NCBI GenBank assembly: GCA_045605345.1
Contig: JAZUPT010000016.1
Coordinates: 4,363-68,362, forward strand
Direction of reading: 5' to 3'
From: Candidatus Spyradenecus sp.
GTDB lineage: Bacteria > Verrucomicrobiota > Kiritimatiellia > RFP12 > DVOR01
DNA length: 64,000 nt
Of the stretch, positions 1 to 64,000 are shown one piece after another. A program made the translations under genes and the position numbers. Below the pieces are notes generated by a model. It made no database searches, was not told the origin of the DNA, and was given only the letters and a program-made list of their open reading frames with translations. Positions within the stretch are counted from its first letter, which is position 1, and each line of letters starts with the position of its first letter.

Positions 1-1
1 C

Positions 2-1147
2 GACTTTATCGGCGTACATGGCACCCTTTTCACCACACAAGCGGGCGAAAAGACGGTTGAAGTCGCAGAATGGCAGTTACTCTCCAAGGCCATCCGCCAA
101 CCGCCGGAAAAGTGGCATGGTCTTCAAGATACGGAAGAACGCTATCGCCGTCGCTACCTTGACTTGATGTCCAATCCTGAAAGTCGCGCACGCTTCGACA
201 AGCGCCACAAAATCATCCTTGGCATTCGCAACTACTTGACCTCGAAGGGCTTCATCGAAGTTGAGACCCCAATCATGCAGGGGCAAGCAGGTGGCGCAGC
301 GGCAAAGCCGTTCGTGACGCACCACAATGCGCTTGACCGCGAGATGGTGCTGCGCATCGCCCCGGAACTCTACTTGAAGCGTCTCATCGTGGGTGGCTTC
401 GACAAGGTGTTCGAACTCGGCAAGGACTTCCGCAACGAAGGCATTGACCGCACGCACAACCCCGAATTCACCGTCTTGGAAGTCTATGAGGCCTATGGCG
501 ATCGCACCTCCATGAAGAACATCATTGAAGGTCTTTTGCCCTACCTTTGCGACACCGTGCTCGGTACGCGTCAGGTGCCTTACGGCGAAAATGGCGAAAT
601 CATCAACTTCGAACCTCCCTACCGTGAAGTCACCCAGCAAGACCTCATCAAGGAAAAGATGGGCGAAGATTGGTTTGAACTTGACTACGAAACTGCTCGT
701 GCTCGTGCCGCCGCTGCAGGTCTGGAACTTGTGGAAGAAATCACCGATATGGTCACACTCTCCCACGAAGTCTACGACAAGATGATTGAAGGCACGCTCC
801 GTCAGCCCACCTTTGTAACACGTATTCCGAAGCAGTACGTGCCTCTTGCTAAGGCATGCCCAGATGATCCCTCGCTCGTGGACGTCTTTGAATTCGTTGT
901 GGCGGGTAAGGAACTCTGCCCTGGCTATACCGAACAGAATGACCCCGAAGCCCAGCGCGCCGCCTTCGCCAACCAGGTTGAAGCCGATGCTGAGCCCACC
1001 GACCAAGACTTCGTGGAAGCGCTTGAGTACGGCATGCCGCCCACGGGTGGCTTAGGCTTGGGCATTGACCGCCTCGTGATGTTCATGACTGGCGCCGACT
1101 GCATCCGTGACGTGATTCTCTTCCCGCAAATGAAGTCTGAGAAGTAA
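2..1147 (+). CDS. lysS: lysyl-tRNA synthetase, class II (5' end lies upstream of window)
   Basis: The frame is open from base 2. The translation DFIGVHGTLFTTQAGEKTVEV...RYLDLMSNPESRARFDKRHKI...FIEVETPIMQ...GGAAAKPF matches the LysRS catalytic core and ends GIDRLVMFMTGADCIRDVILFPQMKSEK. The first ATG at 164 is internal. Confidence 0.9.
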   Translation, partial: DFIGVHGTLFTTQAGEKTVEVAEWQLLSKAIRQPPEKWHGLQDTEERYRRRYLDLMSNPESRARFDKRHKIILGIRNYLTSKGFIEVETPIMQGQAGGAAAKPFVTHHNALDREMVLRIAPELYLKRLIVGGFDKVFELGKDFRNEGIDRTHNPEFTVLEVYEAYGDRTSMKNIIEGLLPYLCDTVLGTRQVPYGENGEIINFEPPYREVTQQDLIKEKMGEDWFELDYETARARAAAAGLELVEEITDMVTLSHEVYDKMIEGTLRQPTFVTRIPKQYVPLAKACPDDPSLVDVFEFVVAGKELCPGYTEQNDPEAQRAAFANQVEADAEPTDQDFVEALEYGMPPTGGLGLGIDRLVMFMTGADCIRDVILFPQMKSEK

Positions 1148-1171
1148 ATCTCCATACACGGACTAAACTAC

Positions 1172-1203
1172 AAAAACGGGCACCCACACGGGCGTCCGTT
1201 TTT
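1172..1203 (+). terminator. rho-independent terminator after lysS
   Basis: aaaaacggGC..GCgtccgttttt forms a ~10-bp stem with an A-tract before and T-run after, immediately 3' of the lysS stop. Confidence 0.5.
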
Positions 1204-1289
1204 GTTTACGCTTACGCCATCTTCCTTTGCTAAAAAATCCCACTCAACCCCCTCTTTTAATAGCCTTCTAACATTTCATTCGCATCATT

Positions 1290-1300
1290 TTGTGTTACAA
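1290..1300 (+). promoter_or_regulatory. putative extended -10 element (tgtgtTACAAT) for the antiporter gene
   Basis: TGn + TACAAT lies ~20-45 nt upstream of candidate start codons. The same TGnTAtAcT pattern recurs upstream of thrC, pyrF, the MarC gene and the 23120 gene. Confidence 0.3.
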
Positions 1301-1315
1301 TGACAATAGTCGTGT

Positions 1316-3433
1316 TTGGATATTCCTTTTGACAAGGACACTACCATGGCAGAAACGTTTTCTTTCTTTGCTGATCTCAGCATTACCATCGCAGTCGCTG
1401 CGGGCGTTGGCATCCTCTTTTCGCGCTTCAATCTGCCCCTCACCGTGGGTTATATCCTCGCAGGCATCATCATTGGTCCCCACCTTGGTCCAGCGCTCAT
1501 TCAGAACAGCACAAGTATTCAAATGCTCTCTGACTTCGGTGTGATGTTCTTAATGTTCTCCATCGGATTAGGATTCAGTTTCAGAAAAGTCCGCCAACTC
1601 GGAGGACGCGTCGTCTTCCCTGCCATTTGGGACGTCACCTTTATGGTTGTAGGCGGCTTTGTCACAGGCAAACTCTTAGGTTGGGGCAACCTTGAATGCT
1701 TCTTACTCGGCCTCATCCTCTGCGATAGCTCCACCTCCATCGCAGCCAAGACCTTTGAAAGTTTAGGATGGACCCAACAACGGTTTGCCAACAATACTTT
1801 CGCCATCGCGCTCATTGAAGACGTCCTTGCCATTCTCCTCATCGCTGTCCTCAATGGCGTAAGCGGAGGCACTGCAAACGGGAGTAGTATTGACTTCTGG
1901 GGCACCGCGAGCATCATCGGCAAGCAGATGGGCATCTTAGCACTCTTTCTCGTAGGCGTCACCGTCTTCGGCATTCTCTTAGTGCCTCGCCTTATGAACT
2001 ACGTCTCGCGTCAATTCGGTGATGAAATCGTCTTGATGACGGCGCTTGGTCTCTGCTTCGGCGTCTCCTGCTTGGCCCAAGAAGGCCTGGGGCTCTCCCT
2101 TGTGGTGGGTGCCTTCCTTGTTGGTGCCGTGGTCGCCGAGGCGCAAGCGCGTCGGCGTATTGAACGCATTGTACGCCCTGTCACCGACCTCTTCTCCTCC
2201 GTCTTCTTCGTTTCAGTCGGTCTTATGCTTGATCCACGCGTCATCTTGGCGAACATCGGGATTATCCTCTTCATCACAATTGTTATGATTCTTCTCAAAC
2301 TCGCCAACGGCTTTTTCGCCTGCACCCTCGTCGGTGAACACCCCAAAGACGCCTTTAAGACTGGCATCAGCCTCGGTCAGGTGGCAGAATTTTCCTTCAT
2401 CATTGCAGGTATCGCCATGGCAGGTAAGATGAGCGACCAACCCCTCTACCAAATCGCTGCTGGCATCGCCCTCCTCTGCACCGCGACCAATCCCTATCTG
2501 CTGCGCTACTCCGACAAACTCTACGCCCTCGCTTCACGCTTCGCAGGCCCCAAAGTCCGTAACTTCTTCTTCGCCTACAAGTCTGCGCTCTACGATATGA
2601 ACCGCACCCAAGACGAAGGCGGACGCTCGGGTGTGGCGCAAATTCGCACCTATGCCATTCAAATCGGCATTAGCTTGGCAATCATTGCCATCCTCTTCGG
2701 TGCAGTCTACTTCGTTGCACAAATTCCCACAGTTCACAACTTTCTCCTCAATCTCGACACCTATTGGCAACCTGCCCGCTTCAAAATCCTCTGGAGTGGC
2801 CTCCTCTGCAGTGCAGTAGCGATGTTAATTACCTCACCAGGCTTTTGGACTGCACAACACCTTTGGCGCGAACTCACCGACTACATCATGGAGACTGCAC
2901 TCTCTCGCTCCACAGCACGCATTCAACACGTCCGCGCGCTCGTACGGTTTTTGCTCACGGTGGCAGGTTGGGCAGGACTTCTCTGCTATGCATTCCTCCT
3001 CTGTTCCACCTTCATTAGCAATATTTGGGTCCTTGCCGTCGTCATCTATGGCGCCTCCCTCGTAATGGTGTGTTGCTCCAAACGCTTCAAGCACAACTAC
3101 CGCATCTCCCACGCAGAATTAGCGCGCGCCTTTGACATTGGCGCGCTCCCCTGCGAAGACCCTGTCAACATTGGTGAAGTGCTCGCCGTACACACCGAGA
3201 CCATCGTCGTACCACGCTTTGCTCTTGCTGATGGCAAGACCCTTGGCGAACTCAATCTACGTGGCATTACAGGTGCGGCCGTCATCTCTGTCTCCATTCC
3301 TGGCGAACCACCTGTCGTTTCTCCTGGACGCGACACGCGCCTCGTCGCAGGAGCCTCCCTCGTGGTCGTGGGTTCGGACAATGAAATTTTACTGGCTACC
3401 GATTTGCTCACTTGCCCTGCGCAAGACGCCTAA
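1316..3433 (+). CDS. CPA2-family monovalent cation:proton antiporter (KefB-like) with C-terminal TrkA-C/RCK_C domain
   Basis: Polytopic membrane N-terminus (FSRFNLPLTVGYILAGIIIGPHLGP, FLMFSIGLGF). The C-terminal soluble part VNIGEVLAVHTETIVVPRFALADGKTLGELNLRGITGAAVISV...LVVVGSDNEI is TrkA-C-like. The true start may be the ATG at 1346 (MAETFSFF). Confidence 0.75.
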   Translation: MDIPFDKDTTMAETFSFFADLSITIAVAAGVGILFSRFNLPLTVGYILAGIIIGPHLGPALIQNSTSIQMLSDFGVMFLMFSIGLGFSFRKVRQLGGRVVFPAIWDVTFMVVGGFVTGKLLGWGNLECFLLGLILCDSSTSIAAKTFESLGWTQQRFANNTFAIALIEDVLAILLIAVLNGVSGGTANGSSIDFWGTASIIGKQMGILALFLVGVTVFGILLVPRLMNYVSRQFGDEIVLMTALGLCFGVSCLAQEGLGLSLVVGAFLVGAVVAEAQARRRIERIVRPVTDLFSSVFFVSVGLMLDPRVILANIGIILFITIVMILLKLANGFFACTLVGEHPKDAFKTGISLGQVAEFSFIIAGIAMAGKMSDQPLYQIAAGIALLCTATNPYLLRYSDKLYALASRFAGPKVRNFFFAYKSALYDMNRTQDEGGRSGVAQIRTYAIQIGISLAIIAILFGAVYFVAQIPTVHNFLLNLDTYWQPARFKILWSGLLCSAVAMLITSPGFWTAQHLWRELTDYIMETALSRSTARIQHVRALVRFLLTVAGWAGLLCYAFLLCSTFISNIWVLAVVIYGASLVMVCCSKRFKHNYRISHAELARAFDIGALPCEDPVNIGEVLAVHTETIVVPRFALADGKTLGELNLRGITGAAVISVSIPGEPPVVSPGRDTRLVAGASLVVVGSDNEILLATDLLTCPAQDA

Positions 3434-3490
3434 AAAATGCCTTTTTCCCGTAAGAAGACCGTATTCTTTTCCCTTTATTTACCTTAAATT

Positions 3491-3499
3491 TGCTATACT
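3491..3499 (+). promoter_or_regulatory. putative extended -10 (TGCTATACT) for thrC
   Basis: tgcTATACT lies 33 nt upstream of the thrC ATG, and an AAGGAG Shine-Dalgarno at 3520-3525 precedes the start. Confidence 0.35.
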
Positions 3500-3531
3500 G
3501 AACATGCTAATTTGACCTTAAGGAGTTATCA

Positions 3532-4953
3532 ATGGACTACATCTCCACGCGCGGACTTGCCCCAAAAGTTACCGGCACCCAAGCATTACTCAATGGCATC
3601 GCCCCCGATGGCGGCCTCTATATCCCCGCGCAACCCCTCGCCCCATTACCCGCTGGCGCAGATTTTAAGACCACCATGGAAGCCTTGCTTGAGCGCTTCT
3701 TTGACGATATCCCCGAAGCCGTTCGCAAAGATGCCATCGCTCAAGCGCTCTCCCGTTTCCGTGACGCAGAGATTGTCCCCCTCAAAACCTTTGACAATCT
3801 CTCCTTCCTCGAACTCTTCCACGGTCCGACCTATGCCTTCAAGGATGTCGCCCTTACGCTTTTGCCTCACTTGATGCGCTATGCAGCACAGGTCTCTGGC
3901 ATCAATCGCGTCTGCGTCCTTACTGCCACCAGTGGTGACACTGGTAGCGCCGCAATGCGTGGTTTCGCCGATATCCCTGGCACCTCCGTCCTCGTCTTCT
4001 ACCCGAAAGTCGGCACCTCTGAGATCCAACGTCGCCAGATGGTTTGTTGCCCTGGCGGAAATGTCTCGGCTTGTGCAATTGAGGGCAACTTCGATGACGC
4101 GCAGGCTGCCGTGAAGGCCGCCTTTGCCGACCCCGTACTTGCCGACCGTGCCCGCGCCGCAGGTTGCCTCCTCTCTTCGGCCAATAGCATTAATATCGGT
4201 CGCCTCTTCCCGCAGATTTGCTACTACCTTGACTGCGCACGCCGTTTGGGTCGTCCCTTTGACGTGGTTGTCCCCACTGGTAACTTCGGCAACATCCTCG
4301 CCGCACACTACGCTTGGCAGCTCGGTGCCCCGATTGAACGTCTCACCGTTGCCTCTAATGCCAATCGTGTCGTCTGCGACTTCGTCCGAACAGGTTGCTA
4401 CGATTCCCGCCGTGAATTCCGCATTACCAATTCGCCCTCGATGGATATCCTCGTCTCGTCGAATGTCGAACGCCTCTTGTGGTTGCTCTCCAAGGGCAAT
4501 GATGTGGAAGTGCGCACATGGGAATCCCAACTGAAGGCCGAAGGTCACTTCGCCCTTTCGGGTTATCCTTTGCACGACTTGAAGACCAAGTTCGCCTCGG
4601 GATGGGCCACGCCGGAAGAAACCGAAGCCGCCATCGCCGACATTTGGCGCAACTATCACTACCTCGCCGACCCCCACACGGCAATCGGTTGGAAGGTAAA
4701 TCGCGATCTCCCCATGACTGGACGCCCCACCGTCATTGCCGCCACGGCATCGCCTTGGAAGTTCCCTGTCACGATGCTTCGCGCACTCACAGGCAAGACC
4801 ATTTCTGATGAATTCGCTGCTGCAGGTGGCCTCGCCGCCTTGACAGGCGAAACGCCGGCCTTGGTGGACCTCAAGAATGCGCCCATCTTGCATGACGCAG
4901 TCACCTTCCGCGATACGGTGCCCGAAACCATTTGCCGCACCTTCTCGCTCTAA
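3532..4953 (+). CDS. thrC: threonine synthase
   Basis: MDYISTRG...ALLNGIAPDGGLYIP matches the threonine synthase N-terminus, with a PLP-fold body (FKDVALT, TSGDTGSAA). A strong RBS aaggag lies 7 nt upstream. Confidence 0.9.
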   Translation: MDYISTRGLAPKVTGTQALLNGIAPDGGLYIPAQPLAPLPAGADFKTTMEALLERFFDDIPEAVRKDAIAQALSRFRDAEIVPLKTFDNLSFLELFHGPTYAFKDVALTLLPHLMRYAAQVSGINRVCVLTATSGDTGSAAMRGFADIPGTSVLVFYPKVGTSEIQRRQMVCCPGGNVSACAIEGNFDDAQAAVKAAFADPVLADRARAAGCLLSSANSINIGRLFPQICYYLDCARRLGRPFDVVVPTGNFGNILAAHYAWQLGAPIERLTVASNANRVVCDFVRTGCYDSRREFRITNSPSMDILVSSNVERLLWLLSKGNDVEVRTWESQLKAEGHFALSGYPLHDLKTKFASGWATPEETEAAIADIWRNYHYLADPHTAIGWKVNRDLPMTGRPTVIAATASPWKFPVTMLRALTGKTISDEFAAAGGLAALTGETPALVDLKNAPILHDAVTFRDTVPETICRTFSL

Positions 4954-4963
4954 TTGTTTAGCA

Positions 4964-4991
4964 CCTGCCGATTCGTGCTTGAATCGGCAGG
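4964..4991 (+). terminator. perfect 11-bp stem-loop 3' of thrC (putative terminator, no T-run)
   Basis: cctgccgattc-gtgctt-gaatcggcagg lies 10 nt after the thrC stop. Confidence 0.35.
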
Positions 4992-5072
4992 GCGAAAGCT
5001 TTCTGCCGACACGCACGAAGTGAAGGTCACATGTTGGCCTAACATGCTTGAAGCGTTTCCAACTGCGCCCGT

Positions 5073-7613
5073 ATGATTCTCCATCTGCGCCACGAGCCCA
5101 ATCACCTCTCTCTCACAGGAGAGGCGTTTGGGGTTATGGTTTCAGATGAAGCCTTGCGCCCTGCCCTCGCCTTTCTCTTCCAAGGATGGCGCGAAGTTGT
5201 CTTGGAAGGGCGTGGCGTTTTGCAGGTTTTGCAACTCATCGCACGCGGCGCCACCTCTCCTACCCTTGTTTATGGCAATGATATCCGCGAAGCGGCCGCA
5301 CTCTTTCCCATCATGCTCCGCACCATCTCTGCGGGATGCGTTGCGCCAATTGTTGAAAATGGCGAGGCACGTTGGCGCGCGACCGTCATTCCCAAAGATG
5401 CCAATATCGCCCTATTCCAAACGCTGACCGACCTCTGGATGCGCACCACCTCATCCACGGTACTGACGCGTGCGCAAGCCATCAAGGGAAAATACTACTC
5501 CCCCGACGACGCCTTTCTGACCGCACTTCGCTCGCCAGATGCCACGATTGCGCTTTCCTCCGAACCGCTTGCGACAGAGTTAGGGCTCTGGGCCGCACCC
5601 CTCTTTGAAGGCGGACGCTCTGCCTTACCCTTGATTCCTCATCGCGATGCGCGCGGATGGTGGATTGACTTTGCCGTCAATGGCTCCCGCCCTGGCAAAT
5701 TCCCCTCTGTCACCAAATTACGCTTGTTAGGGCAAGCGGTTGCCGTCGCACCGATGTTGGGCCTCCCCCAACCTTGGAATGATGCCTTCTTCGCGCGTTT
5801 TTTACGTGAAGCCGTGCCCGTGCTCCGTGCCGCCGCATTTACTGTTGAGCTGCCACAAGCCCTCGAAGTACACGTGCCCGAACTGCATGAGACGGCGACG
5901 GGCATTGAAGATGATGCGGTAAAAATCGTCCGAATGATTCGCTTTGGCGATATTGAGTTGAGCTTGGAAGAGGCGCAAGCAATTGTTGATGCGGGCGAGC
6001 CCCTCGTTTTCATCAATGAGTCATGGCATTGTATTGACCTACAAGCGTTAAAGCGAATCCTGGACAATCTTGGCCCCGAGACGCTCTCTGCACGACGAGC
6101 CCTCCCGCTCCTCCTGGCTGGTGCACTACGCATTGCCCCAGGCGCGCAAGATGTGCAGGATTTCTTGCGTGAAATGACGCAACCTCCCGAAGGCGAATTA
6201 CCCCTCCGCGAGGTCCTTCGCCCCTACCAGGCACAGGGGGTCTGTTGGTTAATGCAAGCCGCCGCACACGGATTGGGCGTCTGTCTCGCCGATGATATGG
6301 GCCTTGGTAAAACGTTGCAGTCAATTGCCTTCCTCTTGTCCCGTCCAGGCCCAGTTCTCATCGTTGCGCCCCTCACGGTCTTACCTGTGTGGGAACGTGA
6401 ATTAGCGCACTGGGCACCCGAGGTGAAGGTCTTGCGTCACGATGGCCCCGAACGACTCCATGGCGAGAGCTTCATCAAGTACGCAAGCGCCCACCAGGTC
6501 ACATTGACAGCCTATGGTTATCTTTGGCGTGACTATTCCACCTTGCGTCGTGTTCATTGGCAGACCTTAATCCTTGACGAAGCGCAGCAAATTAAAAATC
6601 CACACACGCGTCAATCGCAAGCGGCGCGTTCGCTTCCTGCAAATTTCCGCCTTGCGCTCACGGGTACGCCGATTGAAAATAAATTGGAAGACCTCTGGAG
6701 CATCCTTGACTTCTTGAATCCAGAACTCTTCGGCTCCAAGCGTGAATTCACTGAACGCTATCGTGATCCCACGCGCTTACGCCGTGCAGTCTCGCACTTC
6801 CTCTTGCGCCGTCTGAAATCTGACCCAGGTATTCTCGCCGAATTGCCACCGAAGATCCAGCAGGAACACTATGCACCCTTAACCAGTGCTCAATCCGCAG
6901 AATACGATTTAGCTTTGGCAGAATACGCTCGCGACTCGCGCAATGGCGAAGCCTCTGGTCGCACAGGTGCAGTTTTGGCATTGCTCACACGCCTAAAGCA
7001 GATCTGCAATGGTGTAGAAGTCGAGGCAGACCACGGTGCAGAGTTCAGTTCGGGTAAGCTGGATGTCCTCATTCCCTTGTTGGATGAAATTCTTGAGCGT
7101 GGCGAAAGTCTCCTCATCTTTACGCAATTTGCTCGCGTGGGGGCACGACTCCAAACCCTCCTCACCGAACGCTTTGGTGAACGCGTTCCCTTCATTCACG
7201 GCGAACTCTCAGCCAAACAACGGCGCGCAGAGATAGAACACTTCAATGAAACCCCTCGCCCAGGGGTCTTCATCCTCTCCCTCCGCACGGGTGCATTTGG
7301 TCTCACGCTCACAAAGGCCAACCACGTCATCCACTTGGATCGTTGGTGGAATCCTGCCGTTGAGGCGCAAGCGACCGACCGTGTCCACCGCATCGGCCAA
7401 AAGCGCACCGTGGTGGTGCACCACCTTATCTGCCGTGGCACGTTGGAGGACAACATCTCCAGAATGTTGAATGAAAAACGCTTCCTCGCAGAAACCGTGG
7501 TTGCCCCCACCCCTGCCGCCTTGTTGGCGCGCTTGCCACAGGACACCTTGATGGGCATCTTGCGTCGGAATAACGGCCAAGCCCCTACGTTGCCACCCAC
7601 ACCTTCGCGCTAA
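5073..7613 (+). CDS. SNF2/Swi2-family DNA-dependent ATPase/helicase with ~400-aa N-terminal domain of unknown function
   Basis: Motif I [16 protein letters not shown], motif II [37 protein letters not shown], and helicase-C motifs [44 protein letters not shown]. The start codon is uncertain (alternative ATG at 5137). Confidence 0.8.
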   Translation: [846 protein letters not shown]

Positions 7614-7636
7614 CGCATCCCCACAGGAGCTTTCTT

Positions 7637-8944
7637 ATGCAGACACTTGATTGGGACCAACTCCTAAATGACAGCCGCCTGCGCACGGATGAAGCGGGCA
7701 AGCCAACTTGTTATCATCAGCCTGAGACGCCTCCACGTACCCCTGCAGAGGCAGACATCCAGCGCATCATCTTCTCTTCTCCTTTCCGACGTCTCGCTGG
7801 CAAGACACAAGTTCACCCCTTGGCAAAGGTGGACTATGTCCACAATCGTTTGACGCACTCTTTAGAGGTTGCTGAAACTGGCGCAGGCTTGGCCCAACGT
7901 CTCGCCGCGCGTTTATCCCTCTCTCCCTCACAAATCTCCGCCTGTTCACTCCATGTAAAGGCAGCCTGCCTCGGCCATGACATTGGCAATCCACCCTATG
8001 GTCACGCGGGTGAATACGCCATTCAATCTTGGGTAGAAGAACATCTGGAAGCACTCGGAAATTTACTCGCCGAAGATGCCTCCAAGCCCAATTCCCCCTC
8101 CTTGGCGGCTCTCCTTGAAGATTTCCGTAAATTTGATGGGAATGCACAAGCCTTTCGCCTCTTGAGCCACCCAGACCCCAGCGATGGCGCCTATTTTCGT
8201 CTCACCTGTGCGAGCTTAGGGGCATTGATTAAATATCCGCGCTGCGCCGTCGACACCCCTACCGCAAAATTCTCTTGCTTCCAAACCGCGCGACCGTGTT
8301 TTGATTGTGTCACCACTGCGCTCGGGCTCAATGGATCCGATGGCGTCCATCGTCACCCGCTTTCCTATCTCACCGAAATCGCTGATGATATCTGCTACTG
8401 CGTCACCGACTGCGAAGATGCGGTACTCATGGGAATTTTGGACGAACGTCTTGTGCGCGATTGGTATCTCCAACTCCTTGAAGATCCCAACAGTGTCTCC
8501 CTCAAGCCTGGTGCCACCGTCTCCTTCTTACGCGCAAAGGTGATTGGGGATTTGATGCACTGCTTCACAGAAGACCTCGTACGCGCCTTCCAAACGCCTG
8601 AATCCCTCGCCACCTTTGAGCAGACCTCACCCACGTGGCAACGCCTTCAGACGTTAAAGCGCAACTACAAAATCGTCTTTGATGACGCCGCCAAGGTGCG
8701 CAAAGAACTCAATGCCCAAGCGCACTTCCACCACGTCTTGGACACCTTTTTCGCCGTTACGCGTAATGTCCGCACCCAACGCCCCACTTACAGTGAAAGC
8801 CTCTTGCGCAAATATACCTTTGGCGAGGCATTTATTGCCGCTCATCGTGAAAAGCCCTTCCTCTGGTGGTTGCACACCATGTTTGACTTTGTCACTGGCA
8901 TGACCGATGCCTATTTACATCGTTTTAGCGAGGGATTGCGTTAA
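7637..8944 (+). CDS. dgt: dGTP triphosphohydrolase-like HD-domain protein (Dgt family)
   Basis: VDYVHNRLTHSLEVAETG...LGHDIGNPPYGHAGE matches the HD/dGTPase signature. It lies 23 nt downstream of the SNF2 gene on the same strand. Confidence 0.8.
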   Translation: MQTLDWDQLLNDSRLRTDEAGKPTCYHQPETPPRTPAEADIQRIIFSSPFRRLAGKTQVHPLAKVDYVHNRLTHSLEVAETGAGLAQRLAARLSLSPSQISACSLHVKAACLGHDIGNPPYGHAGEYAIQSWVEEHLEALGNLLAEDASKPNSPSLAALLEDFRKFDGNAQAFRLLSHPDPSDGAYFRLTCASLGALIKYPRCAVDTPTAKFSCFQTARPCFDCVTTALGLNGSDGVHRHPLSYLTEIADDICYCVTDCEDAVLMGILDERLVRDWYLQLLEDPNSVSLKPGATVSFLRAKVIGDLMHCFTEDLVRAFQTPESLATFEQTSPTWQRLQTLKRNYKIVFDDAAKVRKELNAQAHFHHVLDTFFAVTRNVRTQRPTYSESLLRKYTFGEAFIAAHREKPFLWWLHTMFDFVTGMTDAYLHRFSEGLR

Positions 8945-9036
8945 GGCCTTACGCCACTTTGCCCAATAAAACAATCGCGGAAGCCAAGGCCTCCGCGATT
9001 CGTCTTTGATGATGCATCTTAGCGTGCAGATGCAAA

Positions 9037-10230
9037 TTAGTCCTTCGCCAAACCGCCCGTCGACGTTTCCTTGTAGAGATTCGGCAAGTCATGCCCCGTC
9101 TCCAACATCGTCCGGACAACCTTGTCAAAGGAGATATTGTGTCGGCCATCAGAAAGACACGCATACATATTCGCATCCATTGCACGCGCCGCCGCGAAGG
9201 CATTGCGTTCAATACAAGGAATCTGCACTAACCCGCATACGGGGTCGCACGTCAAGCCCAAGTGGTGCTCTAAGCCCATTTCAGCGGCGTACTCAATCTG
9301 ATTCGGCGACCCACCAAAGATCTGATTCACCGCCGCAGCCGCCATTGCGCACGCCACACCAATTTCCCCCTGGCATCCCACTTCAGCGCCAGAGATGGAA
9401 GCATTATGCTTCACAATCGCACCTATCAGACCTGCCGTAGCCAACGCACGAATGATGCGCTTCTCTGGCACCTCATGGTGTTTGTAAAGATAGTAGAGCA
9501 CCGCCGGCAGAACGCCCGCACTGCCGCAGGTGGGTGCCGTAACAATCAAGCCCGTGCCAGCCGCGTTCTCTTCCGAGACCGCGAGTGCATAGGCGAAGAG
9601 CAGACCGCGTCCGCGCAAGCCTTCACGCATCCCTTCTGCACGGCGAAAATAGGCGCTGGCCTTGCGTTGCAGGCCCAAGCCACCCGGCAATACGCCCTCT
9701 GCTTCAAGGCCACGCTCCACGGCATCACGCATCACTGCCCAGACTTCACGCAAATGGTCAAAGACTGGCTGTCCTTCATACTCGAGCACGTACTCCCAAA
9801 AGATGCGCCCCGTCTCACCATACCACTTCAAAATACCGTCCATGGTGGTGTACGGATAGGCCACCGGCGTCACCTTTGTTTGGCCAAGCCCCTCACTGAG
9901 GAAGCCGCCGCCGATGCTGTACACTTCCCATGCAGTAATGGTCGTGCCGCCATCGGTCAGTCCTTCAAACTTCATCCCATTCGGGTGAAACGGCAGGAAG
10001 GTGTTGGGCTCCCAAACGATCTCCGTACGTTCCGCGCCGAGCACATCGAGTATCGCCTTATCGGTGAGGTGACCTTTACCTGTTGCAGCCAATGACCCAT
10101 AGAGCGTCACGCGGAATTTCACCGCTTGCGGAGCGCGCTTTAAGAAGTCCAGCGCTGCACGGCGTGGTCCCATGGTATGCGAACTCGAGGGGCCGATGCC
10201 GATTTTGAAGATGTCTTTCACCGAATCCAT
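9037..10230 (-). CDS. sdaA: L-serine dehydratase, iron-sulfur dependent, single chain
   Basis: The N-terminal IFKIGIGPSSSHTMGP motif, the central GSAGVLPAVL and the C-terminal GGEVGCQGEIGVACAMAAA match the SdaA/SdaB family. Confidence 0.85.
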   Translation of the reverse strand: MDSVKDIFKIGIGPSSSHTMGPRRAALDFLKRAPQAVKFRVTLYGSLAATGKGHLTDKAILDVLGAERTEIVWEPNTFLPFHPNGMKFEGLTDGGTTITAWEVYSIGGGFLSEGLGQTKVTPVAYPYTTMDGILKWYGETGRIFWEYVLEYEGQPVFDHLREVWAVMRDAVERGLEAEGVLPGGLGLQRKASAYFRRAEGMREGLRGRGLLFAYALAVSEENAAGTGLIVTAPTCGSAGVLPAVLYYLYKHHEVPEKRIIRALATAGLIGAIVKHNASISGAEVGCQGEIGVACAMAAAAVNQIFGGSPNQIEYAAEMGLEHHLGLTCDPVCGLVQIPCIERNAFAAARAMDANMYACLSDGRHNISFDKVVRTMLETGHDLPNLYKETSTGGLAKD

Positions 10231-10231
10231 C

Positions 10232-11143
10232 TCAATGTCTCCTTAAGGCGCGGCGACGGAAAAGTTCTCGCACGGCGTCTACGTAGGGTTTATCTGTTGC
10301 GATGTCTAACAAATCAATGCCCGCTCGGCGGAATAAGCGCGTCTCATTCAGACGTTGTTCCGCTGCCTGTTCAGCAAATTGACGGCGCACCTCTGGAGAG
10401 GCCGTATCCACCAATACCGTGCGCCCGCTCTCGGGGTCAAGCAATTCCACGATACCGACATTTGGCAACGTCACTTCTGCCGGATCCGTCACACGGCACG
10501 CAATCACATCATGACGACGCGAGAAGGCGGTCAACTCTTTCTCAAACCCCTCATCTTGGAAGTCTGACAGCAGGAAGACCACCGCCTTTCGATGTTGCGT
10601 CGCAGAGACAAAGCGCAGTGCCGCACGGATATCGGTACCTTCAGTCGTTTCCTCTGTGGCCAAAACCTCGCGCACGAGGCGTTGCACCGCAGTGCGTCCC
10701 TTCCGCGGAGGAATAAATTGAATCACGCGATCTGAGAAGAGGACCAAACCCACCTTATCATGGTTGTCCATCGCCGTCATTGCAAGGAGCGCGGTCAGTT
10801 CTGCTGCACGCGCCGCCTTTGAACGCCCCCCTGTGCCAAAGCTCTGGCTGCCAGAGACGTCAACCATAAAGAGCACGGTCAATTCGCGTTCTTCGCTAAA
10901 GCGCTTAACAAAGGGCTCTCCCGTGCGCGCCGTGACATTCCAGTCAATCGCACGCACGTCATCTCCGGGTTGGTAGGGACGCGCCTCGTCAAATTCGATG
11001 CCTTGCCCCTTGAAGACCGAGTGGTAATCCCCACTCAATTGGTCATCCAAGAGACGTCGGGTCAGGATGCGAATACGCCTGACCTCTTTCATCAATGCTT
11101 CGGTATTGATATCCATCTGCTCAATAGCCTCTGCGGAATGCAC
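10232..11143 (-). CDS. DUF58 (vWA-like) protein, partner of MoxR ATPase
   Basis: DYHSVFKGQGIEFDEARPYQPGDDVRAIDWNVTAR...LTVLFMVDVSGS matches the DUF58 signature. It is 5 nt downstream of moxR. Confidence 0.75.
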   Translation of the reverse strand: MHSAEAIEQMDINTEALMKEVRRIRILTRRLLDDQLSGDYHSVFKGQGIEFDEARPYQPGDDVRAIDWNVTARTGEPFVKRFSEERELTVLFMVDVSGSQSFGTGGRSKAARAAELTALLAMTAMDNHDKVGLVLFSDRVIQFIPPRKGRTAVQRLVREVLATEETTEGTDIRAALRFVSATQHRKAVVFLLSDFQDEGFEKELTAFSRRHDVIACRVTDPAEVTLPNVGIVELLDPESGRTVLVDTASPEVRRQFAEQAAEQRLNETRLFRRAGIDLLDIATDKPYVDAVRELFRRRALRRH

Positions 11144-11148
11144 CCACC

Positions 11149-12135
11149 TTACGGCACAGGCACTTCGGTTAAGAGACGATCAATCACGCTGTCCGGCGTG
11201 AGATTTTCCGCTTCAGCTTCATAAGAGAGCAACAAACGATGACGCAGCACATCATGTGCCACATCCTTCACATCCTGCGGTGTGGCATAGGTGCGCCCAC
11301 GCAAAAGGGCCGTAGCACGTGCCGCCAACTTCAGGCAAATCGAAGCACGTGGCGACGCGCCCAACTGAATCGCCCCTTCAAGGCTTTCCAAGCCCTTGAA
11401 CAACGTCGGATTACGCGTTGCGAACACCAAATCCAAGATGTAATCATCCACCTTCGCATCGCAGTGCACCTCGCCCGCCGTGCGACGCAAAAGCGCGATG
11501 TCTTCAGACGTTACGCAACACGTCGGTGCGGGCACCGCCACGGCTTCAGGACGCGTATTGCCATTCATGATGCGGCGTTCATCCTCACGGCCAGGATGTT
11601 TCACCACGCACTTGAACATAAAACGGTCCGTCTGCGCTTCAGGCAAAGGATATGTGCCTTCCTGTTCAATCGGGTTCTGCGTTGCCATCACCAAGAAGGG
11701 TTCTGGTAATGCATACGTGGTATCACCCAAGGTCACCTGACGCTCCTGCATCGCTTCAAGCAGTGCCGACTGCACCTTCGCCGGTGCGCGGTTGATTTCG
11801 TCAGCAATCAAGAGATGCGTGAAGACCGGCCCCTTGCGCGGCGTGAAGGTGCCTTCTTTGTGGTTGTAGGTCAAACCACCCGTCACATCCGCAGGCAACA
11901 AATCTGGCGTAAAGGAAATACGACGCGTGTCCAATCCCAATGCCGCCGCCAAAGCACGCACAGCCGTAGTCTTTGCCAAGCCAGGCACACCTTCCAAAAG
12001 AATGTGGCCACCCGTCATGAGTGCAATTAAAAGGCTATCCAAAAGATGCTCTTGCCCCACAAGCATCTTATTCACTTCGCCACGAATCGCCGCAAGAATC
12101 TGCGTGCACCGAGTAGAACCATCTGCAGAAGACAT
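11149..12135 (-). CDS. MoxR-family AAA+ ATPase
   Basis: HILLEGVPGLAKTTAVRALA (Walker A), LIADEINRAPAKVQSALLEAMQERQVT, MoxR-type C-terminus. Confidence 0.85.
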   Translation of the reverse strand: MSSADGSTRCTQILAAIRGEVNKMLVGQEHLLDSLLIALMTGGHILLEGVPGLAKTTAVRALAAALGLDTRRISFTPDLLPADVTGGLTYNHKEGTFTPRKGPVFTHLLIADEINRAPAKVQSALLEAMQERQVTLGDTTYALPEPFLVMATQNPIEQEGTYPLPEAQTDRFMFKCVVKHPGREDERRIMNGNTRPEAVAVPAPTCCVTSEDIALLRRTAGEVHCDAKVDDYILDLVFATRNPTLFKGLESLEGAIQLGASPRASICLKLAARATALLRGRTYATPQDVKDVAHDVLRHRLLLSYEAEAENLTPDSVIDRLLTEVPVP

Positions 12136-12269
12136 AAAAATCCTTTCAAATTCAACTGTATTACCCTACATTATAGCTTATCTTCACCCACTCCTCAAGT
12201 ATTCTTCACACCAAATTCACCCCTGCATCTTCTCCCACCTCCGCGCCTCCGGAGGTCTGCTAAACAAGC

Positions 12270-12625
12270 GGGGGTGTAGAGGTGAATCGCCGTATGGAAG
12301 GTGGGCTTGAAAGTCGCCTGCAGTCCTCACCAGCCGAGGGTTTAACTGTCACAGAGGGCAGAAATAAGCCGCCGTGGTGAGGCGAGGGGACGGCTACTTC
12401 CCGTGCCATCGGCGAGGGATGATTCCCGTGTCTTCGGCGAGAGAGCATTCGGGGGTTCGGGGGGTACCCCCGTCGTTTGGTACCACTCTGGACAGCAGAT
12501 GGCTAAGAGACGGAGAGGGTGACGTGGGGGAGCACGCCGCCCCACACCCCTGCGGCAGGACTAGTCCTGCACGCTACGCATCCTAACGGATGCTTTTACT
12601 GGTGCTCACGAGGATGAAAAGAAAG
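12270..12625. repeat. mosaic intergenic repeat cluster A: two GTGARYCGCCG modules plus a three-hairpin module shared with 50.9 kb
   Basis: 12523-12614 (gtgggggagcacgccgccccacac ccctgcggcaggactagtcctgcacgctacgcatcctaacggatgcttttactggtgctcacgagga) is ~90% identical to 50887-50981. 12346-12375 ctgtcacagagggcagaaataagccgccg matches 51136-51165 ctgtcacaaaggcagaagtgagtcgccg and 43668-43690. There is no ORF longer than 77 aa in the 870-bp gap. Confidence 0.55.
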
Positions 12626-12765
12626 AGCTCTGGGGACGAAGCGCACAGCGACTGGTTAGAAGACGGCATTTATCGTAGCCACGGCCCACTGCGGCCGTAG
12701 TGCACTCTGAATAACGGGTGGTTGAAATGGACGAAGCGGGACTGTGGGTGGCTAAAATCTGGGCA

Positions 12766-12822
12766 TTATCTATCCTTAATCTATCTGATAGACGGGCCGC
12801 AGCCCGTCTGATCTATCCCTTA
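12766..12822. repeat. CTATC-flanked hairpin module (inverted copy of the core of the 38-kb tandem repeat)
   Basis: atctatccttaatctatctgatAGACGGGCcgcaGCCCGTCTgatctatccc is the reverse-complement homologue of ctatccataacctatctgacAGACGGGCcgttGCCCGTCTcatctatctctatccc at 38370-38420. Stems are identical and loops differ. Confidence 0.55.
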
Positions 12823-12986
12823 TAGGCTTCTGGGAGAGGCTCCTTCGGCACGGCACCGAGGTGGCGATTCGGAAGGTGGCACCCTATCCCGCGTTTAAGC
12901 CACTCAAAACGCCCTAATCCCCTTTACTTTTTCACGATTTTCTTGCCTTTCGCCTTCTTTTTTACTTCACGTTTTTTCTTTTTTAT

Positions 12987-12994
12987 TGTATACT
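12987..12994 (+). promoter_or_regulatory. putative extended -10 (TGTATACT) for pyrF
   Basis: tgtATACT lies ~30 nt upstream of the MADLIV start. It favours the ATG at 13024 (RBS aaagga 13009-13014) over the ORF-track start at 13006. Confidence 0.35.
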
Positions 12995-13023
12995 AAATGT
13001 GTTGAATGAAAGGATGCATTGTC

Positions 13024-13737
13024 ATGGCAGATTTAATTGTTGCACTTGATGTTTCGACCAAGGCAGAAGTCGCAGATGTGCTGCGTCGACTTGGGGATTC
13101 TGTCGATTTTTACAAAATTGGCCTTGAATTATTCTCGGCAGAGGGCCCGGATGTGGTGAAGTTGGTGAAAGATGCGGGCAAGCGCGTCTTTCTTGACTTG
13201 AAGCTTCACGACATTCCTCGCACGGTAGAACGCGCAGTGAAGTCTGGCGCGACCCTCGGCGTTGATTTGATGACCATTCACTCTACGGGTGGCAAGGCCA
13301 TGATTCGTGCAGCGGCAGAGGCGGCAGCGTCCTTTGGTGCGGCGGCACCGAAGATTTTGGCGGTGACGGCTTTGACCTCGCTTGACCAGGATGACTTGAC
13401 TGATTTGGGCATTACGCGTGCAATGCCAGACCAGGTGGAAGCAATGGGCTTGCTGGCGATTACCAACGGTGCCGACGGCATTGTGTGTTCGCCCAAGGAA
13501 GTGGCCAACATGAATAAGGTCTTAATCCCTGCGGCAAATGGTCGCAAGGTCGTCTTTGTCACCCCTGGCGTCCGTCCCGCAGGTGCCGCAGTGGGCGATC
13601 AGAAGCGCGTTGCTACACCCGCTGGCGCCGTGCGTGATGGCTCCACCCACTTGGTGGTGGGTCGTCCGATTCTTGAAGCAGTCGATCCCGTGGCGGCAGC
13701 AATTGCCATCCGCGCTGAGATGGACTCTGTCCGCTAA
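13024..13737 (+). CDS. pyrF: orotidine-5'-phosphate decarboxylase
   Basis: MADLIVALDV...FYKIGLELF...FLDLKLHDIP matches OMP decarboxylase motifs. The ORF track starts 18 nt earlier at 13006, but the RBS and promoter position favour 13024. Confidence 0.85.
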   Translation: MADLIVALDVSTKAEVADVLRRLGDSVDFYKIGLELFSAEGPDVVKLVKDAGKRVFLDLKLHDIPRTVERAVKSGATLGVDLMTIHSTGGKAMIRAAAEAAASFGAAAPKILAVTALTSLDQDDLTDLGITRAMPDQVEAMGLLAITNGADGIVCSPKEVANMNKVLIPAANGRKVVFVTPGVRPAGAAVGDQKRVATPAGAVRDGSTHLVVGRPILEAVDPVAAAIAIRAEMDSVR

Positions 13738-13745
13738 GGAGCGGC

Positions 13746-14195
13746 TTGAAAAAGTCGAGCACATTCGTTTCAAAGGGCACCCCAACGCCACTCGAAGTGG
13801 CGGGTGCCCCTGATTATGAAGTGCCAACAACTTACACCTCACACCTTCACCCGGCTGATTTACCGCGTGACTATGGCATGTCTGGCGCAGTGGGCGCTTA
13901 CGAAGTAAAGCCCCTCGCCGGATTTTTGCAAAAGACGCTCAATGCCTTAGAGCAACAGCTTGGCACGGGCGACTCGGCCGAAGCACTGGTCGTTGCGGCA
14001 TTAGACCATTTAATGCCCGCGGCAGAGCGTTATCGCCTCGCAGTAGAATCCGTGAGCGCAGGCATTATCACCCTCTCCCTCGCGCGCAAGGGTGATCGTT
14101 ATCTCTACAATCGAACCTTAGTCCCCAAACTCAAAACCGCATTAGCGCCACATTTAGGCGCGGTGCGCATCCAATTGACGGACCGCATGCGATGA
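13746..14195 (+). CDS. hypothetical protein (weak DUF721/DciA-like C-terminal pattern), translationally coupled to kdtA
   Basis: TTG start at 13746 is preceded by AAGGAG (13736-13741). The stop overlaps the kdtA ATG (ATGA). The N-terminus is disordered and there is no confident homology. A nested GC hairpin lies at 13773-13811 inside the putative 5' coding region, so the real start may be the ATG at ~13869. Confidence 0.4.
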   Translation: MKKSSTFVSKGTPTPLEVAGAPDYEVPTTYTSHLHPADLPRDYGMSGAVGAYEVKPLAGFLQKTLNALEQQLGTGDSAEALVVAALDHLMPAAERYRLAVESVSAGIITLSLARKGDRYLYNRTLVPKLKTALAPHLGAVRIQLTDRMR

Positions 14196-15487
14196 AATGG
14201 TTCCTCTATAACTTCCTTTTTACCATCGCTTACATTTGCATGATGCCCAAATTCCTGTGGCGTATGGCGCGACGTGGCGGTTATGTCAATCGCTTCGCCG
14301 ACCGCTTCGGATGCTATCCGCCAGAGATTTTGGCCCGCTTTAATGATGGTCGAAAGCGCTTTTGGATTCACGCGGTCTCCGTGGGCGAAGTGGCGGTGGC
14401 AGGCCAGCTCATGGAAGAACTGCGCCAACAGTCCCCCGACATCGCCTTCGTCCTCTCGGTGACGAGCAGTACAGGGTGGACGCAAGCGCAGAAACAGGTC
14501 CGCGACAATGACATTTTGATTCATAATCCATTGGATATGCCGCGCTGCGTCAAGCGCGCATTAGACGCCATCCGTCCAGAGGCCTACATCATCACAGAGA
14601 CCGAACTCTGGCCGAACATCATCCGTCTGGCAACCCAACGCGACATCCCTGTTTTCTTGGTAAATGCCCGTATCTCCGACCGAAGCGCGCCGGGATACCG
14701 CCGCTTGAAGTGTTGGTTCGGGCCTGTACTCAACATGATGACGCGCATCTATGCCCAGTCCGACCTTGATGCCCAGCGTCTCTGCGATGCAGGATGTGAC
14801 GCCGAACGCATCGAAGTCACCGGCTCCATGAAGTTTGACGTGGCCCATCGCAACGAAGCCAAAGAAGCCGAACTGCGCGACTATCTGACCAGCGCAGGCT
14901 TCTCCTCCAATGCACGCATTCTGCTCGGGGGCTCCACCTGGCCAGGCGAAGATGCCTTCCTTTTAAAGGTTTACGCCAAAGCTCGCGCGATTGACCCCAA
15001 CTTACGCTTAATCCTCGCCCCGCGCCACTTTGAAAAGGCCGACGCAGTGGAAGCAAACATCCGTGCAGCGGGCTTCACATGCCTCCGCCGTTCACGCGTA
15101 GCCACCCCCACCCCCATGCCAGAAGACACCGTTCTGCTCGCCGATACCACAGGAGAACTGATGGGGCTCTATGGCCTTGCCGACGTGGCATTTGTGGGTA
15201 AATCCCTCTATGAACATGGCGCTCAAAACATGATTGAACCCTGCCTCTGCGGATGTGCGACCGTAGTCGGCCCCAATACGGAAAACTTCCGTCCAGTGAT
15301 GAGCGACTTATTAGCACATGAAGCCATTTTGCAAGCCCCCGATGAAGCCGCGCTTGAAAAAACGTTGCTTGAGCTTTTGGAAGACCCCACCTCAGCGAAA
15401 GCCCTTGGTGGACGGAGTTCAAAAGCCGTCGCGTTACGTTGCGGTGTCACACCGCGTCTCGTTTCAGATTTGCTAAAGCGCATCTAA
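14192..15487 (+). CDS. waaA: 3-deoxy-D-manno-octulosonic acid transferase (Kdo transferase)
   Basis: N-terminal membrane anchor plus WIHAVSVGEV, and the C-terminal glycosyltransferase domain (VGKSLYEHGAQNMIEP), are typical of KdtA/WaaA. Confidence 0.85.
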   Translation: MKWFLYNFLFTIAYICMMPKFLWRMARRGGYVNRFADRFGCYPPEILARFNDGRKRFWIHAVSVGEVAVAGQLMEELRQQSPDIAFVLSVTSSTGWTQAQKQVRDNDILIHNPLDMPRCVKRALDAIRPEAYIITETELWPNIIRLATQRDIPVFLVNARISDRSAPGYRRLKCWFGPVLNMMTRIYAQSDLDAQRLCDAGCDAERIEVTGSMKFDVAHRNEAKEAELRDYLTSAGFSSNARILLGGSTWPGEDAFLLKVYAKARAIDPNLRLILAPRHFEKADAVEANIRAAGFTCLRRSRVATPTPMPEDTVLLADTTGELMGLYGLADVAFVGKSLYEHGAQNMIEPCLCGCATVVGPNTENFRPVMSDLLAHEAILQAPDEAALEKTLLELLEDPTSAKALGGRSSKAVALRCGVTPRLVSDLLKRI

Positions 15488-15536
15488 ATCGTGGAGCCTG
15501 CCTACATTCAACACCCCAAAGGAAAGTGAGACTGAC

Positions 15537-16742
15537 ATGTCAGAAGTCACATTAGAAAAAATCCGAGAAGCTGCCGAAGTCCTTAAAGGGATCGCCCGCC
15601 GGACGGATATGATCTATGCTCCCAAACTCTCCATCCGTTCTCAAGTCTATTTGAAAACCGAAAACCTGCAGATCACGGGTTCCTTCAAAGTGCGTGGCGC
15701 GTACTACAAACTCTCTACGCTCACCGATGAAGAACTCTCTCGCGGTGTGATTGCTTGCAGCGCAGGCAACCATGCTCAGGGCGTGGCATTAGGCGCGCAA
15801 CAGCGCGGCGCGAAGGCAATCATCTGCATGCCCGACATCGCACCGATTGCCAAGGTGGAAGCCACGAAGAGCTACGGTGCAGAAGTTCGCCTTGTGCCGG
15901 GCACTTACGATGATGCGAGCGCCTACGCTGCAAAGCTCTGCCGTGAAGAAAACATGACCTTCGTCCACCCCTTTGACGACCCGAATGTCATTGCGGGCCA
16001 GGGCACGGTCGGTCTTGAAATTTTGGAACAGCTCCCCGATGTGGAAGCAGTTATGATTCCCGTGGGTGGCGGCGGCTTAATCTCTGGTGTGGCCTATGCG
16101 ATTAAGCAACTCAAGCCAGACTGCAAGGTCTATGGCGTTGAAGCCGCAGAAGCAGCGAGTATGAAGCGCTCTGTAGAAGCGCAGGATCGCCTGACCCTCG
16201 CCTCTGCCAACACCTTTGCAGATGGTATCGCCGTGAAGCACCCTGGCAGCTTGACCTTCGACATGGTCAATAAGTACGTGGATGGCATCGTGACCGTATC
16301 TGAAGATGAAATCGCCGCCGCGATCCTCTTCTTAATTGAACAGCGCAAACTCGTCTGCGAAGGCGCAGGTGCTGTCTCTGTGGCCGCCATGATTTATGAC
16401 AAGGTGCCCGAGTTGCAGGGCAAAAAGGTCTGCTGTTTGCTCTCTGGTGGTAACATTGATGTCAACATCCTTAGCCGCGTGATTTATCGTGGTCTCCAGG
16501 CCAGCGGTCGCCGTACCGAAATTCGCCTCTGCCTGCCGGATAAGCCCGGTCAGCTCGCAGCCGTTTCTGAAATTGTCTCCAAGTGCGGTGGCAATGTCAT
16601 CAACGTGAGCTACGGCCCCTCCGCCATGGATACCGCCCTTGCCACCTGCGTGCTCAACCTGCAACTCGAAACCCGTGACTTCGTCCAGATTGGCGAAATC
16701 CATGGCGCACTTGAAGCGGCAGGCTATAACCTCTTACACTGA
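15537..16742 (+). CDS. ilvA: threonine ammonia-lyase (threonine dehydratase), short form with one C-terminal ACT-like domain
   Basis: GSFKVRGAYYKL, the PLP-lysine region, SAGNHAQGVA and GGGGLISG match the fold-type II PLP enzyme, with a C-terminal regulatory domain. Confidence 0.85.
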   Translation: MSEVTLEKIREAAEVLKGIARRTDMIYAPKLSIRSQVYLKTENLQITGSFKVRGAYYKLSTLTDEELSRGVIACSAGNHAQGVALGAQQRGAKAIICMPDIAPIAKVEATKSYGAEVRLVPGTYDDASAYAAKLCREENMTFVHPFDDPNVIAGQGTVGLEILEQLPDVEAVMIPVGGGGLISGVAYAIKQLKPDCKVYGVEAAEAASMKRSVEAQDRLTLASANTFADGIAVKHPGSLTFDMVNKYVDGIVTVSEDEIAAAILFLIEQRKLVCEGAGAVSVAAMIYDKVPELQGKKVCCLLSGGNIDVNILSRVIYRGLQASGRRTEIRLCLPDKPGQLAAVSEIVSKCGGNVINVSYGPSAMDTALATCVLNLQLETRDFVQIGEIHGALEAAGYNLLH

Positions 16743-16767
16743 TTCCCGTCAACACCGGAACCTTGAT

Positions 16768-17496
16768 ATGCTGAACCTGGAGAATGTCACCCTACTGTAC
16801 GCGCCGAACCGTGGCATCCAAGAGGCCTCCCTCTCGGTTGAACCCGGCGAAGTCATTGGCGTAGTCGGCGGCAATGGCGTCGGCAAAAGTACCTTGTTAG
16901 GATTAATTGCCGCGGCGCTTGTCCCGCAGTATGGCAGGGTTACACTCTCCTTAGCGGGAATTGGCGGACGCGTTCGCCGACTTCAGTCTGATATCGGCAT
17001 CGGTTATCGACGCCATGTCGGTTATCTCACTGAGTCGGCGCCCGTCTATGGCGAACTCACCGTAAAGCACTATCTCGCCTTCCGTGCACGACTTCATGGG
17101 GTGGGTCTCTTCCGTCTGCGTCGTCGATTGAACGAAGCAATGTTGCGCTGCGGCCTGCAACCCCATAAGAAGGAACTCCTTGGGCGACTTTCCCTGGGTC
17201 TCCAGCGTCGCGTAGCACTCGCAGAAGCACTGCTCTCTGCGCCAGCAGTGCTCGTCTTGGACGATCCATTCGTGGGCATTGATGCCGCCCAACGGAGCAC
17301 GATTGCCAATGTCATCCGTGAAGTCTCCACCCGTTCACACGTCTTCATCAGTGGCCATGACCCGCTCCTTTTGAAGGCCTGTTGCACACGGTTTGTCCTC
17401 ATTGAAAATGCACGCATCGTTGCGGACGACTTGGATGCCGACACCGCCATGAATCGGCTCTTACCCGAACCCCTTCGGAAGGAAACAGAAGCATGA
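16768..17496 (+). CDS. ABC transporter ATP-binding protein
   Basis: Walker A GGNGVGKST, signature LSLGLQRR and Walker B VLVLDDP. The start is placed at ATG 16768 (MLNLENV), just after the ilvA stop, whereas the ORF track begins inside ilvA. Confidence 0.75.
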   Translation: MLNLENVTLLYAPNRGIQEASLSVEPGEVIGVVGGNGVGKSTLLGLIAAALVPQYGRVTLSLAGIGGRVRRLQSDIGIGYRRHVGYLTESAPVYGELTVKHYLAFRARLHGVGLFRLRRRLNEAMLRCGLQPHKKELLGRLSLGLQRRVALAEALLSAPAVLVLDDPFVGIDAAQRSTIANVIREVSTRSHVFISGHDPLLLKACCTRFVLIENARIVADDLDADTAMNRLLPEPLRKETEA

Positions 17497-18245
17497 TTTT
17501 CTTCACACTCTTACGACGGGAATTCCCGCAATTGGTGCGCTCGGGGCACGGCATTGTGCCGATTTTCCTCTCGTTGGCAGGCGCCAATGCACTCTTGGTA
17601 AGTTTTTTAATGAAGGCCGAAGGCACCACCGAGACCCTGCCCTCATTGTGGGGATTAGCGGTTGCATTTGGGCTCCCCTTCTTGGCAGCAGTGGCGGCAT
17701 CAAGAGGGTTTACACAAGACCGTGAAAACGGCATGCTCCGATTGATGTTCTCAACGCCCGTACGTGCGCGGTGGTGGGTTTTGGGAAAGGTCGGCGCAGC
17801 GTGGATGCTCTGCCTCTTTTATCTCTTAGGGATGGCGACCTCTTGCTATGTGCTCCTGCGGTGGCTCCTCCCCGAAGATGCGCAACTCTCTTACTCATGG
17901 ACAGGCTTCCTCTTCGCAGGTGGCGCACTGATGCTACAGGCTCTCTTATGGTGTAGCCTTGGAACCTTTGTCTCCCTCTTTTCACGAAGCTCTGCCTCCA
18001 CCTTCCTCTTTGCATTGGTCAGTTGCCTCTTCGCACCGCCTTTGGTGGTATTCGCTTTAACGACCTTGACCACTGGAAGCATGACGCAATGGCCGTGGTT
18101 CCCCTTACAAACGATGGTGTATGACTGCGCGAGTGGGCTCATTGATGTCCGCTTAGCAGTTGGGTGCCTCACTGGCTCACTCGTGTTAATTTACGCATCG
18201 GGCATGGTATTTGACGCATTACGACTCTGTGCGACTGAACGATAA
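17493..18245 (+). CDS. ABC-2-type transporter permease (6 TM)
   Basis: Hydrophobic polytopic protein overlapping the ABC ATPase stop by 4 nt (ATGA). Confidence 0.55.
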   Translation: MIFFTLLRREFPQLVRSGHGIVPIFLSLAGANALLVSFLMKAEGTTETLPSLWGLAVAFGLPFLAAVAASRGFTQDRENGMLRLMFSTPVRARWWVLGKVGAAWMLCLFYLLGMATSCYVLLRWLLPEDAQLSYSWTGFLFAGGALMLQALLWCSLGTFVSLFSRSSASTFLFALVSCLFAPPLVVFALTTLTTGSMTQWPWFPLQTMVYDCASGLIDVRLAVGCLTGSLVLIYASGMVFDALRLCATER

Positions 18246-18253
18246 TCTGAAAC

Positions 18254-19186
18254 ATGACGCATCTCGAACAGATTAAGACCTATCTTCAGAACGCCTTTTC
18301 AACTGGGCGCCCTGCACAGGCGTATATCATCATTGGACCTGTCTACCAAGATGGTGCCGCGCTTGCAACATGGATTGGCTCCCAACTCATCGGAGAGATG
18401 CCCTCAATCGCAGATCGTGCGCATCCAGACATGCCATGGTTTGAGCCAGAAAAGGTCAGTCGCATTATTGACGTGGAGATGATGCGCGACCGAATCCTAC
18501 CGATGGCGCAACAATCCTCACTCTCTGGTGGATGGAAAGTGCCCGTCATTGTCTCTGCAGACCGCATGAAAGCAGAGGCGGCGAATGCCTTCCTAAAGAC
18601 CTTGGAAGAGCCCCCACCACGCACCCTCTTTTTACTCTTAGCCGACTCCCTCGCGGATATGTTACCTACGATTATCTCTCGTAGCCAAGTCATCCACGTG
18701 GGCGGTACGCGTGAACTGGATGAGCCGTGGCGCACGACGGTATTGGATTTACTCACCAACATCCGTGAGAAATCCGCCTTACTGGACACCGTTCGCGCAG
18801 AAGTGCTCTGTGGCATCTTGGAAGATATGGCTGATCGCGCAGGAAAAGCGGTACGAGAGGAACGCAAAGACAGCCCCATCGATGATGATGCCGACACCTT
18901 AAAGGCGCTCATTGGAGCAAAGACAAAATCGTGGCGCAACGACCTACTCCTCTTAATAGAACGCTGGATGCGTGATTTGGTTCGCCTCAAAGCCTCTGGC
19001 GAAGCGACTGACGTCCCCCTTAACTTCCCCGAACATCGAACAGTTTTACAACAACGTGCCGCGTGTTATACCCTCGCGAAACTATTAGAAAACCTCACGA
19101 TGTTAGAACAATTTACCGTTCATTTGGAGCGCAATATCTCCCCCGCCCAGGTGCTCCCCTATTGGATGGATCGCTTTTATCTCTAA
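18254..19186 (+). CDS. holB: DNA polymerase III delta-prime-like subunit
   Basis: ANAFLKTLEEPPPRTLFLLLA is the clamp-loader TLEEPP box. The P-loop is degenerate, consistent with delta'. Confidence 0.65.
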   Translation: MTHLEQIKTYLQNAFSTGRPAQAYIIIGPVYQDGAALATWIGSQLIGEMPSIADRAHPDMPWFEPEKVSRIIDVEMMRDRILPMAQQSSLSGGWKVPVIVSADRMKAEAANAFLKTLEEPPPRTLFLLLADSLADMLPTIISRSQVIHVGGTRELDEPWRTTVLDLLTNIREKSALLDTVRAEVLCGILEDMADRAGKAVREERKDSPIDDDADTLKALIGAKTKSWRNDLLLLIERWMRDLVRLKASGEATDVPLNFPEHRTVLQQRAACYTLAKLLENLTMLEQFTVHLERNISPAQVLPYWMDRFYL

Positions 19187-19194
19187 GGAGAATT

Positions 19195-19632
19195 ATGAAA
19201 TTACTCTTACTCAATGGCCCCAATCTTCGCCTTTTAGGCACGCGTGAGCCCGATATTTACGGTTCTTTCACCCTCGCCGATGCGGAAGCCTTAGCGAAGA
19301 CCACCGCAGAAAAGCACGGTGCCACGTTGGATGCGTTCCAAAGTGACATCGAGGGCGAACTCGTCTCGGCAATTGGTCAAGCGCGTGGCGTTTATGATGG
19401 CATCATCATCAATCCCGCCGCCTACACGCACACCTCCGTGGCGCTGCGTGATGCCATCGCCGCCGCCAGCCTCCCAACCGTAGAATTGCACATCTCCAAC
19501 ACCCACAAGCGCGAAGCCTTTCGTCACGTGAGCTACACCGCCCCCGTCTGCGTCGCGCAGTTGCAGGGATTTGGCTTGATTGGTTACGCACTTGCAGTGG
19601 AAGGCCTTGTCGCTTATTTGAACCAACATTGA
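19195..19632 (+). CDS. aroQ: 3-dehydroquinate dehydratase, type II
   Basis: MKLLLLNGPNLRLLGTREPDIYG...INPAAYTHTSVALRDA matches the type II DHQase signature. The ORF-track start at 19063 lies inside holB; the real start is ATG 19195 with RBS aaggag. Confidence 0.85.
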   Translation: MKLLLLNGPNLRLLGTREPDIYGSFTLADAEALAKTTAEKHGATLDAFQSDIEGELVSAIGQARGVYDGIIINPAAYTHTSVALRDAIAAASLPTVELHISNTHKREAFRHVSYTAPVCVAQLQGFGLIGYALAVEGLVAYLNQH

Positions 19633-19645
19633 TTAAGGAAAACTT

Positions 19646-20368
19646 ATGGAACCCACCTCTACCTGCTCTCTCACACAAATCGCGCTTGATTTCGGCTTGC
19701 CCGCACTTGCGCTTGTGATTGCCTACCTCTTCGGCGCAATCCCCTTCGGCTTATTAATTGGTAAGGCTCGCGGCATTGATGTGCGCACGGTGGGAAGTAA
19801 GAACATCGGCGCGACCAATGTTTTCCGTTGCGTTGGTGCCAAGTTTGGCATTGCAGCCTTTGTCCTCGACATGCTCAAAGGCATCTTCGGCACCCTCTGC
19901 GGCTTTTTGCCGGCGCTTCTCATTGAAGACATCCCTGCAAACACCACCCTACTCCTGCGCGTGCTCTGCGGCACGGCCGCAATGTTAGGCCACATCTTCC
20001 CGATTTACCTCGGCTTCAAGGGTGGCAAGGGCGTCTCGACTGCATTAGGTCTGCTCTTCGGCGTGGCACCGCTCGCAGGTCTCTTAGGTTTCGCGGGATG
20101 GGGCATCTTCTTCGTCTCGTCGCGCTATGTCTCCCTGGCCAGCTGCTTGGCCGCAGTCGTGGTCGGTGGCGCAATGTGGTCTCCGCTCTACGCAGGCACA
20201 CCCCTCTGGTACTCCATCTTGATTACTGCTTTGGCAGCCTTAGCCATTTTCAAACATCGTACCAATATTGTTCGTCTTTGCAAGGGCACGGAAAACCGCT
20301 TTGCATTTACCGCTAAACAGCGCGCCGCTCGCGATGCTAAGCGCGCACAACAGGAGGAAGCGAAATGA
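19646..20368 (+). CDS. plsY: glycerol-3-phosphate acyltransferase PlsY
   Basis: GSKNIGATNVFR and FKGGKGV motifs, 5-TM membrane protein. Confidence 0.85.
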   Translation: MEPTSTCSLTQIALDFGLPALALVIAYLFGAIPFGLLIGKARGIDVRTVGSKNIGATNVFRCVGAKFGIAAFVLDMLKGIFGTLCGFLPALLIEDIPANTTLLLRVLCGTAAMLGHIFPIYLGFKGGKGVSTALGLLFGVAPLAGLLGFAGWGIFFVSSRYVSLASCLAAVVVGGAMWSPLYAGTPLWYSILITALAALAIFKHRTNIVRLCKGTENRFAFTAKQRAARDAKRAQQEEAK

Positions 20369-21354
20369 ACATTGCAGTCATCGGTGATGGCGGCTGGGGC
20401 ACAGCGGCCGCGCAACTCTTAGATTCGTATGGCCACCAAGTAACCGTTTGGGGGCCCTTTGCCGACTACATTGAAGAGATTCGCACGACCCTTGAAAACC
20501 CTCGCTACCTCCCTGGTATTCATTTCCAGCCCTCCATTAATTGGACGGCCGATATGAAGACCGCGATTGAGGGTAAGGAGGTGGTTGTCCTGGCGGTGCC
20601 CTCCAAGTTTTACAAACCCATTTGCGAACAGGTCGCCCCGCTCATCGACCCCGAAAAGACGTTGATTATCAGCCTCACCAAGGGCGTCTGCCCAGAAACG
20701 CATCGTCGCATGAGTGAAGTGGCTGAAACGACCTTGAAGACAAAGCGCATTGTGGTGCTTTCGGGTCCCTCGCACGCAGAAGAAGTGGCACGTCGCATTC
20801 CGACGGCAGTGACCTGCGCCTGCGCCGACCATAACCTCGCCATTGAAGCCCAAAACCTCTTCAATGGGCCGCGCTTCCGTGTCTATACCACCGATGATGT
20901 CCTTGGTGTTGAAATCGGCGGCTTAGTCAAAAACGTTCTCGCCATTGCCGTTGGCGTGAGTGATGGCTTTGGATTTGGCGACAACACCCGTGCCGCATTG
21001 ATTACGCGTGGCCTCGCAGAAATGATGCGGCTCGGCCTTGCCGTGGGCGCGAAACCGCAGACCTTGAGCGGCTTAGCGGGCGTCGGCGACTTGATCGTGA
21101 CCTGTACCTCCACGCATAGCCGCAATCACTCCGTGGGTGAACGTCTCGGTAAGGGACAGACCATTCAGGAGATTATGGGCTCCATGCAAATGGTGGCAGA
21201 GGGCGTGGATAATGCAATGTTGTTGCGTGAATTAGCCGCAGAGCATGGCGTGGAGATGCCAATCGCCGAAGTGGTCTATCGGATGTGCTACGAAAATCTC
21301 ACCGCAGAAGATGCCGTCGGCATGTTGATGGAACGCGCCGCCAAGCCGGAATAA
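20365..21354 (+). CDS. gpsA: NAD(P)H-dependent glycerol-3-phosphate dehydrogenase
   Basis: MNIAVIGDGGWGTA (Rossmann), LSGPSHAEEV, GVEIGGLVKNVLAIAVG. It overlaps plsY by 4 nt, the classic plsY-gpsA pair. Confidence 0.9.
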   Translation: MNIAVIGDGGWGTAAAQLLDSYGHQVTVWGPFADYIEEIRTTLENPRYLPGIHFQPSINWTADMKTAIEGKEVVVLAVPSKFYKPICEQVAPLIDPEKTLIISLTKGVCPETHRRMSEVAETTLKTKRIVVLSGPSHAEEVARRIPTAVTCACADHNLAIEAQNLFNGPRFRVYTTDDVLGVEIGGLVKNVLAIAVGVSDGFGFGDNTRAALITRGLAEMMRLGLAVGAKPQTLSGLAGVGDLIVTCTSTHSRNHSVGERLGKGQTIQEIMGSMQMVAEGVDNAMLLRELAAEHGVEMPIAEVVYRMCYENLTAEDAVGMLMERAAKPE

Positions 21355-21394
21355 TCCCACTTTCTCTATTCTATCTCACTAAAGGAGTACAACA

Positions 21395-22132
21395 ATGGCT
21401 GTTATCGGAGTGATTCCTTCCCGTTGGGGAAGTTCTCGTTTTCCTGGCAAACCCCTGACGCCGATTTTGGGTAAGCCGTTGGTCTTATGGGTGGTCGAAG
21501 CGGCAAAGCGCGCCAAGCGTTTGGATCGCGTCCTCGTTGCCACCGATGACGAACGTATTCGTGATGCCATCGGCGCCGACTGTGAAGTCGTCATGACCGC
21601 AAGCGAATTGCCCTCTGGCACTGACCGCGTGGCTGTCGCCGCGAATGCAGGCCCGGAAGATATCGTGATTAACATCCAGGGCGACGAACCGCTCATGGAC
21701 CCCGGTCTCATTGACGCCCTTGCCGAACGCATGATTCGCACAGGTGAAGAGATGGCGACCGCCGCATGCCCCATCAAGTCGATGGAACAACTCATGGCGC
21801 GCACCGTGGTGAAGGCTATTTTGCGCGAAGATGACAGCGCGATCTACTTCTCGCGTCTGCCGATTCCCTGCCGTCGCGATGGCGAGCCCGACCTCAATTC
21901 TGGTCTCTACTGGCGTCATTTGGGCATCTATGCCTATCGTGGCGACTTCCTCAAGAAACTCATCACCACCCCGCCCTGCGCATTGGAACAAACCGAATCA
22001 CTCGAACAACTCCGTGCCCTTTGGCTCGGGGGGCGCATCGGCGTGATTCGTTGCGACGATGAAGGCGTTGGCGTGGACACCCCTGAAGACGTGGCCATCG
22101 TGGAAGCCCTCTTGAAAAAGCGAGGTGAATAA
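21395..22132 (+). CDS. kdsB: 3-deoxy-manno-octulosonate cytidylyltransferase (CMP-Kdo synthetase)
   Basis: IPSRWGSSRFPGKPL, VATDDERI, NIQGDEP. Confidence 0.9.
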   Translation: MAVIGVIPSRWGSSRFPGKPLTPILGKPLVLWVVEAAKRAKRLDRVLVATDDERIRDAIGADCEVVMTASELPSGTDRVAVAANAGPEDIVINIQGDEPLMDPGLIDALAERMIRTGEEMATAACPIKSMEQLMARTVVKAILREDDSAIYFSRLPIPCRRDGEPDLNSGLYWRHLGIYAYRGDFLKKLITTPPCALEQTESLEQLRALWLGGRIGVIRCDDEGVGVDTPEDVAIVEALLKKRGE

Positions 22133-22453
22133 ATGACGAAGGCTCACGCCCTCTTTACAGCTGTGCCTAAATTACACAACTGCGCACAAGCCGTTGTGGA
22201 AGGCGCTGGTGGCACCCCAGAACAGATTGCCGAGATGGCTGCTTGTGGTGGTGGTCGCGCCCCAGACGGTCTTTGTGGTGCACTCTACGGCGCACTCGTA
22301 ATGTGCCCCGAACGCGCAGAAGAAATCAAAGCCGCCTTCGCCAACGAAGTCGGCGCACTCACCTGTCGCGAAATCAAATCGGCCGCCAAGACTCCCTGCC
22401 CCATGTGCGTGGAAGCTGCGGCAAAGATTCTTGAATCCCTCTCTCACTCATAA
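22133..22453 (+). CDS. C_GCAxxG_C_C family small cysteine-rich protein
   Basis: CAQAV...ACGGGRAPDGLCGALYGA...CREIKSAAKTPCPMC matches the C_GCAxxG_C_C spacing. The start codon abuts the kdsB stop (TAAATG). Confidence 0.7.
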   Translation: MTKAHALFTAVPKLHNCAQAVVEGAGGTPEQIAEMAACGGGRAPDGLCGALYGALVMCPERAEEIKAAFANEVGALTCREIKSAAKTPCPMCVEAAAKILESLSHS

Positions 22454-22476
22454 CTCCCCTTTTGAAAGGAACAAAC

Positions 22477-22848
22477 ATGAACGTTATCTCTACAGACAAA
22501 GCACCCGCCGCTATCGGTCCCTACTCTCAGGGCATCATCGTCAATGGCATGCTCTTCGCCTCCGGTCAGATCCCTGTGGATCCTGCCACGGGCACCATCC
22601 CTGAAGGTATCACTGCTCAGGCAGAACAGTCCTGCAAGAACTGCGGCGCACTCCTCGCTGCCGCTGGCCTTGACTTCACCAAAGTCATCAAGACCACCTG
22701 CTTCCTCGCAGACATTGCTGACTTTGCCGCATTCAACGAAGTCTATGCCAAGTATTTCATCTCCAAGCCTGCACGCTCCTGCGTGGCAGTGAAGGATATC
22801 CCGAAGGGATGCCTCTGCGAGATCGAAATCCTCGCCAAGGTTGACTAA
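22477..22848 (+). CDS. ridA: RidA/YjgF reactive-intermediate deaminase
   Basis: APAAIGPYSQG...FASGQIP...ARSCVAV, a ~124-aa RidA. Start taken at MNVISTD. Confidence 0.85.
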   Translation: MNVISTDKAPAAIGPYSQGIIVNGMLFASGQIPVDPATGTIPEGITAQAEQSCKNCGALLAAAGLDFTKVIKTTCFLADIADFAAFNEVYAKYFISKPARSCVAVKDIPKGCLCEIEILAKVD

Positions 22849-22878
22849 TTCGACAAAAATCTTTCGCAATGAAAGCCT

Positions 22879-22907
22879 AAAACGCGAGCCTCTGGCCCGC
22901 GTTTTTT
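22879..22907 (+). terminator. rho-independent terminator after ridA (ends the 13-22.8 kb co-directional gene string)
   Basis: aaaacgcgagcc-tct-ggcccgcgtttttt forms a 12-bp stem with 1 mismatch, followed by a T6 run. Confidence 0.65.
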
Positions 22908-22987
22908 ATATCCCTCACCATGACTCTTCTGAGCATGATAAAAGTTTTCTATCTTATTAATTAATGTAAGGGAATCCTTCAAAATAT

Positions 22988-22996
22988 GCTATACTT
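22988..22996 (+). promoter_or_regulatory. putative extended -10 (TGCTATACT) upstream of the beta-propeller/cytochrome c gene
   Basis: The same TGCTATACT 9-mer occurs upstream of thrC. Confidence 0.3.
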
Positions 22997-23119
22997 ACAG
23001 TAAGCGTTTGGACGTGGTTACCATAGAAAGCAACTCCATTTTGGGGAGGGGTTTTCGGCAGTCGCCGTTGGCAAACGTGCTATACTTTTGCGCATTTGAT
23101 TTTATTAGGAGCAGAGACG

Positions 23120-25012
23120 ATGACACGTTATCTTCTTTTAGCAGGTTTGATCAGTTTCGGTTTTGCCGCAAAGGCGCAGTATCTTTCGCCTGAAACGGTG
23201 GCAATGACCCCGCAGAAGGATGCCTTAATCATCGCAGAAAAGCGTGCACATCGCGTGACAGTGCGTGATTTGAACGGCGTAATCAAAGCCTCTTATGGTG
23301 CTGAGAAGTACACTGGTGGTTTCTTCGGATTCTTCAAAGATCAAGTAAAATTGCCTGTAACAGGTGCATGTGTCGCCCCTAACGGCACGATTTTCTACAC
23401 CGCTGACGATGGTAATGAGGGCCGCCTCTTCCGTGCGGACGGCGAATCGGTCATCACAGGCAATTATCCAATGGCTCCGATTGTCTCGGCAGATGGTCGC
23501 TATGTGTACGTTTGCAACCGTTTTGATGCCACGGTGCAACAGTATGATGCCGCAACAATGAAGTTGCTCAAATCGGCAAAATGCGTGCGCGAAACGCACG
23601 GATGCGCCTTGGGCAAGGATGGCAAGTTGCTCTTCGTCATCAATATGTTGCCAGATGATGCTGCCGAACCCGTGAAGTATGTCGGCGCAAAGGTAACCGT
23701 CATTGATACGGCCACCTTTAATGTAATCGCGAACATTCCTTTACCAGATGGTTCAACAGGTGTGCGCGGCATTACGGCTTCGCCCGATGGTGCCAATATC
23801 TACTTGACCCATACGCAGGCGCGCTATCAGTTGCCAACGACGCAGTTGGAACGTGGATGGATGAACACTGCGGCGCTCTCTGTTTTGGATGGCGTGACGG
23901 GGGCGTACATCAACACAGTGCTTTTGGATGACATTGACCTCGGCGCCGCAAATCCTTGGGGTGTGACGGTAACGCCAGACAATCAGTACATCGTCGTGAG
24001 CCATGCTGGCACGCGTGAAGTTAGCGTGATTGATCGCACCGCTCTGCATAAACGTTTGGACGATGCGGCGGCAGGAAAGAAGGTGACGGAGGTCACGTTC
24101 TCTGCCGATGAAGTGCACAATGACCTCTCCTTCCTCACAGGAATTCGTCGCCGTTTCCGCTTTGATGCAGATGGTCCGCGTGGCGTGGTGGCTACGGAGG
24201 ATTGCGTGTATGCAGTCTGCCACTTCGCCGATGCTTTGGTGAAGGTGCCCTTCAAGGATCGTCGCGTGGTGCGTCCTGAGGTGATTCCATTGAATGGTAC
24301 TGCATTGGCAGACTTAAAGGCAGACAAGGTTTTGCGTGGTGAAATGCTCTTCAATGACGGCACCAAGTGCTTCCAACAGTGGCAGAGCTGCGCATCGTGT
24401 CACCCGGATGCAATTGTGGACGGTTTAAACTGGGACTTGATGAACGATAGCATCGGCAACCCCAAGCAGTCCAAGTCGCTTTATCTCAGTGGCGTAACGC
24501 CTCCGACCATGATTACGGGCATTCGCAAGAGCATGCAACACTGTAATCGTGCCGGTTTCCGTCACATCCAATTCTGCGCAGTGGCCGAAGAGGATACGCT
24601 CTGCATTGACGCCTATGTGATGAACATGAAGGCACAGGTCTCGCCGTGGGCACGTCCAGAATATGCCGATGCGATTGCCCGTGGTAAGGAAATCTTTGAT
24701 AGCCCTGAAAAGGCAGACTGTGCGCGTTGTCACAAGCCTGACCTCTACTTCACCGCTTCGGCCGATCCAAATGATGGCTCGAAGGCACCGCTCTATGACT
24801 TAGGGCTCGGCACACGTGATGAACAGGGACAGAAGTTTGACGTGCCGACGTTGAACGAAGTCTGGCGTACGGCTCCTTATCTGTATGACGGACGCGCAAA
24901 GACTCTCCGTGAAGTGTTGACCGTTTGGAACCAGGATGACTACCACGGCGTCACTTCGGATTTGACAGAACAAGAATTGAACGACCTCGAAATTTACGTC
25001 TTGTCGCTCTAA
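23120..25012 (+). CDS. secreted beta-propeller (YVTN-type repeat) protein fused to a C-terminal diheme cytochrome c (CCP/MauG-like) domain
   Basis: Signal peptide MTRYLLLAGLISFGFAAKAQ. Repeated G..IY/TPDG..YVVV-type blades (ASPDGANIYLTH, VTPDNQYIVVSH, VSADGRYVYVCN). Two CxxCH heme motifs (CASCH, CARCH) and an APYLYDG motif reminiscent of the APYFHDG of bacterial cytochrome c peroxidases. Confidence 0.7.
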   Translation: MTRYLLLAGLISFGFAAKAQYLSPETVAMTPQKDALIIAEKRAHRVTVRDLNGVIKASYGAEKYTGGFFGFFKDQVKLPVTGACVAPNGTIFYTADDGNEGRLFRADGESVITGNYPMAPIVSADGRYVYVCNRFDATVQQYDAATMKLLKSAKCVRETHGCALGKDGKLLFVINMLPDDAAEPVKYVGAKVTVIDTATFNVIANIPLPDGSTGVRGITASPDGANIYLTHTQARYQLPTTQLERGWMNTAALSVLDGVTGAYINTVLLDDIDLGAANPWGVTVTPDNQYIVVSHAGTREVSVIDRTALHKRLDDAAAGKKVTEVTFSADEVHNDLSFLTGIRRRFRFDADGPRGVVATEDCVYAVCHFADALVKVPFKDRRVVRPEVIPLNGTALADLKADKVLRGEMLFNDGTKCFQQWQSCASCHPDAIVDGLNWDLMNDSIGNPKQSKSLYLSGVTPPTMITGIRKSMQHCNRAGFRHIQFCAVAEEDTLCIDAYVMNMKAQVSPWARPEYADAIARGKEIFDSPEKADCARCHKPDLYFTASADPNDGSKAPLYDLGLGTRDEQGQKFDVPTLNEVWRTAPYLYDGRAKTLREVLTVWNQDDYHGVTSDLTEQELNDLEIYVLSL

Positions 25013-25050
25013 GCATGTGCGGTACAAACGCTAATTTTGGAGATTAAATC

Positions 25051-26034
25051 ATGTTAAATTGGCTAAACGGAACGCTCTGGCAGACCCTTGAAACACCCAC
25101 GCGTGGTGTAGAAATTGCCCGCAATGGATGGGGCTCTCCTGCGCAGATTGCAATGTTACCGCAAGGGGATGTGCCAGGGATTTGGTTGGTGAATGAAATC
25201 ACTGGCGATGTGCCACCGATGGTGCAACGTTTTATCTCCACAAAGGGGCCCGTCGAAGTGGTGATGCAAAATGGCCGCGCCGTGGGGGCAAAGTATGAAG
25301 ATGCCTATGCTGAATACGTGCTCTTAATGGGTGTGGCACCTGATGATCTCTCTGCTTCCCGCGAAGTGCAGGCGCGTTCGGCCTTTGACAACATTGATAA
25401 GTTGTTAAAGGAACAGGGCTACTCCTTCCATGATGTGGTGCGCACGTGGCTCTACTTGGACAAACTCTTAGAGTGGTACGATGTCCTCAATCGCGTGCGC
25501 GATGAGTTCTTTGAAGAGCACAACGTCTTTGGCGGCTTTGTCCCGGCAAGCACAGGAATTGGTTGTGCAAATACGCTTGGCGCCGAAATTATCGTTGGTG
25601 CAATCGCGATGCGCCCGAAGGATGGTCGCACCACGAAGGCTATTTTGGACTCGCCTTTGCAGTGTTCTGCACTGGATTATCGGAGCAGCTTCAGCCGCGC
25701 TGCAGAGATTGTCACGCCTGAATGGCGCACTGTTTTCGTCTCTGGCACAGCGAGTATTGAACCCGGTGGCGAAACGGTGCACCATGATGATGCCGACAAG
25801 CAGGTCGAACTGACCATGGAAGTGGTCAAGGCAATTCTTGAAACGCGCAATATGACCTTTAAGGATTCGGTGCGTGCAATCGCCTATATCAAGCGTCCTG
25901 AAGATCGTCCTGCATGGCAGAATTGGTTGAAAGCCAATGGGCTTCCTGCAGATTATGCGCAGGAAATCATCGCAGATGTGTGCCGAGACGACTTACTGTT
26001 CGAGCTTGAATTAGACGCAGTCCAGCGTCTGTAA
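25051..26034 (+). CDS. protein with two tandem RidA/YjgF-like (chorismate-mutase-like) domains
   Basis: Both halves end in the L-PSP-like pattern (GFVPASTGIGCANTLGAEIIVGAIAM and RAIAYIKRPEDRPAWQN...ELELDAV). Confidence 0.5.
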   Translation: MLNWLNGTLWQTLETPTRGVEIARNGWGSPAQIAMLPQGDVPGIWLVNEITGDVPPMVQRFISTKGPVEVVMQNGRAVGAKYEDAYAEYVLLMGVAPDDLSASREVQARSAFDNIDKLLKEQGYSFHDVVRTWLYLDKLLEWYDVLNRVRDEFFEEHNVFGGFVPASTGIGCANTLGAEIIVGAIAMRPKDGRTTKAILDSPLQCSALDYRSSFSRAAEIVTPEWRTVFVSGTASIEPGGETVHHDDADKQVELTMEVVKAILETRNMTFKDSVRAIAYIKRPEDRPAWQNWLKANGLPADYAQEIIADVCRDDLLFELELDAVQRL

Positions 26035-26046
26035 GGTGTCAATGAC

Positions 26047-26781
26047 GTGGTAAGCCTGCGGAATTTCGCCGGTACAATGTGCATCATTGGGGCGCTCTGC
26101 GTCCAAATGACGGGTTGTGTAACGGCGCTCCCAGACTCCTTACACGTAGCACCCCAACAACGTGATGACTACAATTGGATGGCGCGCCACGCAGAGGTGT
26201 TGGCGCGCCATACTAATGTAAAGCCAGAGATTGTCTTCATTGGGGATAGTATCACACACCAATGGGGCGGCGAACCCAAGGGGCATCGTATCGTTGGGCA
26301 AGCAGCCTGGACGGATTTGTTCGGCGAACGCGTGGTGACGAATCTGGGCTTTGGCTTTGACTACGTGGATAATGCGTACTACCGCGTGGCGAATGGCGAA
26401 CTGGATGGAATCGCGCCCCGATTGATTATCGTTAACATCGGCACGAATAACTTAGGTCATCGTGGTGATACTGCAGAAGCGTGTGCGGCGAATGTTGCGG
26501 CATTGCTGACACTCATCCGAACGAAACAACCCGAGGCTAAGATTTTACTCTTGGGGATTTATCCACGGAGAGAACCCCACTTAAAGTCTACTATCGCTCG
26601 AACCAATAAACTTTTGCAAACCTTAGCAGATGGCAAGCAAGTCCGTTTTGCAGATATTGGACAAGTGATTACTGGCGCAGACGGCTTGGCCAATCCTACG
26701 TATTTCAGAGATGTTGTGCATCCCAATGCAGCAGGTTATGCACAATTGGCAACGGCATTGCGTCCGCTTTTGGATGACTAA
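26047..26781 (+). CDS. SGNH/GDSL-family hydrolase (lipoprotein-type signal)
   Basis: Block I FIGDSITH, block III NIGTNNL, block V DVVHPNAAG. The N-terminal CVQMTGC lipobox-like sequence supports a lipoprotein signal. Confidence 0.7.
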   Translation: MVSLRNFAGTMCIIGALCVQMTGCVTALPDSLHVAPQQRDDYNWMARHAEVLARHTNVKPEIVFIGDSITHQWGGEPKGHRIVGQAAWTDLFGERVVTNLGFGFDYVDNAYYRVANGELDGIAPRLIIVNIGTNNLGHRGDTAEACAANVAALLTLIRTKQPEAKILLLGIYPRREPHLKSTIARTNKLLQTLADGKQVRFADIGQVITGADGLANPTYFRDVVHPNAAGYAQLATALRPLLDD

Positions 26782-26796
26782 ACAACGGAGCATGGT

Positions 26797-27933
26797 ATGC
26801 ATTTAACTGTGGCAGCAGCCCTAATTTTGAATGAGGCGGGTGAAGTGCTCTGTGTGAAGCGGGGCGCTTCGAAGTTTCAGTCCACCGCATTTAAGTGGGA
26901 ATTTCCTGGCGGCAAACTTGAGGCGGGCGAGACACCTGCGCAGGCCGCCGTGCGAGAAATTGAAGAAGAGCTTGGGATCACCGTAGAAGCCATCGCAGAT
27001 GCGCCAATCGTGGAGCATGTTTATCCAGAATTCTCCATCACTTTACATGGCGTATTATGCGTGCAAGCGGATGAAAAGGTGCCGCGATTGAGCGAACACA
27101 TTGAGCAGTGTTGGTGTGCGCCAGATGCGCTCTGGAAATTAGACTTCGCAGAAGCGGACGTCCCCTTACTCGCTTATCTGCGTGAAAAAGCCTTTGGGGC
27201 GGTGTTAAAAACGAAGTGTTTTGGCCGTTATCCCCACTTCTTAGCCGCGTGTACGAGCACAAATGACGAACTCTTAAAGTTGGCAGAGGCGGGTGCACCC
27301 GAAGGCACCATCGTCATCTCTGAGGTGCAATCTGCTGGACGGGGGCGCCTCGGACGGAGTTGGTTAGCCGAACCCGGACAGGGCTTGCTCTTCTCACTCT
27401 TGGTACGCCCCACGTTGCCACCAGAGATTGCCGTCACATTACCCTTAGTTGCAGGTCTTGCCGTGACATTGGCACTCCGCGAGATTGGGTGCGAGGCGGG
27501 CCTGAAATGGCCAAATGATGTCCTTATCGGCGACCGTAAAGTCTGTGGCATCCTTTGTGAAGCACAGACCTCTGCCCGTGGACTTGAGGGGATTATCATC
27601 GGCATCGGGATCAACACCGGTGCAGTGCCAGAGGCGGTCGCCTATCGTGCAACACAAATCCCGGGCAATATTGACCGATTGGTCTTGCTTGCTCAAGTCC
27701 TCAAACACTTTGAACTGCTCCATGAACGTTGGACACAACAGGGACTTGCCGCACTGCGTTCTGAACTTGATGCCTGCGATTGCAAAGTGGGCTTACCGAT
27801 TACAGTCAAACTGTCCGATACGCCGACCGAGGGGATTTCGCGTGGCATTCGCGAAGATGGTGCCCTCCTTTTAGAAACAGCTGATGGGACGCTTACTCCC
27901 ATCGTCTGCGGAGAAATTGTACAATGGGAGTAA
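26797..27933 (+). CDS. birA: NUDIX hydrolase domain fused to biotin--[acetyl-CoA-carboxylase] ligase (BirA catalytic + C-terminal domains)
   Basis: Perfect Nudix box GGKLEAGETPAQAAVREIEEELGI at aa 35-60. BPL motif SAGRGRLGRSWLAEPGQGLLFSLLVRP and KWPNDVL follow. There is no HTH. Confidence 0.75.
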   Translation: MHLTVAAALILNEAGEVLCVKRGASKFQSTAFKWEFPGGKLEAGETPAQAAVREIEEELGITVEAIADAPIVEHVYPEFSITLHGVLCVQADEKVPRLSEHIEQCWCAPDALWKLDFAEADVPLLAYLREKAFGAVLKTKCFGRYPHFLAACTSTNDELLKLAEAGAPEGTIVISEVQSAGRGRLGRSWLAEPGQGLLFSLLVRPTLPPEIAVTLPLVAGLAVTLALREIGCEAGLKWPNDVLIGDRKVCGILCEAQTSARGLEGIIIGIGINTGAVPEAVAYRATQIPGNIDRLVLLAQVLKHFELLHERWTQQGLAALRSELDACDCKVGLPITVKLSDTPTEGISRGIREDGALLLETADGTLTPIVCGEIVQWE

Positions 27934-28658
27934 TCATGCGGTGGTGGACAATGCTCCTCTCGCTGTTTACGGCGAGTTTCGTGGTCGCAGAGACGGTGAT
28001 GGTGGAGGGACGAACCACCCCCATCCCACCGCTTACCCAAAGTGTGACAGCGGTGCATCTAAAAGCAATTGGCGCGGATCGCGTCTATGCCCAACACTTT
28101 CCCGAGGCCCTCATTGACTTAAACCTCTCCGCCAACAATCTCATGCTCCTACCCGAGGGTTTTGTCCCTCAAGGAATTCGACGGCTATGGCTCGCGGATA
28201 ATCGTCTGCTTTCTTTGCCCCAAGATGCAAGTCAGTGGCAAAATCTCACCTACCTGAATCTTGACCGTAACCTCATTAATGCCTTACCCGATCTCTCTGC
28301 TACCTCATTACGTTGGCTTAGATGTAATGGCAATCACCTCACCCAAGTGCCACCTTTGCCCGATTCGGTTGAACGCCTCTACCTCGCCGACAATCAACTC
28401 CGTGAGGCCCCCGCCAAACCCAAGGCCTTACGCCATTTGACGTTGGCAAACAACCCGCTTGAGCGCGTGCCTGATACATTGGGATGTGGGTTAGAAGAAC
28501 TTGACTTAAGTGGCACCAAGATCAGCCAATTGCCCGCAGATTTAACGGGTTGGCGAACGCTTCGTGTACTCAATCTCGCCCACTGCCCCCTTTCTCATGA
28601 GGAAAAAGACCGTTTGGAAGCCTTCTTTGATCCCCTCAAAACCCTCCTGGTTTTCTAA
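27924..28658 (+). CDS. secreted leucine-rich-repeat (LRR) protein
   Basis: Signal/TM peptide, then seven ~22-aa LxxLxLxxNxL repeats (LNLSANNLMLLP, LWLADNRLLSLP, LNLDRNLINALP, LYLADNQLREAP, LTLANNPLERVP, LDLSGTKISQLP). Confidence 0.65.
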   Translation: MGVIMRWWTMLLSLFTASFVVAETVMVEGRTTPIPPLTQSVTAVHLKAIGADRVYAQHFPEALIDLNLSANNLMLLPEGFVPQGIRRLWLADNRLLSLPQDASQWQNLTYLNLDRNLINALPDLSATSLRWLRCNGNHLTQVPPLPDSVERLYLADNQLREAPAKPKALRHLTLANNPLERVPDTLGCGLEELDLSGTKISQLPADLTGWRTLRVLNLAHCPLSHEEKDRLEAFFDPLKTLLVF

Positions 28659-28741
28659 CACCTCATGCGACTTCGGCGCGAACATTTTCTACGCACGCGC
28701 ACATGTAGCCCTTTCACCTTTTAATTCTCGGACCTTTTCTT

Positions 28742-31099
28742 ATGCAACTTCCAGAACTCCTTGCGCCCGCTGGGTCTTTTGATGCAGCCCTTGCCGCCTT
28801 TGCTTATGGTGCAGATGCGATTTATTTGGGGCTCTCTCGCTTCTCAGCGCGCGCGGATGCCGCCAATTTCTCCGATGATGAATTGGCTCAAATCGTTGCG
28901 TATGCCCGTAATCTTGAGCGCCCGCGCAAGGTGTATGTCACATTAAATACGTTGATTGAGGCACATGAGATGGAGGCGCTCTTACCCTCATTGGCGCTCT
29001 TAGAGAAGATTGCAATTGATGGCGTCATCGTGCAAGATCTTGGACTTGCCGCACGTATCCATCGCCAATTCCCCAAAATCCCACTCCATGCTTCCACGCA
29101 ATTGGCGTGTACCTCGCTTGCAGGAGCACGTGCATTAAAGGCGATGGGCTTTGTTCGCATTGTAACTGCGCGTGAATTAACTTTAGCAGAAGCCGCCGAA
29201 ATTGGTCGTAAGGCGGGGGTGGAGATTGAGGTTTTCGTTCATGGCGCACTCTGTTATAGCATCAGCGGGCTCTGCCTTTTCTCCTCGCTCACCACGGGCC
29301 GTAGTGGCAATCGTGGCCGTTGTGCCTACTGTTGCCGCCAACCCTTCCGCGAACTCAATCTTGCTACAGGCGAAACGGTCACGTGTCATCCCTTTTCCAT
29401 GCGCGATTTAGCGTTGATTGACTGCGGCGAGGCTTTACGCACACTCCCCTTGGCGAGCTTGAAAATTGAAGGGCGCATGAAGAATCCGCTCTATGTGGCG
29501 GCCGTAACTGATCTTTATCGTACCCTCTTAGATGGCAAGTTGACACCCGCCCTGCGCGCGAAAAAGACAGAAGACTTGCGCACCATCTTCTCTCGTCCGT
29601 GGACTACACTTTACGCGACCGACCTAAAAACACCCGTGGAGGCCATTATTGATCCGCTCTGTGTCGGACATCGCGGAGCGCCGATTGGCCGCGTCTTACG
29701 CGTGATGCGCGACACCGATGGGATTCGTTGGATGACCTTTGATACGATGCGCGCCATTGAGAAGCATGATGGGTTACAAATTGACCCACCCGAAGGCGGA
29801 CGCCCTATCGGCTTCGCGGTCTTGAAAATGCGTGACAACCGCACCAAAAAGAGCGCACTTTCATTGCCAGGCGGCACGCGTGTTGATGTGGCATTACCTC
29901 CTGACGTAAAGGAATTGCCGCATGGTGCAACGGTCTATTGTTCGGCATCGCAAGCAGTGCGTCGCGCCTTCCCCGTAACAAAGCCACGTAGCACTGAATT
30001 GCGTTCACTCAAACCCGCTGACCTCACACTGACCCTTTCGCCAAACGCCATCACCCTTTCCGGCAATGGCATAACCCTCTCCACGCCTGCCACCCTCACC
30101 CCCGCCAAGGATCCCTCGCGCACTGCGGAAGCGGCCCAGAAGTTATTGTCGCGATTGGGTGATGATGGCTTCTTCTTGCGTCGCCTCACCTTAAAGGACA
30201 ATGGACTCTTTTTGCCCGCAGGATTGCTCAATGCCACGCGTCGTGAATGGGCAGAAGCGGCCAGAGAAGCCGCAGAATGCACTGAAGCCCAACACCCTGA
30301 AGGTGCATCGCCTGCAGCCGAAATCAGGCCACGTACACCCGTCTCTGAAGCAACCTACACCCTCAAGGTGTCGGCATTGCAGCCTCCCTCCCTTTTAGGT
30401 GGAGAAATTCCTGCCCAGATTATAGTCGCCTTGGCGTCCGACACGACCATGAATGACCTCAAGCCGTGGCTTAATGCGGTCCCTTACGAACGACTTCGCT
30501 TTGCATTGCCGGTTGCATTGCGTGAAAAAGACATTGATGTCATGTGCGCTACCATTGGCGCACTCTTAGACAAAGGCTTTAGGAAGTTTGAGTGTGCCGA
30601 TTTAACCTCGTGGCAACTCCTACAAGATTGGTCACCCACTTGCGATGCCTTGGATATCACTGCCGACTGGACGTGGTACGCCATCAACCCAGACGCGGAG
30701 CAACGCCAACTCGCCTGTGGCATCACCGGTAATGTCTCCGGTCCCGAAGCCAACCTGCCCAATCTCACAGACTTGCCCTCAGTTCTCCCTAAAGAGATTC
30801 TCATTGCGCAGTATGCACCACAGTTTATTGCCTTTACGCGTCCTCACGCAGAAACGAATCTGCTCATTAATCGCGAAGGGAAGCGCCTGCGCATTGCCCG
30901 TCTAGGGTCACTTTGGATTACCTTTGATGAACGTCCTTGGTCGGCACAACGTCACCAATGCGAATTAATGCAAGCCGGCTTCGGCACCTTCCGCGTGGAC
31001 CTCTCTTGGGCTGGCACAGCCCTCCCCGTTGCCACCTGGCGCGACACGCTCGAAGCCCAAGAGATTCTCCCCGCCCACTTCTTCGAGCATCGATTATAA
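28742..31099 (+). CDS. peptidase U32 family protein with ~380-aa C-terminal extension
   Basis: The N-terminus LLAPAGSFDAALAAFAYGADAIYLGLSRFSARA and the CxxC cluster region (GRCAYCCRQPF) match U32 (RlhA/TrhP-like). Confidence 0.8.
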   Translation: MQLPELLAPAGSFDAALAAFAYGADAIYLGLSRFSARADAANFSDDELAQIVAYARNLERPRKVYVTLNTLIEAHEMEALLPSLALLEKIAIDGVIVQDLGLAARIHRQFPKIPLHASTQLACTSLAGARALKAMGFVRIVTARELTLAEAAEIGRKAGVEIEVFVHGALCYSISGLCLFSSLTTGRSGNRGRCAYCCRQPFRELNLATGETVTCHPFSMRDLALIDCGEALRTLPLASLKIEGRMKNPLYVAAVTDLYRTLLDGKLTPALRAKKTEDLRTIFSRPWTTLYATDLKTPVEAIIDPLCVGHRGAPIGRVLRVMRDTDGIRWMTFDTMRAIEKHDGLQIDPPEGGRPIGFAVLKMRDNRTKKSALSLPGGTRVDVALPPDVKELPHGATVYCSASQAVRRAFPVTKPRSTELRSLKPADLTLTLSPNAITLSGNGITLSTPATLTPAKDPSRTAEAAQKLLSRLGDDGFFLRRLTLKDNGLFLPAGLLNATRREWAEAAREAAECTEAQHPEGASPAAEIRPRTPVSEATYTLKVSALQPPSLLGGEIPAQIIVALASDTTMNDLKPWLNAVPYERLRFALPVALREKDIDVMCATIGALLDKGFRKFECADLTSWQLLQDWSPTCDALDITADWTWYAINPDAEQRQLACGITGNVSGPEANLPNLTDLPSVLPKEILIAQYAPQFIAFTRPHAETNLLINREGKRLRIARLGSLWITFDERPWSAQRHQCELMQAGFGTFRVDLSWAGTALPVATWRDTLEAQEILPAHFFEHRL

Positions 31100-31192
31100 C
31101 CGAAGCGTCATTAGCACCATTAGTCATGGCAAATCCATTGAACAATTCGGCTCTAATTTGTCTAGGTTGTCTCTACCAATGATGAATAAATT

Positions 31193-31223
31193 AAACGTGC
31201 TCGGGGAACACCTGAGCACGTTT
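31193..31223. terminator. bidirectional rho-independent terminator between convergent U32 gene and folE
   Basis: aaacgtgctc-ggggaacacct-gagcacgttt forms a 10-bp stem, flanked by an A-rich 5' side and a T-rich 3' side. Confidence 0.55.
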
Positions 31224-31247
31224 AAATTCATTCTTTTAACAAAATAT

Positions 31248-31817
31248 TTATCGGACGAGGCTCATGAATTCGGCGCGGACGCCGGCGTCTTCACGGAAGG
31301 AACCCAAGACTGAGGAGGTCACGGTGATGGCATTTTGCTTTTCCACACCGCGCATCATCATGCAAAGGTGGGCGCAATTCATCACCACGCCAACCCCTTC
31401 TGCCCCAGTAATCTCTTGAATCGCATGGGCAATTTCTTCGGTCAGGCGTTCCTGAATCTGTAATCGACGCGCAAAGCAGTCCACAATACGCGCCACCTTG
31501 CTGAGCCCGACCACCTTACCATTGGCGATATAGCCCACATGACAACGCCCATAGAAGGGCAAGAGATGATGCTCGCAAAGCGAGTAAATCTCAATGTCAC
31601 GCACAATCACCATGTTGTTCGCCGTTGACTCAAACACTGCGCCATTGAGTACTTCTTGCGGGGTCTGACGATATCCCTGCGTGAGATAGGTCATTGCCTT
31701 CGCCACACGATTAGGCGTCTTCAACAGACCTTCACGATCAGGATCTTCGCCCAACTCAATCAAAAGTTCTCGAACGAGCGATGCGATGCATTCTTGATTT
31801 GGTTCTTTCTTTAGCAT
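31248..31817 (-). CDS. folE: GTP cyclohydrolase I
   Basis: [30 protein letters not shown] and [11 protein letters not shown] match FolE. The start is placed at MLKKEP (31817) to avoid overlap with the upstream M24 peptidase; the ORF track extends to 31859. Confidence 0.85.
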
Positions 31818-32890
31818 GGGATCACAATCTCGTGCGGGGTGTGAGAGAGCGATTCGCATCCATCTTCAGTGATGAGCAGCAAATCTTCGATACGAACACC
31901 TGTGTCTCCGGGGATGTAAATGCCGGGTTCATTGGTGATAATCATGCCAGGTTCAAGCACGGTTTCACAGGTAGCAGCGAAGGCTGGTTGTTCATGCACT
32001 TCCAGGCCCACGCTATGACCGAGCGAGTGGTCAAAGTATTCGCCATAGCCATAATCCTTGATGATATTGCGTGCCACTGCATCAATATCGCAACAACGCA
32101 CCCCAGGCTTCACCGCGGCCTTTGCGGCCAAGTTTGCTTCCAAGACAATCTTGTGAATTTCGCGGAAGCGCGCGGTGGGCGTCCCAAAGAACACGGTACG
32201 CGTCATGTCCGAACAGTAATCGTCGACCACCACACCCATGTCAATTAAGAGTTCGCTATTGGGTTGCAACACCGTCTCATCGGGTTGGTGATGACATTCC
32301 ACGGCATTGACACCTGCGCACAAAATCGGCGAGAAGGATTCGGTCAAACCACGTGCAGCGAGCTTCATGCGGAACTGACGCAACATCTCCAATTCGCTCA
32401 TACCCACCTTGAAGGTATCCATCAAATCGGCGAAGAGCGCGTCATTCGCTGCCGCGGAACGACGAATTGCATCGATTTCTCCAGCAGTCTTCACCGCACG
32501 AAGCGTGGAAACCATTGCCGAAATACTGACCCACTTCGCACCAGACATTGTCTCTTGAAGCGGCAAGAACTGTGCCACAGTAAGATTACCTTCGTAGCCA
32601 ATCGTCTTCCAAGACTTTGCCGCAGCAGCATAGTCTGCGAGTTGTTCCTTTGCAGGCTTGAACTTACGGATATCCATCCCCTTCAGCACGCGATGCGCCA
32701 CTTCAAGATAACGGAAGTCTGTGTAGAACACCGGCGCACCTTGTTGCTCAACCAAGAGCAAGCCATTGCTGGTGGTCAGGCCAGTGAAGTAGTTGCGATT
32801 GACGGTGGAATACAAGAAGACGGCATCCACATTCGCGGCGGTCATTGCCGCCTGAAGCTTTCCAATACGATTCAGATGTTCGTTATTCAT
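31811..32890 (-). CDS. Xaa-Pro aminopeptidase / M24 family metallopeptidase
   Basis: Creatinase-like N-terminal domain plus pita-bread metal ligands ([30 protein letters not shown]). Confidence 0.85.
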
Positions 32891-32971
32891 CGTTGCATTT
32901 GCCTTTCTGGAAAGAGCGGGCGGCGGGAGGTCCGCCGCCCTAATAAGGGTGGTAAACGCCCCGACGTGAAC

Positions 32972-34531
32972 TTAGTCCACGAAGAGGTTGTTTGCCGTCA
33001 TCTGCACGGGCTTTTCGAGACCGAGCAGGTCAATGCAAGCCACTGCGATGTCAGAGAGCTTACCATCGGCACGCATGGTACGCTTGTCAGCATCCTTAGC
33101 CACATAAATGCACTCCACCTTGTTAAGCGTGTGAGAGGTCTTAGGCATGCCGGTGACGTAGTCCACCATCTGTTCTGCGTTACCATGGTCTGCGGTAATG
33201 AGCACGTGAGCATCGAGTTCCAAGAGGCGTTCCACCACCTTGCCAACGCATTCATCCACGATTTCCACAGCCTTCGTAGCGGCGGCGAGGTCACCAGTGT
33301 GACCGACCATGTCGCAGTTAGCGTAGTTCACCACGATGAAACCATAGGGATTATCTTCCAAACGCTTGAGCAATTCGGTCGTGACGTTGTAAGCTTCCAT
33401 CTCGGGGTGAGAGGCGAAGGTTGCGGGGTCGAAACGGCTGGGCACGTCAACCTGATCTTCACCTTCGTAGGGCTTGGTGCTCTTACCATTGAAGAAGGAG
33501 GTCACATGACGGAACTTCTGCGTTTCTGCGATGCGGAGCTGACGGATACCCGCCTTGGAAACGACTTCGCCCAAGAGCATATCCATGCCACCGTCACCGC
33601 CCATCGCACCGAGCAAGTAGGCTTCGAATTCATCCCAGTAACGAGTGAAGCCGAGGAAGGTCACTGCCGGACGCACCGAGCGCGTACCAGCATAGTCATC
33701 GCACACAAAGGCCTGCGTAAGCTGAATTGCGCGGTCCTGACGATAGTTCGTGTGCATCACGCTATCGCCATCCTTCACACCTGCGTAGTCGCCGATGATG
33801 CAGCACGGAATGTATTCATCCGTCATTTCGGTACCATCGGGCGTCTTCAAATTGTCATAAGCATCCTTGACGGCATCTTCCACCTTCGCGTAGGGCTTGC
33901 CCTTCGCAGAGACGATGCATTCATAGGCTTCAGAGGTGAGCACCCAGTTCTTAGAACGATCCATGCCGTAGTAGCGGCCCATTGCGGTACCAATGACGCA
34001 ACCGCCCACTTCTGCCATCACCGTCTGGAGCTTGGCAAGATATTCGAGCGTAGAGCGCGGCGGGGTGTCACGACCATCGAGGAAGGGGTGAATCACGATG
34101 CGACCTTCAGGATATTCCTGACGGGCACGCTTCATAATCTTGAAGAGGTGTTCCTGGTGCGCATGCACACCTTCGTCCTGCAAGAGGCCCATCAAGTGGA
34201 GCTGAGAAGCGTTCTGCTTCCAGTTTGCGATGAGGGCCTCCCACTTGTCGCTCTTGAAGAGTTCGCCGCTCTTCAGACCGTCGTCAATACGCTTCAGTTC
34301 CTGTTCCACAATGCGGCCAGCGCCCATGTTCAAGTGGCCGACTTCAGAGGAGCCCTGATAACCGTCAGGCAAGCCCACTTCTTCGCCGGAGCACTCAATG
34401 CGGCACCAAGGATAACGCGTACGCAACGCATCAATCACCGGCGTCTTCGCGCTGAAGACAGAGTTGCCATCAAAACGGGGATTCATCCCCCAGCCATCGC
34501 GGATAATCAAACAAACAGGACGTTTCGACAT
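32972..34531 (-). CDS. gpmI: 2,3-bisphosphoglycerate-independent phosphoglycerate mutase
   Basis: MSKRPVCLIIRDGWG...SSEVGHLNMGAGR, C-terminal ADHGNAE. The start is set at MSKRPV (cat at 34529-34531, RBS ggaaaccgtt); the ORF track begins 105 nt further upstream. Confidence 0.9.
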   Translation of the reverse strand: MSKRPVCLIIRDGWGMNPRFDGNSVFSAKTPVIDALRTRYPWCRIECSGEEVGLPDGYQGSSEVGHLNMGAGRIVEQELKRIDDGLKSGELFKSDKWEALIANWKQNASQLHLMGLLQDEGVHAHQEHLFKIMKRARQEYPEGRIVIHPFLDGRDTPPRSTLEYLAKLQTVMAEVGGCVIGTAMGRYYGMDRSKNWVLTSEAYECIVSAKGKPYAKVEDAVKDAYDNLKTPDGTEMTDEYIPCCIIGDYAGVKDGDSVMHTNYRQDRAIQLTQAFVCDDYAGTRSVRPAVTFLGFTRYWDEFEAYLLGAMGGDGGMDMLLGEVVSKAGIRQLRIAETQKFRHVTSFFNGKSTKPYEGEDQVDVPSRFDPATFASHPEMEAYNVTTELLKRLEDNPYGFIVVNYANCDMVGHTGDLAAATKAVEIVDECVGKVVERLLELDAHVLITADHGNAEQMVDYVTGMPKTSHTLNKVECIYVAKDADKRTMRADGKLSDIAVACIDLLGLEKPVQMTANNLFVD

Positions 34532-34739
34532 AACGGTTTCCTTTCTGAAAATAAACATACTCATTATAGCAAATTCCGCCACACAATAAATCACTAAAAA
34601 AATCCTCCCTCCCCCCAAGGTGCACAAAGGTATCAAACACCCTCCACCGCTTCTCTATTGCGCCTAACACGCTGTCATTTTGCACGCGCTGAATTAAAAG
34701 TTACACATTGTATTGACGCACGTTAAGCAGACTTTGTGC

Positions 34740-34745
34740 TATACT
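34740..34745 (+). promoter_or_regulatory. putative extended -10 (tgtgcTATACT) for the MarC-family gene
   Basis: It lies 34 nt upstream of the ATG, with an AAGGAG RBS at 34768-34773. Confidence 0.35.
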
Positions 34746-34778
34746 TTTAACCATCTACTTATCTTTTAAGGAGAGGTC

Positions 34779-35447
34779 ATGACTGAAGCATTACTATTCG
34801 CTTGGGGCAACTTCGTAAAACTGTTCTTCCTGTTTTGTCCATTCTTCGTTCTCAACATGTTCCTCTCGCTGACAGAAGGTGCATCGCGAAAAGACAAGCG
34901 CTATGTCGCGGTACATGTCACGTATGTGGTGCTTGTCGTTGCCATCATCTCTTACTTCGCCGGCAATGTCTTTCTCAACCTCTTCGGCTTAGACTTAGAC
35001 GGATTCCGCATTGGTGCGGGTATTCTATTGATGATTATGGCACAAAAGTTGGCGCTCGGTAGCGACACCCCCACCGCCTCTTCGCGTCCCACGAGCGTTC
35101 GCGACATCATTGTAGTTCCCCTCGGCATTCCGATTATCATGGGCCCCGCCTGCGTTTCGCCGATTATCATTATCGGTGCTGAGGCATTAAAGGCTCCAGA
35201 TGTCTCTTGGTTTACCTTTGCCTTTGGCATTGTGGGCTTCTTTGGCGCGATTCTTGCGCTTGGCACGATTCTCTACTTCGCTGAAGCGTTAGAACGCATC
35301 TTTGGCAAAAATATCATCCGCATCTTCTCCAAAGTTTCTGGCGTCATCCTAATGGCGATGGCGGCCCAAATGATTGCCCGCGGCCTCTTTGCGTTCTTGG
35401 ACAAGTCCGCCGTTGGCGCAAAAATTCTTGAAACAATTACCCAATGA
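34779..35447 (+). CDS. MarC-family (UPF0056) integral membrane protein
   Basis: Six predicted TM segments and the FRIGAGILLMIMAQKLA motif typical of the MarC family. Confidence 0.65.
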   Translation: MTEALLFAWGNFVKLFFLFCPFFVLNMFLSLTEGASRKDKRYVAVHVTYVVLVVAIISYFAGNVFLNLFGLDLDGFRIGAGILLMIMAQKLALGSDTPTASSRPTSVRDIIVVPLGIPIIMGPACVSPIIIIGAEALKAPDVSWFTFAFGIVGFFGAILALGTILYFAEALERIFGKNIIRIFSKVSGVILMAMAAQMIARGLFAFLDKSAVGAKILETITQ

Positions 35448-36811
35448 ATGACTTTTCAGTAACACTCTCCGCCCGCACCTGGACCCTCAAGGCGGGCGAA
35501 CAATGGGTTGTCTCTGGCCCTGTCGGCAGTGGCAAAACCCTCCTCACCACCCAACTCGCCCGCCTCTATCCTGACGCCGCTTGCCTCGTCACCTTTGGAG
35601 ATCAAGCAAATGCCACAGGCAGTTCCTGGGCTGAAGCGCGTTATCACGCCTCGATTGAATACGATTTTCGCACAGTAGCCGATCGTCTGACCTACGAATC
35701 CATCCACTGCGTAAGCCCCTTTGAAGTGCGTCCGCCAGAGAAAAAGGAACGTGCCGAATTTAAACGGATGCGCGCCTGGCTTGATGATGCCCTACAGTTG
35801 ACGCCCCTCCTTAATTCTTGGACCGTACACTTGAGTAATGGCGAACACCGCCGTCTCCTTTTGGCCCGCGCCATCCTGCGCCAATCCCCCATCCTAATTT
35901 TGGATGACCCCTACGCAGGCCTTGATGAAGTCATGCGAGAGGCGCTCACCCAAACGCTCTCCACGCTTGTGAAAGAGGGACGCACCCTCATCTTAACCGT
36001 TCGCAACGAAGATGAAATCCCGCCCTTCATCACCCATCGCCTGCGCTTGGAAAACTGCGAAATTCGCTCGCAGGGTCGCTATCGTCCCCGTATTCAAGCG
36101 AGCAAAAAGCTCTCCTTCTCTCGGAATCCACCCGCATTAGACACGCCCTGCGTCCTTTCCATCCGTGCACTCTCGCACAAACCTGGCGGTCGCGAACTCT
36201 TCCACGACTTGGACTGGGAGGTCCACCAAGGGGAACGTTGGGTCATTACGGGCCCCAATGGTTCGGGTAAGACCACCCTTTTCTCTTTGATCGCAGGAGA
36301 CAATCCCTACGCTTACGCCTGCGACATTACTCGCTTCGGCCAAAAACTCGGCCCTGGCGTTCCGCTCTGGAAGATTCGCTCGCGCATTGCGAGTGTCTCC
36401 CCTGAAGCCCAGGCTGCGATTGATCCCACGCAGACCGTTGAAGCGGTCGTCTTTTCTGGCATTTTTACCAAAAATGGAGTCCGTAAGGCCCCCTCTTCGA
36501 CCCAACGCGCCACTGCGCGCCACCTCCTCACCACGTTGGGCCTCCACGAACGTCTCCATGACACCCTTGGCACCCTCTCTGCGGGATACATCCGCTTGGT
36601 GCTCATCATTCGTGCATTGGTCGCCGCGCCTGACCTCCTCCTCTTGGATGAGCCTTGCCTCAATCTTGAAACTGCCGAACGCAAAAAGCTCCTGCGCCTC
36701 ATCTCGCGCCTCTTGTGCGAAATCCCCACACTTACGGTGCTTTGTATCGCCCATCGTCCAGAACATATCCCCGAGGGCTTTGACCGCCACCTGCGCCTCG
36801 GCGCCCACTAA
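35444..36811 (+). CDS. ABC transporter ATP-binding protein with two tandem ABC domains (ModF-like)
   Basis: Walker A GPVGSGKT and GPNGSGKT, two LSxGxxR signatures (LSNGEHRR, LSAGYIRL), two Walker B (ILILDDP, LLLLDEP). It overlaps the MarC gene by 4 nt. Confidence 0.75.
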   Translation: MNDFSVTLSARTWTLKAGEQWVVSGPVGSGKTLLTTQLARLYPDAACLVTFGDQANATGSSWAEARYHASIEYDFRTVADRLTYESIHCVSPFEVRPPEKKERAEFKRMRAWLDDALQLTPLLNSWTVHLSNGEHRRLLLARAILRQSPILILDDPYAGLDEVMREALTQTLSTLVKEGRTLILTVRNEDEIPPFITHRLRLENCEIRSQGRYRPRIQASKKLSFSRNPPALDTPCVLSIRALSHKPGGRELFHDLDWEVHQGERWVITGPNGSGKTTLFSLIAGDNPYAYACDITRFGQKLGPGVPLWKIRSRIASVSPEAQAAIDPTQTVEAVVFSGIFTKNGVRKAPSSTQRATARHLLTTLGLHERLHDTLGTLSAGYIRLVLIIRALVAAPDLLLLDEPCLNLETAERKKLLRLISRLLCEIPTLTVLCIAHRPEHIPEGFDRHLRLGAH

Positions 36812-36822
36812 TCCACCCACTT

Positions 36823-38100
36823 ATGCTCGATACGCTCCAAATCACCGAACTCTCCAACGGCATCAAAGTCGTCTCCCTTGAAAAGCCCAACGCCGAAAGC
36901 GTCCAAGTCGCCATTCATGCGCGCGTGGGCAGCCGCAACGAAACCGAAGCGCAAAACGGTGCCAGCCACTTCATTGAACACATGCTCTTCAAAGGCACCG
37001 CCAAGCGTAACGCAAAGGCAATCTCCCAAGCTATTGAGGGCCAAGGCGGCTCCATCAATGCCTTCACGGATAAAGATAACACCTGCTACTACGCCAAGGT
37101 CCCCTACGACCGCGCCCTCGCCGCCCTTGAAGTCCTCGGCGACCTCTACTACAACTCGACCTTTGATGAAAAAGAACTCAACCGCGAACGGCAAGTCATC
37201 GCCGAAGAGATTCTTATGTACGATGACCAACCCGATAGCGTCGCCATGGATCGACTCGGTAGCCAACTCTGGTCTGGCCACCCCCTCGGGCGTCCCATCC
37301 TCGGCTCCCTTGAAAATGTCCTCAATATCCCCCGCGAAACCTTGTTGAACTACCGCGCATCACAGTACGCCCCCTCCAGGACGGTCTTCTCCTTCGCCGG
37401 CAGAATCTCCCACGAAAAGTGCGTCAGGGCAGTTGAGAAACTCGCGGGACATCTCCGTAATCCTACCACCCTGCGCGCCCCCGAGCCCTTCTCCCGCGCC
37501 TGCCCCCAAGACTCTCTCACCATCACCCGCCGCGCAATCCAACAGACCCAACTCGCCTTCGGATGGCGCGCTCCCGGCCTCTTAGAGTCCTCCCGCCTCC
37601 CCGCGCTTTCTTTTCTCTCCTGCGCACTCGGCGAAACCATGATGTCGCGCCTCTTCCAAAACATCCGCGAACGCAAGGGCCTCTGCTATAGCGTAACCAG
37701 TGGCACCACCCTCTGCCTAGACTGCGGCGCCCTCTTAATTACCGCAGGATGCGATGCGGCAAAGGCGGCCAACTGCACCAAATCAATCCTCGCAGAAATT
37801 CGCAAAATCATTGAAAAGCCCCTTCCTGCCGCTGAACTCCGTCGTACGCGCGACTACCTCTGCGGACGCTTCCGCCTACGCATGGACGGCGCCCCCATCG
37901 GCTGGGCTGCAGGTCGCGTCCTCTTCGGTCTCCCCCCCGACCCCGAAGCCATCCTCGAAGGATTTAGAAATGTCACCGCGGCAGACATCCAAACCCTCGC
38001 GGCCGAAATCCTCACCCCCGAGCGCCTCTCCCTCGCCGTCGTCACCCCCGAAAAAGACCGCCGTACCCCCACCACCTGGTCCAAATTAATGGACTACTAA
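36823..38100 (+). CDS. M16-family (pitrilysin/insulinase-like) zinc peptidase
   Basis: Inverted zinc motif HFIEHMLFKGT (HxxEH) and the downstream Glu region (NAFTDKDNTCYY). Confidence 0.8.
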   Translation: MLDTLQITELSNGIKVVSLEKPNAESVQVAIHARVGSRNETEAQNGASHFIEHMLFKGTAKRNAKAISQAIEGQGGSINAFTDKDNTCYYAKVPYDRALAALEVLGDLYYNSTFDEKELNRERQVIAEEILMYDDQPDSVAMDRLGSQLWSGHPLGRPILGSLENVLNIPRETLLNYRASQYAPSRTVFSFAGRISHEKCVRAVEKLAGHLRNPTTLRAPEPFSRACPQDSLTITRRAIQQTQLAFGWRAPGLLESSRLPALSFLSCALGETMMSRLFQNIRERKGLCYSVTSGTTLCLDCGALLITAGCDAAKAANCTKSILAEIRKIIEKPLPAAELRRTRDYLCGRFRLRMDGAPIGWAAGRVLFGLPPDPEAILEGFRNVTAADIQTLAAEILTPERLSLAVVTPEKDRRTPTTWSKLMDY

Positions 38101-38118
38101 GGCGAAACCCGCTACACA

Positions 38119-38669
38119 GCCGCTTATCTATCCCTCACCTATCTGAGCGGCAGGCCATCCTCCTCAAACAGCGCAACCTCATGCATCAGTGAAGGCGAAG
38201 TGAAGCGCTTTCTCCACTGAAGGGGCCCCATTAGGCGCCCGCGGCGAGGGGCTTATCTATCAATCACCTATCTGAGCGGCAGGCTGTTGCCTGCCTTATC
38301 TATCCTGAAGCAAGAAAGCCGCCATCGATGGATAATAAAAGCATAGAAGATAGATGAGACGGGATAGAGATAGATGAGACGGGCAACGGCCCGTCTGTCA
38401 GATAGGTTATGGATAGGTTATCAGATAGGTTATGGATAGATTATTTAAGGGGACTCGCAGGTGGTCGCCTCATGGTATCTGCGGCGCAGCCGCTTATCTA
38501 TCGATCACCTATCTGAGCGGCAGGCTGTTGCCTGCCTTATCTATCCCGAGGCAAGAAAGTTTCCATCAATGGATAGATAAAAGCATAGAAGATAGATGAG
38601 ACGGGATAGAGATAGATGAGACGGGCAACGGCCCGTCTGTCAGATAGGTTATGGATAGATTATTTAGGG
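38119..38669. repeat. tandem array of ~190-bp CTATC/GATAG-rich units (two near-identical full copies with 239-bp period, plus a partial third) in a convergent intergenic region
   Basis: Copy 38252-38450 and copy 38491-38669 are >95% identical. A partial copy lies at 38119-38175. Each unit has hairpin GGCAGGctgttGCCTGCC, hairpin AGACGGGCaacgGCCCGTCT, and direct GATAGATGAGACGGG x2 and CAGATAGGTTATGGATAG x2-3 motifs. Confidence 0.8.
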
Positions 38670-38821
38670 CTCCTCGCCACGCCACCACTTCACACTCTGA
38701 AGCTATCCTCCTCTCTATCACCGCGGCCTCGTGGCGAGACGGGGATGCGGCGCAGGACTGCATGTAAAGTTTCCGCTATCCAAATGGGCCCACGAAGGCT
38801 GTGGGACACGCGATGCGGGGA

Positions 38822-38852
38822 TAAAAAGAGAGCCGCATCCGAGGATGCGGCT
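38822..38852 (-). terminator. rho-independent terminator of acpP
   Basis: Minus strand reads agccgcatcc-tcg-ggatgcggct followed by ctctttttat, 30 nt after the acpP stop. Confidence 0.6.
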
Positions 38853-38882
38853 TGTTCTCTTCCGTACTTTGAGTACCAACGC

Positions 38883-39125
38883 TTATTCAGCGGTGATGCC
38901 CTTTTCCGTGAGGTACGAAATCACAGCGCCAACGGTGGTCAGCTTTTCTGCGTCTTCGTCCGGGATTTCTGCGCCGAATTCTTCTTCGAAGGCCATGATG
39001 AGTTCGACCTGGTCGAGGGAGTCAGCGTTGAGGTCATCGATGAAGGATGCTTCCGGAACGACCTGAGCGGCGTCCACACCAAGCTGATCGACGATGATGT
39101 CAGTGATTTTCTGTTCGAGGGACAT
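38883..39125 (-). CDS. acpP: acyl carrier protein
   Basis: MSLEQKI...LGVD...[21 protein letters not shown] carries the phosphopantetheine-Ser DSLD motif. Confidence 0.95.
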
Positions 39126-39191
39126 GTTATGTACTCCTTGGGTTGTTTAAGGTCCCGGCACCCGCCGGGACACGATGTTGTGAAAAAGTGA

Positions 39192-39953
39192 TTAGAATGC
39201 CATGCCGCCGCTGACTGCGAGGGTCTGGCCAGTGATGTAAGAAGCTTCGTCGGAGGCGAGGAAGCGGATGGCGCGTGCCACGTCTTCGGGTTCGCCAAGT
39301 TCCTGAAGGGGAATCATCTTGGCCATAGCGTCCTTGGCTTCCTGAGAAAGCACTTCGGTCATCTTGGTCTTGATGAAGCCCGGTGCAACGGCGTTGCAAC
39401 GGATTTTCTTCTTACCGTATTCCTTGGAGATGGTCTTGGTCATGTTGATGACGCCAGCCTTTGCAGCGCCATAGTTGAGCTGACCAACGTTACCGAAGAG
39501 GCCGATGACCGAAGCGGTATTGATGATGACACCACCGCAGGGCTTACCATCAGGGCCCTTGTTCTTACCCATGGGACGGATGACGGCCTTGGAGAAGAGA
39601 TAGACGGACTTGAGGTTGGTCGCGATGACGGCATCCCATTCGGACTCTTCCATACGGAGGAGGAGGTTGTCGCGGGTGATACCTGCGTTGTTCACGAGGA
39701 TGTCCAAGCGGCCGAAGGCATCGACAGTCTGCTTGACGGCAGCTTCGACCTGATCGGCCTTAGAGACGTCGCACTGAATGGTGATGACCTTGTGACCATA
39801 GGCTTCGACTTCAGCCTTAGCGGTTTCGAGGAGGGCGGGGTTGAAGTCGAGGACTGCAACGTCTGCACCTGCTTCAGCGAGAGCCTTCGCGGTAGCGAGA
39901 CCAATACCACCACCAGAACCGGTGACGAGAGCAACTTTACCTGTGAAATCCAT
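39192..39953 (-). CDS. fabG: 3-oxoacyl-[ACP] reductase
   Basis: ALVTGSGGGIG, NNAG, and the SxnYxxxK catalytic signature. Confidence 0.9.
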   Translation of the reverse strand: MDFTGKVALVTGSGGGIGLATAKALAEAGADVAVLDFNPALLETAKAEVEAYGHKVITIQCDVSKADQVEAAVKQTVDAFGRLDILVNNAGITRDNLLLRMEESEWDAVIATNLKSVYLFSKAVIRPMGKNKGPDGKPCGGVIINTASVIGLFGNVGQLNYGAAKAGVINMTKTISKEYGKKKIRCNAVAPGFIKTKMTEVLSQEAKDAMAKMIPLQELGEPEDVARAIRFLASDEASYITGQTLAVSGGMAF

Positions 39954-39994
39954 GAGGTATTTCCTTTCTTTTCTCTTTGAGATTGGGGGAACGC

Positions 39995-40915
39995 TTAGGC
40001 AGTGACCTTGGCGAGCGTCGCGGTGAGCGAAGCGGTGTCCTGCACATTCGTGACGGCATTGGCCTTGTCAATACGACGGATGAGGCCAGAGAGCACCTTG
40101 CCGGGGCCAAATTCAGCGAAGAGACCACCATTCGGCATGACAGCCTTCACGCAATCAGAGAAGTGCACGGGGCTATCAACCTGCGTGAGCATGGCGGCCT
40201 TGATGGCTTCGCCGTCTTCTGCGTGGAAGGTGCCGGTGGCGTTGGAGAGCACAGGTACGGAGGGCTTGCCGAAGGGGATATCCTTGACGAATTCAGCGAG
40301 CTTTTCGCGTGCGGGGGTCATAAAGGGAGAGTGGAATGCGCCAGCAACCTGGAGCACCACGTTCTTGATACCAGCGGCTGTGGCGATTTCTGCGGCCTTT
40401 GCCACGGCTTCGTGGGTACCAGAGATCACCTGCTGAGCATCAGAGTTGATGTTCGAGACGGTGCAACCCGAGCCTTCGCAGATTTCCTTGAGCTGGTCAG
40501 GGCTTGCACCCATGATGGAAATCATGCCAGAGGGCTTGGCTTCGCAGGCTTCCTGCATGTACTTGCCACGAGCCTGGAGGATTTTGAGGGTGGTTTCGAA
40601 ATCGAGCACGCCAGCGGCGCAGAGTGCGGTCCATTCACCGAGTGAGAGACCTGCCATTGCGGCGGCGGGTGCATCGGGGCACTGCTTGCGGAAGGCGGTG
40701 TAGCAGGCCATCGAGACGGTGAAGATTGCAGGCTGGCAAACGTCAGACTTGGTCAGCGCCTCTGCTGGGCCTTCAAAGCAAATGGTTTTCAAATCGAATC
40801 CGAGCACTTCATTGGCCTTATCAAAGAGGGCCATGATTTCGGGATCGTTTTCAGCGAGGTCCTTGCCCATTCCGGGGAACTGAGCGCCTTGACCAGCAAA
40901 GAAACAATTCAACAT
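39995..40915 (-). CDS. fabD: malonyl-CoA:ACP transacylase
   Basis: FAGQGAQFPGMG, active-site GLSLGEW and GAFHSPFM. Confidence 0.9.
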   Translation of the reverse strand: MLNCFFAGQGAQFPGMGKDLAENDPEIMALFDKANEVLGFDLKTICFEGPAEALTKSDVCQPAIFTVSMACYTAFRKQCPDAPAAAMAGLSLGEWTALCAAGVLDFETTLKILQARGKYMQEACEAKPSGMISIMGASPDQLKEICEGSGCTVSNINSDAQQVISGTHEAVAKAAEIATAAGIKNVVLQVAGAFHSPFMTPAREKLAEFVKDIPFGKPSVPVLSNATGTFHAEDGEAIKAAMLTQVDSPVHFSDCVKAVMPNGGLFAEFGPGKVLSGLIRRIDKANAVTNVQDTASLTATLAKVTA

Positions 40916-40997
40916 GTTAAGGTCCTTTCAGTAAAACTAACGCATAGTTTAACGTTTTCCGCAAAAAGTTGCAATGGAAAATCCACCGTTAGGGCAA

Positions 40998-42089
40998 TTA
41001 TTCTGCTGCCGTACGGGTGGGTTGTTCCAATTCAGCTTCAAGCGGGATTTCGGGAAGTTGGGCAATGTTCTCAGCGATTTCCTTCGAAACATTGTTCGCT
41101 GCGGCACGAGAACCCGCACGGCAAGCATAGAAGATGGCCTTGTAGGTCGAAGAGCCGTGCGTGATAATCACTGCACCAGGCACACCCAAGAGGGGCGCAC
41201 CGCCGTGCACTTCGGGGTCCATCTGTTGCTTGAACTTCTTCAGCGCGGGAATCAGGAGGATTGCGGCGAGCTTATAGGCCAAGCGCGACTTGATGATGCG
41301 CTTCAACCATCCGCCCATTGCGTGAGCGGCGCTCTCCGCGGTCTTTAGAATCACGTTGCCAATGAAGCCATCGCAGACGATGACGTCGGTCTGGCCTTCA
41401 AAGACGTCGTGACCTTCCACGTTGCCCTTAAAGGTAATGCCGGGCGTGTAGTCGCGCAAAATCGGGAATGCATTTTTGGTCAATTCATTTCCCTTGCAAT
41501 CTTCCGTACCGATGCTCATCAAGCCAACTTCAGGCTTTTCACGACCGAGCACCAAGCGGCTATAGACATCGCCCATCACGGCGAATTCGCGCAACCATTC
41601 ATGATTGCAGTCGGTATTTGCGCCAGCATCGAGCAACAACAAGGGTCGATCTGCGTCGGCCGTCGGCAATACGGTAGCAATTGCCGGACGGGACACGCCC
41701 TTAATGCGGCCGAGGATAAAAAGCGCAGATGCCGCCATTGCCCCGGAGTTACCGGCAGAAACGGCGGCATCGGCAGTACCTTCCTTCACCATGCGCATAC
41801 AGACATTGATGGAACAATTCTTCTTGCGACGCACGGCGGCGGCTGGCGCGTCATCCATTGCGATGGATTCATCGGTATGGATAATCTTGACGCGGCCAGA
41901 CTCCAGCAACGTATTCACATCGGGAAGCGGACGAATTTTGGGATGACGTTGTGCAAGCGCGTTGCGGATAGCCGCTTCGTCGCCGACCAACATAATTTCA
42001 TCGTCCGTCTTAGCAGCGGCGAGCATGCCGCCCCAGACAATTTCATACGGCGCATTGTCGCCGCCCATGGCATCAAGTGCAATCCGCAT
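40998..42089 (-). CDS. plsX: phosphate acyltransferase PlsX
   Basis: MRIALDAMGGDNAP...GNSGAMAAS matches the PlsX signature. It lies directly upstream of fabD with no fabH between them. Confidence 0.9.
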   Translation of the reverse strand: MRIALDAMGGDNAPYEIVWGGMLAAAKTDDEIMLVGDEAAIRNALAQRHPKIRPLPDVNTLLESGRVKIIHTDESIAMDDAPAAAVRRKKNCSINVCMRMVKEGTADAAVSAGNSGAMAASALFILGRIKGVSRPAIATVLPTADADRPLLLLDAGANTDCNHEWLREFAVMGDVYSRLVLGREKPEVGLMSIGTEDCKGNELTKNAFPILRDYTPGITFKGNVEGHDVFEGQTDVIVCDGFIGNVILKTAESAAHAMGGWLKRIIKSRLAYKLAAILLIPALKKFKQQMDPEVHGGAPLLGVPGAVIITHGSSTYKAIFYACRAGSRAAANNVSKEIAENIAQLPEIPLEAELEQPTRTAAE

Positions 42090-42132
42090 CTCCGCCCCCT
42101 TTGTTTGTCGTTGCGAGAATGGTAATTATCGC

Positions 42133-42312
42133 TTAGGCCTCAACTTCGAGCACCTGGCGACCGTCATACTTACCGCAAGAGGGGCAAGCGCGGTGAGCCA
42201 AGCGAACTGCGCCGCATTCGCAAGTCACGGTGCCGGGCACGGTTGCCTTGATGTGTGCACGACGCTGACGAACGCGCATTTTGGACTTTTTACGTTTAGG
42301 AACTGCCATTTT
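42133..42312 (-). CDS. rpmF: 50S ribosomal protein L32 (59 aa; below the ORF-track length cut-off)
   Basis: Manual translation of the minus strand gives MAVPKRKKSKMRVRQRRAHIKATVPGTVTCECGAVRLAHRACPSCGKYDGRQVLEVEA, with the L32 N-terminus and Cys4 zinc ribbon. The stop is 40 nt upstream of the plsX start. Confidence 0.85.
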   Translation of the reverse strand, partial: KMAVPKRKKSKMRVRQRRAHIKATVPGTVTCECGAVRLAHRACPSCGKYDGRQVLEVEA

Positions 42313-42352
42313 CTGACTCTCTTTCTTTCTGTAAGCTTCTCGCTATTATGCT

Positions 42353-42832
42353 TTAAGCCATCCATCCGTCCAGCGCGTCCCAAGGAGAATTCCCCTCTCC
42401 TTTCGCGCAGCTACACGTTCTTTCATTCAGGTCTTGCCCGCAATGAAAACAGATGCCTTTGCAGTCTTCCTTGCAAATCGGATACGAAGGAAGAGCGAGT
42501 ATAATACCTTCTCGCACGGATTCCGTCAAGTCTAATATCTCTGTCCCAGCAATTTCAAAGGACTCGCAATAGGCTTTTTCCGAGAATTTTGTGTGATAAG
42601 TCTGCCCGCATCGGCTGCAAATGCACGCGCAAGCGAGCTGTAATGTCCCGCGAACCAAGAGCTCGTCGCCCAGTAATTCGCACTGTAAATCGTATTCAAC
42701 GTCCCCTTCAGGACGCAACTGCTCAAGGTCGTCCACCTCTAAGAAAATACGGCTCAGAGCACCTTTTAAGTGCTCATAACGCCCCTCGTCCAAACGGCCG
42801 AGATCAACGGTCAAACGCGCCGGTGTTTCCAA
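42353..42832 (-). CDS. yceD: YceD/DUF177 family protein (large-subunit rRNA maturation associated), start uncertain
   Basis: Paired CxxC...CxxC cysteines (CSRCGQ, CKGICFHC), a glutamate-rich acidic tract, and position immediately upstream of rpmF. The ORF-track ORF runs to 42982 but overlaps coaD by 180 nt. A TTG at 42832 (LETPARLTV...) reduces the overlap to 29 nt. Confidence 0.6.
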   Translation of the reverse strand: METPARLTVDLGRLDEGRYEHLKGALSRIFLEVDDLEQLRPEGDVEYDLQCELLGDELLVRGTLQLACACICSRCGQTYHTKFSEKAYCESFEIAGTEILDLTESVREGIILALPSYPICKEDCKGICFHCGQDLNERTCSCAKGEGNSPWDALDGWMA

Positions 42833-43355
42833 CAGATGCTCCTTGGATGCGTTGTTCCGGGTGTGCAGCAAGATACTCCTGCAGGTGCCGTTGCACACAC
42901 GCAGGCACAAAATGTGCCGTGTCACCGCCATAACGTGCCACTTCGCGCACGGTCGAGGCCGTGATGTAACTGTGCTCTTCATTCGGCATCAAGAACAGCG
43001 TCTCCACATCCGGGGCTAACTGACGATTGGTCAGCGCCATCTGGAATTCATACTCAAAGTCGCTGTAAGCACGCAGACCGCGCACCACAGCTCGTACGTT
43101 ATTCCGGTGGCAGAATTCGACCAACAGACAGTCCAACGGCTTCACCGTGGCATTCGTAATGCCCCCTTCAGCCAAGCACTCGCGCACCATCGCAACGCGT
43201 TCTTCAATCCCAAACAAGCGCGTCGGCTTCGGAGAAATCCCCGCCACCGCCACAATCAGATGATCAAAGAGCGCCGCACTACGACGAATAAGGTCGAAGT
43301 GCCCCTTGGTCATGGGATCAAATGTCCCTGGATAAACCGCTGTTGTCTCTTTCAT
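42804..43355 (-). CDS. coaD: phosphopantetheine adenylyltransferase
   Basis: MKETTAVYPGTFDPMTKGHFDLI matches the CoaD nucleotidyltransferase motif. The start is set at MKETT (cat at 43353-43355), 102 nt inside the ORF-track ORF. Confidence 0.85.
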   Translation of the reverse strand: MKETTAVYPGTFDPMTKGHFDLIRRSAALFDHLIVAVAGISPKPTRLFGIEERVAMVRECLAEGGITNATVKPLDCLLVEFCHRNNVRAVVRGLRAYSDFEYEFQMALTNRQLAPDVETLFLMPNEEHSYITASTVREVARYGGDTAHFVPACVQRHLQEYLAAHPEQRIQGASVGNTGAFDR

Positions 43356-43420
43356 GCACATAATTGTAACACAAAGTGCGCGCGCAATGCAAATGAGGGC
43401 ACCGAGGAGAGGTGGGAGGA

Positions 43421-43695
43421 TTACATGGGGGCGACGCCGCTCGTGGTTAGCGATCATAAACCATAAAGATTAGAGCAGCGATGAGACCTCCGAAGGCACG
43501 CCCCTTAGCATATGGCCACTTACAGACCGTCGCTTTTCTGCGCCCCCGCTCCCCCAGTAGTGTGATAATGATGCTCCCCAGTCACTGGTCTAAAGGGCCC
43601 ACCTAATGACGGGGGGCACCCTGCGAAGGGACACATGGGAGAAGGCCCCGAGGAGCTCCCCTGCTAAGGGGACAGAAATAAGCCGCCATTTCTCT
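43421..43695. repeat. intergenic region B carrying degenerate copies of the dispersed repeat modules
   Basis: 43425-43452 catgggggcgacgccgctcgtgg corresponds to gtgggggcgacgccgcccccac (50887). 43668-43690 ggacagaaataagccgcc corresponds to gggcagaaataagccgccg (12354). Confidence 0.4.
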
Positions 43696-43728
43696 GCGCT
43701 CCCTATAACAAGAGCGCTTGCGGTGGGA

Positions 43729-45015
43729 TTAGAGGGTGGCGAGGGCGTCTTCCATGGCGGAGATGAGGGTGTCGACGTGGGTGTCGGTGTGGGCGGCAGA
43801 GATGAAGTTGACCTCAAAGGCGGAGGGTTCGATGTAGATGCCGCGGGCTAACATGGCATGGAAGAAGCGGGCGTAGAGGGCAGTGTCGGCGGCTTGGGCG
43901 TCGGCGAGGTTGCGCACCGGGAGGGCGTTGGTCGCGAAGGGGGTGAAGACGGTCTGGTAGCTTTGGATGCGCATGGGAACGCCTGCTCGCGTGGCGGCAG
44001 CATTGAATGCGTCTGTGATGCGCGTCACCTTTGCGGCCATTTCAGCGTAAGGCGGGCGGGCGCGGAGTTCATCCAACACGGCAATGGCGGCGGCGACTGC
44101 GACTGGATTGCCCGAAAGGGTGCCAGCTTGGTAGACCTTTCCGTGTGGGGCAAGGGCATCCATAAACTCTGCTTTTGCACCAATTGCAGCCAAGGGGAAG
44201 CCGCCACCAATGACCTTTCCCATCGTGATGATGTCGGGTTCAATTCCTGCGGCATCACTGTAGAGACCATAACGGAAGCGGAAGGCATTGATGACTTCAT
44301 CGCAAATCAACAAAGCTCCTGCGCGATGGGCGAGGGTTTCTAATCCCTTCAAATAGCCCTCCACGGGCAGGACGCACCCCATGTTGCCCGCGACGGGCTC
44401 CACAATGACGGCGGCAATCCGTTCACCATGTGCAGCGAAGGCGCGTTCTGCGGCGGCGAGGTCGTTATACGGGATGACCAACGTATCGCGAGCGATGATT
44501 GCGGGCACCCCTGCGCTTGCGACTTCCGTGCCGTCACCTGCGGTCAATACGCCACTCCCTGCGCTCACAAGCAGGCTATCGCTGTGCCCATGGTAGCATC
44601 CCTCACACTTCAAAATGAGGTCACGGCCCGTCACGCCGCGCGCCAAGCGCACTGCGGTCATCACGGCTTCGGTGCCAGAATTGACTAAGCGCACCTTTTC
44701 AAGAAGCGGGCTCACGGCGACGAGACGTTCGGCCAACTCCACTTCACCAGGGGTGGCGATGCCGAAGGTCGTGCCCGTGGCGGCGGCCTTTGTGACCGCT
44801 TCTGTTACGAGTGGCGCGGCGTGGCCCAAAATCATGGCGCCCCACGAACAGCAACAGTCAATCAGTGTGCGTCCATCTGCGAGGGTAATCTCTGCGCCCT
44901 TACCCGAAGTCACGAAAATGGGCGTGCCCCCTACTGCATTAAAGGCACGCACAGGGGAATTGACGCCGCCTGGGATGAGTGTGCAAGCGCGGGAGTAAAT
45001 TTGGTCATGTGTCAT
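43729..45015 (-). CDS. hemL: glutamate-1-semialdehyde 2,1-aminomutase
   Basis: GGVNSPVRAF, the PLP region GTEAVMTAVRLARG, and MGKVIGGG with the PLP-lysine context. Confidence 0.9.
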   Translation of the reverse strand: MTHDQIYSRACTLIPGGVNSPVRAFNAVGGTPIFVTSGKGAEITLADGRTLIDCCCSWGAMILGHAAPLVTEAVTKAAATGTTFGIATPGEVELAERLVAVSPLLEKVRLVNSGTEAVMTAVRLARGVTGRDLILKCEGCYHGHSDSLLVSAGSGVLTAGDGTEVASAGVPAIIARDTLVIPYNDLAAAERAFAAHGERIAAVIVEPVAGNMGCVLPVEGYLKGLETLAHRAGALLICDEVINAFRFRYGLYSDAAGIEPDIITMGKVIGGGFPLAAIGAKAEFMDALAPHGKVYQAGTLSGNPVAVAAAIAVLDELRARPPYAEMAAKVTRITDAFNAAATRAGVPMRIQSYQTVFTPFATNALPVRNLADAQAADTALYARFFHAMLARGIYIEPSAFEVNFISAAHTDTHVDTLISAMEDALATL

Positions 45016-45027
45016 GAAAAAGAGTCC

Positions 45028-45474
45028 TTAAATGCCTGTGGATCCGAATCCACCTGTGCCACGTGCTGTGCAATCTGCTATTGCGCCCTCAGCAATCCCA
45101 ACGCGTAACACAGGCGCAATCACTAACTGTGCAATACGCATGCCCTGCGTAATCTCAAAGGCCTCCTGACCCAAATTGACGAGCAAGACCTTCACTTCTC
45201 CACGATAGCCCTCATCAATTGTGCCTGGGGCATTGATAACGGTGACGCCATGCTTAATTGAAAGCCCACTCCGCGGACGCACCTGCCCCTCTGTATTCGG
45301 GGGCAAGGCAATGCGCAGCCCCGTGGAGACTGCGGCGCGCTCGCCGGGTTGCAAGAGACGCGCCTCATCGGCGCAGAGATCCATCCCAGCATCACCAGGA
45401 TGGGCGTAAAAGGGAATCTGCGCAGTTGGGGTGAGCCGTTCAACGCGCAATGTCATCGGCTTAAAACTCATCAC
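45028..45474 (-). CDS. dut: dUTP diphosphatase
   Basis: PGDAGMDL, PRSGL, and the GTIDEGYRGEV motif 3. The start may be the internal MTLRV. Confidence 0.85.
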   Translation of the reverse strand: MMSFKPMTLRVERLTPTAQIPFYAHPGDAGMDLCADEARLLQPGERAAVSTGLRIALPPNTEGQVRPRSGLSIKHGVTVINAPGTIDEGYRGEVKVLLVNLGQEAFEITQGMRIAQLVIAPVLRVGIAEGAIADCTARGTGGFGSTGI

Positions 45475-45482
45475 ACACTCCT

Positions 45483-47966
45483 TTAGTTCGCAGATTTGAA
45501 TTTTATGGTAAAGGTACCTGAAGAATTCCCGCCGTTATGTCCCGAACAATGGATGCGCAAGACGTAATCCTCTAGGCCTGCACGGAGTTGATTCACGCGT
45601 AACTGGTAAACATTATTACTCGTGCGCCCCCCTGTATAACCCTCATGCACATCCTCTGCCACCTTCTTTTCACCTTCAAAGAGCTCTACCGAGTGAATCT
45701 GAAGGGCATGCCGGCCAGATGTCCAGCAAATAGCAACTTCATAAACCCCCGCACGGGTGATATACTCAGAGACACTGAAATCAAGGTGCGTTTTTCCTTT
45801 GACGCCATTGAGGCTCCACGGCACCCCTGCGGTAGAAGCGAAAGCTTCGGGCCACAGCTTATGCACCTGCACGGCCAAGGAGAGCGCCTCAGAGACACGG
45901 CTCATCAACTTTTTCTTACGATTCGGCGAGAGGACACCGCGATTTAAGAAGCGCGTATTCAGGGCATCCAAGGCGGGGCTAGGATTGCGTTTTTCCGCCT
46001 CTGCGTCAAAGAAGAGCTGCCAACGCTTCAAGTAGTAGTCACGCATCAAGCCTGCGAGCTGACGGTGGGCGTAATCATTCAACGAACCTCCGCGCCCGCT
46101 CCACGTGGTATACATACGGCGAATTGCCTTCGCGGCGGCCTCACCACCTGTGCGACGAGCAATCTCCTCACGCCATTCAAGCGTCCAACGCGGTTCGCAG
46201 GCGAGGAGTGCATCCATTTCACGAATAGCCTCAAGGAAATAGGCCGATGCGGCACCATCCTGACCCTGAGCCAACAACGGACGCGCCAAGTCAGAGAGCG
46301 CCTGACGTGTGGCATCAATGAGATCATAACGGAAGGTTTCTTGTTGCAACAACTCCGGATTCTCCTTCGCGGCATTGGCGAGTTGGAGTGCGGCGCGAAG
46401 CGTATCCTTAGCGGAATAGTACATCTCACCGCTCGCCCACGAAGAAGCCTTGCGCGCCGTCCAGGAAGGTTTCGCACAAAAGATGCTTTCGGTGCAACCC
46501 TCTTGGTCACGCAAGGGTTTATAGACCGACTTCGTGAGCAGTTTTAAGGCCTGAAGAATGCGCGGCGTAACCGTGCCATAACGGCGGCGCGCGTAAGCCT
46601 TCAACCATGTATCATAATCCTGGGTGGACATCACCTTTTCACGTGGCATGAAGAAACGTTCGGTGAACAATTCGTAGAAGAGCGGATTCGTTTCAAGCCC
46701 CTCAGAGAGCAAGCCGTAGCCCACCATTGTGGAAGCGCCCGATTGTCGCGTCAATTCACCGAGCTTCATCAACATCTCCACGCCACCATAGAGACCGTGA
46801 TTGCCACCAAAGTTCAACAACTCACACCACACCCACGGGACCCCCTGGAACGAACGGTTGTAACGTTGGCCATTCGCCTGATCCTTCACAAGGGCCTCAA
46901 TGAGGGCGTACCGAGGATCAAGGCCGGCGAGGAGTTCGGCGCGAGGATTGCCATGCCATGCTTGGATGACCCAGATGGCGCCCGGCGAGGCGAGCTGTTG
47001 AGCGGCCTGAACGGCGCGAGCGCAAGCGGTGACATCTACCCCTGCGGTGCTGCCACCCTCATGGAAAAGGTCACCCGCGAAGGCATCGGCGCGTTCAATG
47101 CCGTAGACCGTGAGCAGATTCTTGTACCAGATGGCGGCAATCTTTGCATACGTTTCACTATTGGGCAAGAGCAAGGTCGGACGCACAAAGCCATCGACCC
47201 AACGCCCCTGATTCACGAATTTCGCATCGACATATTCCGTCTTGGAGAGATACTGCGGTAAATCGTGGGGCAAGAGACCCACAAACCCCTGCAAAATCGG
47301 TTTCATGCCGAGCGCCTTTGTCTCAGCAACAATGTAACGGCCCAACTCGGCATCCGCATCAATACGCTCCTGAGAGAGCGGGCCGCCGAGACCTTCTAAG
47401 TTACCCATATTCCACCATGCGGCGGCGGCTTCATCAGGGATAAAGGCGGCGATGCGTTCTTCGGGGTAACCCAATTCGCGCAAGGTGAGTTGCCACACCT
47501 TCGGGAGACCCGCTTGGACGAGCGGCATCTCAAAGCCATACAAAGCGAGACGGTCAATCTCCTCGCGCCATTCGGGTTTGCCCCAAAAGGCCATGGTGTA
47601 AGAGAGCGTGCAATAATTGTAGGCAACCGTGCGCGTAAAGGCCGGTGTGTAGTGATGCGTCTTGCGCGGTTGGGGCATCGGCACATTCAGACGGTTGCCA
47701 CACCACGACCAGTGCGCCTGCGCCACATCACGGAGGTAGCAACCCAAACCTGCGGCAGCCAAGCGTTTGTCGGGCGCGATAATCTGGATATTGCTTCCGC
47801 CTGCGGGCGCCACAGTGATGCCATCGGCAGATTCATCTACCGTAAACTGCACGCGTTCCCTCAAGGAGGGCGAGATACGCGCGGCGAGATCCGTCAACGC
47901 ATCAGCGTATGACCACCCTGCGGCAAATAGTGCCACGGCGGCGATTAGGGTTCGAAAAACGTTCAT
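45483..47966 (-). CDS. secreted glycoside hydrolase family 89 alpha-N-acetylglucosaminidase with C-terminal ~130-aa beta-sandwich (CBM-like) domain
   Basis: Signal peptide MNVFRTLIAAVALFAAGWSYA. WWNMGNLEGLGGPLS...GMKPILQGFVGLLP parallels the human NAGLU WGRMGNLHTWDGPLP...GMTPVLPAFAGHVP block, and the NAGLU N/TIM/C architecture is present. Confidence 0.8.
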   Translation of the reverse strand: MNVFRTLIAAVALFAAGWSYADALTDLAARISPSLRERVQFTVDESADGITVAPAGGSNIQIIAPDKRLAAAGLGCYLRDVAQAHWSWCGNRLNVPMPQPRKTHHYTPAFTRTVAYNYCTLSYTMAFWGKPEWREEIDRLALYGFEMPLVQAGLPKVWQLTLRELGYPEERIAAFIPDEAAAAWWNMGNLEGLGGPLSQERIDADAELGRYIVAETKALGMKPILQGFVGLLPHDLPQYLSKTEYVDAKFVNQGRWVDGFVRPTLLLPNSETYAKIAAIWYKNLLTVYGIERADAFAGDLFHEGGSTAGVDVTACARAVQAAQQLASPGAIWVIQAWHGNPRAELLAGLDPRYALIEALVKDQANGQRYNRSFQGVPWVWCELLNFGGNHGLYGGVEMLMKLGELTRQSGASTMVGYGLLSEGLETNPLFYELFTERFFMPREKVMSTQDYDTWLKAYARRRYGTVTPRILQALKLLTKSVYKPLRDQEGCTESIFCAKPSWTARKASSWASGEMYYSAKDTLRAALQLANAAKENPELLQQETFRYDLIDATRQALSDLARPLLAQGQDGAASAYFLEAIREMDALLACEPRWTLEWREEIARRTGGEAAAKAIRRMYTTWSGRGGSLNDYAHRQLAGLMRDYYLKRWQLFFDAEAEKRNPSPALDALNTRFLNRGVLSPNRKKKLMSRVSEALSLAVQVHKLWPEAFASTAGVPWSLNGVKGKTHLDFSVSEYITRAGVYEVAICWTSGRHALQIHSVELFEGEKKVAEDVHEGYTGGRTSNNVYQLRVNQLRAGLEDYVLRIHCSGHNGGNSSGTFTIKFKSAN

Positions 47967-47995
47967 GATCTCATTTCCTTTCCGTAGAACAAAAC

Positions 47996-50041
47996 TTAGT
48001 TTAAGCCATACGTCTTACGCAACGTACGCATCTCATCGCGGAGCAAGGCCGCGCGTTCAAATTCCAAATCCTCAGCGGCCTTTCGCATCTCCGTCTCCAA
48101 TTGCCGCAAGGCGTCCAACACCTCTTCTGTACTCAAGTCGCCCTCAGCAACCTTCAGTGCGCCCGTGTCACGTTTTTTACTCCGCGGGGCGGGATCATTC
48201 TCTGCGCCTGGCATGACCTGCAAGTCTTCATTAATGGCGCGCTTAACCGAACGCGGCACGATGCCATGTTCGGCATTGTATGCCTCCTGCTTCTCACGGT
48301 GGCGACGCGTAATCTCCTTGAGCGCGGCGATGGCGGGCGTCTCCTCATCTGCGTAAAGAATCACCTTGCCACCCGTATTACGTGCACAACGTCCTGCAGT
48401 CTGCACCAACGAGGTCTCGCTACGCAAGAAGCCTTCCTTATCTGCATCCAGGATTGCCACGCGGGTCACCTCGGGGAGGTCAAGCCCTTCGCGGAGAAGA
48501 TTGACGCCGATGAGCGCATCAAAGTCGCCCCTTCGCAAGCGTCCCAAAATCTCTACGCGGCCAATCGCATCAATATCCGAGTGAAGATATTCGCACCGAA
48601 TCCCCACATCCGTGAGATACTGCGCCAAATCCTCACAAGAACGTTTCGTGAGCGCGGCGACCAAGGTGCGCCCCCCCTGCTCTGCGGCGGCACGAATCTC
48701 CTCCATCACGTCATCTATCTGATTCGCGAGCGGGCGCACCTCCACAATCGGATCAAGCAAGCCCGTGGGGCGAATCACCTGTTCAGCCTCAAACTCCGCT
48801 ACGGCGCGTTCGTGAGGGCCTGGGGTGGCAGAGGTGTAGAGAATGCGCGGCATGCGTTCATCAAACTCATCAAAGGTCAGCGGGCGGTTATCCTTCGCCG
48901 ACGGCAAACGGAACCCATTATCCACAAGCACCTGTTTACGCGCTTGGTCACCATTGTACATCGCGCGAATTTGCGGTAAAGTCACGTGGCTTTCATCAAT
49001 GATACAGAGAAAATCAGGGCCAAAATAGTCTACTAAGGTTGGCGGAGGGATGCCTGGACCGCGACCTGCTAAGGGCGCAGAGTAGTTTTCAATCCCCGTG
49101 CAGTAGCCCATCTCCGCGAGCATAGCGAGATCGTACTCGGTGCGTTGGCGGAGGCGTTGCTCCTCCAAGAGCTTACCATTGGCGGCGAGCTCGGTGAGAC
49201 GTTCTTTGAGTTCTGCCTTAATGCGATCCACGCCGTCGAGCAATTGCGAACGCGGCATGACAAATTGTTTTGCGGGAGAGATGAGGCACGATGGCAAAGA
49301 GCCGGTGACTTTGCCCGTGGTTGCGTTGAAACTCTGGAGCGACTCCACCTCATCGCCAAAGTAATTCACGCGGATGCCCTCTGTGGCATAAGAAGGGAAG
49401 ATATCCACCACATCCCCTCTAACGCGAAAGACGCCAGGGCGGGGTTCGTAGTCATTCCGTTGGTATTGGATTTCTGTCAGTTGCGCAAGGAGGTCATCGC
49501 GGGGCAATTCAATGCCAGGGCGCAACGAAATCATCAAACCACGATAGTCCTCTGGCGAGACCAAACCGTAGATACACGACACCGAAGCAACGATGATGAC
49601 ATCCTTACGGCCTAAGAGGCTATGCGATGCAGCAAGGCGAAAACGTTCGAGGTCCTCATTGATGCTGGCATCCTTTTCGATGTAAGTATCGGTCTGAGGG
49701 AGGTAGGCTTCGGGTTGGTAGTAATCGTAATAAGAGATGAAGTACTCGACCGCGTTGTCGGGGAAAAAGGCCTTTAGCTCTGCGTAGAGTTGGGCGGCGA
49801 GGGTTTTATTGTGGGAGATGACGAGTGTGGGGCGCTTAAAGCGGGCGATCACATTGGCCATCGTAAAGGTTTTGCCGCTTCCCGTCACACCACGAAGAAT
49901 CGCACGACGCGCCCCCTTCTCAAAGCCCTCCACTAAGGTGTCGATGGCTTCAGGTTGGTCACCTGTTGGCGCAAAAGCAGAAGCCAAGCGAAATTCCGCA
50001 GGGGCTCCATTCACTTCATTTTCAAATTGCGTTTCCAACAT
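47996..50041 (-). CDS. uvrB: excinuclease ABC subunit B
   Basis: GVTGSGKTFTMAN, beta-hairpin YYDYYQPEAY, helicase motifs, and the C-terminal UVR domain (EAQLAPRATK-like coiled tail). Confidence 0.95.
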   Translation of the reverse strand: MLETQFENEVNGAPAEFRLASAFAPTGDQPEAIDTLVEGFEKGARRAILRGVTGSGKTFTMANVIARFKRPTLVISHNKTLAAQLYAELKAFFPDNAVEYFISYYDYYQPEAYLPQTDTYIEKDASINEDLERFRLAASHSLLGRKDVIIVASVSCIYGLVSPEDYRGLMISLRPGIELPRDDLLAQLTEIQYQRNDYEPRPGVFRVRGDVVDIFPSYATEGIRVNYFGDEVESLQSFNATTGKVTGSLPSCLISPAKQFVMPRSQLLDGVDRIKAELKERLTELAANGKLLEEQRLRQRTEYDLAMLAEMGYCTGIENYSAPLAGRGPGIPPPTLVDYFGPDFLCIIDESHVTLPQIRAMYNGDQARKQVLVDNGFRLPSAKDNRPLTFDEFDERMPRILYTSATPGPHERAVAEFEAEQVIRPTGLLDPIVEVRPLANQIDDVMEEIRAAAEQGGRTLVAALTKRSCEDLAQYLTDVGIRCEYLHSDIDAIGRVEILGRLRRGDFDALIGVNLLREGLDLPEVTRVAILDADKEGFLRSETSLVQTAGRCARNTGGKVILYADEETPAIAALKEITRRHREKQEAYNAEHGIVPRSVKRAINEDLQVMPGAENDPAPRSKKRDTGALKVAEGDLSTEEVLDALRQLETEMRKAAEDLEFERAALLRDEMRTLRKTYGLN

Positions 50042-50061
50042 AACGACCTTCCCCGCTATTA

Positions 50062-50101
50062 TCGCATAAATACGGGGGCTATCGCAATAGCGAAAGCCCC
50101 C
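50062..50101 (-). terminator. stem-loop terminator downstream of the nitroreductase-like gene
   Basis: gggggct-atcgcaatagcgaa-agccccc, followed on the minus strand by gtatttat. Confidence 0.45.
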
Positions 50102-50122
50102 TCAAGAGGTCAAATTAAGCTG

Positions 50123-50731
50123 TTAGCGGATGCCGATGCGCATGCCGTAGAGCACTTCATCCGCATCACACTCCAAGGCTCGCGCCAATTTCGCGCGATC
50201 AATGGAGCCCAAGAAGACGCAGTTCCACTGTTGGGACGTGCAGTAGAGATAGGCATTTTGACCCACGAAGCCACAGTCCACCTGCGCATAGGCGGGGCTC
50301 TGGTCATCCTTGTCATAGGTGAAGATGAGCATCACCGAAGCGCCATTCAACTGATCAGAGAGGTCCTCGCGCGTCTCTTCGCGTTCGAGTTCGTTCTCCT
50401 CCTCATCCCACTCATAGAGACCTTCTGCCGTGAGGACGGCGATATCAATCTCCTGACGATTCATCGCCGAGGGGGCGGTGCGCTTGCCATCCGGACGGGT
50501 AATGCCATTGGCCGCCCAGAGGAGATTGGCCAACTGCTGATGCGTCGGCGCAGCACCCGTTGTACGGCGGCTCGTTTTACGTGCAGCCAACGCATCCAAG
50601 AGCGGCATCCCGCCACTCTTCTCAGGTGTCGGTAGACGGATATCGCCTGCATCATCGGCCAACACTGGTGCGGCAGCGAGGGTAAGTGCCGCCAAAGCGG
50701 CGAGACAACAAGTGCGGAACAAAGTTTTCAT
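50123..50731 (-). CDS. secreted nitroreductase-family protein
   Basis: Signal peptide MKTLFRTCCLAALAALTLAAAPVLA. RTAPSAMNRQ and LLWAANGI match the nitroreductase (PF00881-like) pattern. Confidence 0.55.
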   Translation of the reverse strand: MKTLFRTCCLAALAALTLAAAPVLADDAGDIRLPTPEKSGGMPLLDALAARKTSRRTTGAAPTHQQLANLLWAANGITRPDGKRTAPSAMNRQEIDIAVLTAEGLYEWDEEENELEREETREDLSDQLNGASVMLIFTYDKDDQSPAYAQVDCGFVGQNAYLYCTSQQWNCVFLGSIDRAKLARALECDADEVLYGMRIGIR

Positions 50732-50884
50732 CGTTTGTATCCTTTCGCATTACGAGTTCACACACGGGGTGACAACGCCTTCAGTATAGCAAAGCATTAG
50801 CGCAGGCTAATGCGACTTATTCCATCAATTTCACGCCTGTATACAAGACGTTACAGGTGGAGCGCCAAAGGAAGGCGGTGGATG

Positions 50885-51172
50885 ATGTGGGGGCGACGCC
50901 GCCCCCACACGCCCCTGCGGCAGGACTGAGTCCTGCACCCTACGCATCCTGACGGATGCTTTTACTGGTGCTCACGAGGAGGAAGCAGAAGTGAGCCGCC
51001 GAGGAGGTGACCCGTGGGGTGAGGCGGGGATGGCAGGCTACGGCCTGCCAATCAGATAGGTGAGCGGCTAACGCCGCAAAGCCGCGCAAGCGCGGCCCTC
51101 CTGAGGTGATGAGGTACATAGCCAGCTCACACTTGACTGTCACAAAGGCAGAAGTGAGTCGCCGAGGTTATA
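50885..51172. repeat. mosaic intergenic repeat cluster C (three-hairpin module, two GTGAGYCGCCG modules, inverted CTATC-hairpin module)
   Basis: 50887-50981 is homologous to 12523-12614. 50984-51030 and 51136-51170 carry cagaagtgagYcgccgagg. 51034-51066 ggcaggctacggcctgccaatcagataggtgagcgg is the reverse complement of cacctatctgagcggcaggctgttgcctgcc in the 38-kb tandem unit. Confidence 0.55.
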
Positions 51173-51206
51173 TCGTGGCACCGCCCACCGCGGCGGTGGT
51201 TAGCAC

Positions 51207-51239
51207 AAAAAAGAGGCACCCTTTCGGATGCCTCTTTTT
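51207..51239 (-). terminator. rho-independent terminator of pckG (bidirectional form)
   Basis: aaaaaagaggcaccc-tttc-ggatgcctcttttt is an A-run/hairpin/T-run, 19 nt after the pckG stop. Confidence 0.6.
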
Positions 51240-51257
51240 CGGTAATCGGTCGAAGAC

Positions 51258-53150
51258 TTACTTGTTGAGTGCTTCGGTGATTTCTGCGAGCTTAGCGGTG
51301 AGAGCCGCGGGAATGCGGTCGCCGAACTTCTCCCAGGATTCCTTCACGCCAGCAACTTCCTTCTTCCAACCTTCGACGTCGACGGTGAGGAGTTCCTTGA
51401 GCGTTTCAGGAGTGGTTTCGCAACCAGTCAAATCGATGGCATCATCGGTCGGCATGATACCGATCGGGGTGACCTTGGTGGAAGCCTTGCCTTCGATTGC
51501 TTCGCAGACCCACTTGAGGACGCGGCTGTTGTCGCCGAAGCCAGGCCACATGAAGTTGCCATCAGCATCCTTACGGAACCAGTTCACAAAGAAGACCTTC
51601 GGGAGCTTGTCAGCGGCAACCTTTTCGCCCATTGCGAGCCAGTGACCGAAGTAGTCAGCCATGTTGTAACCGCAGAAGGGCAACATAGCCATCGGGTCAC
51701 GACGCACCTGACCAATCTGGTCGGAGATCACAGCAGCGGTCACTTCGGAGCCAGCAGCGGAACCCATGTACACGCCGTGTGCCCAGTCGGTAGCCATGTT
51801 CACCAAGGGGATGGTGGAGGGGCGACGGCCGCCGAAGAGGATAGCGTCAACAGGAACGCCAGCAGGATCTTCCCATTCCTTAGCAATCACAGGGCACTGT
51901 TCTGCAGGAGCGGTGAAGCGAGAGTTCGGGTGAGCAGCCTTGATGAATTCGCCGGTGCCGTCAGCATTAGCGACCATCTTGTTGGGCTTTTCCTTGGAAG
52001 CGTAGCAGTCATTGCCCTTCCAGTCGATGCCGTGTGCAGGAGCGGGCACGCCCATGTCTTCCCACCAGATGTCGCCGTCGTCGGTAAGCACCACGTTGGT
52101 GAAGATGGTGTTAGCGCGGCAAGCTTCGAGTGCGTTGGGGTTGGAGATCTTGGAGGTACCAGGAGCAACGCCGAAGAAACCGTTTTCAGGGTTAATCGCG
52201 TGGAGCTTACCGGTGTTCTTGTCAACGTGGATCCATGCGATATCGTCACCGCAGGTTTCAACCTTCCAGCCGGGGAGCGTGGGGAGCATCATGGCGAGGT
52301 TGGTCTTACCGCAAGCAGACGGGAATGCAGCGGTCACAAAGTAGCTCTTGTTTTCAGGGCTGGTCAGCTTGAGGATGAGCATGTGTTCTGCCATCCAGCC
52401 TTCCTTCTTCGCGAGAGCGGAAGCGATACGGAGTGCGAAGCACTTCTTACCGAGGAGGGCGTTGCCGCCGTAACCAGAACCGAAGGACCAGATAGCTTCT
52501 TCGCCGGGATCGGTGAACTGAGTGATGTACTTCTTTTCCATCGGAGCGCAAGGCCATGCGACATCTTCCTGGCCGGGTTCAAGCGGAGCGCCCACAGAGT
52601 GGTAGCACTTCACATATTCAGCGCCCTTGTTGATGAGATCGAGAGCAGCGTCGCCCATGCGGGTCATGATGCGCATGTTGCAAACGACGTATGCAGAGTC
52701 GGTGAGTTCCACGCCGAGCTTGGAGAGAGGAGAACCGATGGGACCCATAGAGTAAGGGATGACGTAGAGGGTACGACCCTTCATGCAGCCCTTGTAGAGT
52801 TCCCACATGATCTTCTTCATTTCGGTGGGGTCCATCCAGTTGTTGGTCGGACCTGCGTCATCCTTGTTCTTGCAGCAGATGTAGGTGCGACCTTCCACGC
52901 GAGCAACGTCAGATTCGTGGGAGCGAACGAGATAGCAGCCAGGGCGCTTTTCTTCGTTGAGCTTAATCCATGCGCCGCGAGCGACTTCAGCCGCTGCGAG
53001 AGCATCGTATTCTTCCTGGGAACCGTTGCAGACAACGATTTTGTCGGGGGTGGCGTGATCAGCGAATTCCTTAACCCATGCCTTCAGCTCAGGGTTGGTG
53101 ATTTTATCAAGACAGCAGCAGCTCATGTTGCTTCTCCGGTTGTTGTTCAA
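51258..53150 (-). CDS. pckG: phosphoenolpyruvate carboxykinase (GTP)
   Basis: The N-terminus (NPELKAWVKEFADHATPDKIVVCNGSQEEYD) and the kinase-1a and nucleotide motifs (FPSACGKTN, NWFRKDADGNFMWPGFGDN) match GTP-PEPCK. The start is possibly MSCCCL (53126). Confidence 0.9.
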   Translation of the reverse strand: MNNNRRSNMSCCCLDKITNPELKAWVKEFADHATPDKIVVCNGSQEEYDALAAAEVARGAWIKLNEEKRPGCYLVRSHESDVARVEGRTYICCKNKDDAGPTNNWMDPTEMKKIMWELYKGCMKGRTLYVIPYSMGPIGSPLSKLGVELTDSAYVVCNMRIMTRMGDAALDLINKGAEYVKCYHSVGAPLEPGQEDVAWPCAPMEKKYITQFTDPGEEAIWSFGSGYGGNALLGKKCFALRIASALAKKEGWMAEHMLILKLTSPENKSYFVTAAFPSACGKTNLAMMLPTLPGWKVETCGDDIAWIHVDKNTGKLHAINPENGFFGVAPGTSKISNPNALEACRANTIFTNVVLTDDGDIWWEDMGVPAPAHGIDWKGNDCYASKEKPNKMVANADGTGEFIKAAHPNSRFTAPAEQCPVIAKEWEDPAGVPVDAILFGGRRPSTIPLVNMATDWAHGVYMGSAAGSEVTAAVISDQIGQVRRDPMAMLPFCGYNMADYFGHWLAMGEKVAADKLPKVFFVNWFRKDADGNFMWPGFGDNSRVLKWVCEAIEGKASTKVTPIGIMPTDDAIDLTGCETTPETLKELLTVDVEGWKKEVAGVKESWEKFGDRIPAALTAKLAEITEALNK

Positions 53151-53370
53151 TGTTTCAAGTTTCCCCGCTGGACTTGGCCGCGCACTCGCGCTTCCGCCAC
53201 AACGGGCGCTAAAACGGATTCATTATACCGCAGTTTTGGGGTCTTACGCAAGCATCCTTTTTATCAACCCCCGATTTTGCATCATTTTGACACCCTCCCA
53301 CGCCCCTTTTTATGAGTCCATTGGACTCGCAAGCCCCATTTTACGCCCTTCTCCACATCTCCAACTTCCC

Positions 53371-53409
53371 TATAAATAAAACAAGAGACGCCGACCTGCG
53401 ACGTCTCTT
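53371..53409 (-). terminator. rho-independent terminator of rubrerythrin
   Basis: Minus strand reads aagagacg-tcgcaggtcgg-cgtctctt followed by gttttatttata. Confidence 0.55.
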
Positions 53410-53433
53410 CGTGATTAATTAAGCGTGATACAC

Positions 53434-53967
53434 TTAGTAATTCCGAGCTTCGAGTGCGAAGTAAGCCTTCGGGTGCTTGCACACGGGGCACAATTCAGGC
53501 GCCTTGTCGCTGATGACAATCGCGCCGCAGTTCAAGCATTCCCAACGGTTCTTGCCGCTACGCACGAAGACCTCTCCGGTCTCAACATTCTTAGCGAGCG
53601 CATTGTAACGTTCTTCGTGGCGAGCTTCCACTTCAGCCACAGCGCGCATCTGACGAGCGATTTCAGTAAAGCCTTCTTCTTCAGCTTCATCTGCCATGCG
53701 CTTGTACATGTCGGTCCATTCGTAGTTTTCGCCAGCGGCAGCGGCCTTGAGGTTGTCAATGGTCGAACCGATGCCCTCGAGGTGCTTGAACCACAACTTA
53801 GCATGTTCCTTTTCGTTGTTGGCCGTCTCTTCGAAGATCTTTGAGATCTGGACATAACCTTCCTTCTTAGCGACGGACGCGAAGTAGGTGTACTTGTTGC
53901 GTGCTTGGGATTCGCCTGCGAAAGCTTCCCAGAGGTTCTTTTCGGTCTTGCTACCCTTGAGTTCCAT
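53434..53967 (-). CDS. rbr: rubrerythrin
   Basis: N-terminal diiron ferritin-like domain ([28 protein letters not shown]) and C-terminal rubredoxin CxxC...CPVC. Confidence 0.9.
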
Positions 53968-54234
53968 TGTCTCTCTCCTTTTGTTGTTTAAGTGCTACGA
54001 GGACACGTCGTCCTCTCAACGCCACAAAGTATACGATAACTCCACAAATAAAATCAAGCACTTTTTGTAATTATTTCAAAAATAATTTTAAAACAATTGA
54101 AAAATCAGTACTTTCTAAAATCTACTTCTTCCTAAAATCACCCCTTTTAACAAAAACTGCGTATTAAGACCCCCCCATCTACTCCACAAAAAGACAAAAA
54201 AGACCTGCAAACTGACGCTTGCAGGTCTTCAAAT

Positions 54235-54309
54235 GGTCGGCCTCGCGGGGATCGAACCCGCGACCCCAACATTAAAAGTGTCGTGCTCTACCAACTGAGC
54301 TAGAGGCCG
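54235..54309 (-). tRNA. tRNA-Lys (anticodon TTT)
   Basis: Minus-strand sequence CGGCCTC-TA-GCTC-AGTTGGTA-GAGC-A-CGACA-CTTTTAA-TGTTG-GGGTC-GCGGG-TTCGATC-CCCGC-GAGGCCG-A-CCA folds as a cloverleaf with a 7-bp acceptor stem, a TTCGATC T-loop, the anticodon loop CTTTTAA and an encoded CCA. A hairpin (agacctgcaa...ttgcaggtct, 54201-54230) lies immediately 3'. Confidence 0.9.
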
Positions 54310-54321
54310 AAAACGCGCATA

Positions 54322-54330
54322 ATGATACCA
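54322..54330 (-). promoter_or_regulatory. putative extended -10 (TGGTATCAT) for tRNA-Lys
   Basis: Minus strand reads tttGGTATCATtatgcgcgtttt immediately 5' of the tRNA 5' end. Confidence 0.35.
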
Positions 54331-54530
54331 AACGACTCCTCAAGACGCAAGCAAATTCTTTACGCAAGCGGCGTGGCCGAGGGCTAATGCCGTGGGGATT
54401 AAACCGCAACACACGCCAGACACTCAAAAAAGAGGTTCAAGTCCCAAGTGTATGGATAAAATTCAATGTACGGGGAGTTCTTCCTTTACTTTTGCATAGC
54501 TTTGGTTAGGAAAAAGGGCGAAATCAGCTT

Positions 54531-54620
54531 AAGTTTGTAACAAACTGGATTTAAGTTTGTAACAAACTGAGATTGAGTTTGTAACAAACTGGATTTGAGT
54601 TTGTAACAAACTGAGATTGA
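54531..54620. repeat. four tandem 22-23-bp direct repeats, each with palindrome GTTTGTAACAAAC, alternating TGGATTT / TGAGATTG tails (2 x 45-bp super-unit)
   Basis: aagtttgtaacaaactggattt / aagtttgtaacaaactgagattg / agtttgtaacaaactggatttg / agtttgtaacaaactgagattg. The repeats lie in an AT-rich segment about 220 bp upstream of tRNA-Lys. Confidence 0.8.
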
Positions 54621-55104
54621 AAACTGCCCTTATTGCTTAGTTATTTTGTCTCACATGAGATGGTAATTGGGAAGAAGTGTGGATTCTCTAAAGCTAAAAA
54701 CGTGCGTTAAGCCTATGCGCTTAAGTTTTTTGTGTGGGTGGTATGCTTTTAGCACGCTACATGTTTTATTGTTTCTACTACATAGGTTGCACATTTGCGC
54801 AAAATTCTTGCCTTACCTTAATGGAAGGACTATCCTATTTCGCCATTTTTCAAGTTCAGCATCTAATTCACGCGTTGCTCGAAAACTTATGCTGCACTAA
54901 CATCTACACCACAAGGTACATGGAATATATCCTAAACCTTATGCGTTGAAACACCTTAAATGATGCTTTTTGAATTTAAAAATTGAAGTCGACGAATTAA
55001 CTCGTTGTCTTACCTTTATAAGCCTTTTATTCTTTTACCCACACACTTGGAACTTGAACCAAAAAAGATTACCAAAAGGGAATTTAGAATTCACGAAAAA
55101 CACG

Positions 55105-55146
55105 ATCCAAACAAAAAGATAACCTCACGGCACCGTGAGGTTATCT
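55105..55146 (-). terminator. rho-independent terminator of the giant CotH-family gene
   Basis: A perfect 14-bp stem agataacctcacgg-ca-ccgtgaggttatct is followed on the minus strand by ttttgtttgg, 19 nt after the stop. Confidence 0.6.
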
Positions 55147-55164
55147 TTGGAAAAGTGGCGTTCT

Positions 55165-58100
55165 TTAGCGTTCAATCTTCGCCTTGAAGAAACGCGGAAC
55201 GACGCTTGACTTCGTCGCGCGCGGTGCGAGTTGTGCCTCACCCTCCGAGCCAAAATCCTGTTCTTGGGCAACTTCAGTCCATGCGGTATCGCTCAAGTTT
55301 TCCTTGGCGTAGAGTTTGATTTGCCCCTTGATAGAGCCTGTCTTTTCCTTACCATTCACCGTAAGGGTCGCAGTAAGGGTAACATTCCCCTCTGCATCAA
55401 TGGTGAAGGCTGCAATATCCAGTTCCGTGGCCGCTGCCATATCAGCGATCGGTGCTTCATCCAAGAGATAGGCGAGTTCGTAGTCGGCTGCAGCGGTGAC
55501 TTCTGCGAGTGCCGCAGCTTTCACCTTACCATCGGTGATGGCTTCATTCAACCACGTCGCAATTTCCGCCGGCAAGACATTATCCACTGCGACATCGCCA
55601 TCTGCCTTCTTGAGGACGATAGACGTTGCTTCCGTATTCGGTTCAGGAATCCACGTCTTATCATCGCCATAGACGGCAAGACCGATGACAAAGCAAGGAT
55701 CGTTGTTTTTGACGTATTCCTTACGATCATACGCCAAGACAAGCGACTTACCACCCAAGAGCACCGTGCCAGGCGGCAAGGTGAAGACATCTTCAGAATC
55801 CTCAGGGAGTGTCGAGACATCCATCATGCCCTCCACGGTCCAACCGCTCAAGTCGATGGAATCAACATTGGGGTTCGTGAGCTTAATGCCGCCTTCAACC
55901 TTTTCCATCAAGATGGGCGCGAAGGTTTCAGGATGCGCAGCAGGAATGCCCGCATTCTTATCAGAAGCATAACCCGTTTCCCACTCGGAATTATTAATGG
56001 AGTGAGTTTCATAGAGGTGTGTACGACGCGGCACAACGTACTTTTCCCACAAATCTTCAAAAGCCTCATCCCAACCAAGGATGTGATCCCAAACGTAAAT
56101 CACGGTATCCTTGTACTCGGTGCCCCACTTGGCGCGGTCAAGTTCTGCATCGGCAGCGACCACTTCCTTGAAAAGCGTGACGTAATCCCAGAAAGGCGTC
56201 TCCTCTTGCGCGGTGTCAGGCGCCTTGAGGTGTTCATCCATCAAGGTGCGCAAACGGCGCAAGTACATCTGACGAATCTCAGGATTCTGCCAAAGGGCTT
56301 CCACAGCGTAGTTGCCGCTACCAACGGTAGCCCCACTCTTCGCATGCGCACGCACCTTCCAACCGCTGTAGAAGGGATGCGACTTGAATTCGTCGGCTGT
56401 CGGACGAAGACCGATGCGACCTGTTGCGCGATCATCACCAAAATACCATGCGCCAAAGGAGAGGTTATGGTCATAGGCGAGTGGCATCCAGACGTCATTG
56501 CCGTTCTTATCCCAATAGAGGCTGATATTCGCCCAGATGTCGTCCGCTTCCTGCGTAATACGTGCCATCGCGAGATAGTTAATCCACGCAGGGATATCAA
56601 AGGAATCATAGACTGCATTCTTCAATGCTTCGCGTTTAGCAACGATGTCGGCAGAGACTTCAGTGCCCGCCTTTTCAGCAGCGAGTTCAGCTTCGGCCAC
56701 GGCCTGAGAGGTGGAGAAGGTTTGTGCCCATGCAACCATGGGTGCATAAGCCGTTGGACTGGTTTCATCGCCATCATCCGGGGTCTTCTTTTCCACAGAT
56801 CCTGCGGTAGTGCCAACATTTGCGGAAATCGTGCCCACATTCTTATAACCATAACCCATGGGGTCAAGGCCGTAGTAGTCCTCAATGAGTTCGTCCGTAA
56901 AACGATTTGAGTGGAAGGCGAGCTGATAGAATTCGCCATTCAACTGCAACCGCACCGGATAGTGGAAGGGCACCTTATTGCCCGCATTACGCCACATGTG
57001 GAACGAGAGGCTCTGACGGATAAAAGTCGGGTCTGCATATTCCGCCGTAAAAGAGGTCTTGCGGATTTCCTTGAGTTTCGTCCCCTTCTTGCCTTCGAGC
57101 ATATTCTTGCAGGTGAGGGGTTGGCACTTACTGAAACGCAAACCGTGCGACTTCTTGGGGAAGTGTGCAGAGGTGTTGCCGCGCAGGTCAATGCGCACGT
57201 TGTCATAATACGTATCAGTCTGAGCATCGTAGATACCGCAACGTGCGCCCAAAGGATACGCCTTTGAAATGTCGGCATAGTCCTTATCCATCAAGTCAAG
57301 ATTCGTGCTCCCCTCCACAAAGAGATGGAAGGTCTGCAACTTCTCATGGAGCGACGTCTGGTCTGCGGTTGGTTCCACAATCGTACCATACCAATTCGGG
57401 CAGTCATCGGGATTATTGCGCGAAGGCGAAATCCACTGGCGCCCTGCCCCATCGGTAATCCGCGCACCGAACTGAATGAGCAAGCCATTCGCAGGAAGAT
57501 CTTTCGCAGGGATCACGCCCACATAAGCAGGGAACAACTTCTCCACTTCAATGGTTTCTCCCGCTTCATCCTCTTCTTCCACGGTGCGTTGGAAGGCCTC
57601 TTCGGTGAGAGCCATCTCCACATACTTCGTTTCGCCGAAGTTGCAACGATACATGAGTTCCACCTTTGTAATCGCATTTTCTGCGTCATCAGCAATCGGG
57701 TGTACATCTAAAACAACCGTGTAATCTTCGCCAGGCGTTGCCATCGGCTCGGGCAAATAGTAACCAAAGTCTTCAAAGACTTCCTTGTTCGACGGACCGA
57801 TATTCGGGCCATACGGAATTGCAGTGGAGGTGTTGTTCTCAGTGCCAGGGGTCATATCTGGCATGATGACGCGCGTTTCACCTGCAATTTCGCCAGCGAG
57901 TTCTGCCGTAATCAAGACCGACATGCGGCTTGCGTCTTCATCTGCCGTCAACGTCCAAGCCAAAGTGCCAGCCGTAGCACCATCCAATTCAATCGGCGCG
58001 TCCAATTCAATCGCTTTACCTTCCCACGCCAAAGCCAACAAACCTGCGGTCTCAGGTGCAGAGAAGGTCAAAGTCGCGCCCTCTGCATATTCAGGCAAGG

Positions 58101-60132
58101 TCACCGTCATTTCACCCGTCACCGTAGAGGGCAATGTCTCCACGGATTCATAGACATCCGCAGAATCATCCGTGCCGGCTTCGGTGACCTTCGTCGTCGC
58201 GAGCGTTGAAGCATTGTACGCCTTCGCCACTTCGCGTGCAGGGAGCACACCAGAGAAGATGTTGATTTCCGACATCTCACCACGGAAACCGCGCCAATAT
58301 TTATCGTGTGCACCCCCAAAGCGACGCGTTGTTATTGCCGGAATGTAACCTGTAATAACCTGCGAAGCAACGGCCACACCATTGATGTAGAGCGTTCCTG
58401 TTTGAGTCTTCGCATCAATCGAGAAGGTTACATGTGTCCACTCATTCACTGGCAGCACCTCCTGACCTGCGAAAGCCACATTTACCTTTGTCTCACCACC
58501 GCGCTGAACATAAATCTTTTGTTTTTGACCATCGTCATTTGTACCAACCAAGAGCAGATAACCATTCTCGTCCTGCGAACCATTACGCGAATCCATTAAG
58601 ACAACCGCTTCATTGCCCGTCGCATCAAAAGAGGTGGGCTTCACCCAGAAGGCAAGCGTTTCACCAACAGAGACAAGGGTGTCCGTGGCTTGAAGGGAGT
58701 TCTCAACATAGGCTCCAATTGCCTGATAGTCCTCATCCCCCGCGCCCACAGTTGCAAAAGTGTAGGTATCTGTTTCACCGTTGTAAGTCAGGTACTTCTT
58801 CGTTGTCTCATTCACGCGAGACACCAAACCGCCATACTGCGATGTAATATTACGCGAGGCAGAATTTTCATCAGCCAACCAAGAGACTTCAGTTGCACTC
58901 AACCCACGATTAAAGACCTTAATGTCCGCAATCTGGCCATAGAACGTGTGCCACGAGGTGGAGTCATAGGCGTGACCAAAGCAATAAGGGATGGTATTCT
59001 GCAATGCGCAGTCAAACGGCATCTCCGTTGTGATTTCGGCCTTACCATCGATGTAAAGCGTTAAGGCATCACCCGCCTTCTGCCCTGCCACCAACACCAG
59101 ATGGTGCCACTTGTTATCGGCGTAATTGGCATCCGTATTGGAGAGGAATTGCGCAGAATTGCTCGCATTACGCGGTTGAATGGTGATTTGGTTCTCATCA
59201 TTCAAGAACAGGTTTATGCCCATCTTATTGCCCGTCTTTGATGGACGGCATTCGAAGAGCGGCATCCCACGTCCTGTGGTGTTATCGGTAATATCTTCAG
59301 TCGTAGGTTCGGAACGGAACCAGAGCGAAACAGCGTACATACCTTCAGGATAAGCCTGAGGCGTCATCTGCACACCCTTATTGCCAGAGGTCATCCCAGA
59401 GAAGTCATACACATTCGCCTGGAGTATGCCATCTGCATCCTTTGAGCCCGTGTAATCTTCCAACACCGCGACGGCGGCGTCTACTGTAGGCGTGAGCGTC
59501 ACCTGACCTGCGACATCACTTGGCAACTGCGTTGTGCTCACGGTCAAACGGCCTACGCCAGTTTGCTTTTCGCCATCACCCAATTGATAGGTGTATTCAG
59601 AAGCTTCATTCACCACAGGAATGCGGTTATACGCATCCCCAGGACCAAAACTTTGGTCGTCAGGCAAATCCACCGGCACAATCAAGGTCTGCAGAAGCGT
59701 CTTTTGGTCAGCACGATAGAGGGCCACATTGGGGAACTTCTTAGGGTTGACCTTGGAGGGGAAGACCATCACATCCTTGTCGTACACCGCGACCTTTTCG
59801 CCATCCCAATAATTCGGATAGGCTTCGCTCGTGTACACAAGTGTACGTTCACCAGGACCTAATTCGCGGTCACACAAGATGCGACGATTCTTTTTCTTGT
59901 CTTCCTTACCGCGATTCCAACGAATCAAGGCAAAATCCTTCAAATTCACCGTTTCGGTGGTGCTGGTATTCGTCAATTCAATCCAACCCGCCTCCTTCCC
60001 ATTCGGGTCAAGCGCATCCGGGCGAGGGCAAATTTCTGTAATACGCAATGTCGCAAAGAGGCTCGCTGCCATCGTTGCACCCAATACACTGCTCAACATC
60101 TTCAACGTCTTCATCTTTGAGCATCCTTCCAT
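55165..60132 (-). CDS. giant (1655 aa) secreted multidomain CotH-family (atypical kinase fold) protein: signal peptide - lamin-tail domain - two LamG/ConA-like lectin domains - CotH domain - second lamin-tail domain - C-terminal tail
   Basis: Signal peptide MKTLKMLSSVLGATMAASLFA. LTD ITEICPRPDALDPNGKEAGWIELTNTS...LKDFAL. LamG blocks WHHLVLVAGQ...LYIDGK...GQIADIKVFNRGLSATEV and EWTHVTFSID...LYINGV...GEMSEINIFSGVLPAREV. CotH block YYDNVRIDLRGNTSAHFPKKSHGLRF...YDHNLSFG. Second LTD IDLSGWTVEG...FTLPPGTVLLGGKSLVLA. Confidence 0.75.
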   Translation of the reverse strand: MEGCSKMKTLKMLSSVLGATMAASLFATLRITEICPRPDALDPNGKEAGWIELTNTSTTETVNLKDFALIRWNRGKEDKKKNRRILCDRELGPGERTLVYTSEAYPNYWDGEKVAVYDKDVMVFPSKVNPKKFPNVALYRADQKTLLQTLIVPVDLPDDQSFGPGDAYNRIPVVNEASEYTYQLGDGEKQTGVGRLTVSTTQLPSDVAGQVTLTPTVDAAVAVLEDYTGSKDADGILQANVYDFSGMTSGNKGVQMTPQAYPEGMYAVSLWFRSEPTTEDITDNTTGRGMPLFECRPSKTGNKMGINLFLNDENQITIQPRNASNSAQFLSNTDANYADNKWHHLVLVAGQKAGDALTLYIDGKAEITTEMPFDCALQNTIPYCFGHAYDSTSWHTFYGQIADIKVFNRGLSATEVSWLADENSASRNITSQYGGLVSRVNETTKKYLTYNGETDTYTFATVGAGDEDYQAIGAYVENSLQATDTLVSVGETLAFWVKPTSFDATGNEAVVLMDSRNGSQDENGYLLLVGTNDDGQKQKIYVQRGGETKVNVAFAGQEVLPVNEWTHVTFSIDAKTQTGTLYINGVAVASQVITGYIPAITTRRFGGAHDKYWRGFRGEMSEINIFSGVLPAREVAKAYNASTLATTKVTEAGTDDSADVYESVETLPSTVTGEMTVTLPEYAEGATLTFSAPETAGLLALAWEGKAIELDAPIELDGATAGTLAWTLTADEDASRMSVLITAELAGEIAGETRVIMPDMTPGTENNTSTAIPYGPNIGPSNKEVFEDFGYYLPEPMATPGEDYTVVLDVHPIADDAENAITKVELMYRCNFGETKYVEMALTEEAFQRTVEEEDEAGETIEVEKLFPAYVGVIPAKDLPANGLLIQFGARITDGAGRQWISPSRNNPDDCPNWYGTIVEPTADQTSLHEKLQTFHLFVEGSTNLDLMDKDYADISKAYPLGARCGIYDAQTDTYYDNVRIDLRGNTSAHFPKKSHGLRFSKCQPLTCKNMLEGKKGTKLKEIRKTSFTAEYADPTFIRQSLSFHMWRNAGNKVPFHYPVRLQLNGEFYQLAFHSNRFTDELIEDYYGLDPMGYGYKNVGTISANVGTTAGSVEKKTPDDGDETSPTAYAPMVAWAQTFSTSQAVAEAELAAEKAGTEVSADIVAKREALKNAVYDSFDIPAWINYLAMARITQEADDIWANISLYWDKNGNDVWMPLAYDHNLSFGAWYFGDDRATGRIGLRPTADEFKSHPFYSGWKVRAHAKSGATVGSGNYAVEALWQNPEIRQMYLRRLRTLMDEHLKAPDTAQEETPFWDYVTLFKEVVAADAELDRAKWGTEYKDTVIYVWDHILGWDEAFEDLWEKYVVPRRTHLYETHSINNSEWETGYASDKNAGIPAAHPETFAPILMEKVEGGIKLTNPNVDSIDLSGWTVEGMMDVSTLPEDSEDVFTLPPGTVLLGGKSLVLAYDRKEYVKNNDPCFVIGLAVYGDDKTWIPEPNTEATSIVLKKADGDVAVDNVLPAEIATWLNEAITDGKVKAAALAEVTAAADYELAYLLDEAPIADMAAATELDIAAFTIDAEGNVTLTATLTVNGKEKTGSIKGQIKLYAKENLSDTAWTEVAQEQDFGSEGEAQLAPRATKSSVVPRFFKAKIER

Positions 60133-60261
60133 TCTAACTGTACCAATAAAGACTCGTCTAACACGTTGTCTTTACGAAACTTACATCTTTTAAATAATAA
60201 CAAAGCGGCGCAGTTTTCACAACCGCACCGCCTCATTTTAAGGACTCTACTCGCTCGCGTA

Positions 60262-61209
60262 TTACTTTGTATTCATACTACCAAAAGCTTTTAGAATACC
60301 CTCAGCGATTTGATTTGCAATCTTTTTCTGTTGCGCCACATCGGTTATGCGCGCAAAATCTTCTTCATTTGTGATGAATCCGGTCTCAATCAAAATCGCA
60401 GGTGCGGGCGTATCACGCAAGACCTTAAAGTGTGCATGACGCACGCCACGATCTGCCACCGTTATTGCGCCAGACGTCGCCTTATCCTTCGCCAAAAGTG
60501 CCTGATGGACATAGTACGCCAAGCGCGTAGAAGTCACCACATGCGCATGCCCTGCGAGTGGTCCGCGCGCTGGCGAATTCGGAAGCGTCCCTTCGCAACC
60601 AAAAGCAGGCAAGGTGTAGGTTTCCACACCCTTTGCCTCTGGATTTGCCGAAGCATTCACGTGAATACTCACAAAGGCATCAATCTTCAACGATGCGCCC
60701 AACTGCGTACGCTCATCCAATGTCCGCGTTGTCTTCTCATTCGGGCGCGTGAGATTCACATTGTGTCCCTTTGCCTTCAAGATTGCTTGCACTTCGCGCG
60801 CAATGGCGAGCGTAATCTTCTGTTCGTGCACATCCCCCTTTCGGCAACCGCTATCCGTGCCGCCATGACCAGGATCAATGAGCAGATTGAGCGTCCGTTT
60901 CGATGCCACTGGCGCCAAAAGCGCCGCCCGCAAGATGCGAATATCATCACGGCTCAAGTTACGCGTTCCTGCGGGACGATTGAGGTAGTAGGAAATCCCA
61001 TCAATGAAGGCGGGACGTTGGCCGACCGTAAATTCAAACGTTTGTACAGGCGAACCTGCCGGCGCGACCAAGCGAACCTTCCCCTCCTCCACCGTTCGCT
61101 CCGCATCGGGGATTCCCAATTCTCGGGTGGTGGTTCGGTAAGCCGAATTACACCCCAAAATCAATAACAAGGCAGAAAGGCAACACATCTGTAAAGGAAA
61201 CTGCATCAA
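60262..61209 (-). CDS. N-acetylmuramoyl-L-alanine amidase (Amidase_3 family) lipoprotein
   Basis: Lipoprotein signal LLLILGCNS. LIDPGHGGTDSG...FVSIHVNA...GVETY matches the Amidase_3 zinc site. Confidence 0.8.
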   Translation of the reverse strand: MMQFPLQMCCLSALLLILGCNSAYRTTTRELGIPDAERTVEEGKVRLVAPAGSPVQTFEFTVGQRPAFIDGISYYLNRPAGTRNLSRDDIRILRAALLAPVASKRTLNLLIDPGHGGTDSGCRKGDVHEQKITLAIAREVQAILKAKGHNVNLTRPNEKTTRTLDERTQLGASLKIDAFVSIHVNASANPEAKGVETYTLPAFGCEGTLPNSPARGPLAGHAHVVTSTRLAYYVHQALLAKDKATSGAITVADRGVRHAHFKVLRDTPAPAILIETGFITNEEDFARITDVAQQKKIANQIAEGILKAFGSMNTK

Positions 61210-61275
61210 AAAACTCCACGTACGTTCAAAAGATTTAAGTCAACAACTAAGATACGCCTCACCCATTCATCGGGC

Positions 61276-61788
61276 TCAAATGGATTCGGGTTGCAATGCC
61301 AAGACACCCGTTGTGCGATGGATATGCGTGATTGCCATCGCCAAGGCATCTGCCGCGTCATTCTGGATGGGCGGAGGTAACGAGAGAATGCGCGCGACCA
61401 TCGCCTGCACCTGTGCCTTTTCAGCGGCACCAGTCCCCGTCACGGCGCGTTTAATTTCCGACGGTGCATACTCATACACAGGGATGCCGCGCTTGGCACA
61501 GTTCATCACCACCACGCCACGAGCATGACACAAAATCATCGCCGTACGCGCATTTTTGGCATAAAAGACCGTCTCTAACGCAGCTTCTGTGGGGTGAAAG
61601 GTATCCAACAGTCGCCCCACTTCTTCATCAATCATCTGCAAAGCCTGCGACATTGGGCGACTCTGCGGCACGCGAATCGGCGCAAAGTGCAATGCCTTAC
61701 GCACCGATCCCAAGACCTGTACAACCCCCACGCCAGTGGAACGCAACGAGGTATCAAAGCCAATCACGATTCGTTCAAGCGCCGCCAT
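61276..61788 (-). CDS. ruvC: crossover junction endodeoxyribonuclease RuvC
   Basis: IGFDTSLRSTGVGV (catalytic Asp), EAALETVFYAKN, and the C-terminal DAADALAMAITH. Confidence 0.85.
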   Translation of the reverse strand: MAALERIVIGFDTSLRSTGVGVVQVLGSVRKALHFAPIRVPQSRPMSQALQMIDEEVGRLLDTFHPTEAALETVFYAKNARTAMILCHARGVVVMNCAKRGIPVYEYAPSEIKRAVTGTGAAEKAQVQAMVARILSLPPPIQNDAADALAMAITHIHRTTGVLALQPESI

Positions 61789-62795
61789 TAAAAGAGCTCC
61801 ATCTCTGGCCAGAAACGTGTCGGCTCCACACGCTCCAACTGCGCCTGATCCGCTTCTGAAAGCGCACTGAAGAAGTTGAACCCTGTCATCTCCTCAATTG
61901 CGTCAATTGAGGTCAGGCAGTACCGAGGATGCTTGTCACTGCGAATATTTTGCGGCATATATGCGCCGATTGCGCGCAAACGCCCCTCCTTAACTGAAGC
62001 GATAATCTTAAAGAATCCTTTCGGGATGCGTGCCTTACCTCGACTGATGTACGTTTGCTTTGCGGCGGGGACTGGGCCCGTAATCACCCACAGTTCCACG
62101 TCCTGCTTCGTCAACTCTTTCGCAACAATCTGTTCAAGAATCCGCCACGGACCACGATTCAAATCGGGTGTCTGTGGCACAATGTTACTCATGAAGAAAG
62201 TTTCGCGTTGGGCCGCCTTTCCATAGCGGGTGGCGATGAGATAATTCGGTGCCATATGCCCGCGGTCATAACCCGTGCGCGTGTAATCACTTGGGTCAGG
62301 ACAGTCAGGTGCTTCGAGGTCAACCATAAAGGCGGGGCGCTCTGGGGGTTCATCCAAGACCTTTGACGTGGGCACCGTGTACACCGCATACGCAGGATGA
62401 CCGCACATCGGTGACCAACCCAACCAATACCCTTGGCGTTTTAGGAGTTTAATATCCTTGACGGCCTTCTTGCTATTGGTAATCTCAATCTTACCGAAGA
62501 AAAACTTATTTTGCGTTGGCAGCTTCGCCGAATACGGCACCGACGCATCACGGCCTGTTAGTCCAATTGCGTCCGTAAAGCCCGCCGTCACAAGCCCCAA
62601 TTTCTCTAATGAGGTCTCCAATGCACCAAATTCCGTACGCCTTGCCGCTGGCAAGTGCGCAAACCAATTGCCAAACCCTAAGACAATCACCAGAGCCACC
62701 GCCGAGAGAATCCCCTTCATGCGTCGGGATAAACGAAAAGAGGAGGAAGCCGATGGCTTCTTTTTAGACTTTTTAGGAGCAGCCTTACGCGCCAT
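61788..62795 (-). CDS. membrane-anchored DNA/RNA non-specific endonuclease (Endonuclease_NS/NUC family)
   Basis: Lys-rich N-terminus MARKAAPKKSKKKPS, a TM segment ILSAVALVIVLGFGNWF, and the active-site DRGHMAPN (the DRGH motif of Serratia-type nucleases). Confidence 0.7.
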   Translation of the reverse strand: MARKAAPKKSKKKPSASSSFRLSRRMKGILSAVALVIVLGFGNWFAHLPAARRTEFGALETSLEKLGLVTAGFTDAIGLTGRDASVPYSAKLPTQNKFFFGKIEITNSKKAVKDIKLLKRQGYWLGWSPMCGHPAYAVYTVPTSKVLDEPPERPAFMVDLEAPDCPDPSDYTRTGYDRGHMAPNYLIATRYGKAAQRETFFMSNIVPQTPDLNRGPWRILEQIVAKELTKQDVELWVITGPVPAAKQTYISRGKARIPKGFFKIIASVKEGRLRAIGAYMPQNIRSDKHPRYCLTSIDAIEEMTGFNFFSALSEADQAQLERVEPTRFWPEMELF

Positions 62796-63594
62796 GGGAA
62801 GCCTTTCGTGTCAGTGCTGCCGCTGCGATGGAGCAACACTTCATTACGTTTGCGTGTTCACTTGCCGGCAGAATCGAACACAGATAATCTCGGCGGATCG
62901 TGAGACAATTCCGCGCCAAGGTTAGCGCGCAACTCGCCGGAAAGTGCAGACCACCGTTGCACCACGCCACCTGAATCAAAACAAAATCAGCAAAACTGCG
63001 AATTGCACCGTAGTCCACCGAAGTCCCCGCCTCAATCGCCTGCACGACCTCTTTCGAGAGAGGTCCAGTAAAGGGAAGCCCCCAATAGACCTCTGGGTGA
63101 GAGGGCAAGTAATCCGTTGCAATCGCTTCTTCCAACACAGTAAAGATATCCAACTTATCAGCATCGCGCACGACATGCGCCACCTTTGCATCCGCCTCAG
63201 AGAGAGTTGAGGGCAAATCGCGCACATTGTGCAATTCCACAGCCTTTAACACGCGTTCCCGTAGCTCAGGCGAAGCCTCATCCAACCACCCTAAGCGCAC
63301 AATCTCTGCGCAACTCAACACTGCATGATTCTCACTGTTGCGATCGCTAAACGTGCGATACTTCATAAACTGCGGGAAACGTCCCACATCATGCAACCAC
63401 GCCGCTATCGCGCCAGCCGTTTGCAAATCTTTAGAAAAGTGTTCGCGATGCATGATTTCAATTGCATCTGCGACGACACGTTCTGTATGGTGAATCTTTA
63501 ACTGAATCATCTCCTCTTGCGGAAATGACTCTGTATAACGTTTAAACAACGAAGCAATGTGCGCGACATCCATAGCGCGTATTGTAACAAACAT
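62785..63594 (-). CDS. HD-domain phosphohydrolase
   Basis: HTERVVADA...WLHDVGR...DADKLD carries the H...HD...D metal ligands. Confidence 0.65.
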   Translation of the reverse strand: MFVTIRAMDVAHIASLFKRYTESFPQEEMIQLKIHHTERVVADAIEIMHREHFSKDLQTAGAIAAWLHDVGRFPQFMKYRTFSDRNSENHAVLSCAEIVRLGWLDEASPELRERVLKAVELHNVRDLPSTLSEADAKVAHVVRDADKLDIFTVLEEAIATDYLPSHPEVYWGLPFTGPLSKEVVQAIEAGTSVDYGAIRSFADFVLIQVAWCNGGLHFPASCALTLARNCLTIRRDYLCSILPASEHANVMKCCSIAAAALTRKASHGA

Positions 63595-63754
63595 CCCTTA
63601 GGCAAATGCCCAAAAACAGAGGAAAATCAAACCCGACTCAAACAGGCTCCACCCCTACACACCACCCGATTCGCGCCCCTGAAGGAGGGAAGAAAACAAC
63701 AGCACACGGCATCAAACCGCGTGCTGTTGCATCCATTCGCGCAAACGATGATTA

Positions 63755-64000
63755 GTTGGAAGCGCGACCCGCCACACCAGCTGCCGTAGCGGCATTTGCC
63801 TTAGCAGCTTCATTCGGACGGAGAGAGCGCACGGCAGCGCCAGCACGCCACAATTCGCTGTTGCGAATTTTGTCCAACTTCGCTTCGAGGCGTTCCTTGT
63901 AATCCTTACGACCGCAGTCGCGAATCACGGCCTTAGCTTCAGTCTTGTCAGCCACAGACTTGTAGAGCTTTTCGAAAACGGGCTTGGTAGCCTTTTCAAA
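63755..64000 (-). CDS. 3' end of an unidentified gene running off the window (C-terminal 82 aa visible)
   Basis: Open minus-strand frame from the window edge to the stop at 63755 (…FEKLYKSVADKTEAKAVIRDCGRKDYKERLEAKLDKIRNSELWRAGAAV…ASN*). No confident family assignment. Confidence 0.4.

Follow-up and report, generated by a model that had tools for sequence, protein, structure and literature searches.

The window, by which we mean the whole 64,000-nt stretch of DNA analysed here, comes from an uncultured ruminant-gut Kiritimatiellia bacterium, and is ~95% identical to the DNA of MAG RGIG7486. Self-BLAST of the window finds repeats, far above chance, that are confined to four intergenic gaps (gaps 1 to 4, from left to right). 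The genes that flank them are all housekeeping genes, no transposase or IS is among the genes adjoining any module copy in the window or the related loci, and in all of the DNA examined (the window and loci of the same and related species, the loci being denoted by L and a number) the gap modules are extragenic. The first-pass annotation had described the gaps as built from one set of four modules, a through d, in different orders and orientations. Pattern matches and self-BLAST locate all four modules where it had placed them (Table 1), and the differences it quoted between the loops of different copies are correct. The repeats are indeed present only in these gaps, but what gap 3 shares with the others is limited to module c and half of hairpin a; module d occurs in both orientations, but A-B and c in one only; and the list of modules lacked two families, E and F.

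Table 1. Repeat modules in gaps 1 to 4 (positions in the window)
Feature	Position	Strand	Components or evidence
C long form + flanking repeat sequence	12289..12392	+	core TTAACTGTCAC..CAGAAATAAGCCGCC at 12342-12373
Module F	12440..12500 (approx.)	+	G5-TA-C5 palindrome 12460-12471, then CGTCGTTTGGTACCAC..CTGGACAGC
Module A hairpin, degenerate copy	12524..12545	+	pattern match and A-B alignment
Module B	12546..12625	+	B1 12555-12570, B2 12578-12593, tail 12594-12613, purine-rich end
E, predicted GTAG-tagged REP	12665..12704	+	GTAG + CCACGGCC-CACTGC-GGCCGTAG; 5′ extension GGCATTTATC
Single D unit, D2 type	12760..12829	+	CTATC-rich flanks, hairpin AGACGGGC-CGCA-GCCCGTCT 12790-12809; z = -4.4
Truncated D1	38118..38156	+	limited to 5′ flank and 5′ stem arm; similarity stops at expected loop start
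D doublet 1	38247..38449	.	D1 (+) hairpin 38278-38295, 64-nt spacer, D2 (-) hairpin 38377-38396
D doublet 2	38488..38668	.	D1 hairpin 38519-38536, D2 hairpin 38619-38638
5′ flank + first half of hairpin A	43402..43440	+	matches L006:402-440, L017:13625-13663
C short form	43667..43687	+	repeat family and pattern match
Complete A-B	50861..50984	+	5′ flank, A 50887-50908, B1 50920-50936, B2 50944-50959, tail 50960-50979
C short form, abutting B	50985..51004	+	self-BLAST and pattern match
Single D unit, D1 type	51011..51080	-	hairpin GGCAGGC-TACG-GCCTGCC 51032-51049; z = -3.5
C long form	51128..51167	+	TGACTGTCAC..CAGAAGTGAGTCGCC; self-BLAST and pattern match
Second predicted E-type REP	51166..51203	+	GTGG + CACCGCC-CACCGC-GGCGGTG; R1 30.4 bits, E = 1e-7

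The families that reside together in the gaps, A-B, E, D1/D2, C and F, are neighbors in a loose syntax in which A-B is followed by F and then by one or two E units, all co-oriented. A-B is a three-hairpin unit of ~100 nt, with stems of 9 bp (A; GTGGGGG-n8-CCCCCAC in gap 4), 7 bp (B1; GCAGGAC..GTCCTGC) and 6 bp (B2; GCATCC-n4-GGATGC) and with an unpaired tail, TTTTACTGGTGCTCACGAGG, after B2. The two B copies of the window are 92% identical over 85 nt, and bp 50,884–50,984 fold as ssDNA with -30.3 kcal/mol (z = -5.2). Similarity of the half-A in gap 3 to its relatives stops 3 nt into the 3′ arm. There are 18 copies of A-B in ~160 kb of same-species DNA. In a scan of a genome collection, 21-mer matches in Pedobacter and a Hydrogenedentota MAG were dismissed as coincidence; they lie inside sigma-54 activator genes, where they encode the GAFTGA loop.

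Module d (CTATCTGA-NN-hairpin) occurs seven times in the window, where 0.04 occurrences are expected by chance. It had been divided into two separate hairpins, but these, D1 and D2, belong to a single family (79–80% identical) and are oriented inversely to each other, with 7–8 bp stems in the variants GGCAGGC and GACGGGC and ssDNA folds of z = -2.7 to -4.7. Gaps 1, 2 and 4 contain it, and so do two paralogous loci, L006 and L007, the first of which carries an array (L006:6120-6600). Gap 2 contains a tandem duplication of 241 nt (38251-38421 and 38492-38663), the first unit of which is D doublet 1 with its GATAG arrays; doublet 2 folds as a single long imperfect hairpin in the manner of a REPIN (ssDNA, -36.9 kcal/mol, z = -6.8). 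Module c, CAGAARTRAGYCGCC, has four copies (at 12359, 43673, 50986 and 51149; 0.02 expected by chance), all on the + strand, and is unstructured (fold z = -0.1); its long form in gap 1 is 85% identical to L004:582-684 of MAG RGIG7486. Module F, an addition to the four modules first described, also has copies in L005, L009, L012 and L013, and in some of its copies GGGGA-GCGYAGCG-TCCCC replaces the short palindrome. We do not claim F and D2 as CGTC-REPs, because their stems are without A/T first pairs and the CCA tail.

Module E consists of an 8-bp stem with a 6-nt loop and bears a GTAG or GTGG tag in all 16 aligned copies. Besides its two copies in the window it has 17 in other loci, and ~100 kb of sister-species DNA contain none; as an unbiased sample, the window has a density of two E and two A-B copies per 64 kb. 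Covariance model R1 scores the E unit of gap 1 at 60.7 bits (E = 3e-17). The unit in gap 4 has a new compensatory stem variant and is without the usual 5′ extension, module C abutting it instead; the stem of its ortholog (L047:9475-9514) is CCACCGCC/GGCGGTGG.

Base pairing, orientation and a possible RNA role

The stems of E are found in the variants CCCCTGCC, CCACGGCC, CCCCCTGC and CCACCGCC, each with a matching 3′ arm. In the E alignment 96% of the cells are paired and four of the eight pairs have changed on both sides; none of 500 shuffles reaches its score, and slid controls collapse. The corresponding figures for D are 95% and three of eight pairs. The D and E hairpins are thus shown to keep their pairing through compensatory changes. 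The first-pass annotation took identical stems with variable loops as the signature of selection on structure, but by itself this combination is no such signature. In A-B no stem pair covaries among the 18 copies, and the unpaired 21-nt tail, where B is conserved most strongly, is invariant to the degree that the stems are. The loops are the most variable positions of A-B (seven variants of the B2 loop in 18 copies), and it is only in the two most divergent copies that stems have changed less than linkers (3 of 88 against 10 of 76; p = 0.04; the copies are not independent). A young repeat conserved for its sequence, with free or hypermutable loops, would show this pattern. Because the tail is conserved and covariation is absent, a sequence-specific role for A-B is as likely as a structural one.

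The compensatory changes, together with pairs in E and D that are G·T on one strand (G·U in RNA), could also mean that the hairpins are under selection at the RNA level and that the modules are structured RNAs, such as small RNAs, 3′-end stabilizers, terminators or attenuators. For many REPs an action as RNA is presumed (PMC3733652), and B2 followed by TTTT obtains a weak intrinsic terminator score. However, A-B at 12524-12625 lies between two divergent promoters and that at 50887-50984 is antisense to both flanking genes, and over 11 independent loci the unit is co-directional, divergent or convergent with its neighbors with no preference. Orientation is thus independent of the flanking genes, and this lack of consistency argues against an RNA role. 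In addition, the most conserved part of B is not paired, the real terminators are separate from the modules (38830-38853 and ~51207-51240), and the modules match no Rfam family: when the whole window was scanned at the gathering thresholds only a tRNA-Lys passed, and in permissive scans of the four gaps nothing came near threshold. We consider such an RNA-level explanation distinctly unlikely. With respect to GC skew, 10 of 14 independent A-B copies are on the C-rich strand (p ~0.09), an orientation bias that is suggestive only.

Strain variation and larger elements in the gaps

The modules are not peculiar to the window, but recur at many other same-species loci between housekeeping genes. 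Even among strains that are 93–99% identical, orthologous gaps differ in their sets of modules through tandem duplication, module swaps and replacement of the whole content. Gap 1 of the window differs in content from L008, L012, L016 and L001–L003. In gap 2, L027 has one 241-nt unit where the window has two, and L018/L037 have a different filling; in gap 3 the window matches L037, while L038, L040, L043 and L045 carry other repeats and an AT-rich element. The content of gap 4, whose orthologs were reached through a 97%-identical homologue, differs from that of L047, which has a half-A, as does L048. The metagenome contigs L012, L016 and L048 end inside repeat gaps. All of the observed strain changes could be recombinational; among the loci compared there is no clean pair of empty and filled sites with defined ends, and transposition itself is therefore not demonstrated.

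It might then be asked whether hairpin conservation and mosaic structure are mutational or recombinational by-products of intrastrand template switching, SbcCD-type tip cleavage with imprecise repair, and slippage, involving neither a dedicated enzyme nor selection. The variability of the loops would fit, as would the variation in number of the 241-nt unit between strains, breaks at or near loops in the window (38139-38155 and 43426-43440), the half-A of L047 and L048, chimeric E units that join the arms of two stem variants (L012:10500-10539 and L014:1-39) and E-B fusions in L005 and L015. The breakpoint evidence, however, is anecdotal (~8 cases) and partly explained by a 10-mer, CTGCGGCAGG, that is common to E and B, and such processes do not explain near-identical units at many unlinked loci. 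They are compatible with the REP-type reading favored below, which they would supplement as a secondary process and not supplant; as a full account we think them improbable.

Since they are small, non-coding, multi-copy and intergenic, the modules might instead be MITEs, deletion derivatives of DDE-type ISs that a cognate IS transposase mobilizes through their terminal inverted repeats, and the D doublet and an inverted A-B pair in L008 do resemble long inverted repeats. Against this, the single units A-B, E and C have no terminal inverted repeats, the polymorphic sites show neither target-site duplications nor defined termini, no cognate IS is seen beside any copy, and the modules, like the AT-rich core discussed next, have no match in 72,556 plasmids, in 50,697 phages, in viral contigs or in E. 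coli. A MITE origin is highly improbable.

In other strains an AAA_14/DUF4143 gene and an AT-rich core are inserted in the corresponding gaps. The core of these related strains is ~520 nt long and has three iterons and three DnaA-box-like TTATCAACA sites. It is conceivable, although in our judgment rather unlikely, that A-B and C belong, as flanks or scars, to a larger mobile or replicative element without coding capacity, solo copies being what remains after loss of its core. In four to five loci (L008, L009, L012, L013, L014) A-B lies directly beside the core's GATAAAAG end, the core of L012 and L013 has a C-like AACTGTCGC..AAGCAGGCGAAA at its left end, an inverted A-B pair brackets the core in MAG RGIG7486 at the position of the window's gap 1, and the core occupies gap 3 of MAG-type strains. 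Most A-B copies, on the other hand, have no core nearby (~9 of 13 independent loci), the window is without core sequence, L038 has a core without A-B, and D and E are left unexplained. Copies of A-B are also >90% alike and the cores only 76–87% alike, and the two therefore have different histories. A further possibility, which we regard as very unlikely, is that A-B, C and the iteron/DnaA-box core make up an undescribed non-coding origin-like element that moves or recombines without RAYT, by being broken and rejoined at hairpin tips. If so, the variable loops and the half- and chimeric hairpins would be footprints of that reaction, not neutral decay.

Relation to known extragenic repeats

The gaps probably contain a population of extragenic repeats of the REP/REPIN/BIME kind that is specific to this lineage, non-coding and built on hairpins. 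Their reading as a dispersed, modular, extragenic and non-coding family is supported. Their designation as uncharacterized BIMEs agrees with the lack of Rfam, plasmid, phage, viral and E. coli matches and with the arrays of D doublets, but their kind is a known one. The repeats are confined to one species cluster, and only A-B is found in the sister species as well (87% identity).

By its sequence, module E fits the definition of the GTAG REPs described by Di Nocera et al. 2013 (PMC3733652), which comprises an unpaired tag adjoining the stem, stem sub-families and G·T pairs. REPs of this super-family have palindromic stems of 6–13 bp, a range that the stems of E, D, A, B1 and B2 all fall into, and are extragenic with >100 copies per genome. 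They are present in the PVC group, where Opitutus terrae has an abundance of them in several families (PMC3733652). As in these, the GTAG/GTGG tag of E is unpaired and directly 5′ of an 8-bp G+C-rich stem, there are sub-families whose stems differ in mutually complementary residues, G·T pairs occur occasionally, and the repeat is extragenic, species-specific and coexists with other repeat families. Unlike them, E has a conserved ~27-nt extension, TTAGAAGMCGGYATTTATC, 5′ of the tag and a conserved 6-nt loop (CACTGC), and its units are head-to-tail, an arrangement that is rare for REPs (PMC3733652), rather than head-head or tail-tail. No RAYT with E units on its flanks was found. The tag is limited to E; modules A, B, C and D are untagged, and the CTAC that lies 5′ of the B2 stem has the wrong polarity for a REP tag.

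The D1-D2 doublets resemble the REPINs that are linked to RAYT transposases (Bertels & Rainey 2011; PMC3116915, PMC3337134) in that two related, inverted hairpin units, 64 nt apart, form one long fold and recur at two or more unlinked loci, and a RAYT with inverted flanking repeats is present in sister species; neither the head-to-tail E nor A-B has this organization. The doublets differ from REPINs in the unlike stems of their two hairpins (GGCAGGC and GACGGGC), in having CTATC/GATAG arrays rather than a GTAG tag as flanks, in their tandem amplification, and in that no RAYT is linked to them in the window's species. Like the enterobacterial BIMEs (summarized in Nunvar et al. 2010; PMC2817692), the gaps are extragenic mosaics of clustered hairpins with other short conserved motifs between them, and the regular spacing, alternating orientation and tandem amplification of D in gap 2 and L006 are those of BIME-2. 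The A-B/F/E strings, in contrast, are co-oriented, and several unrelated families share one gap. A blastn comparison with 5,426 E. coli genomes gave no match to the modules, and the resemblance is therefore one of kind and not of sequence family. IHF, gyrase and Pol I are the known partners of BIMEs.

The mosaic intergenic regions of Neisseria are called NIMEs. There, dRS3/CGTC-1 repeats are interleaved with other families (PMC3733652). The gaps studied here are likewise large intergenic regions of several short repeat families in variable order that vary between strains. Their sequences are unrelated, and no counterpart is seen in the window's species of the 20-nt dRS3, which punctuates the Neisseria array and serves as a phage integration site, nor of its phage link.

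Several points stand against the REP-type reading: no RAYT is linked to the repeats, only E is tagged, E is arranged head-to-tail and A-B shows no covariation. A tblastn search with a sister-species RAYT found no Y1 transposase in the window or in ~400 kb of same-species loci, and a RAYT flanked by gap modules, the partner that defines REPs, was not found in the DNA searched. Sister species do have RAYT genes, bordered by inverted repeats; in L022, from a relative at 84% identity, the RAYT is directly after acpP, and homologues of it (P0002 and P0003) occur in metagenomes that also contain the window's species. We do not link these genes to the gap modules, because none of the loci of the window's species has the repeats that flank them, and the one module in common, G (L009:385-435), is small and unrelated.

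If the repeats are of the REP type, the units would spread as ssDNA hairpins by means of a HUH/Y1 (RAYT-like) transposase that acts in trans from another place in the genome, which is most plausible for E and the D doublets. Clustered arrays would then expand, contract and be rearranged as copies recombine or as replication slips between them. Stems would be kept because the hairpin is what is recognized, possibly also by templated correction within the palindrome, while the loops would be unconstrained or be sites of breakage, which would account for their variability and for modules truncated at hairpin tips. Any use by the host, through binding of gyrase or nucleoid proteins or protection of RNA 3′ ends, would probably be secondary.

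No description of REP/REPIN/BIME-type repeats in Kiritimatiellota was found in a literature search. Understanding of this class of elements is unchanged by our results; what the repeats do is document REP/REPIN/BIME-type elements in this phylum, an uncultured gut lineage. They mark sites of genome difference between strains and of breaks in metagenome assemblies, and could be used in strain typing, in judging the contiguity of MAGs and in locating hot spots of rearrangement and insertion.

Hairpin families in the intergenic gaps

All of the modules described in the first-pass annotation are present, on direct reading of the sequence, in the four long non-coding gaps of the window (gaps 1 to 4, see table). 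When the gaps were compared with the window by self-BLAST, repeat matches fell only within gaps, with the same outcome against all of the loci compared (L numbers; related strains, MAG RGIG7486 or sister species). Module C occurs four times against a shuffled expectation of 0.02, and the flank plus stem of module D seven times against 0.04. Single-stranded DNA folding backs the hairpins of A-B (z = -5.2) and of D (z = -2.7 to -4.7) and detected no structure in C. The genes flanking the four gaps are ordinary housekeeping genes (MoxR ATPase/pyrF, M16 peptidase/acpP, nadD-like gene/aminotransferase and nitroreductase/PEPCK).

A-B spans ∼100 nt: hairpins A, B1 and B2 are followed by an unpaired tail that does not vary (TTTTACTGGTGCTCACGAGG) and then by a purine-rich end. 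The earlier argument that identical stems with differing loops signify selection on structure is weak for this family, as no stem pair covaries among 18 aligned copies; the unpaired tail has been conserved to the same degree as the stems. Variation is greatest in the loops (seven variants of the B2 loop). The two copies that diverge most, including one in L039 from a sister species (87% identity), are related to each other and have fewer changes in stems than in linkers (3/88 vs 10/76, p = 0.04).

Compensatory stem changes do support the structural argument for families D and E. D1 and D2, the hairpins flanked by CTATC/GATAG, belong to a single family, oppositely oriented, and their stems differ by two compensatory changes; they pair as inverted doublets, which fold into a single long hairpin (z = -6.8), and the doublets lie in ∼241-nt tandem units both in gap 2 and at L006, an unlinked locus. 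Module E, which the first reading overlooked, consists of TTAGAAGMCGGYATTTATC, GTAG or GTGG, and an 8-bp stem with a CACTGC loop. Its stem has at least four variants, each matched by its own 3′ arm; pairing holds in 96% of cells, both sides have changed in four of the eight pairs, and no shuffle reached the observed score. A covariance model finds two E copies in the window and 17 more in loci of its species; in sister species, ∼100 kb of DNA gave a single marginal match, in L044 (13.7 bits, E = 0.095). The modules follow the order A-B, then F (in the window, a unit with a G5-TA-C5 palindrome), then one or two E units, all co-oriented, in gaps 1 and 4 and in L006, L007, L008, L012, L013, L014, L017 and L047; L015 carries a tandem string of E-B fusions.

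Coordinates of repeat modules and associated features (window positions unless a locus is named)
Feature	Position	Remarks
Gaps 1 to 4	12136-13005, 38101-38882, 43356-43728, 50732-51257	
E copies	12665-12704, 51166-51203	
Tip-type truncations	38139-38155, 43426-43440	
22-nt array	54521-54608	four tandem units
tRNA-Lys(ttt)	54234-54309	bounds gap of 22-nt array
LamG/CotH gene, 1655 aa	55165-60132	bounds gap of 22-nt array
61-nt tandem units ×4 (GACCCTGCTGGGGGAGCGGGGGGCGCAGCGGTGTGGCGGCCTACTAAGCGT)	L038:4575-4800	fill gap 3, MAG-type strains; related to module F
AT-rich core copies	L008:2585-3375, L012:10685-11152, L013:1-600, L014:225-815, L009:1-185, L038:5010-5530	
AAA_14/DUF4143 gene plus 267-333-aa protein	L038:10953-13507, L040:3454-4656, L043, L045	MAG-type strains
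GCAGTTACTCTGCCAAAAA/AAATCAAATCCATTGGATTTCA arrays	L016:14770-14935, L034:280-560	
Sister-species RAYT genes	L022:3830-5430, L028:1-1400, L034:585-1676	PF01797
Rejected module B 21-mer matches	L010:5878-5898, L011:5404-5424	Pedobacter, Hydrogenedentota MAG

Gap contents compared between strains

The position of gap 1 holds an AT-rich segment of ∼850 nt bracketed by an inverted A-B pair in RGIG7486 and tandem E units in two JGI contigs (L002 and L003), and in L001 the neighbouring gene differs and there are no repeats. In gap 2 the 241-nt unit is present twice in the window vs once in L027, and the filling in L018 and L037 is unrelated to that of the window; L018 matches the window at 99% identity next to acpP and at 95.8% next to the peptidase gene, and for L037, a longer locus on the same contig, the two values are 97.8% and 96.8%. 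L037 keeps the window version of gap 3, in place of which L038, L040, L043 and L045 have the four 61-nt units and an AT-rich core, with an additional AAA_14/DUF4143 gene in L040. In gap 4, L047 retains the outer E unit and the nitroreductase promoter and has the order E-E-B-A-C-halfA, unlike that of the window. Several metagenome contigs end within repeat gaps. The repeat gaps coincide with points of insertion and rearrangement.

In MAG-type strains, repeat-rich gaps also contain an AAA_14/DUF4143 ATPase gene beside one for a 267-333-aa protein without any Pfam match. This insertion adjoins acpP or the aminotransferase gene, and synteny with the window stops at that point.

Breaks in truncated or chimeric modules tend, in a small sample, to fall at hairpin tips. 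Besides the two truncations in the window, a half-A is carried by L047 and L048, the two arms of E chimeras come from different stem variants, and E-B fusions occur in L005 and L015. Together with the hypervariable loops, such breaks could reflect breakage or template switching at the tips.

An AT-rich core and other arrays

Strains of the window's species carry, outside the window, multiple copies of a non-coding AT-rich core of ∼520 nt, which often adjoins A-B and in other strains fills the position of gap 1 or gap 3. The blocks conserved among core copies comprise a CACACT..AGTGTA hairpin, three CCAATTTCGCY iterons, three TGTTGATAA sites (TTATCAACA, DnaA-box-like), a GCCGCT-GTAG-CGGAG hairpin and GATAAAAG repeats, an anatomy that looks like that of a replication origin; it has no match in Rfam, plasmids or phages.

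The window itself contains four tandem units of AAGTTTGTAACAAACTGrrwTT, each with the palindrome GTTTGTAACAAAC, in an AT-rich gap (1.2 kb, GC 0.45); the units resemble an operator or iteron array. Arrays of a ∼27-nt motif (GCAGTTACTCTGCCAAAAA) and a 22-nt tandem (AAATCAAATCCATTGGATTTCA) occur at two other loci, one upstream of a transketolase-like gene ∼2.5 kb past the window's left end and the other adjoining a RAYT contig from the same JGI sample.

Distribution, class and spread

Among bacteria and archaea, at one genome per species, a 21-mer of module B has six sites in one organism, the water-buffalo colon MAG "Kiritimatiellae bacterium RGIG7486" (GCA_017558005.1), whose locus L008 is orthologous to window 7761-15210 (∼95% identity). 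Six more contigs of the window's species came from a metagenome scan, and a search of viral contigs found the modules on none. Matches in Pedobacter and a Hydrogenedentota MAG, members of unrelated phyla, were rejected as coincidence, since there the invariant 21-mer lies within sigma-54 activator genes and encodes the GAFTGA loop, and this reading frame is not open in module B.

The BIME/REP-like reading was largely right in kind, its identical-stem argument for A-B excepted. In anatomy the repeats fit the definitions in the literature. A REP is a small palindrome; an unpaired GTAG tag, sub-families of stems and G·T pairs are often seen, as are dimers or clusters of the units (PMC3733652); REPINs are inverted REP pairs, probably mobilised by RAYTs, the REP-associated Y1/HUH transposases (PMC3337134); and BIMEs are REP arrays of alternating orientation (PMC2817692). 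Kiritimatiellia belong to the PVC group. REPs have been described in this group and are abundant in Opitutus terrae (PMC3733652). A terminator or RNA role is argued against by the orientation of the modules, which is independent of the genes, and by their location between divergent promoters.

RAYT genes with flanking inverted repeats occur in sister species (84-87% identity). The flanks are multi-hairpin repeats of ∼125 nt with further copies close by, a layout resembling a TIRtron/REPIN. The L022 gene, which has an in-frame TAG after codon 124, directly follows acpP, the position of gap 2 in the window. These flanking repeats are absent from the loci compared of the window's species, and a Y1 transposase was not found in the window or the examined loci of that species, so we only infer that the repeats would be mobilised by a RAYT-type enzyme. 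The modules add a new, lineage-specific member to the REP/REPIN/BIME class; the comparisons show them to be dispersed, with hairpins maintained in D and E, and subject to rapid recombinational reshuffling.

What the first reader, a model, noticed from the sequence alone, without database searches (positions are those of the whole stretch)
12523..12614. Candidate ~90-nt structured small RNA present in two copies (12523-12614 and 50887-50981), ending in a terminator-like hairpin plus TTTTAC
The two copies align end to end at ~90% identity. The only differences in hairpins 2 and 3 are in the loops, and hairpin 1 gains a base pair by a compensatory change (ggggg/ccccc vs gggg/cccc). Both copies are in the same orientation relative to the element and end with GCATCC-loop-GGATGC-TTTTAC, resembling an intrinsic terminator. 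This is what a duplicated sRNA gene, or a conserved 3'-UTR or terminator cassette, would look like.
Basis: partly seen in the sequence, partly recalled or inferred. Interest (0 to 1): 0.5.

Follow-up and report, generated by a model that had tools for sequence, protein, structure and literature searches.

The report
Interspersed hairpin repeat, not sRNA gene
The two look-alike 100-base hairpin sequences are copies of a small repeated DNA element scattered dozens of times through the spacers between genes in this uncultured ruminant-gut bacterium's lineage, not a pair of small-RNA genes; this is an ordinary kind of element, although this family has not been described before.

Summary
Window 12517-12618 and 50881-50984 (both + strand) are 88.7% identical, and each forms three hairpins, the last followed by TTTTAC. 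The interpretation does not hold. The 21-nt core occurs about 40 times in one sister genome (Kiritimatiellae MAG RGIG7486, ~95% identical to the window) and 3 times in a second species. Copies lie on both strands, often in loose tandem, and all lie between the provisional ORF calls apart from four ORFs that are probably spurious. The family is mosaic: a ~50-nt constant 3' module (GAGTCCTGCACGCTAC-GCATCC-loop-GGATGC-TTTTACTGGTGCTCAC) plus a purine tract, joined to interchangeable 5' hairpin modules. Conservation continues 12 nt past the T-run. Copies favour divergent (promoter-side) spacers, show no orientation preference, and differ between strains: copy B is missing from a 96-97% identical metagenome contig, with the breakpoint in the hairpin-1 loop. 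Neither window copy has a consensus promoter. Each sits between predicted flanking promoters or terminators. Hairpin 3 (6 bp, U4) is weak next to the strong terminator just downstream of PEPCK. There is no Rfam match, conserved ORF or usable covariation. In the sister genome the module also caps a ~0.8-1 kb non-coding repeat that carries an outward promoter. Verdict: a new family of a known kind (BOX/BIME/REP-like interspersed repeat), of modest interest.

The parts
12517..12609 (+). Copy A of the repeat (solo module): 5' purine-rich lead-in, hp1, hp2, hp3, T-run and conserved tail
   Evidence: nhmmer 79 bits; CM 103.4 bits. An orthologous copy sits at the same position in the sister genome (L018 2589-2393, 78% identity).
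12524..12545 (+). Copy A hairpin 1, degraded: GTGGGG...CCCCAC, 6 bp, -10.1 kcal/mol
   Evidence: The family consensus is GTGGGGGC-loop-GCCCCCAC.
12555..12570 (+). Copy A hairpin 2: GCAGGA-CTAG-TCCTGC, with 1 nt deleted in the loop relative to the consensus
12578..12597 (+). Copy A hairpin 3 (GCATCC-TAAC-GGATGC, 6 bp, -8.1 kcal/mol) plus TTTT
12598..12609 (+). Copy A conserved tail ACTGGTGCTCAC, 3' of the T-run; nearly invariant across the family
12610..12628 (+). Purine-rich tract that follows the module in every copy (variable sequence)
50881..50975 (+). Copy B of the repeat (solo module, close to the family consensus)
   Evidence: 84 bits; 116.7 bits; 93.8% identical to the consensus
50887..50908 (+). 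Copy B hairpin 1, consensus form: 9 bp, -19.2 kcal/mol
50920..50936 (+). Copy B hairpin 2: GCAGGAC-TGA-GTCCTGC
50944..50963 (+). Copy B hairpin 3 (GCATCC-TGAC-GGATGC) plus TTTT
50964..50975 (+). Copy B conserved tail ACTGGTGCTCAC
50976..50995 (+). Purine-rich tract following copy B
50897..51170 (.). Strain-variable segment: 274 nt that contain most of copy B and further hairpin modules. A 96-97% identical metagenome contig (L035) has 68 unrelated nt here. The left breakpoint falls in the hp1 loop.
12671..12700 (+). REP-like companion module (TATCGTAG-CCACGGCC-CACTGC-GGCCGTAG). In other copies of the family this module type replaces hp1 and the left arm of hp2.
43415..43440 (+). Orphan fragment of the module: lead-in plus hp1 5' arm and loop, truncated just after the loop

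Best explanation
The two sequences are 'solo' members of a dispersed, mosaic family of hairpin-rich intergenic repeats. The family is specific to a narrow lineage of uncultured ruminant-gut Kiritimatiellae. It is a small interspersed repeat of the BOX/BIME/REP kind, not a two-copy sRNA gene.

Each unit has a constant ~50-nt 3' module: the right arm of hp2, the linker CACGCTAC, hp3, TTTTACTGGTGCTCAC, and a purine-rich tract. This is joined to interchangeable GC-rich 5' hairpin modules.

Shown: high copy number; both orientations; mosaicism; strain-level gain, loss or replacement; breakpoints at hairpin loops; intergenic location with a preference for divergent spacers; no consensus promoter at either window copy.

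Inferred: the family spread as non-autonomous DNA, at least partly as the terminal cap of a ~0.8-1 kb non-coding repeat seen in the sister genome. Its modules are then reshuffled and eroded by hairpin-mediated template switching or illegitimate recombination at the stem-loops. The two window copies lie in spacers bounded by predicted flanking promoters and terminators, so they are probably silent or only incidentally transcribed. If they are transcribed on the + strand, hp3 with its U4 tail would act at most as a weak terminator or insulator.
For: Copy number and taxon: the 21-mer core has 42 exact matches in 31 stretches, 39 of them in MAG RGIG7486 and 3 in RGIG9925, and in no other of ~185,000 species genomes. 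nhmmer raises this to 47 full copies.

Mosaic anatomy: constant 3' module with swapped, duplicated or inverted 5' hairpins.

Similarity between copies is concentrated in a ~120-150 nt unit.

Context: modules occupy 8 of 16 divergent, 7 of 92 co-directional (3 same, 4 opposite orientation) and 1 of 13 convergent spacers, p~0.006 against spacer length. There is no bias towards neighbouring gene strand.

Turnover: the MoxR-pyrF spacer is 613 nt in the window and 1163 nt in the ~95% identical L018. Copy B is absent from L035, with the junction in the hp1 loop. L036 has a module in the opposite orientation in the same spacer.

No promoter upstream of A or B; the only promoter-like sites are those of MoxR (12198-12170, - strand) and pyrF (12966-12994, + strand), which bracket copy A. 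A strong terminator-like hairpin immediately downstream of the PEPCK stop codon (16-bp stem, U6, -25.6 kcal/mol) lies between PEPCK and copy B.

Hp3 is only 6 bp with U4 and -8.1 kcal/mol. Conservation runs 12 nt beyond the T-run. The T-run is broken in diverged copies: L036 has GCTCTTCTGG and L033 has GCGCTTAC.

No Rfam match. No conserved ORF.
Against: No transposase, target-site duplication or clean empty site was found, so the way the family spreads is inferred, not shown.

The stems are very well kept (97% of cells paired in canonical copies). One hp2 pair shows A-U, G-U or G-C variants, so some selection on structure, in RNA or ssDNA, cannot be excluded.

In L012, L016, L018 and L019 a conserved promoter reads directly into a module. 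At least that subfamily may therefore be expressed as a discrete ~100-nt RNA.

Promoter scanning uses an E. coli-type consensus that may not fit this phylum. No expression data are available.
Confidence: 0.72

Rival explanations
1. Multi-copy ('sibling') sRNA gene family. Each module is transcribed from its own promoter on the module strand and ends at hp3-UUUU. The constant 3' half acts as a terminator or chaperone-binding domain, and the variable 5' hairpins carry different target-pairing seeds.
For: The layout of variable 5' part and constant 3' hairpin plus U-run resembles modular sRNAs. In four MAG loci a conserved TTGACW-N17-TACACT promoter, whose hexamers are kept while the spacer sequence varies, lies 45-108 nt upstream of a module and would give a ~100-nt RNA. 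Folding z-scores are -2.2 and -3.6.
Against: The reverse strands fold equally well (z -2.9 and -3.8), as any palindrome-rich DNA would. Neither the window copies nor most MAG copies have a promoter. Sequence 3' of the U-run is as conserved as the hairpin. The U-run is lost in diverged copies. Copies are truncated or replaced between near-identical strains. Covariation has no power because the effective sequence number is 1.11. There is no Rfam family.
Confidence: 0.1
2. A selected terminator or insulator cassette. The module is kept in spacers to stop read-through between neighbouring transcription units, and in particular to cap the outward promoter of the long repeat.
For: The consensus scanner flags hp3 plus TTTT as terminator-like in both copies. 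In L016, L018 and L019 a module lies between the long element's outward promoter and the next co-oriented gene, which in L018 is the MoxR ortholog. The pyrimidine-rich complement of the purine tract could serve as a Rho loading site for antisense transcripts (inference only).
Against: Hp3 is far weaker than the strong terminator-like hairpin downstream of PEPCK: 6 bp, U4 and -8.1 kcal/mol against 16 bp, U6 and -25.6 kcal/mol. Only 1 of 13 convergent spacers holds a module, and there is no orientation preference in co-directional spacers. Eight of 12 outward promoters are uncapped. Copy A lies between two divergent promoters and copy B is antisense to both neighbours. The terminator-like counts in the two spacers are not above shuffled expectation.
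Confidence: 0.1
3. A true REP/REPIN system. The hairpins are recognised as ssDNA and copied by a single-copy RAYT (HUH/Y1) transposase encoded elsewhere in the genome.
For: The hairpins are GC-rich extragenic palindromes present in dozens of copies. The companion modules have the REP hallmark of a 5' GT(A/G)G tetranucleotide followed by a palindrome (TATCGTAG-CCACGGCC..GGCCGTGG). CTAC/GTAG abuts hp3 and hp2 in the constant module.
Against: Modules are not organised as fixed-spacing inverted doublets. Close pairs are direct, at 130-372 nt, and inverted pairs occur only around the 0.66-0.9 kb core. tblastn found no Y1 transposase in ~290 kb of held DNA, although this is a weak test because the queries were recalled from memory. 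Long unpaired stretches are as conserved as the stems.
Confidence: 0.08

Closest known systems
BOX elements of Streptococcus pneumoniae (boxA-boxB(n)-boxC composite repeats; PMC3049150)
   Same: Both are small intergenic composite repeats built from modules whose number and order vary between copies and strains. Both are predicted to fold into stem-loops if transcribed, are present in tens to hundreds of copies, are clustered with other repeat families, and vary in length between strains (PMC3049150 as read; here).
   Different: There is no sequence relationship and the phylum is different. The repeat here is GC-rich and G/purine-skewed rather than built around TIRs. No TIR or TSD was found for the solo module. 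The preference here is for divergent spacers.
[quoted passage not shown]
   Same: Both are interspersed repeats whose structure ends in a stem followed by a U-rich tract.
   Different: SPRITE has an 18-bp stem and a long U-rich tract and is enriched close to the 3' ends of genes. The module here has a 6-bp stem with U4, conserved sequence beyond the U-run, and avoids convergent spacers.
REP / BIME / REPIN elements with RAYT transposases (PMC3116915; BIMEs of E. coli, from my own knowledge)
   Same: Both are extragenic GC-rich palindromes assembled into mosaics with other motifs. Singlets appear to be decayed remnants. Companion modules carry a 5' GT(A/G)G followed by a palindrome.
   Different: REPINs are inverted REP doublets at a fixed short spacing, associated with a RAYT gene. 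Neither feature was found here. The constant module here is ~50 nt and mostly non-palindromic conserved sequence.
MITEs and foldback-type non-autonomous elements
   Same: In L016, L018 and L019 two modules in inverted orientation bound a 0.66-0.9 kb non-coding core, like long terminal inverted repeats.
   Different: Only 3-4 of at least 16 core copies have the second, inverted module. No TSD and no parent IS or transposase was found. The window copies are solos with no partner.

Membership tests
Bacterial sRNA gene | Own promoter at a fixed distance upstream | tested here: not met
   No consensus sigma70-type site upstream of copy A or B. The promoter-plus-palindrome motif found in 12 MAG loci has 0 matches in the window.
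Bacterial sRNA gene | Conservation ends at an intrinsic terminator | tested here: not met
   The 12 nt after TTTT (ACTGGTGCTCAC) are nearly invariant in 47 copies. The T-run is broken in diverged copies.
Bacterial sRNA gene | Structure supported by covariation | tested here: inconclusive
   97% of cells are paired, but the effective sequence number is 1.11 and only 3 cells carry double changes. One hp2 pair varies among A-U, G-U and G-C across subfamilies.
Bacterial sRNA gene | Discrete transcript detected | not testable with these tools
   No expression data are available.
Bacterial sRNA gene | Match to a curated RNA family | tested here: not met
   Rfam 15: nothing at the gathering threshold, and nothing relevant at E<=1.
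Intrinsic terminator / 3'-UTR cassette | GC-rich stem followed by a U-tract | tested here: met
   Hp3 has 6 bp (4 GC) plus TTTT and is flagged by the scanner. It is weak compared with the strong terminator-like hairpin downstream of PEPCK (16 bp, U6).
Intrinsic terminator / 3'-UTR cassette | Located downstream of, and co-oriented with, a gene's 3' end | tested here: not met
   Copy A lies between divergent genes and copy B is antisense to both neighbours. Family-wide, modules occupy 1 of 13 convergent spacers, and orientation in co-directional spacers is 3 same against 4 opposite.
REP/REPIN-RAYT | Short extragenic imperfect palindrome in many copies | tested here: met
   At least 47 copies, 43 of them between the provisional ORF calls; four overlap greedy ORFs that are probably spurious. 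Three GC-rich palindromes per unit.
REP/REPIN-RAYT | Inverted doublets at a characteristic short spacing (REPIN) | tested here: not met
   Close pairs are direct, at 130-372 nt. Inverted pairs occur only around the 0.66-0.9 kb core or irregularly.
REP/REPIN-RAYT | Cognate RAYT (Y1/HUH) gene flanked by the repeats | tested here: inconclusive
   No tblastn hit in ~290 kb of held DNA using queries recalled from memory. The whole genome is not available.
BOX-type modular composite repeat (as a kind, not by homology) | Composite of modules with variable number and order between copies and strains | tested here: met
BOX-type modular composite repeat (as a kind, not by homology) | Terminal inverted repeats and target-site duplication | tested here: not met
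   There is no TIR within solo modules. The flanks are variable purine tracts, and no TSD is visible at the L035, L018 or long-element junctions.
MITE | TIRs related to a resident IS/transposase, plus a TSD | tested here: not met
   No protein family recurs next to the copies. No TSD was found.
Type I toxin-antitoxin repeat (Ibs/Sib or Ldr-like) | Conserved small hydrophobic ORF overlapping the repeat | tested here: not met
   The ORF starting at the ATG inside hp3 gives MLLLVLT followed by 11-133 codons with no conservation and no Shine-Dalgarno sequence.

The most novel reading that the evidence does not exclude
The module is the expressed 3' domain of a promoter-driven ~100-nt RNA. That RNA is carried on, and spread by, a ~0.8-1 kb protein-less repeat whose core looks like a replication-origin or regulator-binding array: 3-5 iteron-like 22-mers, three TTATCAACA DnaA-box-like sites, and phased A-tracts. 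On this reading it would be a non-coding mobile or amplifiable element that plants outward promoters and small RNAs upstream of host genes. The window's copies would be remnants of such insertions.
Probability: 0.08. Interest if true: 0.7.

Novelty: new member of a known kind. Interest (0 to 1): 0.3.

Why it matters
The result removes a false sRNA candidate and replaces it with a defined repeat family: consensus, boundaries and sub-modules. That family can be masked or annotated in Kiritimatiellae genomes from ruminant guts, where no repeat families have been described. These repeats mark hot spots of spacer turnover and rearrangement between strains that are about 95-97% identical. MAG contigs often begin or end within 250-500 nt of a module, which suggests that assemblies break at these repeats (inference from match positions). 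The family therefore matters for assembly, strain typing and comparative genomics of this lineage. The linked long element with outward promoters is the more interesting lead. If it is active, it would rewire expression of neighbouring genes.

Tried and rejected
1. Rfam at the gathering threshold on the window, and at E<=1 on both spacers and on a full long element. Nothing relevant was found.

2. Small-ORF or type I toxin reading. The only recurrent ORF (MLLLVLT...) has no conserved continuation.

3. Y1/RAYT/IS200 transposase search by tblastn in all held DNA. Only noise hits with E>0.5 came back. This is a weak test.

4. Recurrent neighbouring protein families, such as a transposase or Rep. 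None were found; the clusters are orthologs or spurious ORFs running through repeats.

5. Phage or plasmid origin. megablast of 12000-13200 against phages gave no match. The 21-mer is absent from IMG/VR. The six viral hits to TTGTTGATAAC doublets share only DnaA-box-like arrays, not the element.

6. Orientation relative to GC skew or to neighbouring gene strand. Neither is significant.

7. Exact-protein look-ups for the 202-aa protein, PEPCK and MoxR, to fetch other strains. None is on record. PyrF gave three short contigs.

8. The idea that the two copies are direct repeats bounding a 38-kb island. This is rejected: synteny with L018 runs straight through copy A, and the ORF translations read near the two copies (pyrF and a Kdo-transferase-like gene after copy A, uvrB before copy B) look like housekeeping genes.

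9. A clean empty site or TSD. The L035 and L018 comparisons show replacement rather than simple insertion.

Full report
**Observation**

The two sequences exist as described. Window 12517-12618 and 50881-50984, both on the + strand, align with 94 identical positions in 106 columns (88.7%, 6 gap columns). They share a 41-nt stretch that differs only at one loop position, where 0.00 matches are expected by chance.

Each folds into three hairpins:
- hp1: GTGGGGGC..GCCCCCAC
- hp2: GCAGGAC-TGA-GTCCTGC
- hp3: GCATCC-NNNN-GGATGC, followed by TTTTAC

These appear. Within hp2 and hp3 the copies differ only in the loops.

A profile HMM and a covariance model built from 22 canonical family members and run with filters off both find exactly these two copies in the 64-kb window. 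The scores are 116.7 and 103.4 bits. Everything else scores 21 bits or less and is either palindrome self-matching or noise.

Conservation does not stop at the terminator-like hairpin. The next 12 nt (ACTGGTGCTCAC) are almost invariant across the family, and a purine-rich tract follows in every copy.

The hairpin-1 difference is not a compensatory change. Copy B has the family consensus (9 bp, -19.2 kcal/mol). Copy A is an eroded variant with an indel (6 bp, -10.1 kcal/mol).

**What the window is**

The ORFs are chromosomal housekeeping genes: a MoxR-type ATPase, pyrF, a Kdo transferase, uvrB and GTP-dependent PEPCK.

Locus L018, from the Kiritimatiellae MAG RGIG7486 (water-buffalo colon), is syntenic with window 7761-15210 at about 95% identity. 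The window therefore comes from a close relative of that uncultured organism.

**It is a dispersed family, not a two-copy gene**

The 21-nt core GATGCTTTTACTGGTGCTCAC has 42 exact matches in 31 stretches of the species-representative genome collection. Of these, 39 are in RGIG7486 and 3 are in a second ruminant-gut Kiritimatiellae MAG, RGIG9925. No other genome has a match. nhmmer raises the count to 47 full copies in the held DNA.

Copies lie on both strands and are often in loose direct tandem, 130-372 nt apart. All but four lie between provisional ORF calls, and those four overlap ORFs that are probably spurious.

**Anatomy**

Anchored alignments show a constant 3' module of about 50 nt: (T)GAGTCCTGCACGCTAC-GCATCC-loop-GGATGC-TTTTACTGGTGCTCAC, followed by a variable purine tract. 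The hp3 loop is its most variable spot.

The 5' part is mosaic. It takes one of several forms:
- hp1 plus the left arm of hp2, as in the window copies;
- an extra hairpin, GCAGGGG..CCCCTGC;
- a REP-like module, TTTATCGT(A/G)G-CCNCNGCC-CAC(C/T)GC-GGCNGNGG, fused exactly at the hp2 loop;
- an inverted hp1.

Similarity between copies is concentrated in a unit of about 120-150 nt.

**Structure evidence**

Pairing is well kept: 97% of cells are paired in canonical copies. However, these copies are almost identical, with an effective sequence number of 1.11, so covariation carries no weight.

Across subfamilies one hp2 pair varies among A-U, G-U and G-C. Hp3 never varies.

The reverse strands fold as well as the forward strands, with z-scores of -2.9 and -3.8 against -2.2 and -3.6. 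That is what palindromic DNA does, whether or not it is transcribed.

**Context**

Copy A lies between the divergent MoxR (-) and pyrF (+) genes. It sits between their predicted promoters, at 12198-12170 (-) and 12966-12994 (+).

Copy B is antisense to both of its neighbours. It lies between the strong terminator-like hairpin immediately downstream of the PEPCK stop codon (16-bp stem, U6, -25.6 kcal/mol, z -5.8) and the start of the 202-aa gene. No consensus promoter precedes either copy.

Family-wide I used greedy ORF calls of at least 150 aa. Modules then occupy 8 of 16 divergent spacers, 7 of 92 co-directional spacers (3 co-oriented, 4 opposed) and 1 of 13 convergent spacers. This gives p of about 0.006 against expectation from spacer length, but the counts are small and not independent.

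There is no bias towards neighbouring gene strand, and at most a weak trend against GC skew.

This pattern argues against a 3'-UTR or terminator cassette. It also argues against an oriented cis-regulatory leader.

**Turnover between strains**

The MoxR-pyrF spacer is 613 nt in the window and 1163 nt in L018. L018 holds the orthologous copy A at only 78% identity, compared with about 95% in the flanking genes. It also has an additional inverted copy and about 800 nt of AT-rich DNA that the window lacks.

A metagenome contig whose PyrF protein is identical has a different upstream gene (MTHFR) and a 185-nt spacer with no module.

For copy B, a metagenome contig that is 96-97% identical (L035) replaces window 50897-51170 with 68 unrelated nucleotides. 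The shared sequence ends at ...GTGGGGGCGA, inside the hp1 loop.

A more distant relative (L036, 84% protein identity) has a module in the opposite orientation in the same spacer, with the T-run broken (GCTCTTCTGGTGCTCAC).

An orphan hp1 fragment at window 43415-43440 is truncated just after the loop.

In all the cases examined, breakpoints coincide with hairpin loops. This fits hairpin-mediated template switching or illegitimate recombination, but that mechanism is an inference.

**A larger element in the sister genome**

At least 16 loci of RGIG7486, and none in the window, carry a core of about 640 nt that is AT-rich and apparently non-coding. It lies immediately 5' of a module.

The core contains:
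- 3-5 iteron-like 22-mers;
- three TTGTTGATAAC sites (TTATCAACA, one mismatch from the DnaA box);
- phased A-tract/GATA repeats;
- at its far edge, an outward-facing TTGACW-N17-TACACT promoter with a TGn extension, overlapping a TACACTnnnAGTGT palindrome. The hexamers and spacing are kept while the spacer sequence differs between copies.

The promoter motif is present in 12 loci and absent from the window.

In 8 of the 10 informative cases that promoter faces a co-oriented gene. In L012, L016, L018 and L019 an inverted module lies 45-108 nt downstream of it.

The module is therefore also the terminal cap of a longer repeat. In that subfamily only, it forms a promoter-hairpins-U4 unit that resembles an sRNA gene or an insulator. 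No protein family recurs next to the copies.

**Best explanation**

The window's two sequences are solo members of a new family of small interspersed mosaic repeats. The closest kinds are pneumococcal BOX (modular composite) and SPRITE (terminator-like) repeats (PMC3049150) and REP/BIME/REPIN elements (PMC3116915).

Membership of those families in the strict sense is not claimed:
- there is no homology to BOX, and no TIR or TSD;
- there is no REPIN doublet organisation, and no RAYT was found, although that test is weak;
- the SPRITE-like 3'-end enrichment is not met.

Hp3 with U4 is at best a weak terminator. It has 6 bp and -8.1 kcal/mol, against 16 bp, U6 and -25.6 kcal/mol for the hairpin downstream of PEPCK.

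The multi-copy sRNA reading keeps about a 10% probability, mainly because of the promoter-linked subfamily.

**Novelty and interest**

Nothing comparable has been reported for Kiritimatiellae in the searched literature. This is therefore a new family of a known kind.

It is useful for annotation, assembly and strain comparison of this gut lineage, but it is not surprising in itself.

The promoter-bearing, origin-like long repeat is the more intriguing lead. It lies outside this window.

Noticed in passing
L016:1902-2709, L019:6342-7150, L018:2477-3530 (sister MAG; not in the window): A non-coding repeat of ~0.8-1 kb, with at least 16 core copies in RGIG7486. It contains 3-5 iteron-like 22-mers (CACCCAATTTCGCTGAyaTTGsTC), three TTGTTGATAAC (DnaA-box-like) sites and phased A-tract/GATA repeats. 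It is capped by the hairpin module on one end or on both (inverted) ends. The layout resembles a replication origin, yet the element is multi-copy. Unexplained.
   Followed up: partly
L016:2055-2027 (-), plus 11 other MAG loci: A conserved outward-facing promoter, TTGACW-N17-TACACT with TGn, overlapping the palindrome TACACTnnnAGTGT (a possible operator). It faces a co-oriented gene in 8 of 10 cases. The long repeat may therefore act as a portable promoter.
   Followed up: partly
window 38117-38677: A different repeat family: two ~241-nt tandem units rich in TATCTATC/GATAGATA motifs and GC hairpins (GGCAGGC-TGTT-GCCTGCC, GACGGGC-AAC-GGCCCGTC). A related 39-mer occurs at 12759-12797. It is similar to L011:6115-6446. 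It lies where the gene orientation in the window switches from + to -.
   Followed up: no
window 54521-54608: Four tandem 22-nt units (AAACTGGATTTAAGTTTGTAACA-like) about 210 nt from a tRNA gene (54237-54309, - strand). A similar array occurs in L010:3071-3177.
   Followed up: no
window 12250-12392 and 12426-12518: Other repeat modules in the same spacer as copy A. They are shared at 84-86% identity with L007, L012, L019 and L026 and include GGGGnnnCCCCGTCGTTTGGTACCACTCTGGA. The whole spacer is a patchwork of repeats.
   Followed up: partly
window 51206-51241 (- strand): A strong intrinsic-terminator-like hairpin immediately after the PEPCK stop codon: AAAAAGAGGCAUCC-GAAA-GGGUGCCUCUUUUUU, -25.6 kcal/mol. 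The A-tract/U-tract symmetry suggests it could work in both directions. It is a useful benchmark for terminators in this genome.
   Followed up: yes
window 51177-51205 and 12671-12700: REP-like hairpins with a 5' GT(A/G)G tetranucleotide (TATCGTGG-CACCGCC-CACCGC-GGCGGTGG and TATCGTAG-CCACGGCC-CACTGC-GGCCGTAG). The same type is abundant in the MAG and in L035. They may be a genuine REP family with a RAYT encoded elsewhere.
   Followed up: partly
L001:1-700 compared with window 12136-13005: A metagenome contig that encodes an identical PyrF protein has an MTHFR-domain gene, not MoxR, upstream of pyrF, and only a 185-nt spacer. There is a rearrangement breakpoint in this repeat-filled spacer.
   Followed up: partly
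L036:60-460 (reverse complement): In an 84%-identity relative, the spacer upstream of the 202-aa gene carries yet another repeat type: units of ~45-60 nt containing GGACTGC..GCACTGCCAGAGGAGGGAGAAACCACAAAATACAC.
   Followed up: no
window 1-64000: GC skew on the + strand is negative in 14 of 16 4-kb bins (typically -0.03 to -0.15) on both sides of the switch in gene orientation near 38-39 kb. This is unusually pronounced.
   Followed up: no
L105-L110 (IMG/VR contigs): Tandem GTTATCAACAA arrays in AT-rich phage intergenic regions. In L108 they sit next to canonical TTATCCACA boxes, which supports reading TTATCAACA as a DnaA-box variant.
   Followed up: partly

Follow-up and report, generated by a model that had tools for sequence, protein, structure and literature searches.

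A probable BIME-2-like cluster of atypical REP modules between an M16 peptidase gene and acpP in ruminant-gut Kiritimatiellae

The repeat region between the M16 peptidase gene and acpP

In the 64-kb stretch of DNA analyzed here, referred to as the window, an M16 peptidase gene and acpP point towards each other across a gap of 782 nt. This convergent gap, recognized in the initial annotation, holds two tandem repeat units, each with a Y-type and a Z-type module, as well as the relic of a further copy. The features of the region, and two related copies elsewhere in the window, are as follows (E-values are from nhmmer):

36823–38100, plus strand: M16 peptidase gene, context of the repeat array
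38117–38156, minus strand: relic half-module, consisting of the tail TCAGATAGGTGAGGGATAGATAAGCGG and the first half of a Y-type stem (E 6e-9)
38251–38308, minus strand: unit A Y-type module (E 5e-18)
38309–38365, no strand: unit A long internal (head-to-head) linker, with a duplicated head and half-stem GATAGATGAGACGGG at 38349–38363
38366–38421, plus strand: unit A Z-type module (E 4e-19)
38420–38444, plus strand: 23-nt tandem duplication of the Z-module tail TCAGATAGGTTATGGATAGATTA, unit A only (E 1e-4)
38445–38490, no strand: short (tail-to-tail) inter-unit linker, ending in the hairpin GCGGC-GCA-GCCGC (38481–38493)
38491–38548, minus strand: unit B Y-type module (E 6e-18)
38549–38608, no strand: unit B long internal linker, with a duplicated head at 38591–38605
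38609–38664, plus strand: unit B Z-type module (E 9e-20)
38823–38852, minus strand: acpP intrinsic terminator, outside the element, AGCCGCATCC-TCGG-GGATGCGGCT plus CTCTTTTT
38883–39125, minus strand: acpP, context of the repeat array
12764–12820, minus strand: solo complete Z-type module, stem GACGGGC, loop TGCG (E 3e-17)
51029–51066, plus strand: partial Y-type module, intergenic (E 1e-9)

Units A and B are direct repeats at 38251–38445 and 38492–38668. They are approximately 95% identical (D1, 87 nt at 99% identity; D2, 84 nt at 92%) and differ by substitutions and an indel. The earlier description of two near-identical tandem units is thus accurate, as is that of two hairpins per unit, GGCAGGC-TGTT-GCCTGCC and GACGGGC-AACG-GCCCGTC. 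The period had been given as 239 bp; measured from start to start it is 241–242 bp. The partial third copy that had been proposed is present at 38117–38155, with 87–95% identity over 39 nt. This relic half-module matches positions 25–60 only of the module profile, sits directly 3' of the M16 stop codon and has been retained there, though decayed, in L001, L062 and L087. Several aspects of the repeat had been missed. Within each unit, one module of about 50 nt is present as an inverted repeat, with 80% complementarity between the arms; the inter-unit linker is part of the repeated period and is conserved in arrays of other genomes (L032, L062 and L071); and unit A carries the additional 23-nt duplication of its tail. 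The Y-type module of unit A, read on the minus strand, consists of GATAGATAA, the hairpin GGCAGGC-AACA-GCCTGCC, GC and TCAGATAGGTGATTGATAGATAAGC, and its Z-type module of GATAGATGA, GACGGGC-AACG-GCCCGTC, TG and TCAGATAGGTTATGGATAGG. Folded as single-stranded DNA, unit B reaches −37.5 kcal/mol (z = −5.8); its tails pair with each other and enclose two stem-loops. The density of GATAG/CTATC motifs that first drew attention to the region is borne out by counting: the gap contains 24 copies, 10 of them in unit A and 9 in unit B, which corresponds to 30.7 per kb compared with 1.4 per kb window-wide.

The acpP gene has a strong intrinsic terminator of its own, with a stem at 38852–38831 followed by a T-run, 30–60 nt past the stop codon. 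The terminator is also kept in L001 and L002. In strains that have no units, homology to the window stops at 38814 and the acpP terminator is still conserved, indicating that the units lie beyond it. The suggestion that the units protect the acpP transcript is therefore unsupported, and for the same reason we rejected a dependence of acpP 3'-end formation on the units. As intrinsic terminators, the modules themselves gave a lenient match only, with the tail TTATCTATCC. No promoter-like site was found in a scan of the acpP/M16 gap. At the gathering threshold, Rfam models matched one tRNA elsewhere in the window and nothing in the repeat region; at E ≤ 1 the repeat region returned only noise, such as miRNA models, and no known RNA family. 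An exact-protein look-up of the window's M16 peptidase, run for further alleles of the locus, returned no record.

Module design and hairpin covariation

The module is approximately 57 nt long and comprises GATAGAT, a 7-bp stem with a 4-nt loop, and then TCAGATAGG-N3-4-GATAG. Conserved sequences flank the hairpin, GATAGAT(G/A)A at one end and NN-TCAGATAG at the opposite end. The stem comes in two types, GGCAGGC (Y) and GACGGGC (Z), which are related by compensatory changes. Both are perfect, without the mismatch of E. coli REPs, and the tetranucleotide GT[AG]G is absent from the hairpin foot; neither GTAG nor GTGG occurs in the modules. Allowing up to three mismatches, CAGATAGGTTATGGATAG was matched seven times against 0.02 expected, and GATAGATGAGACGGG, allowing up to two, was matched five times against 0.06 expected.

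Profile searching with nhmmer identified five complete and two partial modules in the window, all seven of which lie between ORFs. The modules are likewise extragenic in L032, L062, L071, L072 and L078. Related copies had been claimed near 12766 and 51034, and both are confirmed. The solo Z-type module at 12764–12820 is located within a divergent intergenic region of 870 nt. The copy at 51029–51066 consists of the hairpin GGCAGGC-TACG-GCCTGCC plus TCAGATAGGTGA, its head and distal tail having been lost.

Among 26 distinct hairpins, five of the seven stem pairs have changed on both sides. The covariation score is 0.555, compared with 0.137 in shuffles (0 of 500 reach 0.555) and no more than 0.18 in slid controls. 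Covariation was counted on an ungapped alignment of the hairpins only; when full modules were aligned with MAFFT, the L093-type stems were displaced by one column. The hairpins entering this alignment had been selected for at least six of seven pairs, which makes the fraction of paired cells circular. We therefore added a selection-free test, in which 47 of 62 TCAGATAG sites had a 7+4+7 hairpin in front of them at constant spacing, compared with a background of 1.8%. The short stem-loop is kept by compensatory change, a criterion for REP and BIME elements.

An exact-pattern scan of genome contigs gave 71 loci. Several matches in one genome were found only in the MAG Kiritimatiellae RGIG7486; every other genome had a single match, which is at chance level, and all metagenome matches came from one project. 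The module family is restricted to one lineage of ruminant-gut Kiritimatiellae. The copy numbers observed so far, 11 exact-pattern matches in RGIG7486 and 7 modules in 64 kb, are modest compared with classical REPs, which usually exceed 100 copies per genome, and come from MAGs, which collapse or under-assemble repeats.

Strain variation and a RAYT-type protein at the M16 3' flank

The 3' flank of the M16 gene is a conserved home of the array and, in sister genomes, also of a RAYT gene. Comparison of this site across strains, as proposed in the initial annotation, shows that the number of units varies: there are none in L001, one in L087, which has no RAYT gene, and two in the window, and in L062 and L098 arrays are present together with a RAYT gene. 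L001 is a strain with about 97% nucleotide identity. Its lack of both units argues against an essential binding array, by the criterion of a missing locus that came with that proposal. The readings as an Xer/dif site, a partition site or a dedicated nucleoid-protein array are without support. At a given locus, tandem BIME-2 copies are nearly identical and their number differs from strain to strain (PMC3333891); the units described here, near-identical at one locus and variable in number, match this behavior.

In L062 and L098, the arrays flank an ORF of 320 aa that contains the motifs MPDHIHL and IDYTAANP and adjoins the same M16 gene as in the window, at an orthologous locus. The ORF scores 23.9 bits against Pfam Y1_Tnp, just above the gathering score of 23. 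Its best NCBIfam match is REP_Tyr_transpos (E 4e-13), at 49.4 bits and under the curated cut-off of 80. Residues M83 P84 D85 H86 x H88 and Y147...N151 P152, corresponding to the HUH and Y---NP motifs, are invariant in 19 sequences. The HUH motif reads DH[IL]H and is accompanied by a WE motif and the Y---NP motif. The protein has the fold of TnpA-REP and is closest to 4ER8. A tblastn search of the 64-kb window with four RAYT homologues found nothing below E = 1, and no RAYT is encoded there.

Three homologues with 50–61% identity (P0004, P0003 and P0019) are flanked, in inverted orientation, by modules of the same architecture. The stems beside them differ and are still complementary (GACAGCC, GCAGCAC and GCAGGGC). 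Flanking by modules, in each case with its own stem variant, was seen for the homologues in L090, L093 and L094. Module arrays are not visible beside the distant homologues at L096, L099 and L102, which include Prevotella loci, and REP flanking is so far confined to the Kiritimatiellae subfamily P0001–P0020.

The RAYT-like proteins are 310–370 aa long with a conserved DprA-like C-terminal domain, yet they are flanked by REPs. In the published classification, REP-associated RAYT subclasses are small single-domain proteins of 150–215 aa, and subclasses with large C-terminal domains were reported without associated REPs (PMC6006769). The two-domain family comprises at least 457 clusters at 50% identity, and thousands of its Prevotella members are named 'hypothetical'. 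We found no description of a RAYT-DprA fusion in the RAYT literature searched, nor in connection with IS200/HUH, and none of REP elements in Kiritimatiellae in the literature searched.

Origin of the array and relation to known systems

Based on these observations, we consider it highly probable that the repeats form a BIME-2-like cluster of REPs belonging to an atypical REP-RAYT system, most likely generated by a transposase, and not a regulatory array of acpP. The earlier reading as a REP-like element cluster was right in kind: the hairpin modules alternate, are extragenic, lineage-specific and variable in copy number, and flank a RAYT gene in sister genomes. The array would consist of two REP doublets, in each of which a Y-type module faces a Z-type module head-to-head across a linker of about 60 nt, and the doublets would be joined tail-to-tail by the conserved linker of about 45 nt. 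We suggest that the modules are non-autonomous DNA elements, a form of selfish DNA, and that a REP-associated tyrosine (Y1 HUH) transposase most likely creates, multiplies and removes them. The gene for such an enzyme, at the same locus in sister genomes and flanked by the same arrays, would correspond to a 'REPtron' arrangement. By analogy with E. coli TnpA-REP, the enzyme would bind the 7-bp hairpin with its 4-nt loop and the adjacent TCAGATAG / GATAGAT on single-stranded DNA, for example at a replication fork, and then cut and rejoin DNA close by, which would alter the tandem unit count. The arrays may later act as substrates for homologous recombination, which would account for the synteny breaks at the M16/acpP site.

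We also asked if the array could be a fossil, that is, the dead remnants of a former REPtron, in which unequal crossing-over or replication slippage, and not the transposase, produced the two-unit state. In this history, the arrival of acpP beside the M16 gene would have cost the locus its RAYT gene, by loss or by relocation. The lack of a RAYT gene in the window fits this history, and so do the differences between genomes. The window and L001 are related by segment replacement, not by a clean insertion; this replacement and that between the window and L062 are bounded by repeats, and the block that distinguishes L062 from L087 has the direct repeat GAGATAGGATAGATAAGGCAGGGG at its edges. Micro-duplications of 20–23 nt inside the units also resemble slippage. 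However, the units are still about 95% identical with all four hairpins intact, the stems of the module family have evolved by compensatory change, and intact copies are present at other loci. We therefore regard a fossil array as doubtful. The distinction concerns the last historical step only and leaves the kind of element unchanged.

It is improbable that the array primarily serves the host, whether as binding sites for a nucleoid-associated protein, gyrase or an IHF-like factor, or as bidirectional terminators or stabilizers of mRNA 3' ends. The GATAG heptamers are dense enough to invite this interpretation, a lenient scan of the plus strand accepts the Y hairpin with its trailing TTATCTAT as a terminator, and E. 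coli BIMEs bind IHF and affect mRNA stability (PMC3333891). But both units are missing from the 97%-identical strain, the conserved acpP terminator comes before them, the T-tracts after the hairpins are weak and no Rfam family matches. Furthermore, sister genomes have the modules on both sides of a transposase gene, so that any use by the host would be secondary; by analogy with E. coli BIMEs, secondary binding of host proteins may occur.

A classical MITE, with a unit of about 190 bp and terminal inverted repeats of about 50 bp moved by the DDE transposase of an IS elsewhere, is very improbable. The size of the unit (180–200 bp) and the terminal inverted repeats of 48–50 nt with 80% complementarity are in line with such an element. 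The TIR-like arms are not accompanied by a target-site duplication at the unit ends (flanks GGGGC/TTTAAG and GCCGC/TTTAGG), and membership was rejected on this ground. In addition, modules occur singly and in tandem arrays of the same orientation (L094), the internal hairpin covaries, which a duplex-binding terminal repeat would not need, the sole gene repeatedly flanked by modules encodes a Y1 HUH enzyme, and no IS with these ends was found at any fetched locus. The least probable explanation is that of small RNA genes or an assembly artifact, for which a stable predicted structure and near-identical tandem repeats, a classic product of misassembly, could be cited, but the structure has neither an Rfam match above noise nor a promoter-like site, and an artifact is ruled out by the differences between the units and by the same array architecture in at least four independent assemblies (L032, L062, L098 and L087).

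The E. coli BIME-2/REPtron (y and z2 REPs, with TnpA-REP as the RAYT; subclass 2.2; Quentin et al., 2018) is among the known systems closest to the REP cluster described here. Both are extragenic and made of inverted pairs with linkers, and both have these elements on either side of the cognate Y1 HUH gene. The differences lie in the foot, where TCAGATAG at 2 nt from the stem and two further GATAG heptamers stand in place of GTAG; in the hairpin, a perfect stem of 7–8 bp with a 4-nt loop as opposed to an imperfect palindrome of 30–40 nt with an essential mismatch; in the linkers, which are longer here (45–65 nt); in the protein, 310–370 aa with a C-terminal DprA-like domain compared with 165 aa; and in the host phylum, Kiritimatiellota and not Proteobacteria. 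Like the REPINs of Pseudomonas (Bertels and Rainey, 2011), the doublets contain two inverted REPs able to fold into one long hairpin and are non-autonomous, and the associated RAYT gene is apparently single-copy and flanked by the elements. In contrast to REPINs, the spacer is longer and variable (24–65 nt), the arms are of two distinct sequence types, and the units are arrayed in tandem with a conserved linker, at a low observed copy number.

The absence of GTAG has precedents in published atypical REP classes (PMC6006769). In the scheme of Quentin et al. (2018), structures of subclass 2.6 (Bacteroidetes) and class 3, which has the 5' foot CnGA, are without GT[AG]G and were found by manual inspection only (PMC6006769). 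The opposite strand of the module reads ATCTGA-NN-stem, and the CTGA within it fits the CnGA of class 3. Compared by motif, class 3 proteins carry Y----Q, whereas the protein here carries Y---NP. Proteins of subclass 2.6 are about 179 aa long with no DprA-like domain, as opposed to the two-domain protein here.

The enzyme type also resembles that of IS200/IS605, in which a Y1 HUH enzyme recognizes hairpins and an adjacent guide or cleavage motif on single-stranded DNA; by analogy, a similar recognition may apply here. There is no target-site duplication in either case. Unlike in IS200/IS605, the hairpin modules are multiplied apart from the gene, in arrays and in both orientations on both sides, there is no tnpB, and the tyrosine motif is of the RAYT type (Y---NP) and not Y---Q. 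In comparison with DprA/Smf, a RecA-loading ssDNA-binding protein, and with ShosA, the DprA-like domain is here fused to a RAYT domain, and the protein is without SAM or winged-helix domains.

REP/BIME elements and domesticated RAYTs are well studied in Proteobacteria, and their spread and host benefit are still debated. The modules extend the REP-RAYT system to Kiritimatiellota (PVC group) in the ruminant gut, with an unusual REP design of a perfect 7-bp hairpin, three GATAG heptamers and no GTAG. We tentatively propose, as a possibility that falls somewhat short of an even chance, that they represent an undescribed REP-RAYT subclass, in which the transposase is fused to a DprA-like ssDNA-binding, possibly RecA-loading, domain and the REP is composite, with three GATAG heptamers in direct orientation around a short perfect hairpin. 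Reading of the iterated heptamers would fall to the extra domain or to further protomers, and may couple REP processing to recombination. As large-C-terminal RAYT subclasses were published as REP-less, a REP-flanked member offers a concrete substrate for the biochemistry of a large unannotated family. If the subclass is indeed novel, Kiritimatiellae would be the lineage that still displays its DNA substrates, and would open the function of the whole family to testing. At the locus itself, the array would account for the rearrangement hot spot at the acpP/M16 junction in these MAGs, for the contig breaks at these loci and for the great length of the acpP/M16 intergenic gap.

Hairpin units between the M16 peptidase gene and acpP

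The M16 peptidase gene and acpP are convergent, as the initial annotation had described, and border an intergenic gap of 782 nt. Pairwise repeat comparison in the window identifies two direct repeats in this gap, units A and B, and related copies elsewhere:

36823-38100, + strand: M16 peptidase gene, left border of the gap
38117-38155: partial copy of 39 nt, directly past the M16 stop codon
38251-38445: unit A
38492-38668: unit B
38852-38823: acpP intrinsic terminator (9-10-bp GC-rich stem and T-run), between acpP and the units
38883-39125, - strand: acpP, right border of the gap
12764-12820: related module copy
51029-51066: related module copy

The units were initially described as near-identical, and they share 99% identity over 87 nt and 92% over another 84 nt; their start-to-start spacing is 241-242 nt, not the proposed 239 bp. 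The partial third copy predicted near 38119 and the further copies predicted near 12766 and 51034 are all present. The reported motif packing is equally evident: GATAG/CTATC occurs at 30.7 per kb in the gap versus 1.4 per kb across the window, and the two motifs singled out in the initial annotation have 7 and 5 occurrences in the window where chance predicts 0.02 and 0.06. We consider it highly probable that these repeats form a cluster of REP-type elements resembling BIMEs and belonging to an atypical REP-RAYT system (RAYT, REP-associated tyrosine transposase).

Each unit consists of one module of ~50-57 nt repeated in inverted orientation, with arms of 48-50 nt that are 80% complementary. 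In one reading direction, the module is composed of the head GATAGAT(G/A)A, a hairpin whose 7-bp stem encloses a loop of 4 nt, a spacer of 2 nt, and the tail TCAGATAGG-N3-4-(G)GATAG(AT). Two stem types alternate, Y (GGCAGGC/GCCTGCC) and Z (GACGGGC/GCCCGTC), differing at two positions, both compensated. Inside a unit the Y and Z modules are arranged head-to-head around a ~60-nt linker, and consecutive units meet tail-to-tail at a ~45-nt linker, which is kept in other genomes too. Both units contain a duplicated head plus half-stem; an additional tail duplication of 23 nt is seen in unit A only. Folded as single-stranded DNA, unit B is predicted to pair its tails and to form two stem-loops inside them (-37.5 kcal/mol, z = -5.8); the predicted fold of unit A has z = -3.9.

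A RAYT gene at the orthologous site

An exact look-up of the AcpP protein returned ten loci, from ruminant-gut metagenomes and one NCBI MAG. Scanning the pattern ATCTATCNNTNANCTATCTGA against one genome per species (185,579 species) returned 71 loci; seventy-odd single matches are what chance predicts when 17 bases are specified and 596 Gb are scanned. Multiple matches, 11 in five loci, occur only in the MAG Kiritimatiellae bacterium RGIG7486 (GCA_017558005.1), and a more specific module pattern found eight contigs in JGI metagenomes, all from one project. Thus, the element is restricted to a narrow Kiritimatiellae lineage. Across shared genes the window is 95-97% identical to these genomes at the nucleotide level.

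In RGIG7486 (locus L062), a 320-aa ORF containing the motifs MPDHIHL (HUH) and IDYTAANP (Y---NP) lies between arrays built of the same Y/Z units. The ORF barely exceeds the gathering score of Pfam Y1_Tnp (23.9 bits versus 23), and its best NCBIfam match, under the curated cut-off, is 'REP-associated tyrosine transposase' (E 4e-13). JGI annotates two homologues as 'REP element-mobilizing transposase RayT'. Past the arrays, the L062 segment aligns to window 38187-35980 at 94%; therefore the M16 peptidase gene that has the RAYT gene and its arrays directly on its 3' side is the same one as in the window. An independent assembly from another animal (L098) has the same order as L062: PEP-CTERM gene, array, RAYT, array, M16, ABC, MarC. 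A CT-rich low-complexity stretch of degenerate CATCTATC / CCATC repeats (L062 4020-4125) separates the last module from the start codon of the RAYT gene, and a similar stretch adjoins a solo module at L078 7900-8000; these may be decayed module heads and tails, or a promoter region.

The RAYT-like protein (P0001, L062 4141-5104) and its homologues P0002-P0289 fuse an N-terminal TnpA-REP fold to a DprA-like Rossmann fold; this C-terminal domain bears a conserved GGxIxGGF motif and is matched by no Pfam or NCBIfam model. With the family profile, full-length two-domain matches number 457 clusters (50% identity) when E<=1e-30 is required and 17,402 when E<=1e-3 suffices; most closely related are thousands of Prevotella proteins named 'hypothetical'. 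REP association is demonstrated for the Kiritimatiellae subfamily only, since no arrays are visible at three distant homologues, all in tight gene contexts. Some distant homologue genes contain in-frame 9- or 15-nt tandem repeats (L099 1901-2033, L102 1950-2024, L096 3366-3412), in the region of a large P0021 insert between the HUH and Tyr motifs of the alignment, a feature reminiscent of the REP insertions, likewise in frame, that were reported for TnpAY1 subclass 2.4.

The arrangement fits the REPtron concept, in which a RAYT gene is flanked by its own REPs. Several traits set the modules apart from classical REPs: they have no GT[AG]G foot, their stem is short and perfect where classical REPs have an imperfect palindrome of 30-40 nt, each hairpin is surrounded by three GATAG heptamers, and the linkers are longer. 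Atypical REPs without GTAG are known from subclass 2.6 and class 3, the latter with a CnGA foot (PMC6006769); on its opposite strand, the Kiritimatiellae motif reads ATCTGA-NN-stem. The DprA-like domain also sets this RAYT apart from known REP-RAYT systems. In the published classification of Y1 HUH proteins, REP-associated subclasses 2.2 and 2.5 are 151-165 aa long with DH[IL]H / WE / Y---NP signatures, and subclasses 2.1 and 2.3, with large C-terminal domains, are stated to have no associated REPs; that classification makes no mention of DprA (PMC6006769). The main interest lies in the unusual module design, the phylum, and a RAYT-DprA fusion whose putative substrates are visible in this lineage.

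Stem variants in transposase lineages

A word-indexed search, at its level of sensitivity, places only 21 members in the RAYT subfamily, many on 1-2-kb contigs or at contig ends, as expected of repeat-embedded genes. Three tandem modules precede P0004 (61% identity; L094) and one inverted module follows it, each reading GAT, GACAGCC-GACT-GGCTGTC, GT, TCAGATAGGCGAGGATAGG; the flanks of P0003 (L090) are similar. Both sides of P0019 (50% identity; L093) carry CGATAG, GCAGCAC-GGGT-GTGCTGC, then CTCAGATGAGA, some copies having the stem GCAGGGC or GTGCCGC instead. P0014 (L092) is flanked by inverted AGATAGGCA iterons.

Among 26 distinct hairpins, pre-selected for pairing, double-sided changes occur at 5/7 stem pairs. 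Their covariation score is 0.555 versus 0.137 ± 0.027 when shuffled (0/500 shuffles reach 0.555), and at most 0.18 with the partner slid. Because these hairpins had been chosen for pairing, an unselected test was added, taking every TCAGATAG occurrence in the Kiritimatiellae loci. A 7+4+7 hairpin (>=6/7 pairs) lies at a fixed distance before 47 of the 62 sites, versus 1.8% at random positions; the sites lacking it are tail duplications and relics.

Strain variation, alternative readings and other repeats

The content 3' of M16 varies among strains, while a decayed half-module beside the M16 stop codon is kept in all four genomes compared:

L001 (97.3% identity with the window, acpP and M16 syntenic as there): lacks any full unit and has a different filler of ~330 nt
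L087: a single unit without a RAYT gene
Window: two units
L062 and L098: 2.5 + 1.5 units around the RAYT gene

The acpP 3' flank is a synteny breakpoint in the ten loci with identical AcpP (L001-L010, locus coordinates about 10244 onward). At least five kinds of downstream neighbour occur: the M16 peptidase, a PATR autotransporter region, MutS, a UDG/His-biosynthesis block, and a Laminin_G/PATR giant protein. In every case homology to the window stops just beyond the acpP terminator, at ~38814. Hence the arrays are markers of a hot spot for rearrangement.

The initial annotation's suggestion of a REP-like cluster was right in kind, as the sister-genome arrays flank a RAYT gene. Its corollary, protection of the acpP transcript, is unsupported, and the units are rejected as an acpP 3'-end structure because acpP's own terminator precedes them and is retained in strains without units. 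No Rfam family matched, and no promoter-like sites were found in the gap. A MITE or DDE-type element was rejected: the unit ends show no target-site duplication, and no DDE IS bounded by such ends appears in the loci retrieved. An assembly artefact is excluded, as units A and B are not identical and independent assemblies show the same architecture. The Xer and partition-site proposals are unsupported.

Other repeats were noticed as well. An unrelated composite intergenic repeat (window 12526-12618 and 50891-50984; 37 + 56 nt, 81-95% identical) holds several small hairpins (GGGGGCGACGCCGCCCCCACA, CAGGACTnAGTCCTG, GCATCCTnACGGATGC). Since it also adjoins GATAG modules in L078, L083, L085, L088 and L089, the lineage appears to have several co-localising REP-like families. 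A third motif, CATGCAGTCCTTTACATGCTTCGCAGATGCG, forms an imperfect hairpin and recurs beside arrays and downstream of acpP in other strains (L005 ~10343; L006 ~4450 and ~10346; L062 ~5510-5550), with a degenerate copy in the M16-acpP gap at ~38755-38790. Finally, a 22-nt tandem repeat, AAACTGGATTTAAGTTTGTAACA, is present in four copies (80-100% identity) at window 54521-54608, between a tRNA gene (54237-54309, - strand) and the end of a 1655-aa ORF (55165-60132, - strand).
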